Assembly: GCA_963783375.1 (NCBI GenBank)
Contig: CAWANH010000028.1
Span: 1,024,001-1,088,000, forward strand
Source: Candidatus Eiseniibacteriota bacterium
Lineage (GTDB): Bacteria; Eisenbacteria; RBG-16-71-46; JABDJR01
Length of the DNA stretch: 64,000 nucleotides
Direction: 5' to 3'
The position numbers and the translations under genes are program-made. The notes under the pieces are model-generated. The model was given only the letters and a program-made list of their open reading frames with translations. It did no database searches and was not told where the DNA came from. Positions 1-64,000 of the stretch are shown here, one piece after another; positions within the stretch are counted from its first letter, which is position 1, and each line of letters starts with the position of its first letter.

Positions 1-156
1 TCCCATCGCGCCTACAGAGGAGCGCCTCGCTCGAAGGGGCGCCGCCCCCTCGGCCGCGCCCGGGGGCCCGGGGGACAGTTTCCCCCACCCCGCCACCGTG
101 AGGGAACCCTCCCCCACGCGCGATCCAACCCCGGCGGGCCGCTTCGGACCCTCCCG

Positions 157-924
157 CTACCGCCGCCAGGTCCAGCTGGCCACCGAGAGCGAACCCTCCC
201 CCACGTGCGCTTCCGCCTGGACGACCGCGTCGACGGCGTCCGGGTCGGGCACGAACCGTGACGTGGCGCCGGTGGCCTCGATCGTTCCGCCGCGGGCCCG
301 CCAGTTCCAGACCACCTTGCCAGCCAGTTCCGCGGGCAGGTTGGTGCCGGCGGCCAGGGTGAAGCCGCCGCCGGCCGGCTCGGCCTCGATCGTCACCCCG
401 AAGTGGAGGCCCAGCGCGTCCTGGGGGTGAGGGAGGCTCATGATGGTCGCGGTGCCGGCGGCATCGACATCGACCTTGATCTCCTCGCCCACCCAGCACC
501 GGGTGCTGTCGTGGCCCTCTCCGTAGGCCACCACCTGGAACTGGGGAGACAGGGTGAACCGGCCGGTTTCCGACCCCGCGGCGGGAGGGCTCCAGCTGAA
601 GGTGAACGAAAGCGGGGGCAGAAAGGTGAGCGGGCTCGCCGAACCGACCTGGGCATAGACCTGCCCGAGTCCCTCGATCCGCTTGACCAGGGTGTCCACG
701 ACCGTCCCGCTGAAGGTCACCGACTCGCCGGCGGGCACGGTGTCGCGATCGGCGGTGATCATCATGGTGGTGTCGCGGTTCAACAGGTCGCAGAGAGGCG
801 GGGGAGGCGGGTCGCAGATCGTGCCCGTGTTGTCGCAGGCCTGCACCGTGGCCGCGGCGGCCGCGCCGACCGCCACCGCCACGTCCCGCTTGGTGAGCCC
901 CCGGCGCCGCTTCGTCTTCGCCAT
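157..924 (-). CDS. Hypothetical exported (Tat/lipoprotein-like) protein with a CDPPPPP motif and Ig-like beta-rich body
   Basis: N-terminus KRRRGLTKRD, Ala-rich helix, then VQAC (lipobox-like); AGGAG RBS upstream; starts 12 nt after the rSAM stop. Confidence 0.75.
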   Translation of the reverse strand: MAKTKRRRGLTKRDVAVAVGAAAAATVQACDNTGTICDPPPPPLCDLLNRDTTMMITADRDTVPAGESVTFSGTVVDTLVKRIEGLGQVYAQVGSASPLTFLPPLSFTFSWSPPAAGSETGRFTLSPQFQVVAYGEGHDSTRCWVGEEIKVDVDAAGTATIMSLPHPQDALGLHFGVTIEAEPAGGGFTLAAGTNLPAELAGKVVWNWRARGGTIEATGATSRFVPDPDAVDAVVQAEAHVGEGSLSVASWTWRR

Positions 925-936
925 CTCCGACTCCTT

Positions 937-2535
937 TCAGAGAACCGCCGGGGCCTCGCCGGCCGGCGATCGACTGCGTTTCAGGCGGGCCCGAAGCGCC
1001 GCCATTTCCCCTTCCAGATCCGCGTCCCGCCGGGCGGTCTCCCAGGCCAGCTCCGAGACCTCGGCGCGGAGGCGCTCCCCCCGCGGATTCGCCGCGGCGA
1101 TCCGGCACGCCCGCTCCAGGAGCCCGCAGGTATCGGCATGGAGCCGCACCTCGAACCTCCCCACGTCGCGACTCAATTCATCCAGCTTCAGGTCGGGCCG
1201 GGCCCGTCCCATCGCCGCCGGTTCGTAGCCCAGGCTCGACGCGCCGTTCAGGAGCCCGTGGATGTGATACGCCCGCCGATGGAAGACGACCCCCACGATC
1301 CGCGACGCCAGCTCCGCCCGCGGGTCGGCGATGCGATAGACCGGCGCCAGCTCCGGCCCGAAGAGACGCCGCTGCCGCCGGAGCCAGCGATCGAGCGGCG
1401 TCCCCGTGTAGATCTCCACCCGGCCCACGTTGAAGGGCACGGTGGGATGCGCGCGGGCGAAGGCCACGTCCTCCCGCACCTCCTCCAGGCGGGTCTCGGG
1501 GTGGAACGAAAGCATGTTGTAGCAGGCGAAGACCCCGAGGTCCTCGAACACCCGGAGCGCCGCGTGGCCGGCGGCGACGGACTGGCCGCGACCGAGCACC
1601 TTCAGGCCGTGGGGGTTTCCCGACTCGATCCCCACGTAGGCGCGGACGAGCCCCGCCTCGCGGAGGGGCGCGATCACCGGTTGGGTCACGATGTCGGGGC
1701 GGATCTTGATCACCACCGCCGCCCGGTCCAGCCCGCGTCCCAGCACCGCATCCCGAAACGCCTCCGCCCGCTCCCGGCTCGCCTCCACCGTGGGACGAAG
1801 GAAGTTGTCGTCGTGGAAGATGAAGATCCGGACCCCGTGTTCCCGGTAGAGCGTCGCCATCTCGTCGGCCATGGCCTCGACGTTCCGCTCCCGCCGCCGG
1901 GATCCGGGACGCTGGCGGCCGAAGGTCTGGATCGAACAATAGGTGCATCCCTGGAGGCAGCCTCGGCTCCCGAGCATCGAGGCCACCGGGAGGCCGGCCT
2001 GGCGGGTGAAGGGTGGGGTCCTCAAAGGGAGGGAGAGCCGGTCCAGGTCCTCCCGCGCCGGACGGGGCGGGGTCTCGACCGTGGTTCCGTTTCGGAACGT
2101 GATGCCTGGAATTTCCGACAGATCGCACCCGTTTTCCAGGGCGGCGGCCAGCTCCACCAGGGTCTCCTCGCCCTCGCCGCGCACCACCGAATCCAGGGCG
2201 GGGGAGAGCTCGAGCAGCCGGCGCGCGGCCACGGTGGCGAACTGTCCCCCCACGGTCAGATGGCCGGTGTAGCCCTCCTCGCGGAGCCGCGCGGCGAGAG
2301 CCAGGAATCGCGGGGCGTGGGCCTGGAAGGCCAGGGAGAGGCCGAGGAGGACGGGCTTCAGGGCCAGCGCGCGCCCGGCCACCGCTTCGGGGGGATCGTC
2401 GGCGTCGAACCGGGTCAGATGGACGGGACGTCCCGCCGCGGCCACCGCCGCCCCCAGGTATCGCAGGGCGAGGTTCTCCTCGGATTCCGCGCCCACCAGC
2501 ACCACGGGCCCGCCGGCCCGACGATGGCTCCCCAT
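937..2535 (-). CDS. Cobalamin-binding radical SAM protein (class B methyltransferase-like)
   Basis: N-terminal Rossmann B12 domain (GGQFAT, VRGEGE), SRGCLQGCTYC CxxxCxxC, FHDDNF, GIESG motifs. Confidence 0.9.
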   Translation of the reverse strand: MGSHRRAGGPVVLVGAESEENLALRYLGAAVAAAGRPVHLTRFDADDPPEAVAGRALALKPVLLGLSLAFQAHAPRFLALAARLREEGYTGHLTVGGQFATVAARRLLELSPALDSVVRGEGEETLVELAAALENGCDLSEIPGITFRNGTTVETPPRPAREDLDRLSLPLRTPPFTRQAGLPVASMLGSRGCLQGCTYCSIQTFGRQRPGSRRRERNVEAMADEMATLYREHGVRIFIFHDDNFLRPTVEASRERAEAFRDAVLGRGLDRAAVVIKIRPDIVTQPVIAPLREAGLVRAYVGIESGNPHGLKVLGRGQSVAAGHAALRVFEDLGVFACYNMLSFHPETRLEEVREDVAFARAHPTVPFNVGRVEIYTGTPLDRWLRRQRRLFGPELAPVYRIADPRAELASRIVGVVFHRRAYHIHGLLNGASSLGYEPAAMGRARPDLKLDELSRDVGRFEVRLHADTCGLLERACRIAAANPRGERLRAEVSELAWETARRDADLEGEMAALRARLKRSRSPAGEAPAVL

Positions 2536-2688
2536 CCGTCCTCCTTCCGAAGCTGCTCCGGACCATAGCGCCGGGAAATCATCCTGTCGATTGTCGAACC
2601 CCGCCCGTTCCCATAGGTTCCCGGTCGGTTCCCGATTCCGGTCTCATCCCCGATCCGCGAGGCGGCTCCCTGCGCTATCCTCTCCCGC

Positions 2689-3588
2689 ATGCGGATCGGC
2701 ATCGACCTGGGGGGAACCAAGATCGAGGGCATCGTCCTCGACCCGGACGGCGAGGTGCGCGCGCGGCGGCGGGTCGCCACCCCGCGCGACGACTACGACG
2801 CCACCCTGGATCGGGTGGCGGCGCTCGTGAAGGAACTGCAAGGCACGGCGGGCGGCGATGCCTCGATCGGGATCGGCACCCCGGGCGCGATCTCGCCGGC
2901 CACCGGGCTCATCAAGAACGCCAACTCCACCTGGCTGAACGGGCGGCGGTTGAAGGAGGACCTGGAGCGGCGGCTCGGTCGGGAGATCCGGGTGGCCAAC
3001 GACGCCAACTGCTTCGCCCTCTCCGAGGCGGCCGACGGCGCCGGCGCCGGGGCCTCGATCGTATTCGGGGTGATCGTCGGCACCGGGACCGGAGGCGGCA
3101 TCGTGGTGAACGGTGAGGTGCTCCCCGGCGCCGACGCGATCGCCGGGGAGTGGGGACACAATCCGCTCCCGTGGCCTCGGGAGGACGAGCACCCGGGGCC
3201 GCTCTGCTGGTGCGGCCGGCGGGGATGCCTGGAGCAATACCTCTCCGGCCCCGGCATGACGCGGGATCATCTCGAGCGCACCGGAGAGCGGCTCGAACCG
3301 GCGGAGATCGCCGCGCGGGCCGAAGCGGGCGACGCAGCGGCGAAGGCCACCCTCGACCGCTACGTGGATCGCATGGCCCGCGGACTGGCCACGGTGGTGA
3401 ATCTCCTCGACCCCGACGCGATCGTGCTCGGGGGTGGCATGTCGAACCTGACGGTGCTCTACGAGCGGGTGCCCGCGCTCTGGGGCGACTACGTGTTTTC
3501 GGACCGGATCGATACGGTTCTCCGTCGGCCCGCGCACGGGGACGCGAGCGGGGTTCGCGGAGCGGCCCGGCTCTGGCCGGCGCGGTGA
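2689..3588 (+). CDS. mak: ROK-family sugar kinase (fructokinase Mak-like)
   Basis: GIDLGGTKIE, NDANCFALSEA, GEWGH, CWCGRRGCLE, HGDASGVRGAA motifs. Confidence 0.88.
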   Translation: MRIGIDLGGTKIEGIVLDPDGEVRARRRVATPRDDYDATLDRVAALVKELQGTAGGDASIGIGTPGAISPATGLIKNANSTWLNGRRLKEDLERRLGREIRVANDANCFALSEAADGAGAGASIVFGVIVGTGTGGGIVVNGEVLPGADAIAGEWGHNPLPWPREDEHPGPLCWCGRRGCLEQYLSGPGMTRDHLERTGERLEPAEIAARAEAGDAAAKATLDRYVDRMARGLATVVNLLDPDAIVLGGGMSNLTVLYERVPALWGDYVFSDRIDTVLRRPAHGDASGVRGAARLWPAR

Positions 3589-3948
3589 TCATCCCACCCG
3601 ATTCCCTGCCGGGAACTACCAAAATCTGAGTCGCGAGGCCCCCCGTTTAGGGCAAACCCCGCAACCTTGCCTGCGGGATCTTGGCGATGGTCGCCCGTCT
3701 CTGCAATCGGGATTTTTGAGTCGATTGATCAACTAAAACGCAGATACACTACACACGGGCATATGTACGTCGACTTTGATTGAATCGGCCTATCCACTGG
3801 TGTACAAGAACAAATGAGGGTGAGGGGACCACCAAATCACATACATCTCGACACCCACACTGGTCCCTGCGACTCATGACTCTTCCGAGGGAACACCCCC
3901 CCCCGGATTCACCAATAACGGCGCCGGAGCGCGCTCAAGTGGATTCGG

Positions 3949-5574
3949 ATGATGGCTGCACATCACCGACGACCTTTCCCCTTTCTCCTCTGGGTCATTG
4001 TGCTCCTAGGGCTGGTACTCCCGCTGTCCTGTTCTCCGAACCGGATTCGCCCCGACGTTGTGGACTACGACGTGTATCCCTTGATCCTTCAGTTCGGCCG
4101 GGTGGAGGTGGGTGCCCGAGTGGAACGGAGCTTCTACGTTCGGAACACCGGGACGTTGCCTTTGGATGTGGAGATCCAGGCCGCGTGCTCCGGATACCGG
4201 GTCCTCGATGGCGAGGGAACGGCAACCCTCCCCGCCGGAGACTCCCTTCGGGTGATGGTGGAGTACGCCCCGACGGCCGGGAGGGAGACCCGGTGCAACA
4301 TCGAAGTGAGCACGTCCCATCACCAGACAACGGTGCAGTGCCTGGGAAACAGCCTGAGAACGTGGGCAGTGGCGGCGGACGGAAGCGGGGATGCCCCCAC
4401 CGTGCAGGCCGCCATCGACAGCGCGATCAGCGGGGACACTATTGTGGTCGGCCCCGGACATTACTACGAGAATATCGATTTCCTTGGGAAGAACATCACG
4501 CTCCGGAGCGCGGAGGGCCCCGAGGTGACGATCCTGGATGGCAGCACCCGGGACAGCTCGGTAGTGATGATGAGGCACGATGAGACCCGTAGCGCCGTCC
4601 TGGAGGGGTTCACGGTCACTGGGGGAAGAGGATGGAAGGCAGCTGGAGTGAGCGTCTACGGAGGGGGGGTCATGTTGGTGGGGGCAAGCGCCACCATTCG
4701 AAACAACGTGATTGTCAAGAATCAGGCTCGGATTGGAGGTGGGCTCGCGACTCAACCCAGCAAGGTAGTATCTTTTCCAGATCCATTGATCGAGAACAAC
4801 ACCTTTCAGGAGAACTCCTGCACCCTTGATGGGGGGGCGGTGGAAATAGCCCAAGGCAACCAAGTGATACGGAACAACAAGTTCTGCAGGAATTCAGCGT
4901 ACGCTGACGGAGGCGCCATCTGGCTCTGGCAGAACCAAGGTCGGGTCACGATCGAAGGCAACGAATTCCTGGAGAACGTGGCCGGCGACCATGGAGCCGG
5001 GATCTATGCTGCCGGGAACCATTCTCTCACTCAGATACGGATCGAGGGCAACCTGTTCATTCGCAACCGCACAACCGGCCCGGGGTTCTTCGGAGATACC
5101 GGCTCCGGCGCCGCAGTCGCGATACTGCAGACCGATGGGGTGGTGCGAAGCAACACGATGGTTGAGAACGACGGTCACCATTTGACCGACTGCGGAGGCG
5201 GAGGTCTCCTGCTCTATCTCACCGGGGTGGGGCTGGTCGTGGTGGACAACATCATCGTGGATAACCAACAGTGTGGAATCGCCTGCTGGTGGGCCGGCAC
5301 AACGGCAACCATGCGCCGGAACCTACTCTGGAACAACGCTGGGGGCAACCTGGGGATTGGCGACGGTGGCTGCCCAAGCACCTGGGCGGACTCGATGATT
5401 GTCGCAGACCCTCTCTTCTGCGATCCAGCCAACGACGACTTCCACGTGGCCGAAAACTCCCCGGCGATACATGGAAAGGAGGTGATGGGAGCGTACAGAG
5501 AACCCGGCTGCGGTCCGAAACCCCCGGCCACAGCCAATCTGTGGAAGTCACTCGGGATCCGACACCGAAACTGA
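3949..5574 (+). CDS. Lipoprotein with N-terminal Ig-like (ASH-type) domain and right-handed parallel beta-helix repeats
   Basis: Lipobox LPLSC; TVQAAID, YENIDFLGKNITL and repeated N-x-A-xx-GG motifs; DPLFCD...DFHV...SP C-terminal motif; more A/T third positions than neighbours. Confidence 0.8.
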   Translation: MMAAHHRRPFPFLLWVIVLLGLVLPLSCSPNRIRPDVVDYDVYPLILQFGRVEVGARVERSFYVRNTGTLPLDVEIQAACSGYRVLDGEGTATLPAGDSLRVMVEYAPTAGRETRCNIEVSTSHHQTTVQCLGNSLRTWAVAADGSGDAPTVQAAIDSAISGDTIVVGPGHYYENIDFLGKNITLRSAEGPEVTILDGSTRDSSVVMMRHDETRSAVLEGFTVTGGRGWKAAGVSVYGGGVMLVGASATIRNNVIVKNQARIGGGLATQPSKVVSFPDPLIENNTFQENSCTLDGGAVEIAQGNQVIRNNKFCRNSAYADGGAIWLWQNQGRVTIEGNEFLENVAGDHGAGIYAAGNHSLTQIRIEGNLFIRNRTTGPGFFGDTGSGAAVAILQTDGVVRSNTMVENDGHHLTDCGGGGLLLYLTGVGLVVVDNIIVDNQQCGIACWWAGTTATMRRNLLWNNAGGNLGIGDGGCPSTWADSMIVADPLFCDPANDDFHVAENSPAIHGKEVMGAYREPGCGPKPPATANLWKSLGIRHRN

Positions 5575-5628
5575 TCAGCTGGGTTCCGAGTCAGAACACA
5601 AACAGCCAAATCGGGGGAGCGGACAGCC

Positions 5629-6006
5629 GTGGAGGGCCGGATCACCCGGGCCACGCTCCAGTACGCGGTGGACTGCGAGGCGGAAGGTGGCCTTGCGATC
5701 CTGGCCCACCGGGCCCCGGCGGCATGGGATGGACAGACGGTGGACACTCTCTGGTGGGGGAACCATCGGGACGGGCTCGAACGGTCCGACGCGAGCAGCT
5801 TCGAGCTGGCGGATTGCGCGGACGACGAGGTCTCCCTGGACCTGACCCGATGGGTCCGGGCGTGGAAGACCGGAGCGAAGGCGGCCAACGGGGTTGTGCT
5901 CCGCTACCCGGATCTCCCGCTGGAATCCATGGAGGAGACGGGGATCCCCGTCCCCCGGGCGCCGGTTCTGGTGATCCACTATCGACCGGGCACACCGAAC
6001 GAATAA
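5629..6006 (+). pseudogene. Probable 5'-truncated DNRLRE/CBM96-like domain gene
   Basis: ITRATLQY...W...DLTRWVRAW...ANGVVL...APVLVIHY pattern resembles the C-terminal part of a DNRLRE domain; no signal peptide or N-terminal part. Confidence 0.45.
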
Positions 6007-6199
6007 CGCCGGCTACTCTGCGGGTGGGTCCGAAAGCCATGTGAGGGGGGAGGGACGCCTGCCGCCCCTCCCCTGCTATGATGGGACTCCGAATCGAGAG
6101 CGCCTCAGCCCTGGTGGGGGCTGAGGACTGCGATCGCTTCCCCCGGCACCGCTGAACCGGTGTAGGATGGCCGAGCGCCCGGAAGCGGAGGATGACTCG

Positions 6200-7368
6200 A
6201 TGAAGGATCCCGTCGAGGCGCTCCTGCCCGATCTCGTCGCGTTGCGGCACAGGTTGCACCAGACCGCGGAGCGATCCGGCGAGGAGTCGAAGACCGCCCG
6301 CGTGGTCGAGGACTTCGTGAGCCGCCTCGACCCCGACGAAGCGGTGACCGGGATCGGAGGGCACGGTCTCGCGTTCGTGTTCCAGGGCGCGGCGGACGGT
6401 CCCACCGTCATGGTGCGGGCCGAGCTGGACGCGCTCCCCATTTCCGATGCCGGCGAACCTGGATCACCGCTCGCTCTCCCCCGGCACGTCCCACAAGTGC
6501 GGCCACGACGGGCACATGACGATCCTGGCCGGGCTGGGGGCGCTCCTCGCCCGCGACCGGCCGGCCGCGCGGCCGGGTGGTGCTCCTCTACCAGCCGGCG
6601 GAGGAGAGCGGCGAGGGCGCGGCGCGGGTCCTCGACGACCCCAAGTTCCAGCCCCTCCGGCCCGACTACGCCTACGGCTTTCACAACCTTCCCGGGGAGT
6701 CGCTCGGCGCGGTGCTCAGCCGGCCCGGGGTCATGACCTGCGCCTCGCGCGGCCTCCACGCGGTTCTCCGGGGCCGCGGCGCCCACGCCGCCCACCCCGA
6801 GCACGGCGTATCCCCCACGCTCCCCATGTGCCGGATCGTGGAGGGGCTGACCGCCCTTCCGTCCATTCCCGACCTTCGGAACCGGGTGGTCCAGGTCACG
6901 GTGGTGCACGCGCGGCTGGGGGAACCCGCCTTCGGGATCGCCCCCGGCGAGGCGGAGATCCTGGCTACCCTCCGCACCGAGGCCGATTCCGACATGGAGC
7001 GCCTGGCCGAGCGGGCGGAGAAGCTGGTTCGCGACCTGGCGACCCTGGCCGGGCTGGGCTACGAGATCGAATGGAAGGACGTCTTCACCGCGGGGGTGAA
7101 CGATCCCGGCGCGGTGGAGGTGGTGCGATGCGCCGCCGAGCAGACGAACCTGGCCTTCCAGCTCATGGACGAACCGATCCGCGAGTCCGAGGACTTCGGC
7201 CGGTTCACCGCCGCCTCCACCGGGGCGTTCTTCGTCCTGGGCTCGGGGAAGAAGGCCCCGCCCCTCCACGACCCCGACTACGATTTCCCCGATCCCCTGA
7301 TCGGGCCGGGGGTGCGGCTCCTCAGGGCCCTGGTGGACGAGGTGCTGGGGCCGCCCGAGCGCCGGTGA
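6200..7368 (+). CDS. M20D-family amidohydrolase, split by two frameshifts (~6450, ~6570)
   Basis: LRHRLH..E.SGEE, RAELDALP (frame 1), HKCGHDGH (frame 2), YQPAEE, GFHNLPG, SEDFG, LHDPDYDFPD (frame 3). Confidence 0.85.
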
Positions 7369-7508
7369 CCGCCCGCCGAGGCCTCGGCGGTTCTGTTCCC
7401 CGGCCGTGACCGCTCTATCCCATTGCGCCCCCGGGCGCGGTTTGCCAAAGTGATGCCGGTCCCAGGCCGCCGGTTCGCGACAAGGCCGGCCAGAGGAGCA
7501 ACTCCACG

Positions 7509-7814
7509 ATGCAACGTCTGACCGTCGATTCCGAGGAGGGATTCTCCATCATCGCCGGGACCGATCGCTCCCAGGCCGCGGTCATGGTCATCGACCGGGG
7601 GAGCGCGACGGGGGGGCCGGAGAACCGTCACCCCAGGAGCGACCAATGGCTCTTCGTGCTCTCGGGATCGGCCACCGCCACCGTGAACGGGGAGAAGGTC
7701 AAGCTCGCCCCGGGAACCCTGCTCCTGATCGAGGCCGGGGAGACCCACGAGATCGTGAACAACGGCGCCGAGCCGTTCCGCGCCCTCAACGTCTACGCGC
7801 CGCCGGCGTACTGA
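7509..7814 (+). CDS. Cupin domain protein
   Basis: H..SDQWLFVLSG...LIEAGETHEI..N.YAPPAY; GGAG RBS. Confidence 0.85.
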   Translation: MQRLTVDSEEGFSIIAGTDRSQAAVMVIDRGSATGGPENRHPRSDQWLFVLSGSATATVNGEKVKLAPGTLLLIEAGETHEIVNNGAEPFRALNVYAPPAY

Positions 7815-7909
7815 CCGGACTGCTCGATCGGGACGGGCCGGCGCAGTTCACCCGGGTGAACTGCGCGCGATCCTCCGGGCGGCGTCCCTCGGATCGCGCC
7901 GGCGCCCGC

Positions 7910-8710
7910 TCAGTCCACCGCCAGCTCGCCCCGGAACACGGTCACCGCCTGCCCGGCCAGGATCACCCGGTCGCCGGCCATCCGGGTCCGGACGATCCCC
8001 CCCCGCGCCGAGCACTGGTAGCCGGTGAGCTCCGTCTTCCCCAGCCGCTCCGACCAGTAGGGCGCGAGCGCGCAGTGGGCGGAGCCGGTCACCGGGTCTT
8101 CGGGCACCCCGGAGCCGGGGGCGAAGAACCGGGACACGAAGTCGAATCGCGCGCCGGACTCGTCGGCGGTGCTGGTGACGATCACCCCCCGCACCCCGAG
8201 CGCGGCCAGCCGGCGGAAATCGGGGCGGACCTCGCGCACCGCCGCCTCGTCCTCCAGCTCCAGGAAGTAGTCGAGGCGGGTCTTCCCCACGTAGCGCGGG
8301 GCGATCCCCATGGCGCGGGAGAGGCCCTCGGGTTTGAGGGCCGGGGTCTCGGGGGTGGCGGGAAAGTCCATCTCGATCCAGCCCCCCTTGCGCTCCGCGG
8401 TGAGGCGGCCGCTCTGGGTCTGGAAGTGGGCGGGCCGGTCCGCGGCGACCGCCCCGGTCTCCCACAGCACCTGGGCCGAGGCCAGGGTGGCGTGCCCGCA
8501 GAGGTCCACCTCCACCGTCGGGGTGAACCACCGGAGCGCCCACGCGTCCTTTTCCGGGTGGAGGAAGGCGGTTTCGGAGAGGTTCATCTCCTGCGCCACC
8601 GCCTGCATCCACGCCGCGTCCCGCTCGCGCGCGAGCACGCAGACCGCGGCGGGGTTCCCGGCGAAGGGGTGATCGGTGAAAGCGTCCACGATGACGATCG
8701 GCTGGCCCAT
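7910..8710 (-). CDS. PhzF-family isomerase/epimerase
   Basis: VDAFTD.PF.GNPAAV, EMNLSETAF, EVDLCGHATLA, EDPVTGSAH; GGAGGAGG RBS before ATG 8710. Confidence 0.92.
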   Translation of the reverse strand: MGQPIVIVDAFTDHPFAGNPAAVCVLARERDAAWMQAVAQEMNLSETAFLHPEKDAWALRWFTPTVEVDLCGHATLASAQVLWETGAVAADRPAHFQTQSGRLTAERKGGWIEMDFPATPETPALKPEGLSRAMGIAPRYVGKTRLDYFLELEDEAAVREVRPDFRRLAALGVRGVIVTSTADESGARFDFVSRFFAPGSGVPEDPVTGSAHCALAPYWSERLGKTELTGYQCSARGGIVRTRMAGDRVILAGQAVTVFRGELAVD

Positions 8711-8868
8711 CTGTCCTCCTCCTCCCGGGTGGGTACGCCCGGGCATTGTAGCAGTCCAGGGCGAAACCGGCCCGGCCCGCCCGGCCGCGTCCGCCGGGGC
8801 CGGGCGGGGCGACCCGGAGGCCGGTCCCGCTCCCCCTGGGCCGGTTCAACGCGTATGATGGATATGCC

Positions 8869-9759
8869 ATGGCACGGTCGAAACCGGAGCTTGCCAACGA
8901 GGACATCGCCGACGTCCTCGACCGGACCGCCGATCTCCTGGACGCCCAGGACGCCAACCCCTTTCGCGTCCGCGCGTACCGCGACGCCGCCTCGACCGTG
9001 CGCGCCGCCGGCCGGTCGATTGCGGCGGTGGCCCGCGACGACGGCGAGACCGGCCTCGAGGAGCTGCCGGGCATCGGGAAGAGCCTCGCCTCGGCCATCG
9101 AGGAGCTGGTGGCCACCGGCCGGCTGGGGATGCTGGAACGGCTCCAGGGCGAGGTTTCCCCCGAGGGCCTGTTCAAGGTCGTGCCGGGGATCGGCGAGGA
9201 CCTGGCCGGGCGCATCCACCACGAGCTGGGGGTGGAGACCCTGGAGGAGCTGGAGCTGGCCGCCAACGACGGGCGGCTGGCCGGGGTGCCCGGGTTCGGC
9301 CCGCGGCGGGTGCGGGCGGTGCGCGAGACCCTGGACGCCATGCTCCGCCGGTCCTCGCGCCGCCGCGCCCGTCTGGCACGGGACCAGGACAGCGACGGCC
9401 CGGAGGACCGGCCGTCGGTGGCCGCGCTCCTGGCCGTGGACGCCGAGTATCGCGAAAAGGCCGAGGCGGGAGAGCTCCGGAAGATCGCCCCCAGGCGGTT
9501 CAATCCCGAGGGGAAGGCGTGGCTCCCCATCTACCATGCCGAGCGGGACGGGTTCTCGTTCACCGCCCTCTACTCCAACACCGCACGGGCCCACGAGCTG
9601 GAGAAGACCCGGGACTGGGTGGTGGTCTACTTCGCCCGCGACGGCCGCGAGAGCCGGTGTACGGTGGTGACCGAGCACCAGGGAAGGCTCGAGGGGAAGC
9701 GGGTGGTGCGGGGGCGCGAGGCCGAGTGCCTGGACCACTACGCGGATCACGTAAACTGA
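8869..9759 (+). CDS. PolX N-terminus-like helix-hairpin-helix DNA-binding protein (no polymerase/PHP domain)
   Basis: NPFRVRAYR, LPGIGKSLA, VPGIG, VPGFGPRR HhH motifs; C-terminal IAPRRFNP...FTALYSNTARAH...VVRGRE domain. Confidence 0.8.
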   Translation: MARSKPELANEDIADVLDRTADLLDAQDANPFRVRAYRDAASTVRAAGRSIAAVARDDGETGLEELPGIGKSLASAIEELVATGRLGMLERLQGEVSPEGLFKVVPGIGEDLAGRIHHELGVETLEELELAANDGRLAGVPGFGPRRVRAVRETLDAMLRRSSRRRARLARDQDSDGPEDRPSVAALLAVDAEYREKAEAGELRKIAPRRFNPEGKAWLPIYHAERDGFSFTALYSNTARAHELEKTRDWVVVYFARDGRESRCTVVTEHQGRLEGKRVVRGREAECLDHYADHVN

Positions 9760-9782
9760 AACGGGCTTGAAAGGAAGACGCC

Positions 9783-10412
9783 ATGAGAGCGAAGCCCATG
9801 TTGACCCCGCTCTTCATCGGTCTGATCGCCGCCGGCGGTTGCTCGGATTCCACGACCCGGCCGCCGGTGGAGCAGCCGCCGCAGACGATCCTGCCCTCCA
9901 CCGTGGGGAGCTCCTGGACCTACCGCTGGCAGGACCTGAACGCCGGGACCACCGACACGGTGACCGTGACCGTCTTCGACACCGCGCACCGGGAACCCTA
10001 CGGGACGGTGGCCCTCCTCGCCGTGGAGCACCCCGACCGCACCGACACCCTCTTCCAGGCGGTCTCCGGCGACACGGTGAAGATCGAGTCCTACGGCCCG
10101 TACCCCTACTACCCGACCCCGGTCTGGTTCGTGCTGCCGCTCGAGGTGGGCTCGATGTGGCATGGGGCGGTCTGGGTGGACACCACCTGGGTCGAGGGAC
10201 AGGGCGCCCTCACCGTGCCCGCCGGGACCTTCACCGACGCGTTCCGGATCCACGAGACCTGGTGGGGATTCAATGCCGGGGGCGACGTGACCACGTGGGT
10301 CGTACCTGGCGTGGGGATCGTGAAAGAAGAGCGGTGGGAGTACGACCTCGGCCCGGGTCCGCACTACACGCGCGAGCTGACCGCCTACCACATCGTCCCG
10401 CTGGATGAGTAG
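9783..10412 (+). CDS. Hypothetical lipoprotein
   Basis: Lipobox AGGC; VPAGTF...W.VPGVGIVKE motif typical of small beta-rich lipoproteins; GC-rich third positions. Confidence 0.75.
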   Translation: MRAKPMLTPLFIGLIAAGGCSDSTTRPPVEQPPQTILPSTVGSSWTYRWQDLNAGTTDTVTVTVFDTAHREPYGTVALLAVEHPDRTDTLFQAVSGDTVKIESYGPYPYYPTPVWFVLPLEVGSMWHGAVWVDTTWVEGQGALTVPAGTFTDAFRIHETWWGFNAGGDVTTWVVPGVGIVKEERWEYDLGPGPHYTRELTAYHIVPLDE

Positions 10413-10418
10413 CGCCTC

Positions 10419-11242
10419 GTGAACGAACCGCTCTTCATCCGCACCTACGGCGATCGCGGGCCGGCGGTGGTGCTGCTCCACGGCGGCCCCGGCGCGCCCG
10501 GGACCCTCGCATCGCTGGCCCGAGGCCTCGCCGCGGACCACCGCGTGCTGGAACCCTACCAGCGCCGAAGCGGCTCCGAGCCCCTCACCGTGGCCCGCCA
10601 CGTGGCCGATCTCCACGAGCTGATCGCGGCGCGTTGCCCGGACGAAGCGCCGGTCCTGGTGGGCTCCTCCTGGGGGGCGATGCTGGCCCTGGCCCACGCC
10701 GCCGCCCATCCCGCCGACGCGCGGGGCCTGGTGCTCGTCGGCTGCGGCACGTTCGATCCGGACGCCCGCGAGCGCTTCCGGCAGACCGTGGCCGAACGGA
10801 TGACTCCCGAACTCCAGGCCCGCTACCAGGGGCTGGCCGGGGAGATCCCCGACCCCGACGACGGCTGGCCGCGGCGGGCCGGCTCTTCCAGGCGCTCTAC
10901 GCGGCCGGACCGGTCCTCGAGGATCCCGATGACCCCGCCGCCCCGTCCCCCGACGCCCGCGGCCACGAAGAGACCTGGAACGACATGCTCCGGCTCCAGG
11001 CCGAAGGAACCTACCCCGCCGCCTTCGCCGCGATCACCGCGCCGGTGGTGATGCTCCACGGCGACTTCGACCCCCATCCGGGGCGGATGATCGCCGACTC
11101 GCTCCGGCCGCACCTGTCCGGGCTCGACTACGTGGAGATCGCGGGCGCGGGCCACGAGCCGTGGCGGGAGCGGGACGCGCGCGCGAGGTTCCTCGCGCGC
11201 CTCCACGACACGCTGCTCGAGCTCACCGGCCGCTCAGCCTGA
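10419..11242 (+). CDS. Alpha/beta hydrolase, one frameshift at ~10862
   Basis: LLHGGPG, GSSWG nucleophile elbow in the first frame; LHGDFD and GAGHEPW in the second frame. Confidence 0.82.
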
Positions 11243-12298
11243 GACCTCCTCCGCCGCCCGTTCCCGCTCCAGCATGTAGTCCAGGACCACCAGGAGCAGG
11301 ATGTTCAGCCCGAGACCCACCAGGGCCTCGAACTGCTTCTCGTAGAAGAGGAAGATCTGGGTGAGGAAGATCGTGACCAGGACCGAGCGCTTGAAGTCGC
11401 GGAAGGCGAGGAGCCGCGACCGGCGGAGCCGTATCACCCCCAGCACCACGAACACCGCGGAGAGGAGGGACGAGCCGATCTGGGCCGCCTCGATGAACGA
11501 GAGGTGCTCGACCCGGGCGGCGATGACCCCGAAGATGCGGCTGGCCAGCAGCTGGTCCCGCCCCATCCCCACCAGGAACACCAGCACGAAGACGTAGGAC
11601 AGGCGCAAGAGGACCTGCCCCACGAAGAAGATCACCAGGGCGGCACGGAAGCCGGGAAGGCCGGCCACCCGGGCGTAGAGGGCGTGGAGCCGGTGCTTGA
11701 ACCGGGCCCAGGGCCCCGGCGGCGGCTCGGGCACCAGCTCGATCCGGGCCAGGAGATCCTCGAGGAGCGGGACCAGGGGGTTCTCCGGGTCGCTTCGGGC
11801 CAGGTGGCGGAGGGCGCGTTGCTTCTCCTCGCGGTCGAGGTCCCGGAGCGCCACCTCCTCCATCTCCTTGAGGGCGTTCACCAGATGCTCCTCCGGCGTG
11901 TAGCCGCGAAGGCGCCGGATCCCCAGACCGGCAAGGATGAGGAGCACGATGACCGCGTACATGATCGCGACCGCGGGGCGGAAGAAGTAGTCGTTGTCGC
12001 TGGTCATGAACTTCCCGACCTCGTCGATGAAGAGGCCGAAGCCCGTGCCCCCGAGGACCATCGCGAAGCGGGTGGTGCGCCGGCTCAGGAACGAGGTGAG
12101 GAGGAGAATGGCCAGGGCCATGAGGAGGCCGCCCCAGAGCACGTGGGCCACGTGGAGGGTTTCGCCTCCCAGCCGGGGATAGCCGGTCAGGTGGAGATAG
12201 AACCGGACCGCGAGCACGGTGGCGACCGCGGCCACCAGGAAGTACTCCAGGTAGTCGGTGCTCTTGGCGTCCCGGATGAAATGGCGCTGGCGTCCCAC
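11234..12298 (-). CDS. Hypothetical multi-pass membrane protein
   Basis: Several hydrophobic segments, HVAHVLWGG and GFGLFIDEVGKF..DNDYF motifs; GTG start with AGGA RBS just after the upstream gene. Confidence 0.75.
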   Translation of the reverse strand: MGRQRHFIRDAKSTDYLEYFLVAAVATVLAVRFYLHLTGYPRLGGETLHVAHVLWGGLLMALAILLLTSFLSRRTTRFAMVLGGTGFGLFIDEVGKFMTSDNDYFFRPAVAIMYAVIVLLILAGLGIRRLRGYTPEEHLVNALKEMEEVALRDLDREEKQRALRHLARSDPENPLVPLLEDLLARIELVPEPPPGPWARFKHRLHALYARVAGLPGFRAALVIFFVGQVLLRLSYVFVLVFLVGMGRDQLLASRIFGVIAARVEHLSFIEAAQIGSSLLSAVFVVLGVIRLRRSRLLAFRDFKRSVLVTIFLTQIFLFYEKQFEALVGLGLNILLLVVLDYMLERERAAEEVSG

Positions 12299-12306
12299 GA
12301 CCGGTC

Positions 12307-13278
12307 CTATCCTTCTCTCTCCGGTCCGGCGGAAAGGCCGAAGCCCTCCAGGAGCACCGGGGTGAAGTCTTCCAGGCGCCGGAGCCGGGGGGCCAACGCC
12401 TCCGCCCCCGCGCCGAACACCAGGGCGGGGACCGGGTTCAGGGTGTGCATCTTGGTGCCGAGGTCCTCGATGTTCCCGTGGTCGCTGGTGAGGATGACGG
12501 TGGTTCCGGCCAGGTCGACCCGGCGGAGCGCCGTCCCCAGGAACCGCTCCAGCTTCAGGAGCTCGTGAACCGCCTTGGCCTCGTCCCGGGCGTGCCCCGC
12601 CTTGTCGGTCTGGAAGAACTCGAACAACGTGAAGTCGGACTCGCCGGAGAGAGCGGCCAGGATCTCCCCCGCGCGCTCGGGGCTCCTCTCGGGAATGTCG
12701 TAGCCCCGGGCCCGGATGGAGTCGTGGGTGATGTCCTGGTACACCGCCCGCCCGGCCAGAAGGTCGTCCACGGTCCGGAACGGCAGCCCCGCGGCGTGGT
12801 TGGTCCAGGTGGTGGCGCTCATCCCCCGCTTCCACACCGCGTCCCCCAGCTCGAAGAAGAGGGGCCGGAACGCGTTCACGAAGGCGGCCCGCCGGCCCCC
12901 CTCGCGGAGCCGCTTCATGATCGAGAACCGGAGCAGCACCTTCTGGAGGGTGGCCAGGGGAACCCCGTTCAGATGGCGGCCCAGGATCTCCGCCGCGTTC
13001 TCTCCGGTGAAGATCGCGGTCTGTCCGGTGGCGCTCTGGGGAAGGCCGGCCACCCCCAACGAGGCGTCCACGGCCACCACCCGCCCGTCGAACGGGAGCG
13101 GTTTGCCGCGAAGCACCTCGGGGAGCGCGCCGGGCCTCCCGCCTCCCTCGGGGGGTGCCCAGCTTGCGGGGCGGAAGTTTCCCAGCAGATCCAGATCGGG
13201 GTGGCGGACCGGGTTCGAGACCCCCTCGGGATCCCCGAGCCCCAGGCCGTCCACGAAGATGAAGAGAATGCGATTCAC
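12307..13278 (-). CDS. Alkaline phosphatase-superfamily metalloenzyme (cofactor-independent phosphoglycerate mutase-like)
   Basis: FVDGLG, GLPQSATGQT, TDKAGH, TSDHGN, HT.NPVP metal-binding motifs. Confidence 0.85.
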   Translation of the reverse strand: MNRILFIFVDGLGLGDPEGVSNPVRHPDLDLLGNFRPASWAPPEGGGRPGALPEVLRGKPLPFDGRVVAVDASLGVAGLPQSATGQTAIFTGENAAEILGRHLNGVPLATLQKVLLRFSIMKRLREGGRRAAFVNAFRPLFFELGDAVWKRGMSATTWTNHAAGLPFRTVDDLLAGRAVYQDITHDSIRARGYDIPERSPERAGEILAALSGESDFTLFEFFQTDKAGHARDEAKAVHELLKLERFLGTALRRVDLAGTTVILTSDHGNIEDLGTKMHTLNPVPALVFGAGAEALAPRLRRLEDFTPVLLEGFGLSAGPEREG

Positions 13279-13413
13279 GATGAGCCCTGTCCGTTCGTGC
13301 CCGCCGAAGGCCGCTGCATGTCGTTGCGCTCCCGGAGTTCCGAAGTCTACCCGGGAAGAACCGCTCCCCAGTCTACCGGGGGAGCGGCCGGTCATGGTAT
13401 AAAGTGCCCCTTC

Positions 13414-14772
13414 ATGACCTACGTCACCGCCGACAATCCGGAGACCGGTTCCCGGGACGGAGTGCGCCTTCGGGGGGGCGCCTATCGTGACGTCGAATCG
13501 CTTGCCGCCCCTCCCGCCTATCGCGCCGGCGCCCTCTACTCGATCTACCCCCGCGCGTTTTCCGCCGCCGGCACCCTGGCCGCGATCCTTCCCGAGCTGG
13601 ACCGGATCGCCGAGCTGGGGGCCACCGCCCTCTGGCTTCTCCCCATCCACCCGGTGGGTCGCGAAGATCGAAAGGGGTCGGTGGGTTCGCCCTACGCGAT
13701 CCGGGACTATCGCGCGGTGGATCCGGCCCTGGGGACCCTGGACGATCTCCGCCGGCTCACCGAGCGGGCCCACCAACGGGGGCTCGCCGTCCTCATCGAC
13801 CTCGTGTTCAACCACGCGGCCATCGATCCGGTCGCGCGCGACGCCCATCCCGAGTGGTTCGCGGTCGACGCGGACGGCCGGCCCTCCCGCCGGGTGAGCG
13901 ACTGGTCCGACGTGGCGGACTGGCGTCACGACGCGCCCGGCGCCGCCGAATACCTGGTGGAAAGCGCGGCCTACTGGGTGCGGGAAGCCGGGATCGACGG
14001 GTATCGCTGCGACGTGGCGGGGATGGTCCCGGCCTCGGTCTGGAAGGCCGTCCACGAGCGGCTGGGCGCGCTCCGCCCCGACCACTTCATGCTGGCCGAG
14101 TGGCAGGACCCCGCCCTCCACACCGTCGCCTTCCACGCGTCCTACGACTGGGTGCTCTACCGCGCGCTCAAGGACGTGGCCCTGGGGCGGGCCCCCGCCC
14201 GCGCCGCCGCCGCCGCCCTCACCGCCTGGGGGGAGAACTTTCCCGCCGCCGCCCTCCCCCTTCGCTTCCTGGAGAACCACGACGAGCCCCGGGCGGTCGC
14301 GATCTTCGGGCGGCTCCGGCTTCCCGCCTACGCGGCGGTGGCGTTTCTCTCCGGCGGCCTCCCGCTCCTCTACAACGGGCAGGAGATCGGGGCCACCCGT
14401 CGCCCGAGCCTCTTCGAGACCGAGCCGATCGACTGGTCCCGCCCCGGCGCCGACGCCGGCCGGCTCTACCGCGGGCTTCTGGACCTCCGGAGGCGGAGCG
14501 ACCCCTGGGGGTCGGGGCCGGCGGCGGTGGTGGGCACCGACCGGGCGGAGGCGGTGCTGGCGTTCACCCGCGAGGGGGCGTCCCGACGGGGCCTCGTGGT
14601 GGCGAACCTGGCGCGCGGCGAAACCGCGGTGCGCCTGACCGGGAACGACGTCGGCGGCCCCTTCAAGCGGATCGGGGGGGAGTTCGCCCCGGTGGGGCCG
14701 GACGCCGTGGAGGCGGGGGGGGTGATCCGGCTGGCCGCGGGCGAAGCGTGGATCGGGGAGGGGACGCGATGA
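13414..14772 (+). CDS. GH13 alpha-amylase family glycoside hydrolase
   Basis: WLLPIHP, GSPYAIRDY, DLVFNH, DGYRCDVA, LAEW, FLENHDE, LYNGQE. Confidence 0.9.
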   Translation: MTYVTADNPETGSRDGVRLRGGAYRDVESLAAPPAYRAGALYSIYPRAFSAAGTLAAILPELDRIAELGATALWLLPIHPVGREDRKGSVGSPYAIRDYRAVDPALGTLDDLRRLTERAHQRGLAVLIDLVFNHAAIDPVARDAHPEWFAVDADGRPSRRVSDWSDVADWRHDAPGAAEYLVESAAYWVREAGIDGYRCDVAGMVPASVWKAVHERLGALRPDHFMLAEWQDPALHTVAFHASYDWVLYRALKDVALGRAPARAAAAALTAWGENFPAAALPLRFLENHDEPRAVAIFGRLRLPAYAAVAFLSGGLPLLYNGQEIGATRRPSLFETEPIDWSRPGADAGRLYRGLLDLRRRSDPWGSGPAAVVGTDRAEAVLAFTREGASRRGLVVANLARGETAVRLTGNDVGGPFKRIGGEFAPVGPDAVEAGGVIRLAAGEAWIGEGTR

Positions 14773-14857
14773 TCGGCCGTACCGCCGCGCGCGCCCGCCG
14801 AGGCCTCGGGGGAGGCGGACGGCGACGCCGCGGAGGCGGGCCGGGGAGGAACGGAAG

Positions 14858-15709
14858 ATGGCGGTGAGACCGGAACCCGCCCGCCGCACCGGGATCCTGG
14901 AACGCGTGCTGGACCGGTGGGAGACCGAGGGACCGACCCGCCCCACCGCCGAGGCGTTGGACGGCCTTCACGCGGCGTGGCTCGGCCACGTGCCCTTCGA
15001 GAACGCCAGCAAGCTGGTCAAGGCGGCGCGGGTCATGGCTCCCGACGCCGCGGTCCGGGGACCGGTGGAGTTCTGGGAGGACCATCTCCGGTGGGGAAGC
15101 GGGGGAACCTGCTTCGCCTCGACCTATGCCTGGCAATTCCTGCTTCGATACCTCGGTTATCCCTCCCAGCTCCTCTTCTGCCACCTTCCGGCCGAGAAGC
15201 CCCAGGCCCACACCGCGCTGTGCGTGGAGGCGGACGGGGCGCGCTGGCTGGTGGACGTGGGCTACGCCCTTCCCGCTCCGGTCCCGCTTCCTACCGGCGC
15301 CGCGGTCCGCCGGCGGGCGCGCTTCTACGACGTGGAGATCCGGCGCGGACCGAAGGGCGAGTACCTGGTGTTCAGCGAGGACGACCGGGGCCAGCGGTTC
15401 CGGTACCGGTTCGAGCTCCGGGGGGCCAGCGACACCGCCTACCTCGAGGCGTGGCGGACGACCTTCTCGCTGGAAGCCCCCTACATGCGCCGGCTGGCCC
15501 TCGGACGGTTCCGGGAAGACGCACGATACCTCTACAAGGCCGAGGGGCGGATCTACGCGATTACCCGAAGAGGAGAGCGGGAAATCACCCTCCCGGGACC
15601 GCCGGTCAAGGCCCTGGCGTCCACGTTTGGGCTGAGCGAACCCCTTGTGCAGGCAGCATTTGGGGCACTGAAGCGCCTCCAGGGACTTCGGGCCGGGATA
15701 TCCGGATAA
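14858..15709 (+). CDS. Arylamine N-acetyltransferase family protein
   Basis: HVPFEN, GGTC (catalytic Cys), HTAL, LVDVG. Confidence 0.8.
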   Translation: MAVRPEPARRTGILERVLDRWETEGPTRPTAEALDGLHAAWLGHVPFENASKLVKAARVMAPDAAVRGPVEFWEDHLRWGSGGTCFASTYAWQFLLRYLGYPSQLLFCHLPAEKPQAHTALCVEADGARWLVDVGYALPAPVPLPTGAAVRRRARFYDVEIRRGPKGEYLVFSEDDRGQRFRYRFELRGASDTAYLEAWRTTFSLEAPYMRRLALGRFREDARYLYKAEGRIYAITRRGEREITLPGPPVKALASTFGLSEPLVQAAFGALKRLQGLRAGISG

Positions 15710-15770
15710 GTGAATCCTCAATTTGGCGGTTGACCCGCCGATCTGGTTTTACCTAAACTCTTCGTCTGAG

Positions 15771-15789
15771 ATTGAGACTGAGTCTCAAT
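15771..15789. promoter_or_regulatory. Perfect 9-1-9 palindrome, probable Fur box
   Basis: ATTGAGACT-G-AGTCTCAAT directly upstream of fur. Confidence 0.8.
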
Positions 15790-15827
15790 TGCATGCAAGC
15801 GATCGAAGACCCCAGCCCGGAGCGAAC

Positions 15828-16328
15828 ATGGTCAACCCCAACGACATGAGCGCGGTGCGCGAAGGAGACGGCAAGGACGAGGGGCCCTATGCCCGGTTCG
15901 AGGCCTATCTCCGCTCCCACAATCTGCGGATGACGCCGGAACGCCGGTCGGTGCTCGAGGTGATCCTGAACCGCCACGGACACTTCGACACCGAGGAACT
16001 CCTTCAGTTCCTTCGCCGCCGGCACAAGCGGGTGAGTCGCGCGACCCTCTACCGCACCCTCGACCACCTGCGGACGGCGGGGCTGGTGAAGATGCACCGC
16101 TTCGGGCGCGGGCACGCCCTCTATGAGCATATCTACGGGCGGCAGCACCACGACCACATGGTCTGCGACGGATGCGGCACGGTCATCGAGTTCGTGAACG
16201 AGGACATCGAGCGGCTCCAGGACGAGGTCTGCGGGCAGCACGGTTTCAAATCCACCAACCACGTCATGCAGATCTTCGGGCTGTGTTCGGCGTGCCAGGC
16301 GCAAGCCGGGGAAGGGAGCAAGGGGTAG
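15828..16328 (+). CDS. fur: Fur-family transcriptional repressor
   Basis: LRMTPER, SRATLYRTL, HHDHMVCDGCG, GLCSAC. Confidence 0.92.
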   Translation: MVNPNDMSAVREGDGKDEGPYARFEAYLRSHNLRMTPERRSVLEVILNRHGHFDTEELLQFLRRRHKRVSRATLYRTLDHLRTAGLVKMHRFGRGHALYEHIYGRQHHDHMVCDGCGTVIEFVNEDIERLQDEVCGQHGFKSTNHVMQIFGLCSACQAQAGEGSKG

Positions 16329-16358
16329 GGCGCCTTCGGCCGCCCCATCCACGCGATC

Positions 16359-18596
16359 ATGGCCAGCATCACCGAAACCGCAGCTTCCTGCCACGGCGCC
16401 GCCGCCGAGTCCACGGCCGGGCCGGCCCCGACCGGCCGCCTGGTCCTGGTCGGAAACCCCAACGTGGGGAAGAGCGTCATCTTCGGCTTCCTGACCGGTC
16501 GCTACGTGACCGTGTCGAACTACCCCGGGACCACCGTGACCCTGACCAAGGGACGCGCCCGCCACGGCATCGACCTCGATGGCCGGATCGATGAGGACGG
16601 GGACGCGGGGGGACGCGGGCGGAGGCGTGGGCGGAGGCGCGGAGCGTCTGCGGACGACCCGGCGCATCGCCGGCGCGATGGCCAAGGTGGCGGCCACGGC
16701 CACGGCCGTCACGCGAGTTCGCTGGAGGTGATCGATACCCCGGGGGTGAACAGTCTCATCCCCATGTCGGAGGACGAGCGGGTGACCCGGGACGTCCTCC
16801 TGGAGTCCCCGGCCGAAGCGGTGATCCAGGTGGCCGACGCCAAGAACCTCCGCCGCTCGCTCCTCATCTCCTCCCAGCTCGCCGAGATGGGGATCCCCTT
16901 CGCCCTGGACCTCAACATGACCGACGAGGCGGGGAACCTCGGGGTGGAGGTGGATGAAAAGGCCCTGGCCGAGGCCCTGGGGATCGACGTGGTCCGGACG
17001 GTGGCCGTCCGCCGGAAGGGATTCGACGATCTCCGCCGCTCGCTCCGCGCCCAGCGCCGGGCCCGGCTCGAGGTGGCCTACCCCCAGGCGGTGGAAGCGG
17101 CCATCGCCGAGATGGCCCCCCATCTTCCCGAGTGCCACATCACCAAACGGAGCCTGGCGGTCATGGTGCTCTCCGGGGACGAGTCGCTCACCCCCTGGCT
17201 CCGTGACCGCACCTCCGAGGCCTCGGTCCAGGCCCTGGAGGCCATCCGCCTCCGGGCCGCCTCCCGGAGCCCCCAGCCCCTGGGGCTGGTGGTGAACGCC
17301 GCGCGGCTCCAGGCGGTGGACCGGGTGGTGGAGCGGGTCGAGGTGCGCCCCCGCCGGCGGCAGGGCTCGATCCTCGACACCGTGGGCTACCTCGCCATGC
17401 ACCCGATCTGGGGGATTCCGGTGCTTCTGGCCGTGCTCTACGGCATGTACCAGTTCGTGGGGGTCCTGGGCGCGGGGACCATGGTCAACTTCCTCGAGAC
17501 CACGGTGTTCGGGCACTACCTGAGCCCCTGGGCCATCCACGCCACCGACTTCCTCCTCCGCTTCCCGCACCAACACCTGGTGGAGAACGGGGTGATCCTC
17601 CCCGACTACACGGTGACCGCGGCGCACCTCGCCTGGTGGCAGACCGGGCTGAAGTTCCTCCACGACCTCCTGGTGGGCCCCTACGGCCAGGTCACCATGG
17701 CCCTCTCCTACGCCATCGCGCTGATCCTTCCCATCGTGGCCACCTTCTTCATCGCCTTCGGCCTTCTGGAGGACTCCGGGTACCTGCCGCGGCTCGCGGT
17801 CATGGTGAACCGGATCTTCCGCACCATGGGGCTGAACGGGAAGGCGGTGCTGCCCATGGTGCTGGGCCTGGGTTGCGACACCATGGCCACCCTCACCACC
17901 CGGATCCTGGAGACCAGGAAGGAACGGATCCTGGTGACCCTGCTTCTCGCCCTGGGGGTGCCCTGCTCGGCCCAGCTCGGGGTGATCCTGGGCATGATCC
18001 GGGCGCTCTCCCTGGGGGCCACCCTGGTCTGGGGCGGCTCCATCGTGCTCACCCTGTTCGCGGTGGGGTGGCTCGCGGCCCGGCTCGTCCCCGGCCAGAG
18101 CTCCGACTTCATCCTGGAGCTTCCCCCCATCCGCCGGCCCCAGCTCTCCAACATCGTGGTCAAGACCCTGGCCCGGATCGAGTGGTACATGCGGGAGGCG
18201 GTGCCGCTCTTCCTCCTGGGCACCCTGATCCTCTTCGCCGCCGACGCCTTTCATGTCCTGGGGGTGGTGGAGCGGGTGTCGGCCCCGGTGGTGCACGGGG
18301 TTCTCGGGCTTCCTCCCCAGGCGGCCCAGGCGTTCCTGATCGGGTTCCTCCGCCGGGACTACGGCGCGGCCGGGCTCTACGATCTCTCCCGGCAGGGACT
18401 CCTGGATCCGGTGCAGCTCATCGTGTCCATGGTCACCATCACCCTCTTCGTTCCCTGCATCGCCAACTTCTTCATCATGATCAAGGAGCAGGGGATCCGG
18501 ACCGCCATGGCCATGGTGGCCTTCATCGTGCCCATGGCCTTTCTGGTCGGAGGCGCCCTCAACTGGGGCCTCCGCGCCCTCGGAGTCACGTTCTGA
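16359..18596 (+). CDS. feoB: Ferrous iron transporter FeoB with an Arg/Gly/His-rich insert in the G domain
   Basis: GNPNVGKS, NYPGTTV, DTPG, NMTD, EDSGYLPR, GLGC, PCSAQ, FVPCIA. Confidence 0.93.
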   Translation: MASITETAASCHGAAAESTAGPAPTGRLVLVGNPNVGKSVIFGFLTGRYVTVSNYPGTTVTLTKGRARHGIDLDGRIDEDGDAGGRGRRRGRRRGASADDPAHRRRDGQGGGHGHGRHASSLEVIDTPGVNSLIPMSEDERVTRDVLLESPAEAVIQVADAKNLRRSLLISSQLAEMGIPFALDLNMTDEAGNLGVEVDEKALAEALGIDVVRTVAVRRKGFDDLRRSLRAQRRARLEVAYPQAVEAAIAEMAPHLPECHITKRSLAVMVLSGDESLTPWLRDRTSEASVQALEAIRLRAASRSPQPLGLVVNAARLQAVDRVVERVEVRPRRRQGSILDTVGYLAMHPIWGIPVLLAVLYGMYQFVGVLGAGTMVNFLETTVFGHYLSPWAIHATDFLLRFPHQHLVENGVILPDYTVTAAHLAWWQTGLKFLHDLLVGPYGQVTMALSYAIALILPIVATFFIAFGLLEDSGYLPRLAVMVNRIFRTMGLNGKAVLPMVLGLGCDTMATLTTRILETRKERILVTLLLALGVPCSAQLGVILGMIRALSLGATLVWGGSIVLTLFAVGWLAARLVPGQSSDFILELPPIRRPQLSNIVVKTLARIEWYMREAVPLFLLGTLILFAADAFHVLGVVERVSAPVVHGVLGLPPQAAQAFLIGFLRRDYGAAGLYDLSRQGLLDPVQLIVSMVTITLFVPCIANFFIMIKEQGIRTAMAMVAFIVPMAFLVGGALNWGLRALGVTF

Positions 18597-18823
18597 TGAC
18601 GTTCACCTGTCCCGTCTGCGGCGGCGAGCTGAAGGAGCACGTCTCCGGCTGCTCGACCTGCCCCATGAACGGCGGTTGCGAGATGATGTGCTGTGAGAAC
18701 TGCGGATACGAGACGGTGGCCCCGAAGTCGGTCACCGTGGACTTCGTGAAGCGGCTCCTCAAACTGGGTTCGCGGAAGAAACCCGCCGAGACCTCGGCGC
18801 CGGTGAAGGGAGGCGATCGATGA
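18596..18823 (+). CDS. Small Cys-rich protein (75 aa), translationally coupled to feoB
   Basis: TGATG overlap; MTFTCPVC...CSTCPM..GCEMMCCENCGY; ATGA overlap with the next gene. Confidence 0.75.
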   Translation: MTFTCPVCGGELKEHVSGCSTCPMNGGCEMMCCENCGYETVAPKSVTVDFVKRLLKLGSRKKPAETSAPVKGGDR

Positions 18824-19494
18824 GCGAGAGAACCCTCTCCACCCACCCTGAATTCCTGAAGCAGCCCACCGACGAGATCCTGGAGAGCCTGTGGCTCCGG
18901 CGGGAGGAGGCGGCGACCGGGGTGGTGCCCGACGGCGAGCCCACCCTGGACCGGTCGGCGGTGGATCGGATGGTGAGCGACGGTTACGTGCTCTGGAGCG
19001 GCGACCGGCCCGTCCTGACCGAGTCGGGGGAGGAGCGCGCCCGGGCGGTGGTGCGAAGCCATCGCCTGGCCGAGCGGCTCCTGGCCGACGTGCTCGGGGT
19101 GCCGGCGGGGGAGGCGGAGAAGACCGCCTGCCTGATGGAGCACATCCTGAGCACCGCGGTGACCGACGCGGTGTGCGGCTTCCTCGGGCACCCGCCCACC
19201 TGCCCGCACGGGCGTGAGATCCCCTCCGGGCCCTGCTGCGGGGAGCGGAAGAACGGGATCAAGCCGCTGGTGGTGCCGCTGAACGAGCTGGAGCCGGGGC
19301 GTTCGGCCCGGGTGATGTTCATCGCCCCGGGGGTGATGAAACGGCTGGAGCGCCTCGCCAGCTTCGGCCTGGTGCCGGGAACGGTGGTGGAGCTCCGGCA
19401 GAAGCGGCCGTCCTTCGTGATCGAGATCGGGGGGACGACGCTCGCGCTCGAGGGCGAGGTGGCGGGCGGGATCTTCGTGCGCCGGGAGAGCTAG
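18820..19494 (+). CDS. DtxR/MntR-family protein with C-terminal FeoA domain
   Basis: LTESG...HRLAERLL...ACLMEH...LGHPPTCPHG..IP, then FeoA-like RLASFGLVPGT. Confidence 0.88.
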   Translation: MSERTLSTHPEFLKQPTDEILESLWLRREEAATGVVPDGEPTLDRSAVDRMVSDGYVLWSGDRPVLTESGEERARAVVRSHRLAERLLADVLGVPAGEAEKTACLMEHILSTAVTDAVCGFLGHPPTCPHGREIPSGPCCGERKNGIKPLVVPLNELEPGRSARVMFIAPGVMKRLERLASFGLVPGTVVELRQKRPSFVIEIGGTTLALEGEVAGGIFVRRES

Positions 19495-19498
19495 CGAA

Positions 19499-19537
19499 GC
19501 CGGCATGCTCCGCCCGGCGGGGAGCCGGCGCCTTTTT
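19499..19537 (+). terminator. Probable intrinsic terminator after the feo operon
   Basis: GC-rich hairpin (GCCGGC...GCCGGC) followed by TTTTT. Confidence 0.5.
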
Positions 19538-19545
19538 CGGGTGTT

Positions 19546-19564
19546 GTTGCGATAGAGTCTCAAT
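19546..19564. promoter_or_regulatory. Second Fur-like box
   Basis: GTTGCGATA-G-AGTCTCAAT, 15/19 identical to the 15771 palindrome with a perfect right arm; just upstream of the porin RBS. Confidence 0.7.
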
Positions 19565-19584
19565 ATCAGTATATGGAGGAATGT

Positions 19585-20799
19585 ATGCGGTTCGTTCGGG
19601 TTGCGGCCTTGGTGATCCTGGGTTCGGTGGGGATCTGCGCCGGTTCGGCGGGGGGGGCGGCGGCGACCGAAGCGCCGTCAGGAGCGGACTCCGCATCGCC
19701 CGCGTCGCCGACCTACGAGAAGCCGTTCCTCTCCCGGGGGAGCGCCTCGCTCGGCGGGTACATGGACTTCCAGTTCGGGGCCGACGACCGGGAAAGCGGC
19801 TTCGACCTGGCCCGCTTCGTCCCCTTCATCTACGCCCGGGTGAGCGACCGGGTCCACCTGGCCTCGGAGATCGAGTTCGAGCACGGGGGGTTCGTGACCG
19901 GCGAGGATGAGGCGACCGACGGCGAGATCAGGGTGGAGTTCGCCACCATCGATTTCGCGGTGTCCGAGGCGCTGAACTTCCGGGGGGGGCTGATCCTCTC
20001 GCCCCTGGGGCGTCTGAACGAGTTCCACGACGCCCCCATGCTCGACCTCACCGAGCGCCCACTGGTCGACCGGTTCATCATACCTACCACCCTGAGCGAA
20101 TCGGGCCTGGGACTCTACGGAACCGCATACCCCTCGGAGCAGGTGGTGGTGAACTACGAGGCTTACCTGGTGAACGGATTCGATCAGGACGTGCTGGTGC
20201 TGGGTGGGAGCACCACGCCGCTTCGCGCGGTTCTGGATCTCCACGAGGGCCGGGGGAGCGCGGCCGGGGACAACAACAACGACCGGGCGTTCGTGGGCCG
20301 GGTGGGCCTGAGCCCGCGGCTGGGGACCGAGATCGGACTGAGCGTCCACACCGGGAAGTTCGACGACGCGGGGACCGATCGGCTCACCCTCGCCGCGGTG
20401 GACGCGCACTTCGCCCAGGGGCCGTTCGAGCTGGTGGGGGAGGGAGCCCTGGCCCGGACCGGGAAGCTGGACCTTCAGGGCGCCGGGGACGCCGTCGCGA
20501 GCGAGCGGGCCAAGGCCGCCGGATTCTACGCCGAGGGGCGGCTTCACGTCCTGGCCGGGGCCATCCGCTCGCTCCCCCAGAGCGTCTTCACCGCGGTGGC
20601 GCGCGCGGACTACGTGGATCGGGACGCCAACGTCGCCGGGGCGGACCAGGAACGGCTGACCCTCGGGGTCAACTTCCGGCCCACCGAGGAGACCGCGATC
20701 AAGAACGATATCCTCTTCGATCGCGCGCGAACGGCCGGGGACACGAAGTGGGGCGACACCGGGACGAGCTACCGGTTCAGTGTCGCGACGTACTTCTGA
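19585..20799 (+). CDS. Outer-membrane porin-like beta-barrel protein
   Basis: Signal peptide, RFVPF...SEIEFEHG, GRLNEFH..P, alternating beta pattern, C-terminal YF; GGAGG RBS. Confidence 0.8.
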   Translation: MRFVRVAALVILGSVGICAGSAGGAAATEAPSGADSASPASPTYEKPFLSRGSASLGGYMDFQFGADDRESGFDLARFVPFIYARVSDRVHLASEIEFEHGGFVTGEDEATDGEIRVEFATIDFAVSEALNFRGGLILSPLGRLNEFHDAPMLDLTERPLVDRFIIPTTLSESGLGLYGTAYPSEQVVVNYEAYLVNGFDQDVLVLGGSTTPLRAVLDLHEGRGSAAGDNNNDRAFVGRVGLSPRLGTEIGLSVHTGKFDDAGTDRLTLAAVDAHFAQGPFELVGEGALARTGKLDLQGAGDAVASERAKAAGFYAEGRLHVLAGAIRSLPQSVFTAVARADYVDRDANVAGADQERLTLGVNFRPTEETAIKNDILFDRARTAGDTKWGDTGTSYRFSVATYF

Positions 20800-20801
20800 T
20801 C

Positions 20802-21503
20802 ATGCCGACCGTCACGCACGATTGCACACCGACCACCGTGTCCAACCGGAGGAACTCAATTCCCGATTCGCGCCGGCCCGGCGTGCGATCCTCGCGGCGG
20901 CGCCCCCAAGCCCGCCGGTTTGCGCGGCCGGCGGCTCTCGTCCTTGCCGTTCTCTCGATCGCCTTGTCCGTGCCGCGAGCCGGGGCGGAACCCTCCGACC
21001 GGGAGATCGGCGAGGAACAGGTCTACACCACCCCCGGGCGGGCGCTCCGGGAGATCTTCGAACATGTGACCCGGGTGGACACGGTCACGGCGCGGCTGAG
21101 CGCGGAGGAACTCGGCCGCCTCCGCGACCGGTTGGGGTTCGCGGTGGCCTCGGACACGGTGACCGTCTACGAGCCCCGCGACTCCACCGGAGCTCTCATC
21201 GGCTACGCCGTGATCGGCGACGAGGTCGGCAAGTACCGCCCCATCACCTTCATGGTGGGGACCCGGCCCGACCTCGCCGTGCGCGGGGTCGAGGTCCTGG
21301 TGTACCGGGAAAGCCGCGGGGGGGAGATCCGCCACGCGCGATTCCTTCGCCAGTACCGCGGGAAGGATCCGGCCGACCCCATCCGGACCAATCGCGACGT
21401 GCTGAACGTCGCCGGTGCGACCCTCTCGGTGAACGCCATGAACCGCGGGGTGAAGCGTGCCCTCGTCACCCTGGAACTGCTCCGGAAGCGGGGGGCCCTG
21501 TGA
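20802..21503 (+). CDS. Exported FMN-binding (flavinylation substrate) protein, RnfG/NqrC-like domain
   Basis: GKYRPITFMVG, YRESRGGEI...FLRQY, and NVAGATLS resembling the [S/T]GAT flavinylation motif. Confidence 0.82.
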   Translation: MPTVTHDCTPTTVSNRRNSIPDSRRPGVRSSRRRPQARRFARPAALVLAVLSIALSVPRAGAEPSDREIGEEQVYTTPGRALREIFEHVTRVDTVTARLSAEELGRLRDRLGFAVASDTVTVYEPRDSTGALIGYAVIGDEVGKYRPITFMVGTRPDLAVRGVEVLVYRESRGGEIRHARFLRQYRGKDPADPIRTNRDVLNVAGATLSVNAMNRGVKRALVTLELLRKRGAL

Positions 21504-22042
21504 CCCAGTACTACGCCTACAAGCGTTTCCGGCTGGATCGCGCCCCCAGGAACACCCGCATCCTCATCACCTGCTTCTACGTGATGGTGATCCTGGGGGT
21601 CGGGGTGGGGATCGTGAACTACAAGGTGCGGACCCGTCTCACCCCCCAGGGGACGACCGAATGGTATCGCGGGAACGAGGGCGCCCCCGAAGGTGAGGTG
21701 CGCGAGCTTCGTTTCGAGAAGTCCGTCCGGGAGATGCTGGACGTGACCCATCCCCACCTCTTCGAGGAGACGCTGTTCGTGTTCGTTCTCTGCCACCTGT
21801 TCGGCCTCACCAAGGTGCGCGAACGGCGGAAACGCGCGGTCTACCTCACCTCCTTCGGAGCGGTGATCCTCGAGGTCGGTATGCCCTGGCTGGTGCGCTT
21901 CGTGTCGCCGGGGTTCGCGCCGCTTCAGATCGGGGCCACCACCCTGCTCTCCGTCATGTTCACCGTGCTGATCGTGGTTCCGCTCCGCGAGATGTGGTGG
22001 GGGTACGACAAGGAGGAGACCTATGACTGGGCCCGGCACTGA
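21500..22042 (+). CDS. 4-TM membrane protein with His residues (possible heme-b/metal redox partner)
   Basis: GTGA overlap; hydrophobic helices with THPHLF and CHLFG. Confidence 0.7.
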   Translation: MTQYYAYKRFRLDRAPRNTRILITCFYVMVILGVGVGIVNYKVRTRLTPQGTTEWYRGNEGAPEGEVRELRFEKSVREMLDVTHPHLFEETLFVFVLCHLFGLTKVRERRKRAVYLTSFGAVILEVGMPWLVRFVSPGFAPLQIGATTLLSVMFTVLIVVPLREMWWGYDKEETYDWARH

Positions 22043-23183
22043 TCGAGCCGGCCGGGATCGGCCGGACGCCGCACCCCCGGAGTCCCGATCGCGAAACCCG
22101 GTCCGTCCCGATCCCGGGCATCCGGACCGGCGGCGCTTCTTGTTGCGCGCGGTCCAGGCGGGGATGCTGGCGGTTCTCATGCCGTCGATCCCCCGCTGGG
22201 CCGCCGCCGCAGTCCAAAGCCCCGACCCGGGGCCGGGGCCGGCGGGCCGCGGCCGGGAAACCGCCCGCGCCTGGCGGGCGATGGGAACCCTGATGGAGGT
22301 CAGGGTCCCCGATCTTCCCGGGGCCGACGCGGTCGAGGCGATCCGTCGCGTGCGCGCCCGCACCGAAGTGCTCGAGGCGGCGATGACGCTCTACCGCCCG
22401 GAGAGTCCGCTGGTCGCCCTGAACCGGAGCGCCCCCGCTCGCTGGTCCGAGACCCCGATCGAACTGGCGGAGGGGATCGCCGCCGCCCTTCGCGGCGCCC
22501 GCGAGTCCGGTTGCGCGTTCGACCCCACTGTGGCCCCGATGATGCGGTGCTGGGGGCTCGTGCATCTTCAGGGCCGCCAGGCGCCGGCCGCAGCGCTTCG
22601 CGCCTGGCGGCGCCATCCCGGCCCCGCCGCGGTGGAGGTGGACGCGGGCAACCGGCGCGTGCGCCGGTTGGACCCCCGGGTCGAGCTCGATCTCGGCGGG
22701 GTGGGAAAGGGGATCGCGGTGGATGAGGCGCTGCGCGTCCTCCGTGAGGCGGGAAGCCGGTCGGCGCTGGTGAACCTCGGCGGGAGCATCGGGGTGCTGG
22801 GGGCGCCCTCCGGTCGTCCCGCGGGTTGGCCGGTGGGGATAGCCCACCCCCGCCGGCCGGGTGAGGTGTGGACGATGCTCGACCTGAACCGCGGGCACCT
22901 GGCCACCTCGGGCGACTACGAACGCTGGGTGGAGACCCCTTCGGGGCGGAAGCACCATCTCCTCGATCCGGCGAGCGGGGAGCCGACCTCGGGAGTCGCA
23001 TCCCTGACCGCATGGGCGCCGGCCGGCGTGGACGCGGACCTGGCTTCGACCGCGCTCTTCGTGGCGCTCGCCCGGGGGGCGCGGCCGGGGTTTCCGGCCG
23101 GCGGATGGCTCGCGCTCCGGGATGCCGGGGACGGGCTGGCCGAATCGCGAGGGGGCGCCTTTCCCGACCCCGGGAACTCGTGA
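22023..23183 (+). CDS. apbE: FAD:protein FMN transferase with Tat signal
   Basis: RRRFLL twin-arginine; MGT, FDPTV, LDLGGVGKG, ATSGDYER, HHLLDP, ADLASTA. Confidence 0.92.
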   Translation: MTGPGTDRAGRDRPDAAPPESRSRNPVRPDPGHPDRRRFLLRAVQAGMLAVLMPSIPRWAAAAVQSPDPGPGPAGRGRETARAWRAMGTLMEVRVPDLPGADAVEAIRRVRARTEVLEAAMTLYRPESPLVALNRSAPARWSETPIELAEGIAAALRGARESGCAFDPTVAPMMRCWGLVHLQGRQAPAAALRAWRRHPGPAAVEVDAGNRRVRRLDPRVELDLGGVGKGIAVDEALRVLREAGSRSALVNLGGSIGVLGAPSGRPAGWPVGIAHPRRPGEVWTMLDLNRGHLATSGDYERWVETPSGRKHHLLDPASGEPTSGVASLTAWAPAGVDADLASTALFVALARGARPGFPAGGWLALRDAGDGLAESRGGAFPDPGNS

Positions 23184-23258
23184 CCCCGGCCTGCCCCACC
23201 GGGCGGAGAGGGTCCGCCGACCGCGTCCGGACCCTCCGGCGGCGCTGGCCGGCGGCGC

Positions 23259-23303
23259 AAGGAAGAAAGCCGCGCCGGCGGGAGGAGTAGGTGCCGGCGC
23301 GGC
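23259..23303 (-). terminator. Intrinsic terminator on the minus strand
   Basis: GCCGCGCCGGC-13 nt loop-GCCGGCGCGGC followed by TTTCTTCCTT. Confidence 0.75.
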
Positions 23304-23515
23304 AGGGAGCCACCCGCCCGACCCGCCGAACGGCGGGCCGCCGGGCGCTCGTCCGGGAACCGGGCCCCCCGCGGGGAAACCGGTGGCGGGTGCCGGCCCG
23401 CCCCGGGCGTTGAGGGCGCCCCGGGTCGAAGCCGGTGTCCGCCGTCGCGCCGCCGCCGCGATCTCGAGAGGTTGGAACGACGCTCGAGCGAGCGCGGTGG
23501 CGCGACCCGTACACC
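23259..23515 (-). ncRNA. Candidate sigma54-dependent structured sRNA (~255 nt)
   Basis: Lies between a -24/-12 motif and a terminator; stems GTCGCGCC/GGCGCGAC and CACCCGCC/GGCGGGTG (4-way junction), G-U pairs on the minus strand; no credible ORF. Confidence 0.5.
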
Positions 23516-23525
23516 CCCGACCCAA

Positions 23526-23571
23526 TGCACGCCGCGTGCCATGGGCCGATTCGGCGATTTTCAACGGGTTA
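23526..23571 (-). promoter_or_regulatory. Sigma54 promoter with adjacent IHF-like site
   Basis: TGGCACG-CGGC-GTGCA (GG-N10-GC) at 23541-23526; TTTCAA-CGGG-TTA at 23559-23571. Confidence 0.6.
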
Positions 23572-23678
23572 CGGGGGGACGGGTGGACCCGGGTGTGCTT
23601 CCCCCGTCACAGGTGTGTCGGCGGTCCCGCCGGTTCGAGCGCCGGTCCGCGCTCGAATCCCCGCGCGCCCTGGTCCGG

Positions 23679-24728
23679 CTACCGCGAGGGCTTGGGCTCC
23701 ACCCGCTGGGGCATGGGCCCGAACTCGTCCATGGCCGGCCCCGGCTCGGGGTAGCCCTCGGGATTGCGGCGAATGAAGTCGTAGGCCGAGGTGATGATCT
23801 CGTCGAGGTCGCGTCTGGGGCTCCAGCCCAGCACCTGCTTGGCCTTGGCGTTGGACGCCACCAGGACCGCGGGGTCGCCCGCCCGCCGTCCGGACCGCTT
23901 GTGGGGCACGGGCAACCCGGTCACCCGCTCCACCGCCTCGAGGATCTCGATCACCGAGGTTCCGGTTTCGGTGCCGAGGTTCAGGGCCACGCTCTCCCCG
24001 TCCCCCTCCAGGTACTGAAGCCCCCGAAGGTGGGCGTCGGCCAGATCCTGCACGTGGATGTAGTCGCGGATGCAGGAGCCGTCCCGGGTGGGATAGTCGG
24101 TGCCGAAGACCTCCATCTCCCGGTCCTCCAGGATCGCCGCCCGCACCGCCAGCGGGATGAGGTGGGTCTCGGGGCGGTGGTCCTCTCCCAATCCGGCCGC
24201 GGTCTCCGCGCCCGCCGCGTTGAAGTAGCGGAAGATCACGTAGCGCAGCCCGTAGGCGGCGGCGGCGTCGGCCAGCATCTGCTCGCCCACGAACTTGGAC
24301 CAGCCGTAGGGGTTGATGGGCTGGAGGGGGTGGGTCTCGGTGATCGGGATCTCGCGAGGCTCCCCGTACATGGCCGCGGTGGAGGAGAAGATGAAACGGG
24401 GAACGCCGACTTCGAGCGCCGCTTCCAGGAGCGCGGCGGTGCCGGTCACGTTGTTGTGGTAGTACTTGATCGGGTTCTCGACCGACTCCTTCACCGAGCA
24501 GAACGCGGCGAAGTGGAGGATGGCCGACGGCCGGTGGCGGCGGAGGATCGCGCGCACCACGCCCTTGTCGGTGATGTCCTCCTCGATGAGTTCGGCGTCG
24601 CGCACCGCGGCCCGGTGCCCCTCGCTCAGGTTGTCGAGGATCACGGTTCTGTAGCCCGCCCGGCGAAGCCCCTGTACCATGTGGCTACCGATGTAGCCGG
24701 CCCCGCCGGTGACGAGGACGGAGTTCAT
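23679..24728 (-). CDS. galE: UDP-glucose 4-epimerase
   Basis: VTGGAGYIGSH, HFAA..VKES, FSSTAA, YGWSK, RYFNAAG, PETHLIP, RDYIHV. Confidence 0.95.
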   Translation of the reverse strand: MNSVLVTGGAGYIGSHMVQGLRRAGYRTVILDNLSEGHRAAVRDAELIEEDITDKGVVRAILRRHRPSAILHFAAFCSVKESVENPIKYYHNNVTGTAALLEAALEVGVPRFIFSSTAAMYGEPREIPITETHPLQPINPYGWSKFVGEQMLADAAAAYGLRYVIFRYFNAAGAETAAGLGEDHRPETHLIPLAVRAAILEDREMEVFGTDYPTRDGSCIRDYIHVQDLADAHLRGLQYLEGDGESVALNLGTETGTSVIEILEAVERVTGLPVPHKRSGRRAGDPAVLVASNAKAKQVLGWSPRRDLDEIITSAYDFIRRNPEGYPEPGPAMDEFGPMPQRVEPKPSR

Positions 24729-24840
24729 ACGTTCATCCCTTTGTGTGATGTCGAGTCGCCCGGGGGGGGCCGCGGCCCGGGGCACGGGCTAATCTTACTA
24801 GGTTTTCGGCGGTTTTTGTGGATGTCTTGAGGGGAGAGCT

Positions 24841-25284
24841 GTGGCCGGTCCATTCTACAAACAGGCATCGGGGCTTCGTTTCGAGTGCACCCGGTGCGGG
24901 AAGTGCTGCTCGAAGCCGGGCCCGGTCTACTTCTCCGGCGGCGACCTGGAGCGGGCGGCGCGCTTCCTGGATCTCTCCCCGGCCCGGTTCCGGCGCCGCT
25001 ACCATGTCGTCACCATCGACGGGGTTCCGGCCATCGACCCCGGCGACCGTGCCCCCTGCACCTTTCTCGACCCCGAGACCGGCTGCACGATCTACGAGGG
25101 CCGCCCCACCCAGTGCCGCACCTTCCCCTTCTGGCCGGAGGTCGTCCGGCGGCGCCGGTCCTGGGAGAAGGCGGCGGTGGACTGCGAAGGAATCGGCCGC
25201 GGGCCCCGCCACTCTCCGGAGGAGATCGAGCAGGCGCTCGTCGAGTGCGAGGTGATGCGGGTGCCCGAAGGGGAACCGTGGTAG
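24841..25284 (+). CDS. YkgJ-family Cys-cluster (Zn/Fe-S) protein
   Basis: CTRCGKCC...CTFL...CTIYEGRPTQCRTFPFW. Confidence 0.88.
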   Translation: MAGPFYKQASGLRFECTRCGKCCSKPGPVYFSGGDLERAARFLDLSPARFRRRYHVVTIDGVPAIDPGDRAPCTFLDPETGCTIYEGRPTQCRTFPFWPEVVRRRRSWEKAAVDCEGIGRGPRHSPEEIEQALVECEVMRVPEGEPW

Positions 25285-27365
25285 GGGGGGCGCGCGCCGA
25301 GGCCTCGGAGGGCGGACACCGGAGCGCGGAGAAGCGCCCGCCCCGGAAGGCCGCGCCGGCCCCCCCGCTCCCCCTGGCCGAGGTGGCGGTGCCGGTGCCG
25401 CTCCGTCGCGTGTTCACCTACCGCGTCCCCGAGGAATTTCGCGCGGAGCTCCGCGAGGGTTCCCTGGTCAAGGTCCCCTTCGGCCGGCGGACGGTGGCGG
25501 GGTTCGTGGTGGGGTTTCGGGCGACGACCGACCTCAAGGTCGTGAAGGACATCGCCTCGGTCGAGGACGCCGAGCTGTCGTTGCCGGAAGACGTGCTCTC
25601 CCTCTGCCGGTGGGTGGCCGACTACTACCTGGCCCCGGTGGGGGAGGTGCTTCGCGCCGCGCTTCCCGCCGGGCTGGGAAAGAAGAGCCCAGGCGAGGTG
25701 CCGCACGCCGCGGGGAGCCTTCCCACCATTCGTCTGGCCGAGGAGCAAGCGGCCGCGCTGACCGCGATCAACGACGCCCAGCGCGGCGGGAAGTACGCGG
25801 CGTTCCTCCTCCACGGCGTGACGGGGAGCGGAAAGACCGAGGTGTATCTCCGGGCCGCGGCCGACGCGGTGGCGGCGGGGGGGAAGGCGTTGATCCTGAT
25901 CCCCGAGATCGCCCTCTCCCCCCAGATGGTGCGCCGGGTGGAGGCGCGGTTCGGAAACCGGGTCGCCCTCTGGCACAGCGCGCTCACCCCCGCCCGCCGC
26001 CGGGCGGTGTGGGCGCGCACCCGGCGGGGGGAGATCGACGTCCTGGTCGGCGCGCGATCGGCGATCTTCGCCCCGATCCCCGATCTCCGGCTGATCGTGG
26101 TGGACGAGGAGCACGAGGGGGCCTACAAGCAGGCGGAGTCCCCGCGCTACCATGCCCGGGACGTGGCCCTGGTGCGCGCGCGCGAGGCCAAGGCGGTGGT
26201 GGTGCTGGGCTCGGCCACGCCGAGCCTCGAGACCTACGCCAACGTGAAGCGGGGAAAGCTCCGCATGCTGTCGCTTCCGCACCGGGTGGAGCGGCGGCCT
26301 CGGGCCAAGGTGGACCTGGTTCCGCTCCCCGCGCTCCGCCCCGCCCCCGGGGAGCGCCCGCTCTCACCGATATTCGGGGATCCGCTCCATCGCGCGATCA
26401 CCGAGACCTTGCAGCGCGGAGAGCAGACGATCCTCTTCCTGAACCGCCGCGGGCACTCCACCGTGGTCCAGTGCGAATCGTGCCGCGAGGTTCTCACCTG
26501 CGACCAGTGCGACATCGTTCTGACCTGGCACGCCGACACCGACCGCATGGTCTGCCATTACTGCGGGAGGAAGCGTCCTCCGCCGGGGACCTGTCCGGCC
26601 TGCGGCGGCCCGGTCACGATCTACAAGGGGGTGGGGACCCAGCGGGTGGAGCGGGAGCTGCACCGGCTTTACGGGGGGATCCGGCTCCTCCGCCTGGACA
26701 CCGATTCCACCCGGAAGCGCGGCGCGCTGGAGGAGGCCCTGGAGACGTTCCGGAGCGGGGAGGCCGACATGCTCCTCGGCACCCAGATGGTGGCCAAGGG
26801 GCTCGACTTCCCCAACGTCACCCTGGTCGGGGTGGTGAACGCCGATCTGCAACTGGCCCTCCCCGACTTCCGGAGCGCCGAACGCACCTTCCAGCTCCTC
26901 ACCCAGGTGGCCGGGCGTTCGGGCCGGGGGGAGCGCCCCGGACGGGTGCTCTTCCAGACCAACAAGCCCGATCACTACGCGCTCCGCGCCGCGGCGGACC
27001 AGGACTACGAGACGTTCTACCGCGCCGAGACCGCGGAGCGGCGCGACCCCCCCTATCCGCCCTTCCGGAAGCTGGTGAACCTGCTCTTCGACGGCAAGGA
27101 CCTAGACCGGGTCACCGCCGAAGCCGACGCGGCGGCCGAACTACTCACCGCTCGGATCGCCGCCGAAGATCTTCGGGTCGAGCTCATGGGTCCCGCGCCC
27201 CAACCCTTCTCCCGGCTCAAGGGAAAGCACCGCTGGCACCTCACCCTCCGCGGAAGCGATCATCACGCGCTCCGGAGACTCGCCGACCTCGCGCTCACCC
27301 GTCACGAGGCGGCGCCGGGCCCGGTCCGCATCACCGTGGACGTGGATCCGGTATCGCTCCTGTAG
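25278..27365 (+). CDS. priA: Primosomal protein N'
   Basis: GVTGSGKTEVY, LIPEIAL, DEEH, YHARD, LGSATPSLE, FLNRRG, Cys-rich region, GTQMVAKG; start approximate. Confidence 0.95.
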   Translation: MVGGARAEASEGGHRSAEKRPPRKAAPAPPLPLAEVAVPVPLRRVFTYRVPEEFRAELREGSLVKVPFGRRTVAGFVVGFRATTDLKVVKDIASVEDAELSLPEDVLSLCRWVADYYLAPVGEVLRAALPAGLGKKSPGEVPHAAGSLPTIRLAEEQAAALTAINDAQRGGKYAAFLLHGVTGSGKTEVYLRAAADAVAAGGKALILIPEIALSPQMVRRVEARFGNRVALWHSALTPARRRAVWARTRRGEIDVLVGARSAIFAPIPDLRLIVVDEEHEGAYKQAESPRYHARDVALVRAREAKAVVVLGSATPSLETYANVKRGKLRMLSLPHRVERRPRAKVDLVPLPALRPAPGERPLSPIFGDPLHRAITETLQRGEQTILFLNRRGHSTVVQCESCREVLTCDQCDIVLTWHADTDRMVCHYCGRKRPPPGTCPACGGPVTIYKGVGTQRVERELHRLYGGIRLLRLDTDSTRKRGALEEALETFRSGEADMLLGTQMVAKGLDFPNVTLVGVVNADLQLALPDFRSAERTFQLLTQVAGRSGRGERPGRVLFQTNKPDHYALRAAADQDYETFYRAETAERRDPPYPPFRKLVNLLFDGKDLDRVTAEADAAAELLTARIAAEDLRVELMGPAPQPFSRLKGKHRWHLTLRGSDHHALRRLADLALTRHEAAPGPVRITVDVDPVSLL

Positions 27366-27391
27366 ACGCCGTCCGGGGGTCCCGCTCCCGC

Positions 27392-27407
27392 GGGTACGGG
27401 ACTTGCA
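27392..27407 (+). promoter_or_regulatory. Possible sigma54 promoter
   Basis: GGGTACG-GGAC-TTGCA, GG-N10-GC spacing. Confidence 0.45.
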
Positions 27408-27417
27408 ACTGCGCACT

Positions 27418-27540
27418 GGGTGACTCGGCCTCCACGCAGTTCGGCCGGCCCGGTGGGTTCTCCGCGGTGCTCGCGGGAAGTCTGAAGGGTTCTAGCGACA
27501 CCGCTCAGGTCAACCACGAACCGCCGGGCCGGCTCTTTGT
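27418..27540 (+). ncRNA. Candidate small structured RNA (~120 nt)
   Basis: Long hairpin GCCGGCCCGG(27444-53)/CCGGGCCGGC(27524-33) with inner GCGGTG/CACCGC, G-U on the plus strand, followed by TCTTTGT. Confidence 0.4.
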
Positions 27541-27701
27541 GAGGGCCGCTTCGGGGGAGCCGATCCCCGGAACCGAAAGCCGGTCCGTCCGCCGCTGGGT
27601 GATTTCCGGCGCCCGCGCGCTTGCGAAATCGCCGAGGCCCCGGTGCAGGTTGCAAGGCTCTCCGCCTTGACACCCCGCCACCCGGGCAGAAGAATCCGGA
27701 C

Positions 27702-28940
27702 ATGACCACTCCCCGCGCGCCCGGCCGGCGCCGAGCTTCGCACCACCAGAACCTGCTCCGAGGCCTCGGCGCGGCGGCCCTCGCCCTGGCCGTGTGGCTC
27801 ACGGTGAGCGGGGCGGGATGCGCCAGCTCGGGGAGCGGATCCGGCCCCGGGATCGACCGGGACCACCCCGATCAGTCCGAAGCCCGGTACCGCCAGGCCC
27901 TGGCCCGAAATCCCAACGACGCCGGAGCCCACCTGGGGCTGGCCCGCGCCCTGGCCGAGGAGGGGCGGATCGACGAGGCCGCGGTGCAGTTCCAGCGGGC
28001 GGAGACCCTGGATGCCCGGCTGGCCGGCGACGTGGCGGACTCGCGTCGCCACTACGCCCGCGCCTACCTCGATGAGGCGGAGAGCGATCTCGACCAGGGG
28101 CGCGAGGAGGAGGCGGGGATCGCGCTCCATCGCGCCCGGAGCCTGGCCCCCGAGGATCCCCGGGTGCCCGCGCTGGAAGGGCGACTCTCGGAGAAACAGA
28201 ACGACGTGGAGTCCGCGCTCACCGCCTACCGCCAAGCCTGGGCCGGCGGCCTCCACGACGACGCCACCCGGGACGGGCTGGTGAACGCCCTCACCGCGAC
28301 CGCCCAGGGGGAGTACGATCACGGGGACTTCCCGGGCGCATGGAAGCTTCTCCAGGAAGTCCTCCGGGTGGACCCTCACGCCAACGTCCAGGACCTCGAG
28401 GGAACGGTGGCCTACGCCTGGGCCCAGAACAGCCCCGAGGGCGAGCGGGCGGGGCATCTGGACGATGCCGCCCGCGCCTTTCGCGCCTACCTGGACCGGA
28501 ACCCGAACGATCGTGACGCGAAGTTCAACCTGGCCACGGTATACCTCGCCTCCCAGCGGTATCGCGAGGCGGCCGATCTCTACCAGGACCTGATCGCCCA
28601 CGACCGGACCGACGGCGACCTCTATCTGGCCTTGGCCCGGGTTCACGGGTTCCTGGGGCAGAGCGGGCTGTCCCAGACCGAGGAGGCGGTGGGGCGGTCG
28701 CTCCGGGCCGGCCAGCCGGTGGACGACCCGGCGGGATGGGCCCGGCGCTCCGCCGAGCGATTCCCGAATTCCGATCTCGCGGCGGTCTTCTACGATCTCT
28801 TGACCCCGGAAGCGGTCTATACCTACACCCTTCCCGGCGGGGGCCTGGTCGAGGTCTGGTTCTACTGGAAGAAGGGGGTGGCGGAGGCGTTCAGGGACGG
28901 GGGGCGGATCGGGCCCGCGCTCCAGCTCCCGCGCCCCTGA
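27702..28940 (+). CDS. TPR-repeat lipoprotein
   Basis: Lipobox GAGC; repeated helical TPR-like units (A..YRQAL..NP.DA.AHL.LA); TTGACA at 27667 upstream. Confidence 0.8.
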   Translation: MTTPRAPGRRRASHHQNLLRGLGAAALALAVWLTVSGAGCASSGSGSGPGIDRDHPDQSEARYRQALARNPNDAGAHLGLARALAEEGRIDEAAVQFQRAETLDARLAGDVADSRRHYARAYLDEAESDLDQGREEEAGIALHRARSLAPEDPRVPALEGRLSEKQNDVESALTAYRQAWAGGLHDDATRDGLVNALTATAQGEYDHGDFPGAWKLLQEVLRVDPHANVQDLEGTVAYAWAQNSPEGERAGHLDDAARAFRAYLDRNPNDRDAKFNLATVYLASQRYREAADLYQDLIAHDRTDGDLYLALARVHGFLGQSGLSQTEEAVGRSLRAGQPVDDPAGWARRSAERFPNSDLAAVFYDLLTPEAVYTYTLPGGGLVEVWFYWKKGVAEAFRDGGRIGPALQLPRP

Positions 28941-29022
28941 GGGCCGGCTCCGAGGCCCGGAACCGGTCCCTGGAGGTCCCCGGGGGACTTCGGAGACGAC
29001 TTCCCCGGCCATCCGACCGCCG

Positions 29023-29052
29023 TTGACACGCGTTTTCCCGGGGAGCTAGAAT
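29023..29052 (+). promoter_or_regulatory. Sigma70-type promoter of rho
   Basis: TTGACA-18 nt-TAGAAT. Confidence 0.7.
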
Positions 29053-29231
29053 CGAAGGGTTCCGGCAGTGATGCCATTCTCCCGGTAACCCTTCTGCCCG
29101 GCCCAAGCCCCGGATCACTCAAGCCGGGATCCATTTCCAACCCGACCCGACCCGAGCCGACTTCCTCAGTCCGAGCGCGAAAGATCCCAAGTCTCGCGTG
29201 GACGACAGGCCACCGGTCCTCCGATCAAGGA

Positions 29232-30512
29232 GTGTCTCCCGTGTCAACATCAGAAGTGAGCCCCATGGACCTGGCTCAGATGAAGTCCAAGACGGTTCAT
29301 GAGCTTCAGGAGATCGCCCAGGAGCTGAACCTCGGGTCGACTTCGAACATGCGGAAGCAGGAGCTGATCTTCCGCATCCTCGAGGCGCAAACGGAGAAGA
29401 GCGGGCTGATCTTTTCGGAGGGCGTGCTGGAAATATTGCCCGAGGGGTACGGTTTTCTCCGGTCCACCGACTACAGCTACCTCCCGGGTCCCGACGACAT
29501 CTATGTCTCGCCGTCCCAGATCAAGCGATTCGACCTGCAGACCGGGGACACGGTGTCCGGGCAGGTGCGCCCCCCCAAGGAGGGCGAGCGTTACTTCGCG
29601 CTTCTCCGCGTCGAGGCGGTGAACGGCGAGGCGCCCGAAGTGGCCAAGGTCAAGGTCCACTTCGACAACCTCACCCCGCTCTATCCGGACAAGCGGGTGG
29701 AGATGGAGCACGATCCGGACGACATGTGCACGCGGATCATGGATCTGTTGACCCCGATCGGATTCGGCCAGCGTGGTCTGATCGTCTCGCCCCCCCGGGC
29801 GGGGAAAACGGTGCTCCTGCAGCGGATCGCCAACGCCATCACCGCCAACCATCCCGACGCCACCCTGATCGTGCTCCTCATCGACGAGCGCCCCGAAGAA
29901 GTGACGGACATGTCGCGATCGGTGAAGGGGGAGGTGGTGTCCTCCACCTTCGACGAGCCGGCGGAGCGTCACGTCCAGGTGGCGGACATGGTGATCGAGA
30001 AGGCGAAACGGCTGGTCGAGCACCACAAGGACGTGGTGATCCTCCTGGACTCCATCACGCGACTGGCCCGGGCCCACAACACGGTGATTCCGCACTCGGG
30101 AAAGATCCTTTCCGGCGGCGTGGACGCCAACGCGTTGCAGCGGCCCAAGCGCTTCTTCGGGGCGGCCCGAAACGTGGAGGAGGGAGGGTCGCTCACCATC
30201 ATCGCCACCGCCCTGGTGGAGACCGGGAGCCGGATGGACGAGGTCATTTTCGAGGAGTTCAAGGGTACCGGGAACATGGAACTGATCCTGGACCGGAAGA
30301 TCGCCGACCGGCGGATCTTCCCGGCCATCGACATCAACCGGAGCGGGACGCGGAAGGAAGAACTGCTCCTGGACCAGAGCATCCTCAACAAGGTCTGGAT
30401 CCTCCGCAAATTCCTGAACGAGCAGACCTCGGTCGAGGCCATCGAGTTCCTCATCAACCAGATGGGCAAGACCAAGAACAACAAGGCTTTCCTGGAGATG
30501 ATGAACGCCTGA
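29232..30512 (+). CDS. rho: Transcription termination factor Rho
   Basis: [44 protein letters not shown]; start may be ATG 29265. Confidence 0.98.
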
Positions 30513-30752
30513 GCCGGGGCGATGCCGGCCTAAACGACTGCCCGGCAATAAGTTGATAAATCGGGAGGCGCGGGCGGCCGGGCCGGGGGAGCGGTCCGCT
30601 TGGAAACGCCCCCCTTATTTGATATGCTCTTTCGCTCCGCCTTCATCGGCGGAACCGACCTTTGATCGAACGGATTCTCCCGACGGACCCGCCCGAGGGA
30701 TGATCCACGTCCGGGCCGCCGGGACCGTCCGACCGGCCCATCGAGGAATCCC

Positions 30753-31109
30753 ATGAAGACCGACATTCATCCCGAGTACAAGGAAGTGACCGTGGCCTGC
30801 GTGTGCGGGAACACCTTCAAGACCCGCTCCACCATGGGCAAGGATTTCCACGTGGAAATCTGCTCGGCCTGCCACCCGTTCTTTACCGGGAAGCAGAAGC
30901 TGGTGGATACCGCGGGCCGGGTGGACCGCTTCCGCCGGAAGTACGGCACCGACTACAACAAGGCGGCCAAGGCCAAGGCGGAGGCCCCGGCCCCGGAGGC
31001 CGCCAAGGCTCCGGTCGCGGAGGCCGCCAAGGCCCCGGTCGCGGAGGAGACGAAGCCCCAGGCGGCCGAGCCCGAGACGCCCGCCGCTCAGGACAACGCC
31101 GCTTCCTAG
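30753..31109 (+). CDS. rpmE: 50S ribosomal protein L31 (Zn-binding type) with Ala/Pro/Glu tail
   Basis: [30 protein letters not shown]. Confidence 0.97.
30996..31043 (+). repeat. Two tandem 24-bp repeats (EAAKAPVA) in the rpmE tail
   Basis: GAGGCCGCCAAGGC[T/C]CCGGTCGCG x2. Confidence 0.85.
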
Positions 31110-31225
31110 CTCGACATCGACCGGCCCTCGCCGACCGGCGCCGGCCGGGCGAGGGCCTTGTCGTATCCTGATCACCGTATCCTGAACATCACGTCCGAAG
31201 CGTCCTCTCCGAAACCGGGTGAGCC

Positions 31226-32191
31226 ATGACGTTCAAACAGCGCTTCCTCCTCATGAACAAGATCCTCCTGTCCCGCTACGCCCCGGTGGGCGGGCAGGCG
31301 GTGATCGAAGGGGTCATGATGCGGTCGCCGCGCATGGTGGCCACCGCGGTCCAGCGGGCCACGGGGGAAATCGCGCTCCAGATCGAGCCCTTCAGCTCGG
31401 TGACCAAGCGTTCGTTCTGGCTGGGGATCCCGGTGGTGCGGGGGATGGTGGGCCTGGTCGAGACCCTGGCTCTGGGGATGAAGTCCCTCTCCTTCAGCGC
31501 AGCCGAGGCCGCCCGCGAGGAGGCGGAAACGGAGGGGGTCGAGCGCCCCGAGAAGACCGAGGGTATCTCCAACTGGGTCATGGGTCTCACCATGGCCTTC
31601 TCGTTCGCGGTGGGAATCCTCTTCTTCTTCTATCTTCCCCTGAAGCTCACCGAACTCACCGGGATCGAGGGCCGGGTGGGCTTCAACCTGGTGGACGGCG
31701 CGTTCCGCCTCACCTTCTTCATCCTCTACATCTGGGGAATCAGCCTGTGGGGGGAGATGCGGCGGATGTTCGAGTACCACGGCGCCGAGCACAAGGTGAT
31801 CCATACCTTCGAGGCCGGGCTCCCGATCACCGCGGAGAACGCCAAGCCCTTCACCACCCTGCATCCTCGCTGCGGCACCTCGTTCCTCTTCAGCATCATG
31901 ATCCTCTCGATCGTGGTCTTCACCTTCTTCGGACGGCCGCACACCCTCGGGGAGCGGCTCCTGCGTTTCGCCGGGGTCCCCTTCATCGCCGGTCTCGGCT
32001 TCGAGTACATCCGGTTGAGTGGAAAGCACGCCGAGAACGGCCTCGTGCGCATCCTCTCCCGGCCCGGTCTCTGGCTCCAGCGCATCACCACCAAGGAACC
32101 GGACATGCAGCAGTTGGCGGTGGCCTGCCGGGCCCTGGAAAGCGTACTTCCCTTGAGCGAGGAGGACGAGCGCGACGTCCGGGTCATGTAA
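31226..32191 (+). CDS. DUF1385 (YqhQ-like) membrane protein
   Basis: GGQAVIEGVMMR, FEYHGAEHK, HPRCGTSF, PGLWLQRITTKEP; usual position next to rpmE/prfA. Confidence 0.92.
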   Translation: MTFKQRFLLMNKILLSRYAPVGGQAVIEGVMMRSPRMVATAVQRATGEIALQIEPFSSVTKRSFWLGIPVVRGMVGLVETLALGMKSLSFSAAEAAREEAETEGVERPEKTEGISNWVMGLTMAFSFAVGILFFFYLPLKLTELTGIEGRVGFNLVDGAFRLTFFILYIWGISLWGEMRRMFEYHGAEHKVIHTFEAGLPITAENAKPFTTLHPRCGTSFLFSIMILSIVVFTFFGRPHTLGERLLRFAGVPFIAGLGFEYIRLSGKHAENGLVRILSRPGLWLQRITTKEPDMQQLAVACRALESVLPLSEEDERDVRVM

Positions 32192-32245
32192 CCCCGCCTC
32201 GCGCCGACGGCCCGGGCCCCTGGGGTCCGGCGCCGAAACAACATC

Positions 32246-33364
32246 ATGAACCAACCCGACCATTTCCTAGACCACCTCGTCCAGCTCGAACACCGGCTCG
32301 ACGAGATCAACCAGGGCCTCGTGCGCCCCGAGGTGCTCGGCAGCCCCTCCGAACTCAAGCGGTTGGGGAAGGAGCGGGCCGAGGTCGAGGAGATCGTAAT
32401 CAAGCTCCGCGAGTATCGCTCGCTTCATGACCGCCTGACCGGGGCGAAGGACATCCTCGAGACCGGCGACGATCCCGACATGGCCGAGCTGGCCGAATCG
32501 GAGATCGCCGAGTGCGAGCCGCGTATCGAGGCGCTCCGCGGCGAGATCAACGAGATCCTCTTCCCCGCCGACCCCAACGACAACAAGGATGTGATCGTGG
32601 AGGTCCGGGCGGGTACGGGGGGCGATGAGGCCGCGCTGTTCGCCGGCGAGATCTTCCGCATGTACTCGCGGTACGCCGAGCGTCAGGGTTGGAAGCTCGA
32701 GATCCTGGGCTCCAGCGAGACCGGGATCGGCGGCTTGAAGGAAGTGATCTTCAACCTCTCCGGAAGCAAGGTGTACGGGCGCATGAAGTACGAGAGCGGG
32801 GTGCACCGGGTCCAGCGCGTGCCGGCGACCGAAGCCAGCGGGCGCATCCACACCTCCGCGGCCACGGTGGCCGTTCTCCCCGAGGCCGAGGATGTGGATG
32901 TGGAGGTGAACGAGAAGGACCTCCGGGTGGACGTCTACCGGTCGAGCGGTCCCGGAGGCCAGGGGGTGAACACCACCGACTCGGCCGTCCGCATCACCCA
33001 CGTTCCCACCGGGCTGGTGGTGACCTGTCAGGACGAGCGCTCCCAGATCAAGAACAAGGCCAAGGCCATGAAGATCCTCCGGTCGCGGCTCCTCGACGCC
33101 AGGATCCGCGAGCAGGAGGAGGCCATGCGCACCAGCCGGCGGAGCCAGGTTTCGACCGGGGACCGGAGCGCCAAGATCCGCACCTACAATTTCCCCCAGG
33201 GCCGGGTCACCGATCATCGCATCAACTTCACTCTCCACCGTCTGCACGAGGTGCTGGAGGGGGACCTCGACGAGCTCACCCAGGCCCTGATCGACGCCGC
33301 CGCCGGAGAGCGGCTGGAGGAGGCGGAGGCGGGGGAGCGTCATGCCCCGGTTCCCCGGAGCTGA
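32246..33364 (+). CDS. prfA: Peptide chain release factor 1
   Basis: GTGGDEAALF, HRVQRVPATE (PxT), GGQ, RTYNFPQ. Confidence 0.97.
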   Translation: MNQPDHFLDHLVQLEHRLDEINQGLVRPEVLGSPSELKRLGKERAEVEEIVIKLREYRSLHDRLTGAKDILETGDDPDMAELAESEIAECEPRIEALRGEINEILFPADPNDNKDVIVEVRAGTGGDEAALFAGEIFRMYSRYAERQGWKLEILGSSETGIGGLKEVIFNLSGSKVYGRMKYESGVHRVQRVPATEASGRIHTSAATVAVLPEAEDVDVEVNEKDLRVDVYRSSGPGGQGVNTTDSAVRITHVPTGLVVTCQDERSQIKNKAKAMKILRSRLLDARIREQEEAMRTSRRSQVSTGDRSAKIRTYNFPQGRVTDHRINFTLHRLHEVLEGDLDELTQALIDAAAGERLEEAEAGERHAPVPRS

Positions 33365-34247
33365 CGGCCGGCTCCCTCCGACCCGGAGCCTCCGGGAATG
33401 GCGCCGGGCGGCCCGGGGAATGCTGAGCGCCGCCGGCATCGAGTCCGCCGCCGCCGAGGCCGATCTCATCGCCCGCCACGTCCTCGGGCTCTCCCGGGTG
33501 GAGCTCACCCTGGCCGCCGACCGCGGACTCTCGCCCGGCCAGAAACGCCGGCTGTCCCGCATCCTTCACCGTCGCCGCCGTCGCGTTCCTTTACAGTATC
33601 TTTTGGGGGAAGTAGACTTCTGGGGTTTGAGCCTCCGGGTCACCCCCCGGGTCCTCATTCCCAGGCCCGAGACGGAGGGATTGGTGGATCGGGTGCTGTC
33701 CTTCCTGGGCCCGGACCCCGAGGCGGTGGTGATGGACGTGGGGACGGGAAGCGGAGCGATCGCCCTCGCCCTGGCCGCCTCGCGGCCGCGCATCACCATC
33801 TTGGCCTCGGACGTTTCCGCCGCCGCCATCCGGGTGGCGCGGGGGAACGCCGGTCGACTGGGATTTTCGGGGCGGATTCGCTTCGCGGTCGGAGACCTCA
33901 CCGAGCCTTTCGAGGGAAAGGAACCGGAGGAGTCGCTTCGGGTACTGGTCAGCAACCCCCCGTACGTTTCCACCCGGGATCGGGGGCGGCTTTCCCCCGA
34001 GGTGGCCGAGTTCGAGCCCGCCCTCGCCCTGTTCAGCGGGGACGACGGGCTCGGGATCATCCGACGGCTCGTGCCGGCGGCGGCGCGGAGTCTGCCCGCC
34101 GGCGCCATGCTCGCCCTGGAGATCGGCGACGATCAGGGGGAGCGGGTCCGGCGGCTCATCGAGGCGTCCCGCGACTGGCGGGACGTTCGGATCGACAGGG
34201 ATCTGGCCGGGCGGGACCGGTATGCGCTGGCGGTCCGGACCGGCTGA
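33342..34247 (+). CDS. prmC: Release factor glutamine methyltransferase
   Basis: LIPRPETE, DVGTGSG, SNPPY; follows prfA. Confidence 0.95.
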   Translation: MPRFPGADGRLPPTRSLREWRRAARGMLSAAGIESAAAEADLIARHVLGLSRVELTLAADRGLSPGQKRRLSRILHRRRRRVPLQYLLGEVDFWGLSLRVTPRVLIPRPETEGLVDRVLSFLGPDPEAVVMDVGTGSGAIALALAASRPRITILASDVSAAAIRVARGNAGRLGFSGRIRFAVGDLTEPFEGKEPEESLRVLVSNPPYVSTRDRGRLSPEVAEFEPALALFSGDDGLGIIRRLVPAAARSLPAGAMLALEIGDDQGERVRRLIEASRDWRDVRIDRDLAGRDRYALAVRTG

Positions 34248-34280
34248 GTCGAAAATGAATCCGGCAAGGAGACCGATCGT

Positions 34281-36035
34281 ATGCGCCGCCTGCCCGCCCG
34301 ATTCGCAGTCGTCCTGTTCCTCGGGGTACTCCTCGCCGCCGGTTGCGGGAAGAGCAAGACCACCCGGCCCGGGAACCAGCCTCCGGTCGTGACCCTGACC
34401 GAGTTCCCCGCCGCGGGTAGCACCGTCACCCTGAAGGCCATGTTCCGCTGGTCCGGCACCGACGCCGACGGTTCGGTGGCCGCCTACGAATACGCCCTCG
34501 ACTCCGAGACCGACCTCACCACCACCGCCGACACCACGGTCACCTTCACCTTCACCAAGGACGACGGCACCGAGTCCAACCCCCAGGATCACGTGTTCCG
34601 GGTTCGGGCGGTGGACGACCGGGACCTGCCCGGGGTTTTCGCCACCCTGGCCTTCCGGGTGGCCTTTCCCAACGACCGGCCGACGGTGGCGTTCAGCCGC
34701 ATTCCGAACACCGGCGGCTACGTGGGTCCCCAGGTCACGATTTCTTGGCAGGGAGAGGACGCCGACGGCGTCGTCGATCACTACGAGTACGTGCTCGACG
34801 ACACCCTGGCCGCCTGGACCTCCATCGCCGATACCACGGTGACCCTGGACTTCTCGACCGGAGTGCCGGCCCCCCGGGGGAGGCCGCTGTTTTCTCCGCG
34901 GGGCGTGTCGGCCCCCCTGCACCGGACCCACGACTACGTGTTCTACCTCAGGGCGCGGGACGACGAGGGCAAGGCCTCGAACGTGGTCCATACCCCCTTC
35001 ACCTCCGGTCCGGCCAACGTCCCCCCGACCGTCGACTTCGACACCCTTCCCACCGGGACGGTGACCGGGAGCGCCACCTGGGTCTGGCACGGCAGCGACA
35101 CCGACGGGGAACTCACCCGCTTCGAGTGGGCGATCGACAAGGCCTCGGATGCCGACTGGAACGTGGTGGGGATCAGCACCGTGTCCCTCACCCGCACCTT
35201 CACCCGGGCGGACGGCACCGCCGAGAACCCCCGGGACCACTTCTTCTATCTGCGGGCCCGGGACGACAACGGCGCCTACAGCGACGTCCTGAGCCGGAAG
35301 TTCACCGTGGGAGTTCCCAACCAGCCTCCGACGGTCAAGCTCACCCAGGCCCCCCAGGAGGGGGGAACCGTGAGCTTCCGAAGCACCATCAAGTGGTCGG
35401 GGACCGACGACGAGGGGGTCGCATCCTACGAGTACGCGGTGGACGGGGCCTCGAGCTGGACCCCGGTGCCCGCCACCGTGACCAGCCGGGATTTCCTGTT
35501 CAGCTGCACCGACTCGGTCACGGTGTACCCCAATCCCAACCCTACCGCGCCCCAGGCCCAGGCCTTCGGCTTCCACCGGTTTGCCATCCGCGCCCTGGAC
35601 GCGCTCGGGGCGGTCTCGCCGACGGTCTCGGTATCGTTCCGCACCATCACCATCACTCCCTACACCACGATCCTCGTTCCCGACCCCGGAGACGGGATGG
35701 TGGCGGGAAGCGTGAGCTTGGACCTGCGCTGGATGGGAGTCGACGTGGATCGCAGCGAGCCGGGGAACCCGTCGAACCGGCTGGCCCGGAACTTCGACAT
35801 CCTGTGGGGCGAGGTTCCCCCCGACTCCACCTATGCCGACGGCGCGGCGGAGGTGGCGGCGGCCCTGGCCCGGGGCGCCCGGTGGCAGACCCTGGCCGAC
35901 AGCGCGGTCGAGACCACGCTCGGCCTCGAATCGGGAAAACAGTACGTGGTGGCGATACGGGCCCGTGACGTGACCAACGCCGTCGAGCCCTACTTCAATT
36001 ACGGAAGGAACGTGCTCCGGGTCACCGTGCCCTAG
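34281..36035 (+). CDS. Lipoprotein with about five tandem Ig/FN3-like repeats
   Basis: Lipobox LAAGC; repeat unit N.PP.V...W.G.D.DG.V..YEY..D...H.F..RA.DD.G. Confidence 0.85.
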   Translation: MRRLPARFAVVLFLGVLLAAGCGKSKTTRPGNQPPVVTLTEFPAAGSTVTLKAMFRWSGTDADGSVAAYEYALDSETDLTTTADTTVTFTFTKDDGTESNPQDHVFRVRAVDDRDLPGVFATLAFRVAFPNDRPTVAFSRIPNTGGYVGPQVTISWQGEDADGVVDHYEYVLDDTLAAWTSIADTTVTLDFSTGVPAPRGRPLFSPRGVSAPLHRTHDYVFYLRARDDEGKASNVVHTPFTSGPANVPPTVDFDTLPTGTVTGSATWVWHGSDTDGELTRFEWAIDKASDADWNVVGISTVSLTRTFTRADGTAENPRDHFFYLRARDDNGAYSDVLSRKFTVGVPNQPPTVKLTQAPQEGGTVSFRSTIKWSGTDDEGVASYEYAVDGASSWTPVPATVTSRDFLFSCTDSVTVYPNPNPTAPQAQAFGFHRFAIRALDALGAVSPTVSVSFRTITITPYTTILVPDPGDGMVAGSVSLDLRWMGVDVDRSEPGNPSNRLARNFDILWGEVPPDSTYADGAAEVAAALARGARWQTLADSAVETTLGLESGKQYVVAIRARDVTNAVEPYFNYGRNVLRVTVP

Positions 36036-36125
36036 CCGTCCCTCGAGGAAACGGCCCCGGTCGCGCCGACGGGCGGCCGGGTGACGCGGCGCCCCCTGCG
36101 CCGCGACCGCCCGGGAGGAACCGTC

Positions 36126-37394
<1,269 letters not shown>

Positions 37395-37395
37395 C

Positions 37396-39324
37396 ATGGA
37401 GCCCGCGGGAACCCGCTTCGCCATCCTCGGCACCGCCGGTCACATCGATCACGGAAAGACCGCCCTGGTCCGGCTTCTCACCGGCACCGATACCGACCGG
37501 CTGAAGGAAGAGAAGGCCCGGGGCATTTCCATCGACCTGGGGTTCGCCCACCTCGACCTCCCCGGCGGTCTCTCCTGCGGCGTGGTCGATGTCCCCGGCC
37601 ACGAACGGTTCGTGAAGAACATGCTGGCCGGGGCCTGCGGCGTGGACGCCATGCTCCTGGTCATCGCCGCCGACGAGGGGGTGATGCCCCAGACCCGCGA
37701 GCACCTGGACATCCTGGATCTCCTGGGGGTGAAGCGCGGGGTGGTGGCGCTCACCAAGATCGACATGGTGGAGGAGGAGTGGCTGGATCTGGTCACCGAG
37801 TCGGTGAGCGAGTACCTCGCCGACCGCGGATTCGGCGACTTCCCGGTGGTGCCGGTGTCGTCCAGGACCGGCGAGGGGAAGGACGCGGTCCTGGCCGCCC
37901 TGGCCGGGGCCCTCGCGGAACTGGAGGAAAGGCCGACCGCGCGGGCGAGCCGGCTCCCGGTGGACCGCGCCTTCGTGGTGGAGGGGTTCGGCACCGTGGT
38001 GACCGGAACCCTGTGGCGGGGGACCATCCGGCCCGGCGACCGGCTGGTGGTGGAGCCGGGAGGCGTCGAAACCCGGGTGCGAAACGTGGAGGTCCACGGC
38101 GAGAACGTCACCGAGGCCCGGGCCGGCCAGCGCACCGCGGTGGCCCTGGCCGGGATCCCGCGCGACGCCGTTCCCCGCGGCGCCTGGCTGCTGGCTCCCG
38201 GCACCCTGCATCCCGCGTCCATGCTGGACGTCCGGCTCCGGGTGCTCCCGGACGCGCCCAAGGAACTTCGCCACCGCCAGCGGGTGCGGTTCCACCTGGG
38301 GGCGAGCGAGATCCTGGGGCGGCTGGTTCTCCTGGAAGGCGAGCGGATCGAGCCGGGAGGGGAGGGTCTGGCCCAGATCCGACTCGAGGAGCCGGCGGTG
38401 GCCGACCGGGGCGACCGCTTCGTCCTGCGCTCCTATTCGCCGGCCCGGGCCATCGCCGGGGGAACCGTGATCCTCCCCGACGCCCCCAAGCGACGCCGCG
38501 GGCACGGAAAGGCCCTGGAGGAAATACGACGGGAAGAGTCGGGAAGTGCCGAGGATCGCTTTCTGGCCGCGCTGGGGGAGATGCCGTTCGGGGGAAGCGT
38601 GGCGGAGGTGGCCCGAGGGGCCGGCCTGGCCCCCGCCGAGGCCTCGGAGGCGGAGGCACGGCTGGTGGAACTGGGCGAGGCGGTCCGTCTCCCCGACGGC
38701 AACCTGGTGACCCGAGAGCGGATCAAGGGTCTCTCCCGTAGGGCGGAAACGGTGCTCGAGGAGCTCCAACGGGCCAACCCACTGCGCTGGGGAACGAGCC
38801 GGGGCGAACTCAAGAGCCGGTTGGGAGCCAAGTTACCTTCGTCGCTGTTCGATCACCTCACCACCGCCCTGGCTGCGGACGGGCGGGTGACCCAGCGGGA
38901 GGACGTCCTTCGGGGGGGGAACGGGGAGATGGAACTGACCCCGGAACTCCAGGCCCGGGTGGAGCGCGTGGCCCGTGAACTCGAGGCCGGAGGGGTGACC
39001 CCGCCGACCTCCAAGGAACTCCAGACACGCTTGGGGTTCAACGTCTTGGACGTCCTGGAACACTTGACTTTCCGCGGGGACGCGGTGAAAGTCACGCCCG
39101 AACTCTTCATGAGCCCGGCCTCGATCGGGCGGATCGCCGATTGGCTTGAAAGCTTTTTTCAAGGCCATGCCGAACTCGCCATGGCGGATCTCCGTGAAGC
39201 CCTGGGGATGAGCCGGAAGTACTCGGTGCCGGTTCTGGAACACCTGGATCGGCAGGGCTGGACCCGCCGGGTCGGGGACGTCCGGGTGCCGGGAAGACGG
39301 CTGGAAGGCACTTCCCGATCGTGA
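37396..39324 (+). CDS. selB: Selenocysteine-specific elongation factor
   Basis: GTAGHIDHGKT, TDRLKEEKARGISIDLGFA, DVPGHERFVKNM, C-terminal winged helices with SRKYSVPVLE. Confidence 0.95.
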   Translation: MEPAGTRFAILGTAGHIDHGKTALVRLLTGTDTDRLKEEKARGISIDLGFAHLDLPGGLSCGVVDVPGHERFVKNMLAGACGVDAMLLVIAADEGVMPQTREHLDILDLLGVKRGVVALTKIDMVEEEWLDLVTESVSEYLADRGFGDFPVVPVSSRTGEGKDAVLAALAGALAELEERPTARASRLPVDRAFVVEGFGTVVTGTLWRGTIRPGDRLVVEPGGVETRVRNVEVHGENVTEARAGQRTAVALAGIPRDAVPRGAWLLAPGTLHPASMLDVRLRVLPDAPKELRHRQRVRFHLGASEILGRLVLLEGERIEPGGEGLAQIRLEEPAVADRGDRFVLRSYSPARAIAGGTVILPDAPKRRRGHGKALEEIRREESGSAEDRFLAALGEMPFGGSVAEVARGAGLAPAEASEAEARLVELGEAVRLPDGNLVTRERIKGLSRRAETVLEELQRANPLRWGTSRGELKSRLGAKLPSSLFDHLTTALAADGRVTQREDVLRGGNGEMELTPELQARVERVARELEAGGVTPPTSKELQTRLGFNVLDVLEHLTFRGDAVKVTPELFMSPASIGRIADWLESFFQGHAELAMADLREALGMSRKYSVPVLEHLDRQGWTRRVGDVRVPGRRLEGTSRS

Positions 39325-39380
39325 AAGACTGGAAGAACGCCGGGTACGGAATACCCCCCGGCGGGGCAAGGTAGCAAACA

Positions 39381-39977
39381 ATGGAACGACGCTTGAGTGG
39401 GAGCCCGGGTGAAGAGCTCAAGGGTGCCCGCGATGCGGAACTGGTGGCCCGCTCCAAGGCCAACGACACCGTTGCCTTCGGAGAGCTGGTCCGCCGGTAC
39501 CAGAAGCCGGTCTTCCGAATCGTGCTGCGCATGGTCAAGAGCCAGGACGACGCGGACGACCTGACCCAGGACACGTTTGTCCGGGCGTATCGCGGCCTCA
39601 AGACCTTCAAGGAAGAATACGACTTCCATCCCTGGCTCTACCGGATCGCGGTCAACCAGGCCATCAATTTCATCAACCGGCGAAAGCGTCAAGCCGCGGT
39701 GGACCTGGAAGACGTCCCCGAAGGGGACATCAAGACCGGCCCGGAGCCCGAGAGTCCGATGCAGTCCGCCTCCCGAAGGGAGCTGCTGGATCAACTCGAA
39801 GGCGCGCTCGAGAGCCTTCCCGAAGATCAACGCACCGTGTTTCTCCTGCGCGTGCAGGAGGGTCTCTCTTACGAGGAGATCGCGAAGGCCATGGGAACAC
39901 CGAAAGGAACGGTGATGTCTCGACTGGCAAGGGCGCGCATGGCGCTTCGCAAGTCCCTCGATATGCCTTCCATGTGA
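39381..39977 (+). CDS. ECF RNA polymerase sigma factor
   Basis: AFGELVRRY, DLTQDTF, WLYRIAVN, LSYEEIA, GTVMSRL. Confidence 0.93.
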   Translation: MERRLSGSPGEELKGARDAELVARSKANDTVAFGELVRRYQKPVFRIVLRMVKSQDDADDLTQDTFVRAYRGLKTFKEEYDFHPWLYRIAVNQAINFINRRKRQAAVDLEDVPEGDIKTGPEPESPMQSASRRELLDQLEGALESLPEDQRTVFLLRVQEGLSYEEIAKAMGTPKGTVMSRLARARMALRKSLDMPSM

Positions 39978-41161
39978 GCAAAGAGGATCCAGCAGCCATG
40001 AGCACGTCGATACACCCCTCGTCCGACGATCTGAGCGCGTACTTCGATAACGAGCTATCCGACACCGAAGCCGCAGCCACCGCCACCCACCTCACCGATT
40101 GTCCCGAATGCCAATCCCACATCGAGGCTTTCGCCGTCCTGTCCGAACTCGGCCCTCGTGTGGAGGAGATGCTCCCGGGCGAGGCGTACTGGTCTGATCT
40201 TCCCGATCGCGTCCTGGCCCGGCTGGCTATCGAGGCGGGCCGTGCCGGCGCGCCGGCGGCCGCGGCGAAGGGCTCCTCGTTTTGGCGGAGCCTCTGGAAT
40301 CCCCAGGGCGGCTGGAGATGGGCGGTAGGCTCGACGGCCACCGCCGTTCTGCTGGTGGGCGCTTGGTTCACCATCCACCAGGCCCAGAATCCCGCCGCTC
40401 CGTTGGGGAGTACGATCGCCGAGAACCGCGCCGCTCCCGTCGAGGTTCCCCCGCCCGGCGCGGGGTTGGCGGGCACCCCGCTCATGACCGGGGTCACCGG
40501 GCCGGTGGAGTCGGCTCAGTTCGTGGACAACACCGTGGCCGACGCTGCGCCCGGCATGAGCCCCGACGCCTTTTCCCGGCAGGTCATCACGACCCTGGGC
40601 GGGCGGGAGAACCTGGGCACGAGCCTCAACATCGCCTCGGGGCAGGCGGTCACCGGGGACGGGGCGGTCTCTCCGATCGCCGATCAGGTGGCGTGGACGC
40701 TTCCCCCCCTCGGACCTCAGGCCCGTCTGGAGACCCAGGGGCTGGTGAGCTGCGGCCCCGGCGAGAGCCCCCTGGAGAAGGCGTTCGTCTGCGCGGCCAA
40801 GGCCGACGAGATGGGGCAGAGCGCGCTGGCCCGGCAGGGGTACCAGGTGGTTCAGCGGTTCTCCGATCAGAGCCGCCCCCTCTACTGGGAGGCGGATTAT
40901 CGCCTGACCTATCACAAGTGGCGGCAGCAGCTGGCCAGCGTACCCGCCGGCCCGCAACGCGCCCAGATCCTGGACAACATGCACCGGCTCGCCGACCAGG
41001 CCTACACGAGCTGGAAGAAGACCGGAAACCTTCCGGACTGCCAGCAGGCCTGGTGCATGAACCGGGCGTTCTACCGGCTGGCCGCCGAGGTCTCCGGGGT
41101 GAATTCGGTTTCCGAACAGACCGCGCGGATGAGCGCGCTCGTGAGCTGCATGAACCAGTAG
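39974..41161 (+). CDS. Zinc-finger (ZAS) transmembrane anti-sigma factor
   Basis: LSAYFDNEL...HLTDCPEC (HxxxCxxC), one TM, extracytoplasmic C-terminus; overlaps the sigma stop. Confidence 0.85.
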   Translation: MSKEDPAAMSTSIHPSSDDLSAYFDNELSDTEAAATATHLTDCPECQSHIEAFAVLSELGPRVEEMLPGEAYWSDLPDRVLARLAIEAGRAGAPAAAAKGSSFWRSLWNPQGGWRWAVGSTATAVLLVGAWFTIHQAQNPAAPLGSTIAENRAAPVEVPPPGAGLAGTPLMTGVTGPVESAQFVDNTVADAAPGMSPDAFSRQVITTLGGRENLGTSLNIASGQAVTGDGAVSPIADQVAWTLPPLGPQARLETQGLVSCGPGESPLEKAFVCAAKADEMGQSALARQGYQVVQRFSDQSRPLYWEADYRLTYHKWRQQLASVPAGPQRAQILDNMHRLADQAYTSWKKTGNLPDCQQAWCMNRAFYRLAAEVSGVNSVSEQTARMSALVSCMNQ

Positions 41162-41221
41162 ATGTTTCGAACGGTTTTCATGGAGACAATCAGCAGGATG
41201 ATCCCGTAAGCAATTGATCAG

Positions 41222-41640
41222 TTAGTCGAGGTCAAATCGAACCACGAGCCCGGGTGATGAGCCCGGGCTCGCGTGCTGTTTGGGGAACACCGATACCGGT
41301 GCTGCCGATTCTGAATTCGGCGATGGGCTTGCGCGTTCCACGTCCATGCCGGCGACCCCGCCGAGCGGTTCCGCGTAACGCCGGCCGCGTTCGGCGTAGG
41401 CCGCGCGGAGGTCGTCGTCCCGGAGCAGAAGCTCGATTGCGTCCCGGAGCGCCCCGGGATCCCCCGCCGGTACGATCAGGGCCTCGTCGGTCAGGACGTC
41501 GAACACGCGGTCGCCCGGACCGACGTTGGTGTCCAGGAACGCGGTCTCCGCCTCGTCGTGCACCCCGGCGCAATAGAGGTGCGCGTCCAGGATGCGACGG
41601 CGCCCAGCGGCCGTGGGCCAGGGTGATCCAGTGTCCGAAG
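41222..41640 (-). pseudogene. Glycosyltransferase (GT4-like) C-terminal remnant
   Basis: ALIVPAGDPGALRDAIELLLRDDDLRAAYAERGRRYA resembles a GT-B C-terminus; no intact N-terminus; bounds approximate. Confidence 0.5.
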
Positions 41641-41831
41641 CGCATCGGCATGCCCGGGGCGGACAATCCCCGGGGGCGCATGCCTACAAGCGGAGACCGA
41701 CTCGGGGCCGGTCCGCGAGAGCGACCCGGCGTCCGGACCCATTCGTGCGGTTGTCCAGGTTGCCCATCGACGGCCTCGATTCCAGGCTGTGCGTTCCGGG
41801 TCGGGAGCCCACGCTCCGGGGACCGACCCTC

Positions 41832-43382
41832 TCAGAGCGGGATGTTGCCGTGCTTCTTGGCCGGAAGGCTCTGCCGCTTGTTCCGGAGCGAGTGGAGGGC
41901 GCGGATGAGCTTCGGCCGGGTCTCCCGCGGCTCGATCACGTCGTCCAGGTAGCCCAGCTCGGCGGCCACGTAGGGGTTGGCGAACTTGTCGTTGTACTCG
42001 GCCACCAGGCGCTCCCGCTCGGCCTCGGGATCGGCCGCCCCCGCCAGTTCCCGCCGGTAGAGGATGTTCACCGCGCCCTCGGCTCCCATCACCGCCAGTT
42101 CCGCCGAGGGCCAGGCCACGTTGTAATCACCGCGGATGTGCTTGGAGCTCATGACGTCGTAGGCCCCCCCGTAGGCCTTCCGCAGCACCACGGTGAGCTT
42201 GGGCACGGTGGCCTCGCAGTAGGCGTAGAGGAGCTTGGCCCCGTTGGAGATGATCCCGCCCCACTCCTGGGCGGTTCCGGGAAGGAATCCCGGAACGTCC
42301 TCGAAGGTGACGAGCGGAATGTTGAAGCAGTCGCAGAACCGGACGAACCGCGCCGCCTTCCGGGAGGAGTTGATGTCCAGCACCCCGGCCAGGAACCGGG
42401 GCTGGTTGGCCACGATGCCCACCGGGTGGCCGTCCAGCCGGGCGAACCCCACCACGATGTTCCGGGCGTAGTGTTCGTGGACCTCGAGGAACCCGCCGTC
42501 GTCCACCACGGCGTGGATCACGTCCTTGACGTCGTAGGGCTTGTTCGACTCCTCGGGGATCAGGCCCTGGAGCGCCTCGTCCATGCGGTTGGGGTCGTCG
42601 GAGGGAGGCCGGTAGGGCGGGTCCTCCACGTTGTTCTGGGGAACATAGCCCAACAGCTCCCGGATCACCCGGAGGGTGTCCCGGTCGTCCTCGGTGGCGA
42701 AGTGCGCCACCCCGCTCTTGGCGTTGTGGGCGCTCGCCCCGCCCAGCTCCTCGTGGGTCACCTCCTCCATGGTCACGCTCTTGATCACGTCGGGACCGGT
42801 CACGAACATCTGGCCGGTGCCCTTGGCCATGATGATGAAGTCGGTGATGGCCGGGGAGTACACCGCCCCCCCCGCGCAGGGGCCCATGACCGCGGAGATC
42901 TGGGGCACCACCCCGCTGGCCAGGGTGTTCCGGAGGAAGATGTCGGCGTAGCCCCCCAGGCTCGCCACCCCCTCCTGGATCCGGGCCCCCCCCGAGTCGT
43001 TGAGCCCGATCACCGGGGCCCCGTTCTGCACCGCGAGGTCCATCAGGTTGCAGATCTTCCGGGCATTGGCCGCGGAGAGGGTGCCCCCGAACACCGTGAA
43101 ATCCTGGGCGAAGACGTAGACCAGGCGTCCGTCGATCCGCCCGAACCCGGCCACCACCCCGTCCCCGGTGATCTTTCGCTTCTCCATCCCGAAGTCGGTG
43201 CAGTTGTGGGTGACGAAGCCTCCCAGCTCCTGGAAGGTGCCGGGGTCGAGGAGGAGCTCCATCCGCTCCCGGGCGGTGAGCTTCCCCCGGCCGTGCAGCT
43301 TCTCGATGCGCTCGGACCCCCCGCCCAGTGCGGCCTCGGCCCGGCGCCGCTGGAGCTCCTCGATACGGTTCTTGACGCTCAT
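41832..43382 (-). CDS. pccB: Acyl-CoA carboxylase carboxyltransferase (beta) subunit
   Basis: [59 protein letters not shown]. Confidence 0.93.
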
Positions 43383-43505
43383 GAGACGACTCCCCCGATG
43401 CCCGCAATTCCGGGCCGGCCACGAATCTGCTTGTGCCAAAGGCAATTACGGGAATCCTAGTCCGGACGGGCCCCTCGGTCAATCCTCGGCTCCCCTCCGG
43501 CGCGC

Positions 43506-43534
43506 TTGACTGGCCTTTGCGGGGTCTCTAGCAT
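43506..43534 (+). promoter_or_regulatory. Sigma70-type promoter of thiolase operon
   Basis: TTGACT-17 nt-TAGCAT. Confidence 0.6.
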
Positions 43535-43609
43535 GGACCGGTTGAATTCCACGGAGCTTGTTTCTTCCCGACCGATGTTCGGCCCGCGGGCCGGAGGCGA
43601 TACGCACTC

Positions 43610-44794
43610 ATGAAGACCCGGGTGGCCGTCCTGTCCGCCAAACGCACCCCGATCGGGAGATACCTCGGCTCCTTCACCGGAACCCCCGCCGTGGATCTCG
43701 GGGTGGCCGCGGCCCGGGCCGCCCTGGCCGCCTCGGGGATCGAACCCGCCGACGTCGACGAGACCTTCTTCGGCCACGGCCGCCAGGCCGGTTGCGGCCC
43801 CAACCCGGGACGGCAGGTGAGCGTGCGGGCCGGGCTCCCCCATGAGGTTCCCGCCCTGACCGTGAACCAGGCCTGCGGATCGGCCCTCAAGTCCCTGTTC
43901 ATGGCCCGCGAGCGGATCCTTCTCGGCGAGGCCTCGGTGGTGCTGGCCGGCGGGATGGAGAACATGACCCGGGTCCCCCACATGCTTCCCGACCTCCGCC
44001 TGGGGTACAAGATGGGGGACCGGCCCCTGGTGGACGGCATGTACAAGGACGGGTTCAACTGTCCCCTGGCCGACCAGGTGATGGGGGAGACCGCGGAGAC
44101 CCTGGCCGATCAGTACCGGATTCCCCGGGAGGAGCAGGACGCCTACGCCGCCCGGAGCCAGAACCGGGCGGAGATGGCGCGCAAGGAAGGCCGGTTCCGG
44201 GGGGAAATCGCCCCGGTTACCGTGACCGGCCGGAAGGGTCCCACCGAGGTCTCGGAGGACGAGCACCCCCGCGACGGGGTGACCCCGGCCTCCCTGGCCA
44301 GGCTCCCCGCGGTGTTCCGCAAGGACGGAACCGTGACCGCGGGGAACTCCAGCGGCATCACCGACGGGGCGGCCGCGCTGGTGGTGGCCTCGGAAGCGGT
44401 GGTGCGGGAGCGGGGGCTCACCCCCCTGGCCTGGCTGGAGGATGGGGTGACCTCCGGGGTGGATCCCCGGGTCATGGGGATCGGGCCGGTTCCCGCGGTC
44501 CGGAAGCTGGAGGAGCGCACCGGCCGCTCCCTGGCCGGGTACGACCTGGTGGAACTCAACGAGGCCTTTGCCGCCCAGGTGCTCGCGGTGGACCGCGACC
44601 TGGGCTTCGACCACGACAAGCTGAACGTCAACGGCGGTGCGATCGCCCTGGGGCACCCGATCGGAGCCACCGGGGCGCGTATCGTGGTGACCCTGATTCA
44701 CGAGATGATCCGCAGGGGCGCCCGGACCGGACTCGCCACTTTGTGCGTATCCGGCGGGCTGGGTCTGGCGGCGTCCTTCACGCGGGAGGATTGA
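43610..44794 (+). CDS. Acetyl-CoA C-acyltransferase (thiolase)
   Basis: [39 protein letters not shown]. Confidence 0.95.
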
Positions 44795-44795
44795 T

Positions 44796-45536
44796 ATGGA
44801 ACTCAAGGAGAAGGTGGCCATCGTTTCGGGGGGAAGCGGGGACCTGGGTAGCGCCATCTGCATGCGCCTGGCCAAGGCCGGGGCGAAGGTCGCCCTGACC
44901 TACCGGGCGGACCAGAAAGAGGCGACCGAGGTCGTGGACGCGATCGAGGCCATCTCCGGCACCGCGGTGGCCGAGGCGGTGGATATCACCGACTACGACA
45001 ACGTCTCCGAGTTCGTGAAGCGGATCGTGGCCAAGTGGGGCCGGCTGGACATCCTGGTGAACGCGGTGGGGGCCAAGGACCCGGCCACCCTGTTCGAGAT
45101 GACTCCCGAGCAGTTCGACCATGTACTCGACGTCAACCTCAGGGGGTACTTCAACTTCATCCGGGCGGCGTCCACGGTCTTCCGGGAGCAGAACGGCGGG
45201 AAGGTGGTGAACGTGGCTTCCCTCCAGGCCACCCAGGGCTCCTCGGCCCTGAACGACGTGGCGGCCAAGATGGGGGTGATCGGTCTCAGCCTGGCCGCGG
45301 CCCGGGAGCTGGGGCCCTACGACGTGAACGTCAACGCGGTGGCCCCGGGCATGGTGGAGACCGCCGCGCTCAAGGGCACCCCGGCGGAAGACGTCGAGAA
45401 AGCCATATCCCGCAGCGTCTTAGGGCGCCTGGCCAAGCCGGAGGAGGTGGCCGACGTGGTCATTTTCCTCTGCTCGGCCAAGGCCCGTCACATCACCGGC
45501 GAGGTCATCCGGGTGGATGGGGGCCAGCACCTCTAG
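44796..45536 (+). CDS. FabG-like short-chain dehydrogenase/reductase, YxxxK appears as DxxxK
   Basis: SGGSGDLG, DILVNA, NVAS, NDVAAK, NAVAPG, ITGEVIRVDGG. Confidence 0.88.
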   Translation: MELKEKVAIVSGGSGDLGSAICMRLAKAGAKVALTYRADQKEATEVVDAIEAISGTAVAEAVDITDYDNVSEFVKRIVAKWGRLDILVNAVGAKDPATLFEMTPEQFDHVLDVNLRGYFNFIRAASTVFREQNGGKVVNVASLQATQGSSALNDVAAKMGVIGLSLAAARELGPYDVNVNAVAPGMVETAALKGTPAEDVEKAISRSVLGRLAKPEEVADVVIFLCSAKARHITGEVIRVDGGQHL

Positions 45537-45830
45537 CCGTCCCTGAACCGCGGATCTTGGGGCGGAGGGACCGGCCGACCCCCCACATCCGGCCCCTTCG
45601 CAGGGCGCTCCCCCTAACTCCCTTGTGCGTTTTCTCTTGTCAGAGTCACGGGATATCGTGTACTCGTTTTCCGGTGCAGGCTTCCCGCGTACCCCGGAGA
45701 GTCCCTTTCCGGGTCACGGGAGAGCTAGGACAGATGCCTGATCGGGAGGGGTATCGTACCTCTCCTGTGAGGACCAGCCGCGCCGTCCCTGCGTACGATG
45801 CGGCACTTACGATCAAGGAGGGTAGCTCAT

Positions 45831-46353
45831 ATGAAGAAGATCCTCTTCTTCACGATCGCTTTGTGCTCTGGTGGCCGGACCGCCATGGCTGGCCACGACA
45901 TGACCGGCCGGCTCGGCCTCGGCTTCACTACTCCGACTTCCCGGTCGGCGTGCGCTACTGGGTCTGCCCGAAGGTCGGGGTGGACGGTCGGTATCGGGTA
46001 CAGACCCGAGAACGACGGCACGTGACCAAGACTTATGCATCGACGTCGGCGTGCCGATCGTGCTCATGGACGATGCGGACCGGGTGAACTTCCTGGTTCG
46101 CCCCGGGCTCAACTGTAGTCGACCATGGAACCGCGGCGCAGGGTACGAGCTCGGCGACGAACCTGATGACCGGCAGCCCTGGAGTTCGAGGTCAATCGTC
46201 ACCGACGACTTCACGGTGAGCGCGGCCCACGGGTTCGCGTTCATGAGCGCCAGACTCGGGCGCCCCCGGGTTCCAAGCTCGACCTCGGACTACGGCTTCT
46301 TCGGTAACAACTGGACCAACTTCGGGTTCCACTACTACCTGAAGAAGAAGTAA
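45831..46353 (+). pseudogene. Small outer-membrane beta-barrel gene with multiple frameshifts (real pseudogene or read errors)
   Basis: AAGGAGG RBS, MKKILFF signal peptide, GRLGLGF / PVGVRYW / NFGFHYYL segments in different frames. Confidence 0.65.
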
Positions 46354-46388
46354 GCGACCCCAAGCCGATGGTTTACGGATCCAATGGA

Positions 46389-46425
46389 GGCCCCGCCGCG
46401 CCCGCGGCGGGGCCGGGTCCTTTTT
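46389..46425 (+). terminator. Probable intrinsic terminator
   Basis: GGCCCCGCCGC-GCCC-GCGGCGGGGCC then GGGTCCTTTTT. Confidence 0.55.
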
Positions 46426-46438
46426 CCCGGAATCTGTC

Positions 46439-46976
46439 GTGCTCTGCCCTGGCCATCCTCCTGCTGGCCCTGGCCGCGGTCGTCCCGGTCCGGCCGGTCG
46501 ACGGCGGGCGAAGACCCCGCGCCTACCGGGCTTCGGCCGCAACGTCTCCCGCCGCCTCGGCCTGGGGATGATCTCCCGCGAAGCCCCGATCGGGCGTGCG
46601 CTACCTCTTCGACCCCCGCCTGGGGATGGAACTGGGAGCGGGCTTCAGCCACCGGAAGGAGCAGGGAACGACGGTGATCATGGACGGCGGGCTGCTTCTG
46701 GCCCTGGCCCCCGGCGACCGGCTGAACTTCTACCTACGTCCGGGGGTCCGGTTCCGCAGCGTGGATGCGTCGGACGAAGGGGCCACCACCACGGTGTTCT
46801 TCACCGCCGCGCTCGCCGTCGAGGTGTTCGTGACCCGGGATTTCTCGATCACCGCCGATCAGAGCCTGGAGATGGGTTTCGTGAGCCCCCCCAGCGGTCC
46901 GGATCACACCGACTTCCAGACCCAGGGCGTCCCCTGGACCCGGCTCGGGTTCTTCTACTACCTGGGCGCTCCCTGA
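46439..46976 (+). pseudogene. Paralogous small OM beta-barrel gene, 5' part frameshifted
   Basis: RLGLG..., GVRYLF, DRLNFYLRPG, VTRDFSI, WTRLGFFYYL mirror the upstream copy; start uncertain. Confidence 0.6.
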
Positions 46977-46996
46977 CCCGTCGGGTGATCCCCCCC

Positions 46997-47692
46997 TCAA
47001 TCCCCCCGCTTCACCGTATTCGGAGGTTCCATTCGACCCAGGGTGCGGAGGTTGTGCGCCACCCGGCGGGCCAGGAGCCCGGTCATCCCCAGGGCTGCCG
47101 CGATCCCCACGATGTCGAACACGGTCATCCCGATCCCGAAGAGATCGAAGGGGAGCCCCCGGGCGTAGAGGACGGTGAGGTTCAGGGCGATGAGGAGGAT
47201 CCGAACCTCGGTGGGTCCCACCCCCCCGTAGCCGTAGCGGAACTCGCCGAAGATATAGGTTTCGAGGTAGACGTTGATGGAGAGCACCAGGTAGGCGGTC
47301 ACGATGGCCAGCGAGGTGCCGAGGAGCATGAAGGGCGAGAGCCCCATCCCGAGCCCGATCGCGAAGGTGGAGTAGGCGTCGGAGATGTGGTCCAGGTAGA
47401 AGCCGTACCGGGGACGCTCGATGTGGCGCACCCGGGCCAAGGTTCCGTCCAGGCTGTCCGCGAACCAGTGGATCACGATGGCCGCGTTGGCCACCCAGAG
47501 CCAGCTCGGGCTTCGGTTGGAGAGAATGTAGGCGACGCCGATCACCGAGGCCGCGACCAGCCCGAGCACGGTGAGATGATCCGGAAGCACCGGGGCGGGA
47601 AGACGGGCGGCCAGCCGGGGGAGAGCCCACTTCTCGAACCGGGTCAACACGAACTGCGCGGTGCGACGGTGTTTGACGTCTTCATCGGCCAT
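46997..47692 (-). CDS. CDP-alcohol phosphatidyltransferase family protein
   Basis: PDHLT, DSLDGTLAR...GFYLDHISD signature. Confidence 0.9.
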   Translation of the reverse strand: MADEDVKHRRTAQFVLTRFEKWALPRLAARLPAPVLPDHLTVLGLVAASVIGVAYILSNRSPSWLWVANAAIVIHWFADSLDGTLARVRHIERPRYGFYLDHISDAYSTFAIGLGMGLSPFMLLGTSLAIVTAYLVLSINVYLETYIFGEFRYGYGGVGPTEVRILLIALNLTVLYARGLPFDLFGIGMTVFDIVGIAAALGMTGLLARRVAHNLRTLGRMEPPNTVKRGD

Positions 47693-47759
47693 TCTGGCCG
47701 GATAAGACCGGATCCCGCCGGGAAATGCAACCCGCAATCGGGGCGGAGGCGTCCCGCCT

Positions 47760-48386
47760 TCACCGCAGGCTGAACACGAACGGGATCAGCACCCGGGTCC
47801 TGACCGGCCGATGGCGCTGGAGGCCCGGGGTGAAGAGCCATTGTCTCGCCGCGTCCAGCGCCGCCCGCTCCAGGGCGGGGATGGTGTCGGAGCTCTTGAT
47901 CCGCGCGGCCAGGACCCGGCCGGTCGTGCCGACCACCACCTCGACGGTGACCGTTCCCTCGGCCCGGGCCTCGCGGGCGATGTCCGGGTAGCCCGGCTGG
48001 ACCCGCTTCAGGATGGCCGGCTCCCGGTCCAGGGCCTCGAACACCTGATTGTCGCCCGGGGGGGGCGCGGCCACCGGGTTGGAGAAGATGTCCGGGTTGA
48101 AGATGGGGATGGTGTCGCGGGGGTCGGCGCTATCGGTGACGTCGATCTCGGAGGGGAGGAGGGGACGCTTCACATCCTCCGGTGGCTCCTGGATCTTGAT
48201 CGGGTCGGGGACCTCAATCAGCTTGAACGGCTCGTTCTCCGGAAGCCGGTAGGGGGTGATCCGCATCGCCGGCACGGCCAGGAAGAGAGCCACGTGCAGG
48301 ACGACGCCGACGGCGAGGGTGGTCTCGAGGGTCCGGGGGTAGCGGGACTTGAAGGCGAACTGGGCGGTCAGGGCGCGATCGGTCAT
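47760..48386 (-). CDS. tonB: Energy transducer TonB
   Basis: N-terminal TM with His, Pro-rich linker, PGYPDIAR..EGTV.V, AALDAARQW.FTPG; GGAGGA RBS. Confidence 0.88.
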   Translation of the reverse strand: MTDRALTAQFAFKSRYPRTLETTLAVGVVLHVALFLAVPAMRITPYRLPENEPFKLIEVPDPIKIQEPPEDVKRPLLPSEIDVTDSADPRDTIPIFNPDIFSNPVAAPPPGDNQVFEALDREPAILKRVQPGYPDIAREARAEGTVTVEVVVGTTGRVLAARIKSSDTIPALERAALDAARQWLFTPGLQRHRPVRTRVLIPFVFSLR

Positions 48387-48449
48387 GGCAACGGTCCTCC
48401 CCACTGGGTGGTCGGTCGCTCACAACCCCGGCGCCGCAGAATGAGCCTC

Positions 48450-48482
48450 AAAAATTTGGGGCACCCGGCTTTCGGGTGCCCC
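48450..48482 (-). terminator. Intrinsic terminator on the minus strand
   Basis: GGGGCACCCG-AAAGC-CGGGTGCCCC-AAATTTTT. Confidence 0.75.
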
Positions 48483-48892
48483 TACGGCGACACAAGAGCG
48501 GGCTTGTATACTCTTGCGACGCGCGATCCCCCCCTCAGGGATCAGGATGGTTCCCTGCGTCCGCATGTTCGTCCGAGAACGAACCAGACCTTGATGGGAG
48601 GCATCCCCAGGCCGAGCGGGCGCTTGCTTTGCAATACCCTACGGACGCTTCGTGGTCGCAGGGAACCAGTCGTTGTGGCCGTTGAACCCGCCCCGGGGCG
48701 GGGCCTCGACCTGAATTCCGGTTGCCGTGATGCCGATCCACCCCCGCCTCGGGTTGAGGGCCGCGTGGGTGGCTCGCCGGTGGCTGCCTCTTCACCGAAC
48801 GAGCCACCCTGCCGGGGTTGGAGAGTAGCATTCGCGGCTTTTTGGTGCTTCGAAGCTGCATCCCTCTTCCGAGAGAGTCTCGCTGCTTCGAT
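48450..48892 (-). ncRNA. Candidate large multi-domain structured ncRNA (~440 nt)
   Basis: Many nested stems, a GGAA tetraloop, G-U pairs favouring the minus strand, sigma54 motif upstream, terminator downstream, no ORF with genome-like codon bias. Confidence 0.62.
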
Positions 48893-48902
48893 CACCTGTA
48901 TA

Positions 48903-48919
48903 CGCAATCCGTGTGCCAG
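48903..48919 (-). promoter_or_regulatory. Sigma54 promoter
   Basis: CTGGCAC-ACGGA-TTGCG, near-consensus -24/-12; AT-rich tract 48945-48970 and palindrome ATGGGT-N7-ACCCAT (49028-49046) upstream. Confidence 0.72.
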
Positions 48920-49204
48920 ACGATCGCACCGGCGGTGATCGTCTTCCATGTTATTGGAGTATAATAGCTTAGACCCTGAGGGGCCGGGCCGGTCCCGGTG
49001 GACCGGACGGCGAGGCGGCGACGGCCGATGGGTACCAAAAACCCATGCTCGAAAGTCGATGTCCGGTAACCCGCCATTCCGCAAGCAATTCCCGGTGGAT
49101 ACCTCCTACCCGGAGAATCGACCCGAAGAACCGGTCCTTTCCAGATTGGAAAGCCGTTGGTCTTGGCCACGTTAACCGCAGTAGGATCAACCCGAGGTTC
49201 TTTG

Positions 49205-49876
49205 ATGGTGGACTGGAACGAACTCTTCGACGATCCGCAGAACGTTCTGGACGTACCCGAGGCCCTGGCCGTCGAGTTGGCCGAGACGCTCTCCCCCCGG
49301 GCGCGCGTGCTCGATCTGGGCTGCGGCGCGGGGCGTCATCTGGCGCTCCTGGCCTCGCGGGAGCTCAAGACCGTCGGCATCGACACCGCTCCCAACGGCC
49401 TGGCCCGGAGCCGGGAGCGTCTGGACGCCCGCGGCCTCGCCGCCCACCTGGTGCGGGGGGACTTTCGCCGACCGCTCCCCTTTCGGGACGGCCTCTTCGA
49501 CGCCGTGCTCACGGTGAAGACCGTGAACCACGGCATGCCCGACGAGGCGGCCCGGGCCTTTCACGAAGCGGAACGGGTCCTCAGGCCGGGAGGGCGGCTG
49601 GTGGGGATCGTGATCTCGGCCTCGGATGCCCGCTTCGGGGACGGGGAGGAGGTGGCGGAGCGGACCTTCGTGCACCATAGCCCGCCCGAAGCCGGGGTGC
49701 CTCACCACTACTTCACCGAGGCCGAGCTGCGGGAGCTCATGGCCGGGTTCTCCTTCGTGGACCTCTCCTTGACCGAGCGCTACGTGAGCCCGGCCGAACC
49801 GATCTTCGGGCGGTACCGGTTCCGGCCGGGGGTGGCGCCCTGGCTCCGGCACTGGCAGATCCGGGCGGTGCTTTGA
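49205..49876 (+). CDS. Class I SAM-dependent methyltransferase
   Basis: VLDLGCGAGRH, LPFRDGLFDAV, RVLRPGG. Confidence 0.88.
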   Translation: MVDWNELFDDPQNVLDVPEALAVELAETLSPRARVLDLGCGAGRHLALLASRELKTVGIDTAPNGLARSRERLDARGLAAHLVRGDFRRPLPFRDGLFDAVLTVKTVNHGMPDEAARAFHEAERVLRPGGRLVGIVISASDARFGDGEEVAERTFVHHSPPEAGVPHHYFTEAELRELMAGFSFVDLSLTERYVSPAEPIFGRYRFRPGVAPWLRHWQIRAVL

Positions 49877-49979
49877 GGATCCGCCGGAGTCTCTCCGGCG
49901 GCCCGGGCCCGAAATGGATGACCCCGGCTCAATCGGTGGGAGGGCAAAGGGGGAGCAAACCGTCCCGCTCCAGTACGGA

Positions 49980-50020
49980 TGTTTCAAATTGACACGCACA
50001 TACTGTTTCACACTGAAACA
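49980..50020. promoter_or_regulatory. Tandem palindromic activator sites (probable bEBP UAS)
   Basis: TGTTTCA-AAT-TGACACG (49980-49996) and perfect TGTTTCA-CAC-TGAAACA (50004-50020). Confidence 0.6.
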
Positions 50021-50124
50021 TGTCCTTGATTCGTGAGCTGTTTCGATGTGGATCGGGCGGGCTTGGGTCATGTATGCTATTGTGTAATAACACTTTAAAT
50101 GCATCGTGGGTTGCCTGGAGCATG

Positions 50125-50141
50125 TTGGCACGTTGCCTGCT
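50125..50141 (+). promoter_or_regulatory. Sigma54 promoter of the hsp20-dnaK operon
   Basis: TTGGCACG-TTGC-CTGCT, GG-N10-GC; AT-rich IHF-like tract just upstream. Confidence 0.65.
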
Positions 50142-50260
50142 TATTATGTTTTCGCAAGGGAACGGAGACGGTTGGACGGACCGGCCTTCCGAACCCAGGA
50201 TTTGAACACGATCATCGCCGGGCCGGTACCCGGGCCCGCAAGACCACGGAGGACAAGAAG

Positions 50261-50698
50261 ATGGCACTTGTACGCTGGAGACCCATGAACGACCTTATGA
50301 GCATTCAGGACGAGATCAACCGGGCTTTCGACGAGGCTTGGCGCGGGCGGTCCCATCCGGCGGCGGCCGGAATGTGGTGGCCCGCGGTGGATCTCACCGA
50401 GAACAAGAACGAGTTCAAGGTGGTGGCCGAGCTTCCGGGGATGAAGCGGGAGGACGTGAAGATCGCCTTGACCGAGAACGTCCTCACCGTCCGCGGAGAG
50501 AAGCGGGCCAGGAAGGAAGAGGAGAACGAGAGCTGGCACCAGGTCGAGCGGAGCTACGGCTCCTTCGAACGGAGCTTCCAGCTCACCTGCCCGGTCGAGC
50601 CGGGCAAGGTGAAGGCCCGGTTCGAGGACGGCGTCCTGACCGTGACCTTGCCCAAGTCCGAGGCGTCGAAGCCTCGGGAGATCGACATCGAGAGCTGA
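50261..50698 (+). CDS. Small heat-shock protein Hsp20
   Basis: PAVDLTE, AELPG, LTVRGEK, ERSYGSFERSF, DGVLTVTLPK, IDI tail; GGAGG RBS. Confidence 0.95.
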   Translation: MALVRWRPMNDLMSIQDEINRAFDEAWRGRSHPAAAGMWWPAVDLTENKNEFKVVAELPGMKREDVKIALTENVLTVRGEKRARKEEENESWHQVERSYGSFERSFQLTCPVEPGKVKARFEDGVLTVTLPKSEASKPREIDIES

Positions 50699-50815
50699 GT
50701 CGAGTGAATGAGGAGGGGGTCCGGAGAGACCCCCTCCCCGACACCGCCGCGGGCCGCATCCGGCATCGGCCGGAAGCGCGCCCGCCGTGCGTTACCAAAG
50801 GCAAAGGTGATTTGA

Positions 50816-52733
<1,918 letters not shown>

Positions 52734-52957
52734 TCCGCCCGATCCGGGCTCCGGAGCGCGACCGCTCCGGCCCCGGCGCGGGCCTTCGCAGTCGGGGAGA
52801 GAGCCCCGGCCCGGAAAACGACCGGGCCCCCGGCCCTCTCCCCGAGCCATGTCGCGTCCGGACCGGGCTATGATGGAAGTGCGCCGGCGGTCGGGACGGG
52901 GGTGGCCCCGCGCCCCCGGCCGGCCTGGGATCGCGGACGTTTGAAGGAAGGTGGCGT

Positions 52958-53392
52958 ATGAGCGACGAGGTTCAAACCGGCAGCCTGATTCCCTACCTGG
53001 TCGAGATGTTCCGGTATCAGGCCTGGGTGTCCATGGGCAAGGTCGCCAGCCCGGCTACCGGCAAGGTGGAGCGGGAGATGCCGGTGGCCCGGGCCATGAT
53101 CGACATGCTGAGCGAGCTGGAGACCCGGACCGAGGGCCACCGGAGTCCGGATGAGACCCGGATGCTCCAGGGGGCCCTGACCGATCTGCGACTCAATTAC
53201 CTGGACGAGATGAAGAAGTCATCCGCTCGAGAAGCGACCGCGGAGCCGGCCGAAGGCGCGGAATCGGCGAAGGCCGGCGCCGAGCCATCGAGGGCGGCGG
53301 ACACCGCCGCCGGGAACGCGGACGATGCGATGGAGGCCGGCGCGGAGACGCCGGCGCCGGAAAAGGATTCGGAAACGACGGAGAAATCATGA
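52958..53392 (+). CDS. DUF1844-like protein
   Basis: A..MGK...P.TG......AR..IDML..L...T.G.....E...L...L..LRLNY pattern. Confidence 0.75.
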   Translation: MSDEVQTGSLIPYLVEMFRYQAWVSMGKVASPATGKVEREMPVARAMIDMLSELETRTEGHRSPDETRMLQGALTDLRLNYLDEMKKSSAREATAEPAEGAESAKAGAEPSRAADTAAGNADDAMEAGAETPAPEKDSETTEKS

Positions 53393-54015
53393 CACGGAGA
53401 CCGGATCGATACGACATCCCCATCGAGGACGGCGCCAATGACGCCCGGGGCGAGGGGATGGGGCCCGACGCCCGCGAGGCGGGGCTGGGCGGAACCCGGG
53501 GTGGGTCCGAGAGCGCGTCCCGCTCCCTGGAGGCCGAAGGGCCCGCCATGGAGGAGGACGTCTCCGCCCAGGTCGGCGGCGAGCGCGACGTGACCGAGGC
53601 CATCGATCATCTGCGCCGGCTCCAGGCCGAGTTCGTGAACTTCCGAAAGCGGATGGAACGGGAGCGGATGGAGACCGCGGCCTGGGCCCAGGGCCGGCTT
53701 ACGGAGCAGCTTCTCCCGGTCCTCGACGACTTCGATCGGGCGGTGGCTTCCCTGGCCCGGGAAGAGGATCCGCACCTTCAGGGATTCGCGATGATTCGCG
53801 AGAAGCTCTTCCGCGTCCTCACGGAGGCCGGTCTGGAGCGGATCGAATCGGAAGGAGAGGAGTTCGCGCCCGACCGCCACGAGGCCATCATGGCCCTGGA
53901 GGTCGACCCGGAGCGCGTGGGACGGGTGCTGAACGAGATCGAACCCGGCTATCTCTTCAAGGGAAAGCTCCTGCGACCGGCCCGGGTGCAGGTGGGAATC
54001 GCCGCCGAGGATTGA
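53389..54015 (+). CDS. grpE: Nucleotide exchange factor GrpE
   Basis: [29 protein letters not shown]...LLRPARV. Confidence 0.95.
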
Positions 54016-54115
54016 CCCGGCGCCGCGGCCGGTCCGTCCGGGGAGTATGCTGATCGAGGCGGCCTCCCGGGAGCGGGGCGATGGGGTCCCGCCGGATCGG
54101 GTAAGCAAAGGCAAC

Positions 54116-54859
54116 ATGCAAGCGAAGGACTACTACAAGATTCTCGGGGTGCCGGAGACGGCCTCCGCGGACGAGATCAAGAAGGCCTACCGGAAGATCG
54201 CCCGGGCGAGCCATCCGGACCGGAATCCCGGGAACAAGGAGGCCGAAGACCGCTTCAAGGAGGCGAGCGAGGCCTACGAGATCCTGAGCAGCCCCGAGAA
54301 ACGGGAGAAGTTCGACGCCCTCCGCAAGTACGGCTTCGGCGAGGCCGGCTTCGGGGGCCAGGGGTCCCCGGGCCAGGGTTTCCCCGGTTTCGATCCGCGG
54401 TCCGGCGGCTTCCGCGTGCACATGCGGGGCGGAAATCCGGAGAACATCGACTTCGCAGACATCTTCAGCGACGACTCCCCCTTCGCCTCCCTCTTCGAGC
54501 AGATCTTCCAGCAGGCGGGCCAACCCCACCCCGGCGCCCGACCCCGCGCGCGGAGGGCCCGGCCTCGAAATCCTTCCGCCCGGCGGGGAGCCGCCAACGG
54601 AGGTCCCACCGCGGAGACGATTGCCGGGGATGATTTCTTCCGTCGCGAGGGACTCGACGTCCACTCGACGATCTGGCTCAAGCTGGACCAGTTGGAGAAG
54701 GGGGCCCGGGTCAAGGTGCGGACGCCCTCGGGGAAGAAGGCCCTGGTGCGGATCCCCTCCGGTACTCGAATCGGCGCCATGCTCCGTCTCCCCGGCATGG
54801 GTCTCGTGGCCGACGGTCGCAGAGGCGACCAATACGTCCACGTGGAGGCGGTGGATTGA
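54116..54859 (+). CDS. J-domain co-chaperone (class B, no zinc finger, short C-terminus)
   Basis: [19 protein letters not shown]-rich linker, LRLPGMG...GDQYV. Confidence 0.9.
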
Positions 54860-56055
54860 CCCCGTCCCGGGATCCCCAACGCCTCGCCGCCATTCTGCGT
54901 CTTCTCGACGACACATCCCCGTTGGTGCGGGAGAAGGTCACCGAGGCCCTGGCCGAATACGGCAACGACCTGTTCGATGAGCTGGCGCGCATTCCCGGCG
55001 CGGTGGAGGAGAGTCAGCTCGAAGCGATCCGGACCTTGCTGGGCGAGCGGAGCCGGAGCTGGCTCCGGCGGTCGTGGTCCGCCTGGTTCGGGCTGGGCGA
55101 GGACGCCGACCGGCTCGAGACGGCTATGAGGCTCCTGGCCGAGTACCAGGCCGGCCGGCTTCTTCCGCGGAAGCTCCCCGAACTGCTCGATGGGTTGGCC
55201 GACGGTTTCCGGCGCTCGGATCGTCCCGTCGACGCGGCCGGTCTGGCCCGATACCTGTTCGAAGACCGCGCGATCGTAGGCGCGCGAGAGGACTATTACG
55301 CCCCCCGGCGATCGAGCATGGTCCACGCCATCGAGGACGGACGCGGCATCCCCATCACCATGGTTCTGATCTATATCCTCGTGGGGCGGCGCCTCGAGAT
55401 TCGGGTGGAGCCGGTGAATTTCCCCGGTCACTTCCTGGCCCGGGTCGTCGAGGCGGGCACGCCCCGATGGGTGGACTGCTACCACGGCGGGCGCTTTCTG
55501 ACCGAGGAGGATTTTCTGCGGGCCGATCCCCAGTTCCCCGAGGCGGTCCGTGAGGTGCTGAACGCCCGGGTGCCGGTAGAGGTCGTTCTGGCCCGGGTGC
55601 TCAACAACCTGGCTCGGGCCTACGGCGAGGCGGGGAGGATGGCGGACCGGGATTTCATGCGGGAGCTTCTCCAGGGAATTCAGAGCGCTCCACGCCCCGC
55701 CCTGCCGCTCTGCGGACCTTTCGAGGCCGAGGGTCGCGCGGACGATCCGGAACTCGAGGTGGGGAGCCTGGTTCGCCACCGATTGTACGGTTACCGGGGG
55801 GTTATCGTGGATCGGGACCCGGCCTGCCGCGCCGACGAGGAGTGGTATCGCTCCAACGCGACCCAGCCCGACCGGCGTCAGCCCTGGTACAGCGTGCTGG
55901 TGGACGGCACCAACGACATCACCTACGCGGCCCAGAGCAACCTCGAACTGGACGCCACCGCCCGGCCGGTCGTCCACCCCCTGGTCGGACAGTTCTTCAG
56001 CCGGTTCGAAAACGGGGTCTACATCCGGAACGAACGACCCTGGCCCGCCCGGTAG
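54856..56055 (+). CDS. SirB1/transglutaminase-like domain fused to HspQ (YccV-like) domain
   Basis: DYY.P..S, GIPIT...[15 protein letters not shown], then [20 protein letters not shown]...[19 protein letters not shown]. Confidence 0.85.
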
Positions 56056-56166
56056 TCGATCGGTGTGATGGACTTCGGACCGGCGGTCCCCCGGTCCCGG
56101 CGGCTCTCTCCGGGCCGGGCACCCCTTCGGCGCGGCGGACTCCCGCCGGACCATGCGGTTCCCGCG

Positions 56167-56208
56167 AAAGAACAAACGCGCGGGCAAAGGGGGAACCTCG
56201 CCCGCGCG
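56167..56208 (-). terminator. Intrinsic terminator on the minus strand (second of a pair)
   Basis: CGCGCGGGC...GCCCGCGCG followed by TTTGTTCTTT. Confidence 0.7.
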
Positions 56209-56251
56209 CGGGGAGCAGGGGACGGGGCCAGGGGTCCCGCCGATCTCCCCG

Positions 56252-56432
56252 AAAGAAAGTGCCGGGTGCCCCGGAAACCCACCCCCGTTAACCAGGAGCC
56301 CCAGATGGGCCCCAGGTGCACCCGGCAACAGCCGAACCCCATGACTTCCGGCGGGCTATCCACCCCCCTCATCCCCACGGCCGGCTCCCGCACGAAATGA
56401 CCCTGGTCGTCATGAGGTGTCCATAAACGATA
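56252..56432 (-). ncRNA. Candidate sRNA divergent from the CarH-like gene (~180 nt)
   Basis: Minus-strand TTGACA(56466-61) with TAATGT/TATAAT; long hairpin TGCCGGGTGC/GCACCCGGCA with G-U pairs ending in CTTTCTTT. Confidence 0.5.
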
Positions 56433-56518
56433 GCTAGACATTATATGAACAAAAACGGTCTGTCAAGATGCTCTACCGAGGAATGTTTTTGACAACGGCT
56501 GGACAAGACGACTAGTGT
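56424..56518. promoter_or_regulatory. Divergent sigma70 promoters overlapped by CarH-type 11-bp-spaced TnnACA repeats
   Basis: TAAACG(56424), TAGACA(56435), TGAACA(56446); TTGACA(56489), TGGACA(56500); plus-strand TTGACA-18-TAGTGT. Confidence 0.7.
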
Positions 56519-56542
56519 GTTGCTCATTCGGAGGTTAGCGTC

Positions 56543-57499
56543 ATGAAGCGAACTCACTCCCCGTCGGGGGAGGCCCGACACCCGATCAAGCTCGCCGCCC
56601 GCAGGACCGGTCTATCTCCCGACGTTATAAGGGTTTGGGAGAAGAGATACGGAGCGGTGGTTCCGCGCCGGAACGCTCGGGGACAGCGGGCCTATTCCGA
56701 CGAGGACGTGGAGCGGCTCCGCCTCCTGGCCCAGGTGACCGCCGCGGGCCGGCGGATCGGGGATGTGGCCCGGCTCTCCGCGGAGGAACTCGCAACCCTG
56801 GCCCGTGAAGACGAGACCGCGGCCCGCCTCCTCCCCGCCCGCCGGGGAAGCCTGGGTGATTCCGCCGGCGCCTATCTCCGCCAGGCCCTGGCTGCGGTGA
56901 ACGATCTGGACGGACACGGTCTCGATCAGGCGATCACCGGCGCGTCCATCGCCTTGAGCCCCCAGGTGCTTCGCCGCGAGGTGCTCTTCCCGTTCCTCCA
57001 TGAGATCGGTGACCGGTGGCAGGCGGGCAGCCTTCGCGTCGTACACGAGCACCTGGCCTCGGCCCTGGTGCGCTCGTTTCTCGGATCGATCCGAAACGGC
57101 CACAACCTCCCCGATTCCGCCCCCCACATACTGGTCACCACCCCCGCCGGCCAGCTCCACGAACTGGGCGCGCTCATGGCGGCGGCGGGAGCGAGCGAGG
57201 TGGGGTGGCGGGCGACCTACCTGGGGCCCAACCTTCCCGCCGAAGAGATCGCCGCCGCCGTGATTCAGAAGCGGGCGAAGGCGGTGGGGCTGAGCATCGT
57301 CTATCCCATGGACGACCCCCGCCTTCACGACGAACTCCGACGGCTTCACCGCCATCTCGACGGTGGAGTAATTCTCTTCGCGGGGGGAGACGGCGCGCCC
57401 GCCTACGCCGGCGTGCTGGAGGAGATTTACGCGATCCGCCTGGATTCCGTGGCGGCGCTCCAGGAGGAGCTCAAGTCCCTGAACCGAGCCGCCGGCTGA
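56543..57499 (+). CDS. MerR-type cobalamin-binding regulator (CarH/LitR family)
   Basis: IRVWEKRY HTH; W-x9-EH (WQAGSLRVVHEH); QLHELG (ExHxxG variant); YLGPNLP. Confidence 0.88.
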   Translation: MKRTHSPSGEARHPIKLAARRTGLSPDVIRVWEKRYGAVVPRRNARGQRAYSDEDVERLRLLAQVTAAGRRIGDVARLSAEELATLAREDETAARLLPARRGSLGDSAGAYLRQALAAVNDLDGHGLDQAITGASIALSPQVLRREVLFPFLHEIGDRWQAGSLRVVHEHLASALVRSFLGSIRNGHNLPDSAPHILVTTPAGQLHELGALMAAAGASEVGWRATYLGPNLPAEEIAAAVIQKRAKAVGLSIVYPMDDPRLHDELRRLHRHLDGGVILFAGGDGAPAYAGVLEEIYAIRLDSVAALQEELKSLNRAAG

Positions 57500-57520
57500 G
57501 ATCGATCGTCTCCGGCGACC

Positions 57521-59227
57521 TCAGCCGGGATGGTGCAATCCGACGGTACCGGGGGGCGCCACGTCGACCACCCAGATCGGGCCGTCCGGCTCCATCATGG
57601 AGAGCCCGGGGTGATCCCGGATCTCCCGCCGGAGTCGCTCCACCTCGGCCGCCGGGTAGCGGTCGGTGTGGATCAGCACGTAGGTGATCCCCAGCTCCCT
57701 CAACATGGCCACCGAACTGTTGTCGGGAAAGACCTGCATTTCGGTTCGGAGCTTCCGGGTGATGGGCGGAACGAACGCCGCCACGCCGTTGGCCAACCTC
57801 TTCTTGTGGACGAGTGAATAGAGCTGGTATCGACCGAAATCGACGTTCTCATCGCCTTCGTCCGCGGGCATGGGAAGCTCCACGATGGCCAGGGAACCAT
57901 CCACGCTTCCCAGCCAACGGTAGACCGCGGGAATGCCGTGGGGAAGCGGATTCAGGAGCTGCACCGGCGCGGCGAAGAGCTCCAGCGCGGCCAGGCCCAC
58001 CGCCGCGAGCCCGAAGATACCCCGCCTTCCGAACCGCCCGGCGAGGAGCGTGAGCCCCCCCGCGGCCAGGATCGCGATCCCCAAAGAGGCCAGGGTGATG
58101 AAGCGAACCGGAGCGCGGATGAAGGAGGCCCCCGGGATCACGTAGCGGACCAGGATGTAGGGGAGGGGAAACCGGGCTCCCGGGCCTCCCAGGGCAGGAC
58201 CCAGGGCCAGGATCGCGGCGATCGGGATGAGGAGCGCGTAGAAGATCATCTCCGGGCGATGGGGATGCCGGCGCCAGCCTCGGGACAGCGCCCAGAAGAG
58301 CGCCAGGCCGAGCGCCACCACCCCGGGGAAGAGCGGATGCCGCGCGGCGTCCCCCCAGGGGGCCAGGCCGCGAAGGAGGCTCCCCGGGGCGGGGGTCAGG
58401 AAGTCGCGGGGGAGGGCGCTGTAGAGCGCGGTCTGTCCGAGCCCGCGGTGGAATCCGATATCCGCCCGCAGATTGTGGAGATAGGGGGTGGAGAAGGGGG
58501 CCGCCACCACCAGGCCGATCGCCACCGCGGTGAGGATCACCCAGCGTTGCCGGCTCAGTAGATCGATGGTCTGGCTCCGGTCGGTGACCAGAAGCACGAT
58601 CAGGTAGATGAGTACGACCAGGAGAAGGAACACGCCGCTGTAGGTGCTGGAGAGAAACTGGGCCAGGCAAAAAGCGAGACACAGGAAGAGCTCCCGCCGG
58701 AGCCTGGTTTCCACCCAGAGATGCAGGGAGAGGAGGGCGAACGGGATCCACATCATGGCCAGCACGTTGATCTGGCCCGCGTTGTGATAACGGAAGGGGT
58801 GGAAGGCGAAGAGCACGCCGGCCAGAAGAGCGGCCGGGGTATTGTCGGTGAGGTAGCGCGCGAGGAGGAACGCCCCCAGCCCGGAGAGCACGAAGGTGAG
58901 GAGCCAGACCATGTTGAACCCCACGATCATGCTGCCGGTGGCCCAGTTTATGGGCGCGGCGAGCACGGCGAGGCCGAACACGTGGTCCAGGAATGACAAG
59001 GAAGCGGAGTAGGGATAGAAGAAGGTGGCGTGAAAGAGGTGAAGAGGATTGTTGGCCAGGCTCTGGGCCCCCCAGGTGACGGCGTAGAGCAACTGGATGG
59101 CGTCGAAGGCGGGCTGGGCCACGGGGACTTCGTGCCGCAGGTGGATGGCGAGCGGCCAAGTGAAGACCAGGGTCAGAAGGACGTATATCGCCAGCGCGAG
59201 AAGCAGATCTCGTCGCGAAACGACCAC
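57521..59227 (-). CDS. Polytopic membrane protein, GT-C glycosyltransferase-like (YfhO-type)
   Basis: About 11 hydrophobic helices, TWPL, FFYP, RAPVRF, C-terminal soluble ELP...NG...LRELGITYVLIH domain. Confidence 0.75.
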   Translation of the reverse strand: MVVSRRDLLLALAIYVLLTLVFTWPLAIHLRHEVPVAQPAFDAIQLLYAVTWGAQSLANNPLHLFHATFFYPYSASLSFLDHVFGLAVLAAPINWATGSMIVGFNMVWLLTFVLSGLGAFLLARYLTDNTPAALLAGVLFAFHPFRYHNAGQINVLAMMWIPFALLSLHLWVETRLRRELFLCLAFCLAQFLSSTYSGVFLLLVVLIYLIVLLVTDRSQTIDLLSRQRWVILTAVAIGLVVAAPFSTPYLHNLRADIGFHRGLGQTALYSALPRDFLTPAPGSLLRGLAPWGDAARHPLFPGVVALGLALFWALSRGWRRHPHRPEMIFYALLIPIAAILALGPALGGPGARFPLPYILVRYVIPGASFIRAPVRFITLASLGIAILAAGGLTLLAGRFGRRGIFGLAAVGLAALELFAAPVQLLNPLPHGIPAVYRWLGSVDGSLAIVELPMPADEGDENVDFGRYQLYSLVHKKRLANGVAAFVPPITRKLRTEMQVFPDNSSVAMLRELGITYVLIHTDRYPAAEVERLRREIRDHPGLSMMEPDGPIWVVDVAPPGTVGLHHPG

Positions 59228-59354
59228 GGGGGGGAACCTTCCGCTTGCAATCGAGGCGGTCGGAGCGAGGTCACACCGGAGGGCGCCGACCCATTCGATT
59301 GACAGTAAGTCACCGCATTATATAGGGTTGCTCAGTCCGTCGCAAGGAGTGAGG

Positions 59355-60347
59355 GTGAAACGAAAGGCCGGCCGGCGCATCTTCGAGGAGCTCGGTTCCC
59401 TGACCACCGAGGGGCGAAATCCCGAATCGGTGAACCTGGACCGGCTGGCCGCGCCGGAGCTGCTCCGTCTCCTGAACCGGGAGGACGCCCTGGTGGCGGG
59501 GGCGGTGGCCGGGGAGATCCCGCACATCGAGATGGCGGTGGAGCTGGTGGTGGAGGCGTTCCACGCCGGCGGCCGGCTCCTCTACGTGGGAGCGGGGACG
59601 AGCGGCCGGCTGGGAGTGGCCGACGCCGCCGAGTGTCCGCCCACCTTCGGGTCGGACCCCGAGACGGTGCAGGGAATCATCGCGGGAGGCGAGGCGGCTC
59701 TGGTCCGGGCGGTGGAGGGGGCGGAGGACGACGCCGACGCCGGGGCCGAGGCGGTGCGGGAGCGCGGGGTCGGGCCCGGCGACGTGGTCATGGGGATCGC
59801 GGCCAGCCGTCGGACTCCCTTCGTTCTGGCCGCGGTGGCCGAGGCCCGATACCTGGGCGCGCGCACCGTGTATCTCACCATGAACCCGAGGGACACGATC
59901 GACTTCGAGGTGGACGTGGCCATCTGCCCGGTGGTGGGTCCCGAGGTGCTCATGGGCTCCACGCGCATGAAGTCCGCCCTGGCCCAGAAGATGGTCCTCA
60001 CCATGATCACCACCGCCGCTTTCGTCCGGATGGGAAAAGTCTACGAGAACATGATGGTGGATCTTTCCGCGGGGAGCGCCAAGCTCCGGGAGCGGGGGAA
60101 GCGGGTGGTGATGACGATCACCGGACGCGACTACGACGCCGCCTCCGACGCCCTGACCCGGGCCGACGGCTCGGTGAAGACCGCCATCGTGATGATCGAG
60201 TCCGGAGTGGACGCGGATGCGGCGCGAACCCTGTTGAACGAGGCCGGCGGATTCGTGCGGGGCGCCCTGGAGCGCGCGGCCGCGGGTCCCGAGCCCCGGC
60301 CCACGGATGCCCCGGGGCCGTCCGAAGAGAAAGGAACGACGACATGA
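59355..60347 (+). CDS. murQ: N-acetylmuramic acid 6-phosphate etherase
   Basis: LTTEGRNP, GAGTSGRLG, ECPPTFG, AVEGAED, GPEVLMGSTRMK, GKVYENMMVD; AAGGAG RBS. Confidence 0.95.
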   Translation: MKRKAGRRIFEELGSLTTEGRNPESVNLDRLAAPELLRLLNREDALVAGAVAGEIPHIEMAVELVVEAFHAGGRLLYVGAGTSGRLGVADAAECPPTFGSDPETVQGIIAGGEAALVRAVEGAEDDADAGAEAVRERGVGPGDVVMGIAASRRTPFVLAAVAEARYLGARTVYLTMNPRDTIDFEVDVAICPVVGPEVLMGSTRMKSALAQKMVLTMITTAAFVRMGKVYENMMVDLSAGSAKLRERGKRVVMTITGRDYDAASDALTRADGSVKTAIVMIESGVDADAARTLLNEAGGFVRGALERAAAGPEPRPTDAPGPSEEKGTTT

Positions 60348-61597
60348 TCTCCGAGCTTTCCGGTCGTGGGAGCTACGCGCTCCGGGCGGCGCGCGGAGTG
60401 GACGTGACGGCGGGGAAGGTGGTGGAGGACGCGGTGGTCCTGGTGGAGAACGAGCGGATCACCGGGTTCGGGAAGGGACTCGCCACGCCCGCCGGGGCCT
60501 CGGTGATCGATCTCGGGGACGCCACCCTCCTCCCCGGGCTTCACGACAACCACTCCCATCTCCTCATGGAACCGATCGACCTGGTAACTTCGGTCTACCG
60601 GTGGGGCTCGGCGACCAAGGCGCTCCACGGTCTCCGGAACGCCCAGAAGACCCTGTGGGGCGGATTCACCACCGTGCGCGTTCCCGGGGACTCCGACTGG
60701 CAGAACGCCCTGGTGGAACTCCGGAACTTCATCGCCCAGGGCCACGCCCCCGGGCCGCGGATGCTGGTGGCGCCGCACTACCTCTCGATCACCGGCGGCC
60801 ACGGCGACGCCAACGATTTCGCCTGCGATCTGTGCATGCAACCGATGGGGAAGATCGTGGACGGGGTGGAGGAGATGCGGAAGGCGGTTCGGGAGGAGAT
60901 CAAGCTCGGGGCGGATTGGATCAAGCTCTTCGCCTCGGGAGGCGTGCTCAGCATGGGGGACGACCCCAACCACGCCCACTACACCCTGGAGGAGATCCGG
61001 GTCGCCGCGGAGGAGGCGCACCGGCTGGGGAAGCGGATCACCGCCCACGCCCACGGGGCCCAGGCGGTGAAGTACTGCGCCGAGGCCGGGTTCGACTCGG
61101 TCGAGCACTGCAGCTTCATCGACGACGAGGGGATCGGGATGATGAAGGCCAAGGGGATCCCCTGCGTTCCCACCCTCTACGTGCTCGACTACCTGCAGAT
61201 CCCGGAGAACCCGATGAACCTCGACCCCTCGATCATCAAGAAGGCGACCGACGCCCGCGGGCTCCAGCGGGATCGTTTCGCCCGGATCGTGAAGCACGGC
61301 GCCCCGGTGGTCTACGGAACCGACATCGGGATCTTCCCCCACGGCGAGAACTGGCGGGACTTCCCGGTCATGGTCGAGTGCGGGATGGCCCCGATGGAGG
61401 CGATACGGGCCGCCACCGTGAACTCGGCGCGGATGAACGGAATCGACGGGGAGGTCGGCGTCCTCGAGGAGGGAAAGCTGGCCGACGTGGTCGCGGTGGC
61501 CGGGGACCCGCTGGCCGACGTCCAGCGGATGGGGGACGTCCGTTTCGTGATGCGGGACGGGGTGGTCTACCGGAACGACGGGGGGACGGCGGCATGA
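60344..61597 (+). CDS. Metal-dependent amidohydrolase (Xaa-Pro dipeptidase-like)
   Basis: PGLHDNHSH, GFTTVR, TGGHGD, GADWIK, AHAHG, EHC, GTD, GKLAD; ATGA overlap. Confidence 0.9.
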   Translation: MISELSGRGSYALRAARGVDVTAGKVVEDAVVLVENERITGFGKGLATPAGASVIDLGDATLLPGLHDNHSHLLMEPIDLVTSVYRWGSATKALHGLRNAQKTLWGGFTTVRVPGDSDWQNALVELRNFIAQGHAPGPRMLVAPHYLSITGGHGDANDFACDLCMQPMGKIVDGVEEMRKAVREEIKLGADWIKLFASGGVLSMGDDPNHAHYTLEEIRVAAEEAHRLGKRITAHAHGAQAVKYCAEAGFDSVEHCSFIDDEGIGMMKAKGIPCVPTLYVLDYLQIPENPMNLDPSIIKKATDARGLQRDRFARIVKHGAPVVYGTDIGIFPHGENWRDFPVMVECGMAPMEAIRAATVNSARMNGIDGEVGVLEEGKLADVVAVAGDPLADVQRMGDVRFVMRDGVVYRNDGGTAA

Positions 61598-62829
61598 AGC
61601 GCGTTCTTGGGGCGGTGCTGATCGCGGCGGCCTGCGGGTTGGGTTGCGGAAAGGGCGGCGGCGCCGGAAACGGCCCGGTGACCGTCACCTTCTGGGAGTT
61701 CTTCCCCGTCGAGACCGTCCGCCCCCTGATCGACGCCTTCGAGGCCGCGCACCCCGGCATCAAGGTGGATCTGCAGCAGCTCACCTGGCAGAACGGGCAG
61801 GAGAAGATCACCGCCGCCGCGGCGGCCGGGAACCCCCCCGACCTCTGCGAGCTGGGGAGCACCTGGTTCGCCAAGTTCGCCGGGAACGGGGTCCTGGCCG
61901 ATCTCACCGAGCGGGCCGCCGGCCTCCGTCCCGGCTACCGGATGTGGGACGCCTGCACCTACGACGGCCGCGTGTACGGGCTGCCCTGGCTCACCGGGAC
62001 CCGGGCGCTGTTCGTGAATCGCGGCCTCATGCGCCGGGCCGGACTGGATCCCGAACGGCTTCCCGAGACCTGGGACGACCTGCTCCATCTCGCGGTCCAG
62101 GTGGACGCCCTCGGGGACCAGACCTACGGCTACGGGCTGAACAGCGGGGAGCGCTACGTCCAGATCAAGAAGTTCATGCCCTTCGCCTGGGGTAACGGGG
62201 GGAGCGTCCTCACTCCGGACCGGACGCGGTGCGCGTTCGCCGGGCCTCCGGTCCTCGAGGCCCTGCGTTACTATCTGAAGCTCAGACCCTACTCCCTGCT
62301 CGAGAAGCAGGAGGTGCTGGACCAGGCCTTCAAGGACGGGAAGATCGGCGCCATGATCTCGGGCTCCTGGCTCCTCCGGACCCTGCCCCGCGACGCCCCC
62401 CACCTGGACTTCGCGGTGACCCTGGTCCCCAAGCCCGCGGCCGATCGCGGAACGCACGCGTCGTTCGGCGGGGGGGAGGTCCTGGTGGTGTTTCGCCGTT
62501 CCCCCCGCCAGGAGGCCGCCCTGGAGCTGGCGCGCTACCTGATCGAGGCCCCCCAGGCCATGGCGGTGGCCAAGGATCAGATGAGCGTCCTTCCCGCGGC
62601 GGTGGGCGCGGAGAAGGACCCCTACTTCGCCGCGAACCCCGGGATGGCGGTGTTCATGGATCAGCTCCGGACCGCGGTGTTCCCTCCCAACATCGAGTCC
62701 TGGCTCCAGATCGAGGACGCGGTGGACGCGTCGCTGGAGAAGGCGGTCTTCGGGAAGGTCGAGCCGGACGCGGCCCTGGCCGGGGCCTGCAAGGCCATCG
62801 ACGCGATCCTCGCCACCCCGGCTCGGTGA
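61594..62829 (+). CDS. Sugar ABC transporter solute-binding lipoprotein
   Basis: Lipobox GLGC; FEAAHPGIKV, GNPPD, YGLPW, LPETWDDL, FKDGKIGAM. Confidence 0.88.
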   Translation: MKRVLGAVLIAAACGLGCGKGGGAGNGPVTVTFWEFFPVETVRPLIDAFEAAHPGIKVDLQQLTWQNGQEKITAAAAAGNPPDLCELGSTWFAKFAGNGVLADLTERAAGLRPGYRMWDACTYDGRVYGLPWLTGTRALFVNRGLMRRAGLDPERLPETWDDLLHLAVQVDALGDQTYGYGLNSGERYVQIKKFMPFAWGNGGSVLTPDRTRCAFAGPPVLEALRYYLKLRPYSLLEKQEVLDQAFKDGKIGAMISGSWLLRTLPRDAPHLDFAVTLVPKPAADRGTHASFGGGEVLVVFRRSPRQEAALELARYLIEAPQAMAVAKDQMSVLPAAVGAEKDPYFAANPGMAVFMDQLRTAVFPPNIESWLQIEDAVDASLEKAVFGKVEPDAALAGACKAIDAILATPAR

Positions 62830-62869
62830 GGGCTTTTCACAGTGTTGATTCGCGGGAAGGAGCGGCGCC

Positions 62870-63850
62870 ATGAAGACGCGTAAGCTGGGTGCGGGCGGGC
62901 CCGAGGTTTCCGCCCTGGGTCTCGGTTGCATGGGGATGTCGGAGTTCTACGGCCCCGCCGATGACGCCCGTTCGATCGCGGTCATCCACCGCGCGCTGGA
63001 TCTCGGAGTGAACTTTCTCGACACCGCGGACATGTACGGCCCGTTCAAGAACGAGAAGCTGGTCGGGCAGGCGATCGCCGATCGCCGGGATCGCGTGGTC
63101 CTGGCCACCAAGTTCGGGAACGTCCGGGGGGAAGGGGGCGAGTTCCTGGGAATCTCCGGCCGCCCGGAGTACGTTCGCCGGGCTTGCGACGCCTCGCTCC
63201 GGCGGCTGGGGGTGGATCACATCGATCTCTATTACCAGCACCGGGTGGACGTCGAGGTTCCCATCGAAGAGACGGCGGGGGCGATGGCGGAGCTGGTCCA
63301 GGCCGGCAAGGTCCGCCATCTGGGCCTCTCCGAGGCCGCCCCGGAGACCATCCGCCGGGCCCACGCCGTTCACCCCATCGCCGCGCTCCAGACCGAGTAC
63401 TCGCTCTGGACCCGGGATCCGGAAGACGGGCTTCTCGACACCGTGCGGGAGCTGGGGATCGGCTTCGTGGCCTACAGCCCGCTCGGCCGGGGGTTCCTCT
63501 CCGGCCGGATCCGGAGCCTGGACGACCTCGCCCCCGACGACTTCCGCCGCCGAAATCCCCGCTTCCAGGGGGAGAACTTCCGGAAGAACCTGGATCTGGT
63601 GGATGGGGTCCGGGCCATCGCCGACGAGAAGCGGGTGTCGCCGGCCCAGATCGCCCTGGCCTGGGTCCTGGCCCGGGGGGACGACATCGTCCCCATTCCC
63701 GGGACCACCCGGGGCGAGCACCTGGAGGAGGATCTGGCCGCGGCGGCGATCGAGCTCACCGCCGACGACCTCCGGCGCCTCGACGAGGCCGCCCCCAAGG
63801 GGATCACCGCCGGGGACCGCTATCCCAACATGAGCACGGTGAACCGGTAA
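62870..63850 (+). CDS. Aldo/keto reductase
   Basis: [43 protein letters not shown]. Confidence 0.95.
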
Positions 63851-64000
63851 CGCGGGGCGTCCACGCGGCCGTTCCACGACCGCCTCGACCGCCGCGTGAA
63901 TCCCGCGCGGGGTCCGGGGTCTTGGTTTACCCGGGCGAACCGCGACCCCTATGATCCCCCGGATGCCCCGACGCCGCGCCATATCCCGTCCCTCGGCCCG

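Follow-up and report, generated by a model that had tools for sequence, protein, structure and literature searches.

Three intergenic segments of the window (the whole stretch of 64,000 nucleotides that was analysed) are conserved, folded, non-coding sequences of three unrelated families, termed RNAs A, B and C here. On balance, we regard them as probable independent RNA genes, each with a predicted sigma-54 promoter and an activator of its own; RNA C would likely serve as a folded decoy or scaffold for a protein and RNA A as a translation repressor that pairs with ribosome-binding sites. Direct support comes from conservation, a fixed register of the promoter motif, terminators, covariation (C and B), changing neighbours (C), an enhancer palindrome and the lack of any Rfam match. 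The units and the sigma-54-type motifs of the window are the following, with start sites predicted from promoter spacing and scores from a matrix trained on the same matches that it scores:

23259-23515, minus strand: RNA A, about 256 nt, with homologs of 142-256 nt that vary in the middle, folding z=-2.85
23526-23542, minus strand: sigma-54-type promoter of RNA A, matrix score 16.7
27391-27407, plus strand: weak sigma-54-type motif preceding RNA B, matrix score 8.7, lower than the scores at which controls become rare
27418-27540, plus strand: RNA B, a rod of about 125 nt with a long closing stem, folding z=-3.09
48448-48892, minus strand: RNA C, a multi-domain structured RNA of 445 nt (homologs 377-444 nt as aligned), folding z=-5.03
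48903-48919, minus strand: sigma-54-type promoter of RNA C, matrix score 17.1
50125-50141, plus strand: fourth sigma-54-type motif, score 18.9, with the called hsp20 start 133 nt further on

The fourth motif is an ordinary promoter ahead of hsp20-dnaK. The other three, running from 23542 to 23526, 27391 to 27407 and 48919 to 48903, had been described in an earlier note as pointing into ORF-free, stem-rich DNA, and all three are present. A self-trained gene caller placed no gene in any of the units, with long GC-rich shadow ORFs overlapping them, and all three fold better than shuffled sequence. The proposed hairpin plus U-tract ends are clear for C and A, but the U-tract of B is poor and absent from the terminator list. 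Agreement of G-U polarity with promoter direction holds for B (8 versus 1 G-U pairs), holds by a small margin for C (15 versus 12) and fails for A (3 versus 9), the antisense strand of which folds better than the promoter strand. The string GCCCUCAAC common to the two longer RNAs, A and C, turned out to be a chance match: it occurs in 2 of 21 C homologs and is gone from A in the nearest genome, and among 2000 random intergenic 445-mers, 83% have some 9-mer in common with RNA A. Rfam returned no match for the window, neither at cut-off nor at loose E-values, and leaves A, B and C without a family.

RNA C is the strongest of the three cases. It occurs in nine of the ten genomes of the order and at 16 metagenome loci (40 of 56 metagenome pattern matches were left unconfirmed by the model). 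Its homologs are 72-96% identical, and this identity is limited to the span from promoter to terminator. The sigma-54 motif stands in register in 9/9 genomes and 16/16 metagenome homologs, and the terminator is kept in every copy except one truncated by its contig. Indels between homologs disrupt the reading frame (their lengths modulo 3 are 156/79/32 for 1/2/0), and the substitution rate is flat by position. In the alignment 93.8% of cells are paired and 31 of 88 pairs show compensatory change; none of 500 shuffles reaches this covariation, in a test that related sequences inflate, and slid controls give 41-51%. The elements of the predicted fold are:

48449-48482, minus strand: intrinsic terminator, with 4 of 10 pairs compensatory
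48785-48789, minus strand: invariant loop AGGCA, predicted to form a kissing loop with its complement UGCCU (48603-48599), likewise invariant
48814-48817, minus strand: C-run loop within UCCAACCCC, predicted to form a pseudoknot with its complement, the G-run loop at 48534-48531

Pairing between AGGCA and UGCCU is possible in 21/21 sequences with variation in none, and the C-run/G-run pair forms in all sequences with letters and never varies. Since these loop-loop pairs never vary, they have no covariation support, and complements of 5 bp and 4 bp among GC-rich loops can be chance matches. In one homolog, L236, the C-run and the G-run are both shorter, but so are other runs, and the change was not counted as covariation.

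That these elements are chance motifs, of a kind to be met in GC-rich intergenic DNA prone to hairpins, is a reading of negligible probability. The GC content is indeed 68%, false motif matches occur at the score of RNA B, and a similar-looking unit, K (C28:472807+), is present in only one of ten genomes and is not conserved; the promoter register fixed in 25/25 copies, the covariation and the conserved enhancer pair described below have already refuted it for RNA C. Beyond the order, RNA C was found in none of 141 genomes of the class and in no viral contig. A match from a draw on the phylum (E 0.014) is weak, lacks the motifs and resembles coding DNA. Likewise rejected were a BjrC68 match at the 3' end (28.7 versus 39 bits), which rests on the terminator, and identity with RNase P or SRP RNA, both located elsewhere. 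The loops brought the glmS and twister ribozymes to mind; there is no Rfam match and the element order differs.

The earlier note had proposed a search for transcripts. RNA-library contigs from four studies do fall on RNA C, at 48619-48873, one of them 155 nt long with 0 mismatches; the evidence consists of contigs, the runs had been selected by means of this stretch, and carried-over DNA is a possible source. The flanking tonB and methyltransferase genes are uncovered in three of the four RNA runs, and uncovered parts prove nothing.

It is conceivable that the sequences are cis-acting elements, C a leader or attenuator of tonB, A the region of the galE 3' end and terminator, and B the terminator region of priA. 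A same-strand tonB gene follows C in G000, G001, G002, G005 and G006 and at three metagenome loci, A stays beside galE and B beside priA, and the promoter of B is weak. However, the gene downstream of C varies (tonB, a CDP-alcohol transferase, a convergent gene or another), its full sequence is kept without tonB or with a convergent next gene (G003, G004, G008), no alternative antiterminator fold is in evidence, and A has its own conserved promoter, an IHF-like site and loop motifs. We consider such a reading of all three very improbable. In the preferred reading, as RNA genes in their own right, sigma-54 very probably does fire the promoter of RNA C.

Upstream of that promoter lies a pair of enhancer-like palindromes:

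49027-49046, minus strand: proximal palindrome of the GGRTA-N4-GTAYCCA type, at about -143 from RNA C
49094-49113, minus strand: distal palindrome, at about -210 from RNA C

The proximal palindrome is found at -129 to -145 in 22/22 homologs examined and the second one at -195 to -214 in 15/22. The pattern gave 13 exact matches in five genomes versus 0 for the reversed pattern. It also precedes the operon of a TPR-type activator in 10/10 genomes (scores 16.2-25.6), with control rates of 4 in 119 random gene upstreams and 0 in 2 paralog loci. The candidate activator of RNA C is the 1001-aa TPR-AAA+-HTH protein at G000:C29:1318967-1321972, since all genomes of the order have this palindrome in front of the operon that encodes it, where an autoregulatory site would lie. 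We hold this assignment, made from sequence, to be fairly probable. An IHF-like match within 2 mismatches was not found upstream of RNA C in G000. An exported protein with four homologs and no family has the enhancer of C in common.

As to the mode of action, we give about even chances to RNA C working via its shape instead of antisense pairing, because its invariant loops complement each other and neither Hfq nor RapZ was found. It would then likely be a folded decoy or scaffold for a protein. RNA C also has C-rich loops, possible antisense seeds. Were the genes real but C a multi-seed antisense RNA resembling RNAIII, these loops would pair with ribosome-binding sites, perhaps with the help of KhpB. 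The invariant segments UCCAACCCC and UGCCUCCC, the presence of GGAGG near the start of 1017 of 3771 called genes, an encoded KhpB/Jag (4/5 genomes) and comparable C-rich loops in A and D are in line with this; however, the invariant G-rich loops of C exactly complement its C-rich ones, whole hairpins are conserved beyond the seeds, and no specific target emerged, neither from counts of seeds in start regions nor from a scan for cross-pairing among the RNAs, which returned generic C-rich/G-rich matches only. Antisense action of C thus appears unlikely.

Still less probable is an RNA-only structural or catalytic molecule, that is a ribozyme or a compact or multimeric RNA of the raiA/OLE/GOLLD kind, with no protein decoy involved. 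With the raiA motif, OLE, GOLLD and ROOL, RNA C has in common that it is large and highly structured with predicted loop-loop contacts (PMC12286853, PMC12968392). Its size, invariant loop-loop complements and long invariant single-strand runs would fit, and kissing loops are reported for such RNAs (PMC12286853). On the other hand, it matches none of these families or any ribozyme in sequence or Rfam model, its range is narrower, being one order, its tertiary pairs lack covariation, and it has a sigma-54 promoter with an enhancer of its own. A decoy or scaffold for a protein remains our preferred reading of RNA C.

RNA A has homologs in five genomes (G000, G001, G002, G003 and G006); a match in G004 lies in a different context and was dropped. 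Its conserved elements are:

23559-23571, plus strand: IHF-like site upstream of the promoter, 1 mismatch to the IHF consensus
23471-23482, minus strand: loop motif CGUCGUUCCAA, in 5/5 homologs, shifted in position in G006
23259-23303, minus strand: terminator hairpin with an anti-Shine-Dalgarno loop (CUCCUCCC) and U-tract, -25.4 kcal/mol

The promoter stands in the same register in all five syntenic homologs (scores 14.0-18.1), the IHF-like site forms a conserved block in their alignment, and the core of the anti-Shine-Dalgarno loop is kept in 5/5. That sigma-54 fires this promoter is highly likely, only a shade less so than for RNA C. By analogy, RNA A may well act in the manner of Hfq-independent anti-Shine-Dalgarno sRNAs, a proposal we favour by a little: it would pair with ribosome-binding sites and lower translation. 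The Cuckoo or alpha-r14 family is described as 2-4 adjacent hairpins, each with CCUCCUCCC, and includes NfeR1, which acts independently of Hfq and has a promoter without a sigma-54 signature (PMC4615179, PMC10746234). RNA A resembles this family in its CUCCUCCC anti-Shine-Dalgarno hairpin loop and variable stems, but has a single loop, located in the terminator and reading CUACUCCUCCC in G000, instead of 2-4 CCUCCUCCC hairpins.

The rod of RNA B is found in 6/6 gaps between priA and a TPR gene, with compensatory change in 11 of 30 pairs (five sequences) and two further features:

27485-27492, plus strand: invariant AAGGGUUC in the loop of the rod
27667-27695, plus strand: sigma-70-type promoter of the downstream TPR gene, TTGACA kept in 5/5 loci reaching that far

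GG-N10-GC stands in register in five of six genomes (scores 4.5-14.2) and is missing in G001, and neither enhancer nor IHF site was found upstream. The balance tilts only just towards sigma-54 truly firing this promoter. For B alone, a cis-acting role is a realistic option, if the lesser one; the sigma-70-type promoter of the TPR gene itself argues against B as its leader. Tentatively, the RNA might bind a protein via its invariant apical loop.

Genome-wide evidence agrees with functional sigma-54 promoters. The genome encodes rpoN, absence of which would have spoken against the earlier proposal, together with 25 strong activator-domain matches and 24 proteins with a GAFTGA-type loop. In a tree of Rho, with no row labelled Eisenbacteria among its entries, the window falls next to Krumholzibacteriota rows with support 86. 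Intergenic DNA holds 26 motif matches that deviate from the consensus at one position at most; the figure for shuffled sequence is 1.15, and the counts fall to 1 and 0 when the spacer is altered by one; over whole genomes, a loose motif did no better than its reversed control (43 versus 46, 42 versus 88, 47 versus 87). Of 48 strong motifs, 27 have an IHF-like site no more than 60 nt away, versus 9.6% of random windows, a terminator-like hairpin follows 14 of 30 strong motifs with room versus 62 of 322 controls, and 29 of the 48 have a same-strand gene within 200 nt. Four further conserved, sigma-54-led, terminated non-coding units, D, E, H and N, were found elsewhere in the genome; a candidate unit F is a small ORF instead. 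None of the three outcomes that the earlier note named as refuting was seen, and the extensive, undescribed sigma-54 ncRNA layer that it proposed comes down to a real but modest set of about seven conserved, sigma-54-led units. "Extensive" overstates it, since there are some 45 promoters, the RNAs have no sequence relation to each other (the enhancer pair is carried by C only), E is a 6S RNA and a Desulfovibrio precedent is in print.

In fact, unit E scores 49.6 bits against RF00013 (cut-off 46.4, search over 231 nt) and serves as a positive control, the same screen thus recovering a 6S RNA above the Rfam cut-off. Filtered searches missed it, and an initial verdict of no 6S RNA in the genome was such a filter miss: a canonical copy lies at C29:533224-533404 (80 bits), and E is the second. 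Unit E carries a sigma-54 motif in 6/6 genomes, the best 6S match per genome at 0 of 30 loci. One of three copies of unit H scores 28.1 bits against RF00013, in the closing stem only; unit D has no 6S match, and A, B and C match neither RF00013 nor a profile of 30 6S RNAs of the class. Our literature search found no report of a sigma-54-driven second 6S RNA; for E. coli ssrS, exclusive dependence on NtrC was considered improbable (PMC4066584).

Precedents for the architecture exist. Four sigma-54/EBP-dependent ncRNAs are described in Desulfovibrio vulgaris Hildenborough, which has a bEBP-rich genome (PMC4641369). The two sets are alike in comprising several ncRNAs with separate enhancer-binding proteins in an activator-rich genome; they differ in sequence, lineage and number (about seven units here versus four). 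In D. vulgaris, two of the RNAs have their activator genes immediately upstream, whereas the 200 kb to either side of A, B and C on this contig hold no gene for a GAFTGA-type activator. A literature search found no paper on the present RNAs; text searches of PMC12316311 and of bioRxiv 10.64898/2026.10.21.760802 gave no match in the main texts, and the supplements of the preprint might list these families.

Classical sigma-54-dependent sRNAs are CrcZ/CrcY, activated by CbrB, GlmY, activated by GlrR, and Qrr1-5, activated by LuxO, each with RpoN. They share with the present units a sigma-54 promoter, an upstream enhancer and IHF site, a stand-alone RNA and an intrinsic terminator. A, B and C differ from all of these in having no Rfam match, and the partners were not found: Hfq, linked to the CrcZ and Qrr systems, and RapZ, the partner of GlmY/GlmZ, were each seen in 0/5 genomes. 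Nor does a sponge of the CsrB/RsmZ type fit, as CsrA is present in only one of five genomes, all holding RNA C. Unlike CrcZ/CrcY, GlmY and Qrr1-5, RNA C lacks a repeated unpaired protein-binding motif.

From an uncultured lineage come three or more RNA families absent from the catalogues, five when D and N are counted, and a screen for sigma-54 motif plus enhancer detects ncRNAs that Rfam scans overlook. For RNA C the predicted circuit is complete, with activator, enhancer pair, promoter, structured RNA and terminator, and can be rebuilt in vitro. Through A, B and C together with D, E, H and N, separate sigma-54 signals would reach the post-transcriptional level. A sigma-54-driven second 6S RNA, if true, would be a direct RNA link between two sigma-factor classes. 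It is a speculative picture, and rather doubtful as a whole, that a bacterial family without Hfq, CsrA and RapZ uses a bank of structured RNAs as the path for its sigma-54 signals. Among them, one or two would be extra 6S-type RNAs, so that a sigma-54 activator could shut off sigma-70 transcription via a polymerase decoy, and RNA C would found a new class of compact, double-pseudoknotted RNAs of 400-450 nt, paired in a two-part circuit with an autoregulated activator of the TPR type.

The sigma factor gene rpoN, on which any sigma-54-dependent RNA layer would depend, is encoded in the genome under study (4.73 Mb, 69% GC, 97% complete; 3771 genes and 85% coding by a self-trained caller that may have missed some genes), alongside 25 strong matches to sigma-54 activator domains and 24 called proteins with a GAFTGA-type loop. 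This genome, G000, whose segment C28:1024001-1088000 is the window, belongs to an order of two families and 10 genomes, and a Rho tree places it, weakly, beside Krumholzibacteriota rows (support 86). Sigma-54 motifs clearly exceed shuffled expectation: 26 intergenic sites matched the sigma-54 consensus with at most one mismatch in 687 kb, versus 1.15 (20 shuffles), and altering the spacer by one left 1 and 0 sites. A matrix trained on these same 26 matches returned 48 sites scoring at least 14 versus 8, 3 and 4 in controls, a comparison that is partly circular. Independent support for genuine motifs comes from IHF-like sites, which lie within 60 nt of 27 of the 48 strong sites versus 9.6% of random windows. 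A loose pattern applied to three whole related genomes gave no excess over the reversed control. The three predicted sigma-54-led non-coding units of the window are:

23515-23259, minus strand: RNA A, between convergent apbE and galE
27418-27540, plus strand: RNA B, a rod in the gap between priA and a TPR gene
48892-48448, minus strand: RNA C, fold z=-5

Their motifs score 16.7 (RNA A), 17.1 (RNA C) and only 8.7 (RNA B); the fourth motif of the window (18.9) serves hsp20. The hsp20-dnaK-DUF1844-grpE cluster (50125-54015), preceded by this strong motif and an IHF-like site, is divergent from RNA C, and in two relatives (G005, G006) a methyltransferase homolog was not detected between them. A 126-aa protein encoded at 46596-46976 (plus strand) has no Pfam or NCBIfam match; judged by its atlas features it may be a small beta-barrel of the outer membrane.

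In relatives, BLAST similarity to RNA C begins at the promoter and ends at the terminator. A covariance model built on the 3' portion of RNA C detects it in 8/9 other genomes of the order, the exception having a completeness of 75%, and in 0/141 genomes elsewhere in the class. Sixteen of 56 metagenome pattern matches were confirmed, and a sigma-54 motif sets +1 at the conserved 5' end in all 16 of these and in 9/9 genomes. The alignment comprises 21 sequences, nine genomic and 12 of the 16 metagenomic copies (three near-duplicates and one truncated copy were dropped). In the resulting 88-pair structure 93.8% of cells are paired and 31 pairs are altered on both sides; slid controls reached 41-51%, and 0/500 shuffles matched the real value, although relatedness of the sequences inflates tests of the shuffle and covariation type. 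Two pairs of complementary loops, AGGCA/UGCCU (21/21 sequences) and a C-run with a G-run, are invariant; since neither pair ever varies, the pseudoknots they would form are predicted only. No reading frame is preserved among the homologs. A role as tonB leader was considered, tonB lying downstream in several genomes, and is ruled out because the neighbours change: in G003, G004 and G008 the adjacent gene is a different one or is convergent. Contigs from four RNA libraries map on RNA C, one of 155 nt at 48619-48773 with zero mismatches, others of 169 nt (one mismatch, one gap) and a 109-nt piece. Such contigs reveal neither strand nor ends nor level, and this stretch had served to select the runs, so they hint at transcription without proving it.

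In the control region of RNA C, a GGRTA-N4-GTAYCCA-type palindrome lies at -129 to -145 in 22/22 homologs, with a second copy at about -200 in 15/22; across five genomes the exact pattern has 13 matches versus 0 for its reverse. The palindrome recurs upstream of an activator operon in 10/10 genomes of the order, compared with 4/119 random upstream regions and 0/2 paralog loci, and also precedes an exported protein:

G000:C29:1318967-1322700: TPR-AAA+-HTH activator, 1001 aa, conserved in 10/10 genomes of the order
G000:C28:1011140-1011860, minus strand: sigma-54 motif and tandem RNA C-type palindrome ahead of an exported protein (about 190 aa, four homologs, no family)

Because the palindrome is common to the upstream regions of RNA C and of the activator operon, we infer that this protein is the autoregulated cognate activator of RNA C and the palindrome its putative binding site.

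RNA A varies from 142 to 256 nt across five genomes, all of which keep its promoter, the IHF-like block, the CGUCGUUCCAA loop and a terminator with a CUCCUCCC loop. Terminators do not require a fixed loop sequence, and this one is complementary to Shine-Dalgarno sequences. Such a loop also characterizes cuckoo RNAs and the Hfq-independent NfeR1 (PMC4615179, PMC10746234), but with its single loop RNA A falls outside the cuckoo definition (PMC4615179). A cross-pairing scan and start-region seed counts yielded no target.

RNA B is found by BLAST in the nearest genome only; nevertheless, the priA-TPR gap contains the rod with invariant AAGGGUUC in 6/6 genomes, and 11/30 pairs are compensatory in five sequences. 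It is a real structure, unmatched to 6S, SRP or any Rfam family. It may be driven by sigma-54, a motif standing in register in 5/6 genomes (scores 4.5-14.2), or may instead form the 3' end of the transcript from priA. A separate sigma-70-type promoter serves the downstream TPR gene.

Outside the window, further candidates led by sigma-54 motifs were recovered, with the canonical 6S locus listed for comparison:

G000:C28:813740-814081, minus strand: unit D, about 312 nt, strong match in 5/9 other genomes
G000:C17:21800-22019, minus strand: unit E, a second 6S RNA (49.6 bits), in 5/9 other genomes
G000:C29:533224-533404: canonical 6S RNA
G000:C29:450696-450900, plus strand: unit H, conserved and terminated, in 5/9 other genomes
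G000:C17:22947-23165, plus strand: unit N, about 190 nt, conserved and structured, weaker motif, three relatives
G000:C28:1474132 (plus), 845371 (plus) and 509467 (minus): units G, I and J, conserved hairpins directly after the motifs
G000:C28:433050-433260, plus strand: terminated 30-codon ORF, in G000, G003 and G004

Unit E, with motif and IHF-like site, is a positive control for the screen; a motif precedes it in 6/6 genomes versus 0/30 of the best-scoring 6S loci class-wide. Unit N lies back to back with it. Unit H, whose interior is much shorter than that of 6S, has a closing stem that resembles the one of 6S, with a weak match (28 bits) in one of three copies, and is possibly a truncated third 6S paralog. 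Unit D has two CCUCC tracts and no Rfam match, and shares CUCUCCA, GUUCCCUG and CCCUGAG with RNA C in identical order. Units G, I and J, two of which directly adjoin activator genes, each conceal a G-rich SD-like tract and may be leaders; the long hairpin of G could pair with the 5' loop of RNA A (calculated -14.6 kcal/mol). The 30-codon ORF has three conserved Trp-Glu-Trp repeats and might, as we presume from resemblance, encode a modified-peptide precursor. Unit F was rejected as a small ORF and unit K for want of conservation; about ten other regions are repeats, probable missed genes or without assignment. Matches at G000:C28:636478 (plus)/636545 (minus) and C3:72558 (minus) sit in repeated palindromes bordering cassette-like DNA and are probably repeats, not promoters. 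At G000:C28:1746408 (minus) a motif precedes a possible 65-codon Cys-rich ORF absent from the gene calls.

The earlier note had proposed an extensive sigma-54 RNA layer. For 29 of the 48 strong motifs a gene on the same strand is no more than 200 nt away, which leaves 19 with a longer free stretch. The 48 downstream regions were compared with 125 motif-led stretches of three relatives, sampled solely at exact-pattern sites, so that a failed match does not denote absence. About seven conserved, terminated, non-coding units (A, B, C, D, E, H, N) emerge, for which "extensive" is too strong a word. They have in common no 10-mer that contains three or more A/T, so they form a set of separate outputs and neither a single family nor a single regulon. 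The word GCCCUCAAC shared by the longer RNAs proved to be chance, and the claimed agreement of folding polarity with promoter strand holds for RNA B and slightly for RNA C, not for RNA A.

Qrr, CrcZ, GlmY and CsrB act together with Hfq, RapZ or CsrA. Of these partners, Hfq and RapZ were found in 0/5 genomes and CsrA solely in the other family of the order; KhpB/Jag occurs in 4/5. For this reason we favour a reading in which RNA C would fold to bind protein, RNA A would act as an antisense RNA of the anti-SD type and RNA B would be a small protein-binding rod. The observation of sigma-54-led RNAs is real and their kind already known, four being present among 36 regulons of D. vulgaris (PMC4641369). 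New are the RNA families themselves, the enhancer-activator link for RNA C, how many sigma-54 RNAs one genome carries in the absence of Hfq, and the second 6S RNA behind a sigma-54 motif, which possibly provides a switch from sigma-54 to sigma-70.

Follow-up and report, generated by a model that had tools for sequence, protein, structure and literature searches.

The closest described precedents for the RNA reported here come from Vibrio and Staphylococcus. The LuxO-Qrr system of Vibrio provides an example of feedback between a sigma54-dependent RNA and its activator (PMC2632942), and in Staphylococcus C-rich loops of RNAs expressed independently of Hfq are proposed to bind ribosome-binding sites (PMC2790875). 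The locus analysed here lies in a stretch of 64,000 nucleotides (the window, to which all unprefixed coordinates refer) of a Candidatus Eiseniibacteriota genome, designated G000, and is almost certainly a gene for a non-coding RNA belonging to a new family. It specifies a folded RNA that stands alone, equipped with a sigma54 promoter, an enhancer and a terminator and independent of the neighbouring tonB gene. In the literature searched, which was mostly open-access, no description of this family was found; motif tables in the supplements of RNA-discovery studies could hold it. As an uncatalogued RNA family with a nameable promoter, enhancer, candidate activator and candidate target, its function can be tested with few synthetic parts in a laboratory strain.

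That transcription of the gene depends on sigma54 is hardly in doubt, and rpoN is present in the source genome. A sequence-only reading of the window had named a sigma54 box, two palindromes, an AT-rich tract and a terminator, and all of these elements are present: the box at 48919-48904, the palindromes at 49153-49137 and 49046-49028, the tract at about 48975-48940 and the terminator hairpin, with a U run, at 48482-48458. Both palindromes had been taken for activator-binding sites. Comparison of homologues agreed with this for the one at 49046-49028, which overlaps a conserved enhancer site (49045-49029), but not for the one at 49153-49137; the second conserved site is found at 49112-49096 instead. 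All 23 extracted homologues start at a sigma54 box; a terminator closes 22 of them, and the remaining one is cut by a contig end. An enhancer half-site lies upstream in 22/23 homologues (shuffle mean 1.7), and the full element is a palindrome that mostly occurs in two copies near -194 and -127. A match to the IHF consensus is found at about -52 in 4/23 homologues and is absent from the window itself. The features of the locus are collected in Table 1.

Table 1. Features of the RNA locus and its surroundings in the window.
Feature	Position	Strand	Remarks
Distal enhancer site, palindrome TGGRTA-N5-TAYCCA	49096..49112	minus	about -194 from the -24 box; motif and position conserved
Proximal enhancer site	49029..49045	minus	about -127; motif conserved
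AT-rich tract in the enhancer-promoter interval	~48940..48975	minus	from sequence; possible DNA-bending site
Sigma54 -24/-12 promoter	48904..48919	minus	at the 5' edge of homology in 23/23 extracted homologues
RNA gene, ~443 nt	48450..48892	minus	start predicted from the -12 box; homologues, folding
5' domain, P1 (48889-85/48856-52) and inner hairpin P2	48852..48889	minus	P1 without covariation
Helix P3 (48838-33/48765-60), encloses core hairpin and P5	48760..48838	minus	5/6 pairs change on both sides
Core hairpin, 4-bp stem, C-rich loop 48826-48814 ending CCAACCCC	48810..48830	minus	proposed pairing seed
Long hairpin P5, conserved loop with AGGCA (48789-85)	48767..48809	minus	11/14 pairs change on both sides
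Internal G-rich segment, can pair with core loop (possible mask)	48737..48745	minus	in many, not all, close homologues
3' multibranch domain closed by P6 (48668-59/48557-48)	48548..48668	minus	P6: 4/10 pairs with double change
Invariant hairpin P9 carrying seven consecutive G	48526..48542	minus	second candidate partner of the core loop
Hairpin P10, conserved loop end AAGCCC	48487..48522	minus	homologue alignment
Intrinsic terminator	48450..48482	minus	in 22/22 complete homologues; 3/9 pairs with double change
10-nt complement of core loop and 3' stem in tonB leader	48423..48432	minus	candidate secondary target
tonB-family gene, variable neighbour, outside the RNA	47760..48386	minus	PF03544, E 6e-20; synteny

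The RNA is conserved and its helices covary. Between 48895 and 48450 the fold z-score was -4.98 for the minus strand and -4.00 for the plus strand (100 shuffles each). In an alignment of 22 rows (A2, from which two duplicate loci and one locus truncated by a contig end were left out), double changes affect 26 of 83 pairs, compared with 9.5 in shuffles (0/500) and 6-11 in a control with slid partners; since the structure was drawn from the window sequence and the control ignores relatedness, these counts are to be read as support and not as a P value. Double changes are located in P3, P5, P6 and the terminator. Some details of the sequence-only fold did not hold across the family. The proposed first stem is kept in 18/22 aligned homologues and is missing from a second family (f2, see below), the two 10-bp stems named in that reading covary while the inner helices of the multibranch domain sit in a variable region, and the self-complementary GUAUAC occurs in 5/22 homologues only. 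The element that had been overlooked is the invariant core loop (48826-48814) with its enclosing helix (48838-33/48765-60). This loop is closed by a stem of 3-6 bp in 46/46 family members, with stem letters that vary together, and its end, the motif on the 3' side of the loop, is invariant in 45/46. Predicted folds leave the core loop mostly unpaired in 18 of the 24 members folded; in the RNA of the window itself it is predicted to be mostly paired internally (0.16 unpaired). A loop of the 3' domain, AUGCCU at 48604-48599, complements the P5 loop and forms a candidate kissing pair, which is invariant in 22/22 rows and hence gives no covariation. Likewise, no variation occurs in the CCCC/G7 pair or in hairpin P9, so that all three stay candidates. 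The large 3' domain would stabilise, gate or dock the RNA.

No protein-coding role is apparent for the overlapping reading frames. As the sequence-only reading had noted, they lack the GC3 bias of the genome (0.59-0.67, compared with 0.93 for tonB and 0.90 for a methyltransferase gene). The one named there, ORF 48535-48861, is not conserved: its ATG is found in 2/22 homologues and a length that is a multiple of three in 8/22. The suggested novelty is also borne out, as no Rfam 15 covariance model reached its gathering threshold between 46000 and 52000 (best E 4.4). The element is single-copy in G000 and distinct from the housekeeping RNAs: the genome's own tmRNA was located on contig C3 (ARAGORN), and RNase P- and SRP-like loci, assigned by signature motifs, lie on contig C29. 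A 6S RNA (RF00013) was not matched anywhere in G000, and the branched fold of 440 nt differs from the rod-like 6S fold of ~190 nt. The CsrB/RsmZ type does not fit the alignment, in which the invariant blocks are not GGA loops. Genes for Hfq, LSM, CsrA, Ro60 or a reverse transcriptase (RVT_1) were not found in G000, which is 97% complete, and a KhpB/Jag gene is present. Although no Hfq, CsrA or Rfam-detectable 6S RNA was found, the genome has a selenocysteine tRNA and some 25 sigma54 activators. CrcZ of Pseudomonas sequesters Hfq-Crc through A-rich motifs. The window RNA resembles CrcZ in its size range and sigma54 promoter and differs in that no Hfq was found and that the conserved motif is C-rich; the earlier suggestion of a CrcZ-type sponge is thus weakened by the missing Hfq, LSM and CsrA genes.

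A DNA search of 61 genomes included nine others from the order: eight gave long matches, and the ninth is 75% complete. A pattern scan of metagenomes yielded 18 loci, of which 16 are homologous to the RNA (E 2e-58 at most), and a scan of a genome collection yielded 67 loci with 8 true members, six of which are Candidatus Eisenbacteria entries; the other 59 matches were chance or repeats. Several loci (among them L078, L080, L086, L104 and L107) carry a dispersed palindromic repeat of Burkholderiales with CCTGAGGGGGGAC, which is unrelated to the RNA. Viral contigs gave 6, 0 and 0 loci with three patterns, and the six are non-homologues. A pattern for the G7 block with one mismatch revealed no further homologue in 206 genomes. 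Two covariance models built from close members recovered, out of 151 genomes searched, just the 9 belonging to the order; weak partial matches appeared in 1 and 11 genomes (E 0.001-0.05), and divergent members were missed.

These divergent members were revealed by a search for enhancer plus promoter, which detected non-coding transcripts in other families of the phylum. The family of the window is termed f1, and f2, f6, f8, f12, f14 and f15 are the other RNA-bearing families. A pattern consisting of the sigma54 box, 35-110 bases and CCAACCCCRGC matched 32/206 Candidatus Eisenbacteria genomes, once each and with no control match: f1 7/8 including G000, f2 2/2, f15 9/13, f8 1/1, f14 6/6, f6 2/2 and f12 5/5. 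Eleven other families among the same genomes contain no match. The remaining RNA sequence falls into three scaffolds of ~230-450 nt (ends estimated), whose homology is read from promoter, loop and topology, with weak profile matches confined to f12 (E 0.009 and 0.026). The f12 members have the GAUGCCUCCC block and the GGGCA loop in common with the type of the window and retain the kissing pair as G-U. In five other families the 3' domain is swapped for unrelated, shorter folds while the core loop stays. An enhancer score of at least 12 was reached in only 9/23 divergent members. None of 11 divergent-member loci matched Rfam, and a set of 17 loci including other candidates gave one tRNA only. 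Outside the phylum, a looser promoter-plus-loop pattern matched 4/125 genomes, about the control level and, judging from the matches listed, apparently in coding DNA. Covariance models from close members miss most of a family that a promoter-guided search recovers. Two further kinds of sigma54-driven non-coding transcript were observed: a conserved transcript of ~430 nt that ends in a terminator and matches no Rfam family (L228 and L229, in G142 and G143), and short transcripts with a 5' run of six to seven G (L201, L232, L233 and L239) in families without the CCAACCCC RNA.

The enhancer offers a route to the regulator. When 130 sigma54-like sites of G000 were scored for it, the RNA promoter ranked first (38.7, with a matrix that includes its own sites) and the second site (27.7) precedes an operon on contig C29 (G000:C29:1318967-1322476, L164). 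This operon encodes a 119-aa exported protein with an ADPD/GDPD core, a putative pro-peptide, followed by a 1013-aa protein with TPR, sigma54-AAA+ and HTH parts (G000:C29:1318967-1322008, minus strand); a GAF part is our own reading of the sequence and is absent among the 25 Pfam matches listed. Orthologues of the activator are present in 10/10 genomes of the order (41-96% identity). The enhancer (score 15.7-24.8) is located upstream of the operon in all ten, mostly ~197 bases before the sigma54 box, as well as in f12, f6, f8 and one f7 genome. It is absent before 10 activator paralogues whose recognition helix differs (best score 9.6) and before 8 activators of f14 and f15 with the same helix type. 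One paralogous pro-peptide/activator pair of G000, at C28:1470817, likewise lacks the enhancer and differs in its recognition helix. A third enhancer promoter (G000:C28:1011140-1011860, L165) drives an exported protein of no Pfam family, and the transcripts of this locus and of the RNA gene begin with similar bases. Because the enhancer recurs with equal spacing before the activator's own operon, an autoregulatory layout, we infer that the activator binds it; G000 has ~24 other sigma54 activators, and control of the RNA by the named TPR activator is judged probable.

The same operon contains the candidate target. In 7/8 f1 genomes GGGUUGG, a complement of the core loop, is located between the Shine-Dalgarno sequence and the ATG of the activator gene (8-10 bp duplex), and the eighth genome, G005, has a bulged 10-bp variant. 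All five f12 genomes carry GGGGUUGG in the pro-peptide leader, at a distance of 33-34 nt from the ATG where measured (four genomes), and the f8 operon region has two sites. This is the sole RNA-mRNA block that recurs across genomes. The background amounts to 13/3176 start regions in G000 (0.4%; own gene calls). Across the same genomes the hsp20 and dnaK spacers are variable, and in nine genomes lacking the RNA no complement lies near a start. Despite an identical loop, no operon-start site was found in f2 (2 genomes), f6 (2), f14 (3) or f15 (3 examined), and loop and target showed no compensatory changes. By energy, the activator duplex ranks 21st of 3176 start regions.

We propose that the distant TPR-domain activator likely switches the RNA on through the palindrome enhancer, the small exported protein being the putative precursor of a signal sensed by the TPR domain. 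The C-rich loop would pair, without Hfq, with the ribosome-binding site of the activator mRNA and block its translation, which would provide negative feedback within a predicted peptide-signalling circuit. We give an even chance to the reading of a Qrr/RNAIII-like base-pairing RNA that represses its own activator, with feedback pairing as its main role. More tentative is the wider proposal of a new class, in which one invariant loop presented on three interchangeable ornate scaffolds and gated by internal pseudoknots would serve as an Hfq/CsrA-free effector of a peptide-sensing sigma54 circuit in a two-membrane phylum, feeding back on a distant TPR activator.

Best placed among the alternatives, though clearly less probable than the feedback reading, is an ornate structural RNA, that is a protein scaffold, a sponge or an RNA-only assembly, in which the loop pairs internally, with the G7 loop or the segment after P3, or binds a protein and the mRNA matches are secondary. 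Many invariant blocks lie far from the loop, including the kissing pair and the CCCC/G7 pair, and many f1 members contain an internal complement of the loop. The loop is invariant even where no mRNA site was found, a KhpB/Jag gene is present, and ROOL, GOLLD and OLE set a precedent with assembly through kissing loops (PMC12286853). One locus (L070:1702-2114) is the sole member with an altered loop, CCUACCC, and has a partner run of six G. It thus lacks one C and one G in the two paired runs, which may be real covariation or a homopolymer error, as a third run is also shorter. Against a structural role, five families keep the loop but have a different 3' domain, no conserved internal partner (no internal UU) exists for the loop's invariant AA, Hfq, LSM, CsrA and Ro60 were not found in G000, and the recurring operon sites are left without explanation.

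It is unlikely that other conserved mRNAs are the main targets of the base-pairing RNA, with the activator operon and tonB as lineage-specific recruits. The loop is invariant in seven families while operon sites are known from three, and the tonB leader has a site in 5/8 loci. The complement, on the other side, is not enriched near starts, either across G000 (13 observed, 12.5 expected) or in the 32 RNA-bearing genomes (210 matches, 202 in the control). The 7-nt complement GGGUUGG is also absent from rRNA, tRNA, tmRNA, RNase P, SRP and four rpoN leaders; in the same check of housekeeping RNAs GGGGUUG was found in 16S rRNA and tRNA-Trp only.

A cis-acting leader or attenuator of tonB, the second role considered in the sequence-only reading, is very improbable. 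A tonB-like gene follows the RNA in 8 loci, in the window 64 nt past the terminator, and in five of them the leader can pair with the core loop. Elsewhere the downstream gene encodes a CDP-alcohol transferase or another product, or it lies on the opposite strand (gene names other than PF03544-type assignments are our reading of translations). The attenuator is unsupported because the downstream gene differs or points away in most homologues and because the constant terminator has no conserved alternative fold. The tonB-leader duplex ranks 6th of 3176 start regions, and the five loci with a similar site are all close kin; tonB may be a secondary target in one subgroup. A downstream antisense copy was discarded as a family-wide feature, as 10 nt are present in 3/23 loci only. 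The constant neighbour in the window's family is instead a divergent hsp20-dnaK operon with its own sigma54 box at 50126-50140. The palindrome TGTTTCA-N3-TGAAACA upstream of it (49980-50020) marks a heat-shock promoter of sigma54 type that has an activator site to itself, and co-regulation with the RNA was rejected since this palindrome differs.

Public sequencing runs provide a weak hint of a discrete transcript. In eight runs, contigs at least 90% alike are confined to 48450-48875, and none of the near-identical ones enters tonB; four RNA runs contain pieces of 155-214 nt with 98-100% identity. Seven contigs of five runs end at 48870-48875, which is 17-22 nt past the predicted start. The runs were picked for containing the stretch, their word shares are all below 0.2, and the contigs give neither strand nor level. 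As two runs that are probably DNA also stop inside the element, the missing cover of tonB is no proof of a discrete transcript. Contig 1 of run X10 passes the terminator beyond 48450 and contains two complements of the core hairpin of 10-11 nt in swapped order; this extension is either the downstream target site of a relative or a library chimera.

Despite a pseudoknot-rich fold, an exposed invariant loop and an overlapping 108-codon ORF, a ribozyme, a template RNA for reverse transcriptase or a small-protein messenger is very improbable, given no RVT_1 in G000, no Rfam ribozyme match and the rarely retained ATG.

The preferred reading, a base-pairing RNA in a feedback loop, can be set beside described systems. 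Like Qrr1-4 under LuxO, it is a sigma54 RNA under an enhancer-binding activator, with proposed pairing to the activator mRNA and negative feedback (PMC2632942). Unlike here, where no Hfq was found and the candidate activator is a 1013-aa TPR-GAF-AAA+-HTH protein, Qrr RNAs use Hfq and LuxO is switched by a phosphorelay (PMC2632942). The window-type RNA also differs from Qrr in being single-copy, 230-450 nt long and multi-domain, and matches it in no sequence. With RNAIII and RsaE it has in common a large or multi-hairpin, Hfq-independent build and a C-rich loop proposed to bind ribosome-binding sites, unpaired there although not in the window's own fold, and the proposed place in a peptide circuit, RNAIII being the effector of peptide quorum sensing (PMC2790875, PMC2837412). 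It differs from them in phylum, promoter type and activator and in having no conserved ORF, and its loop, CCAACCCC rather than UCCC, would read the spacer behind the Shine-Dalgarno sequence (PMC2790875, PMC2837412). A small exported pro-peptide gene beside a TPR receptor recalls the RRNPP systems, with peptide binding putative here; those are described for Firmicutes (PMC10075063), whereas here the lineage has two membranes and the TPR part is joined to a sigma54 activator. The extensive conserved structure and candidate kissing loops are reminiscent of OLE, ROOL and GOLLD (PMC12286853), to which there is no Rfam match and from which the dedicated enhancer and candidate mRNA target set it apart. 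If the proposed feedback is true, the logic known from Qrr in Vibrio and RNAIII in Staphylococcus arose again from different parts. In its presumed working, the window RNA would be most like Qrr/LuxO and RNAIII/RsaE, while being a member of neither.
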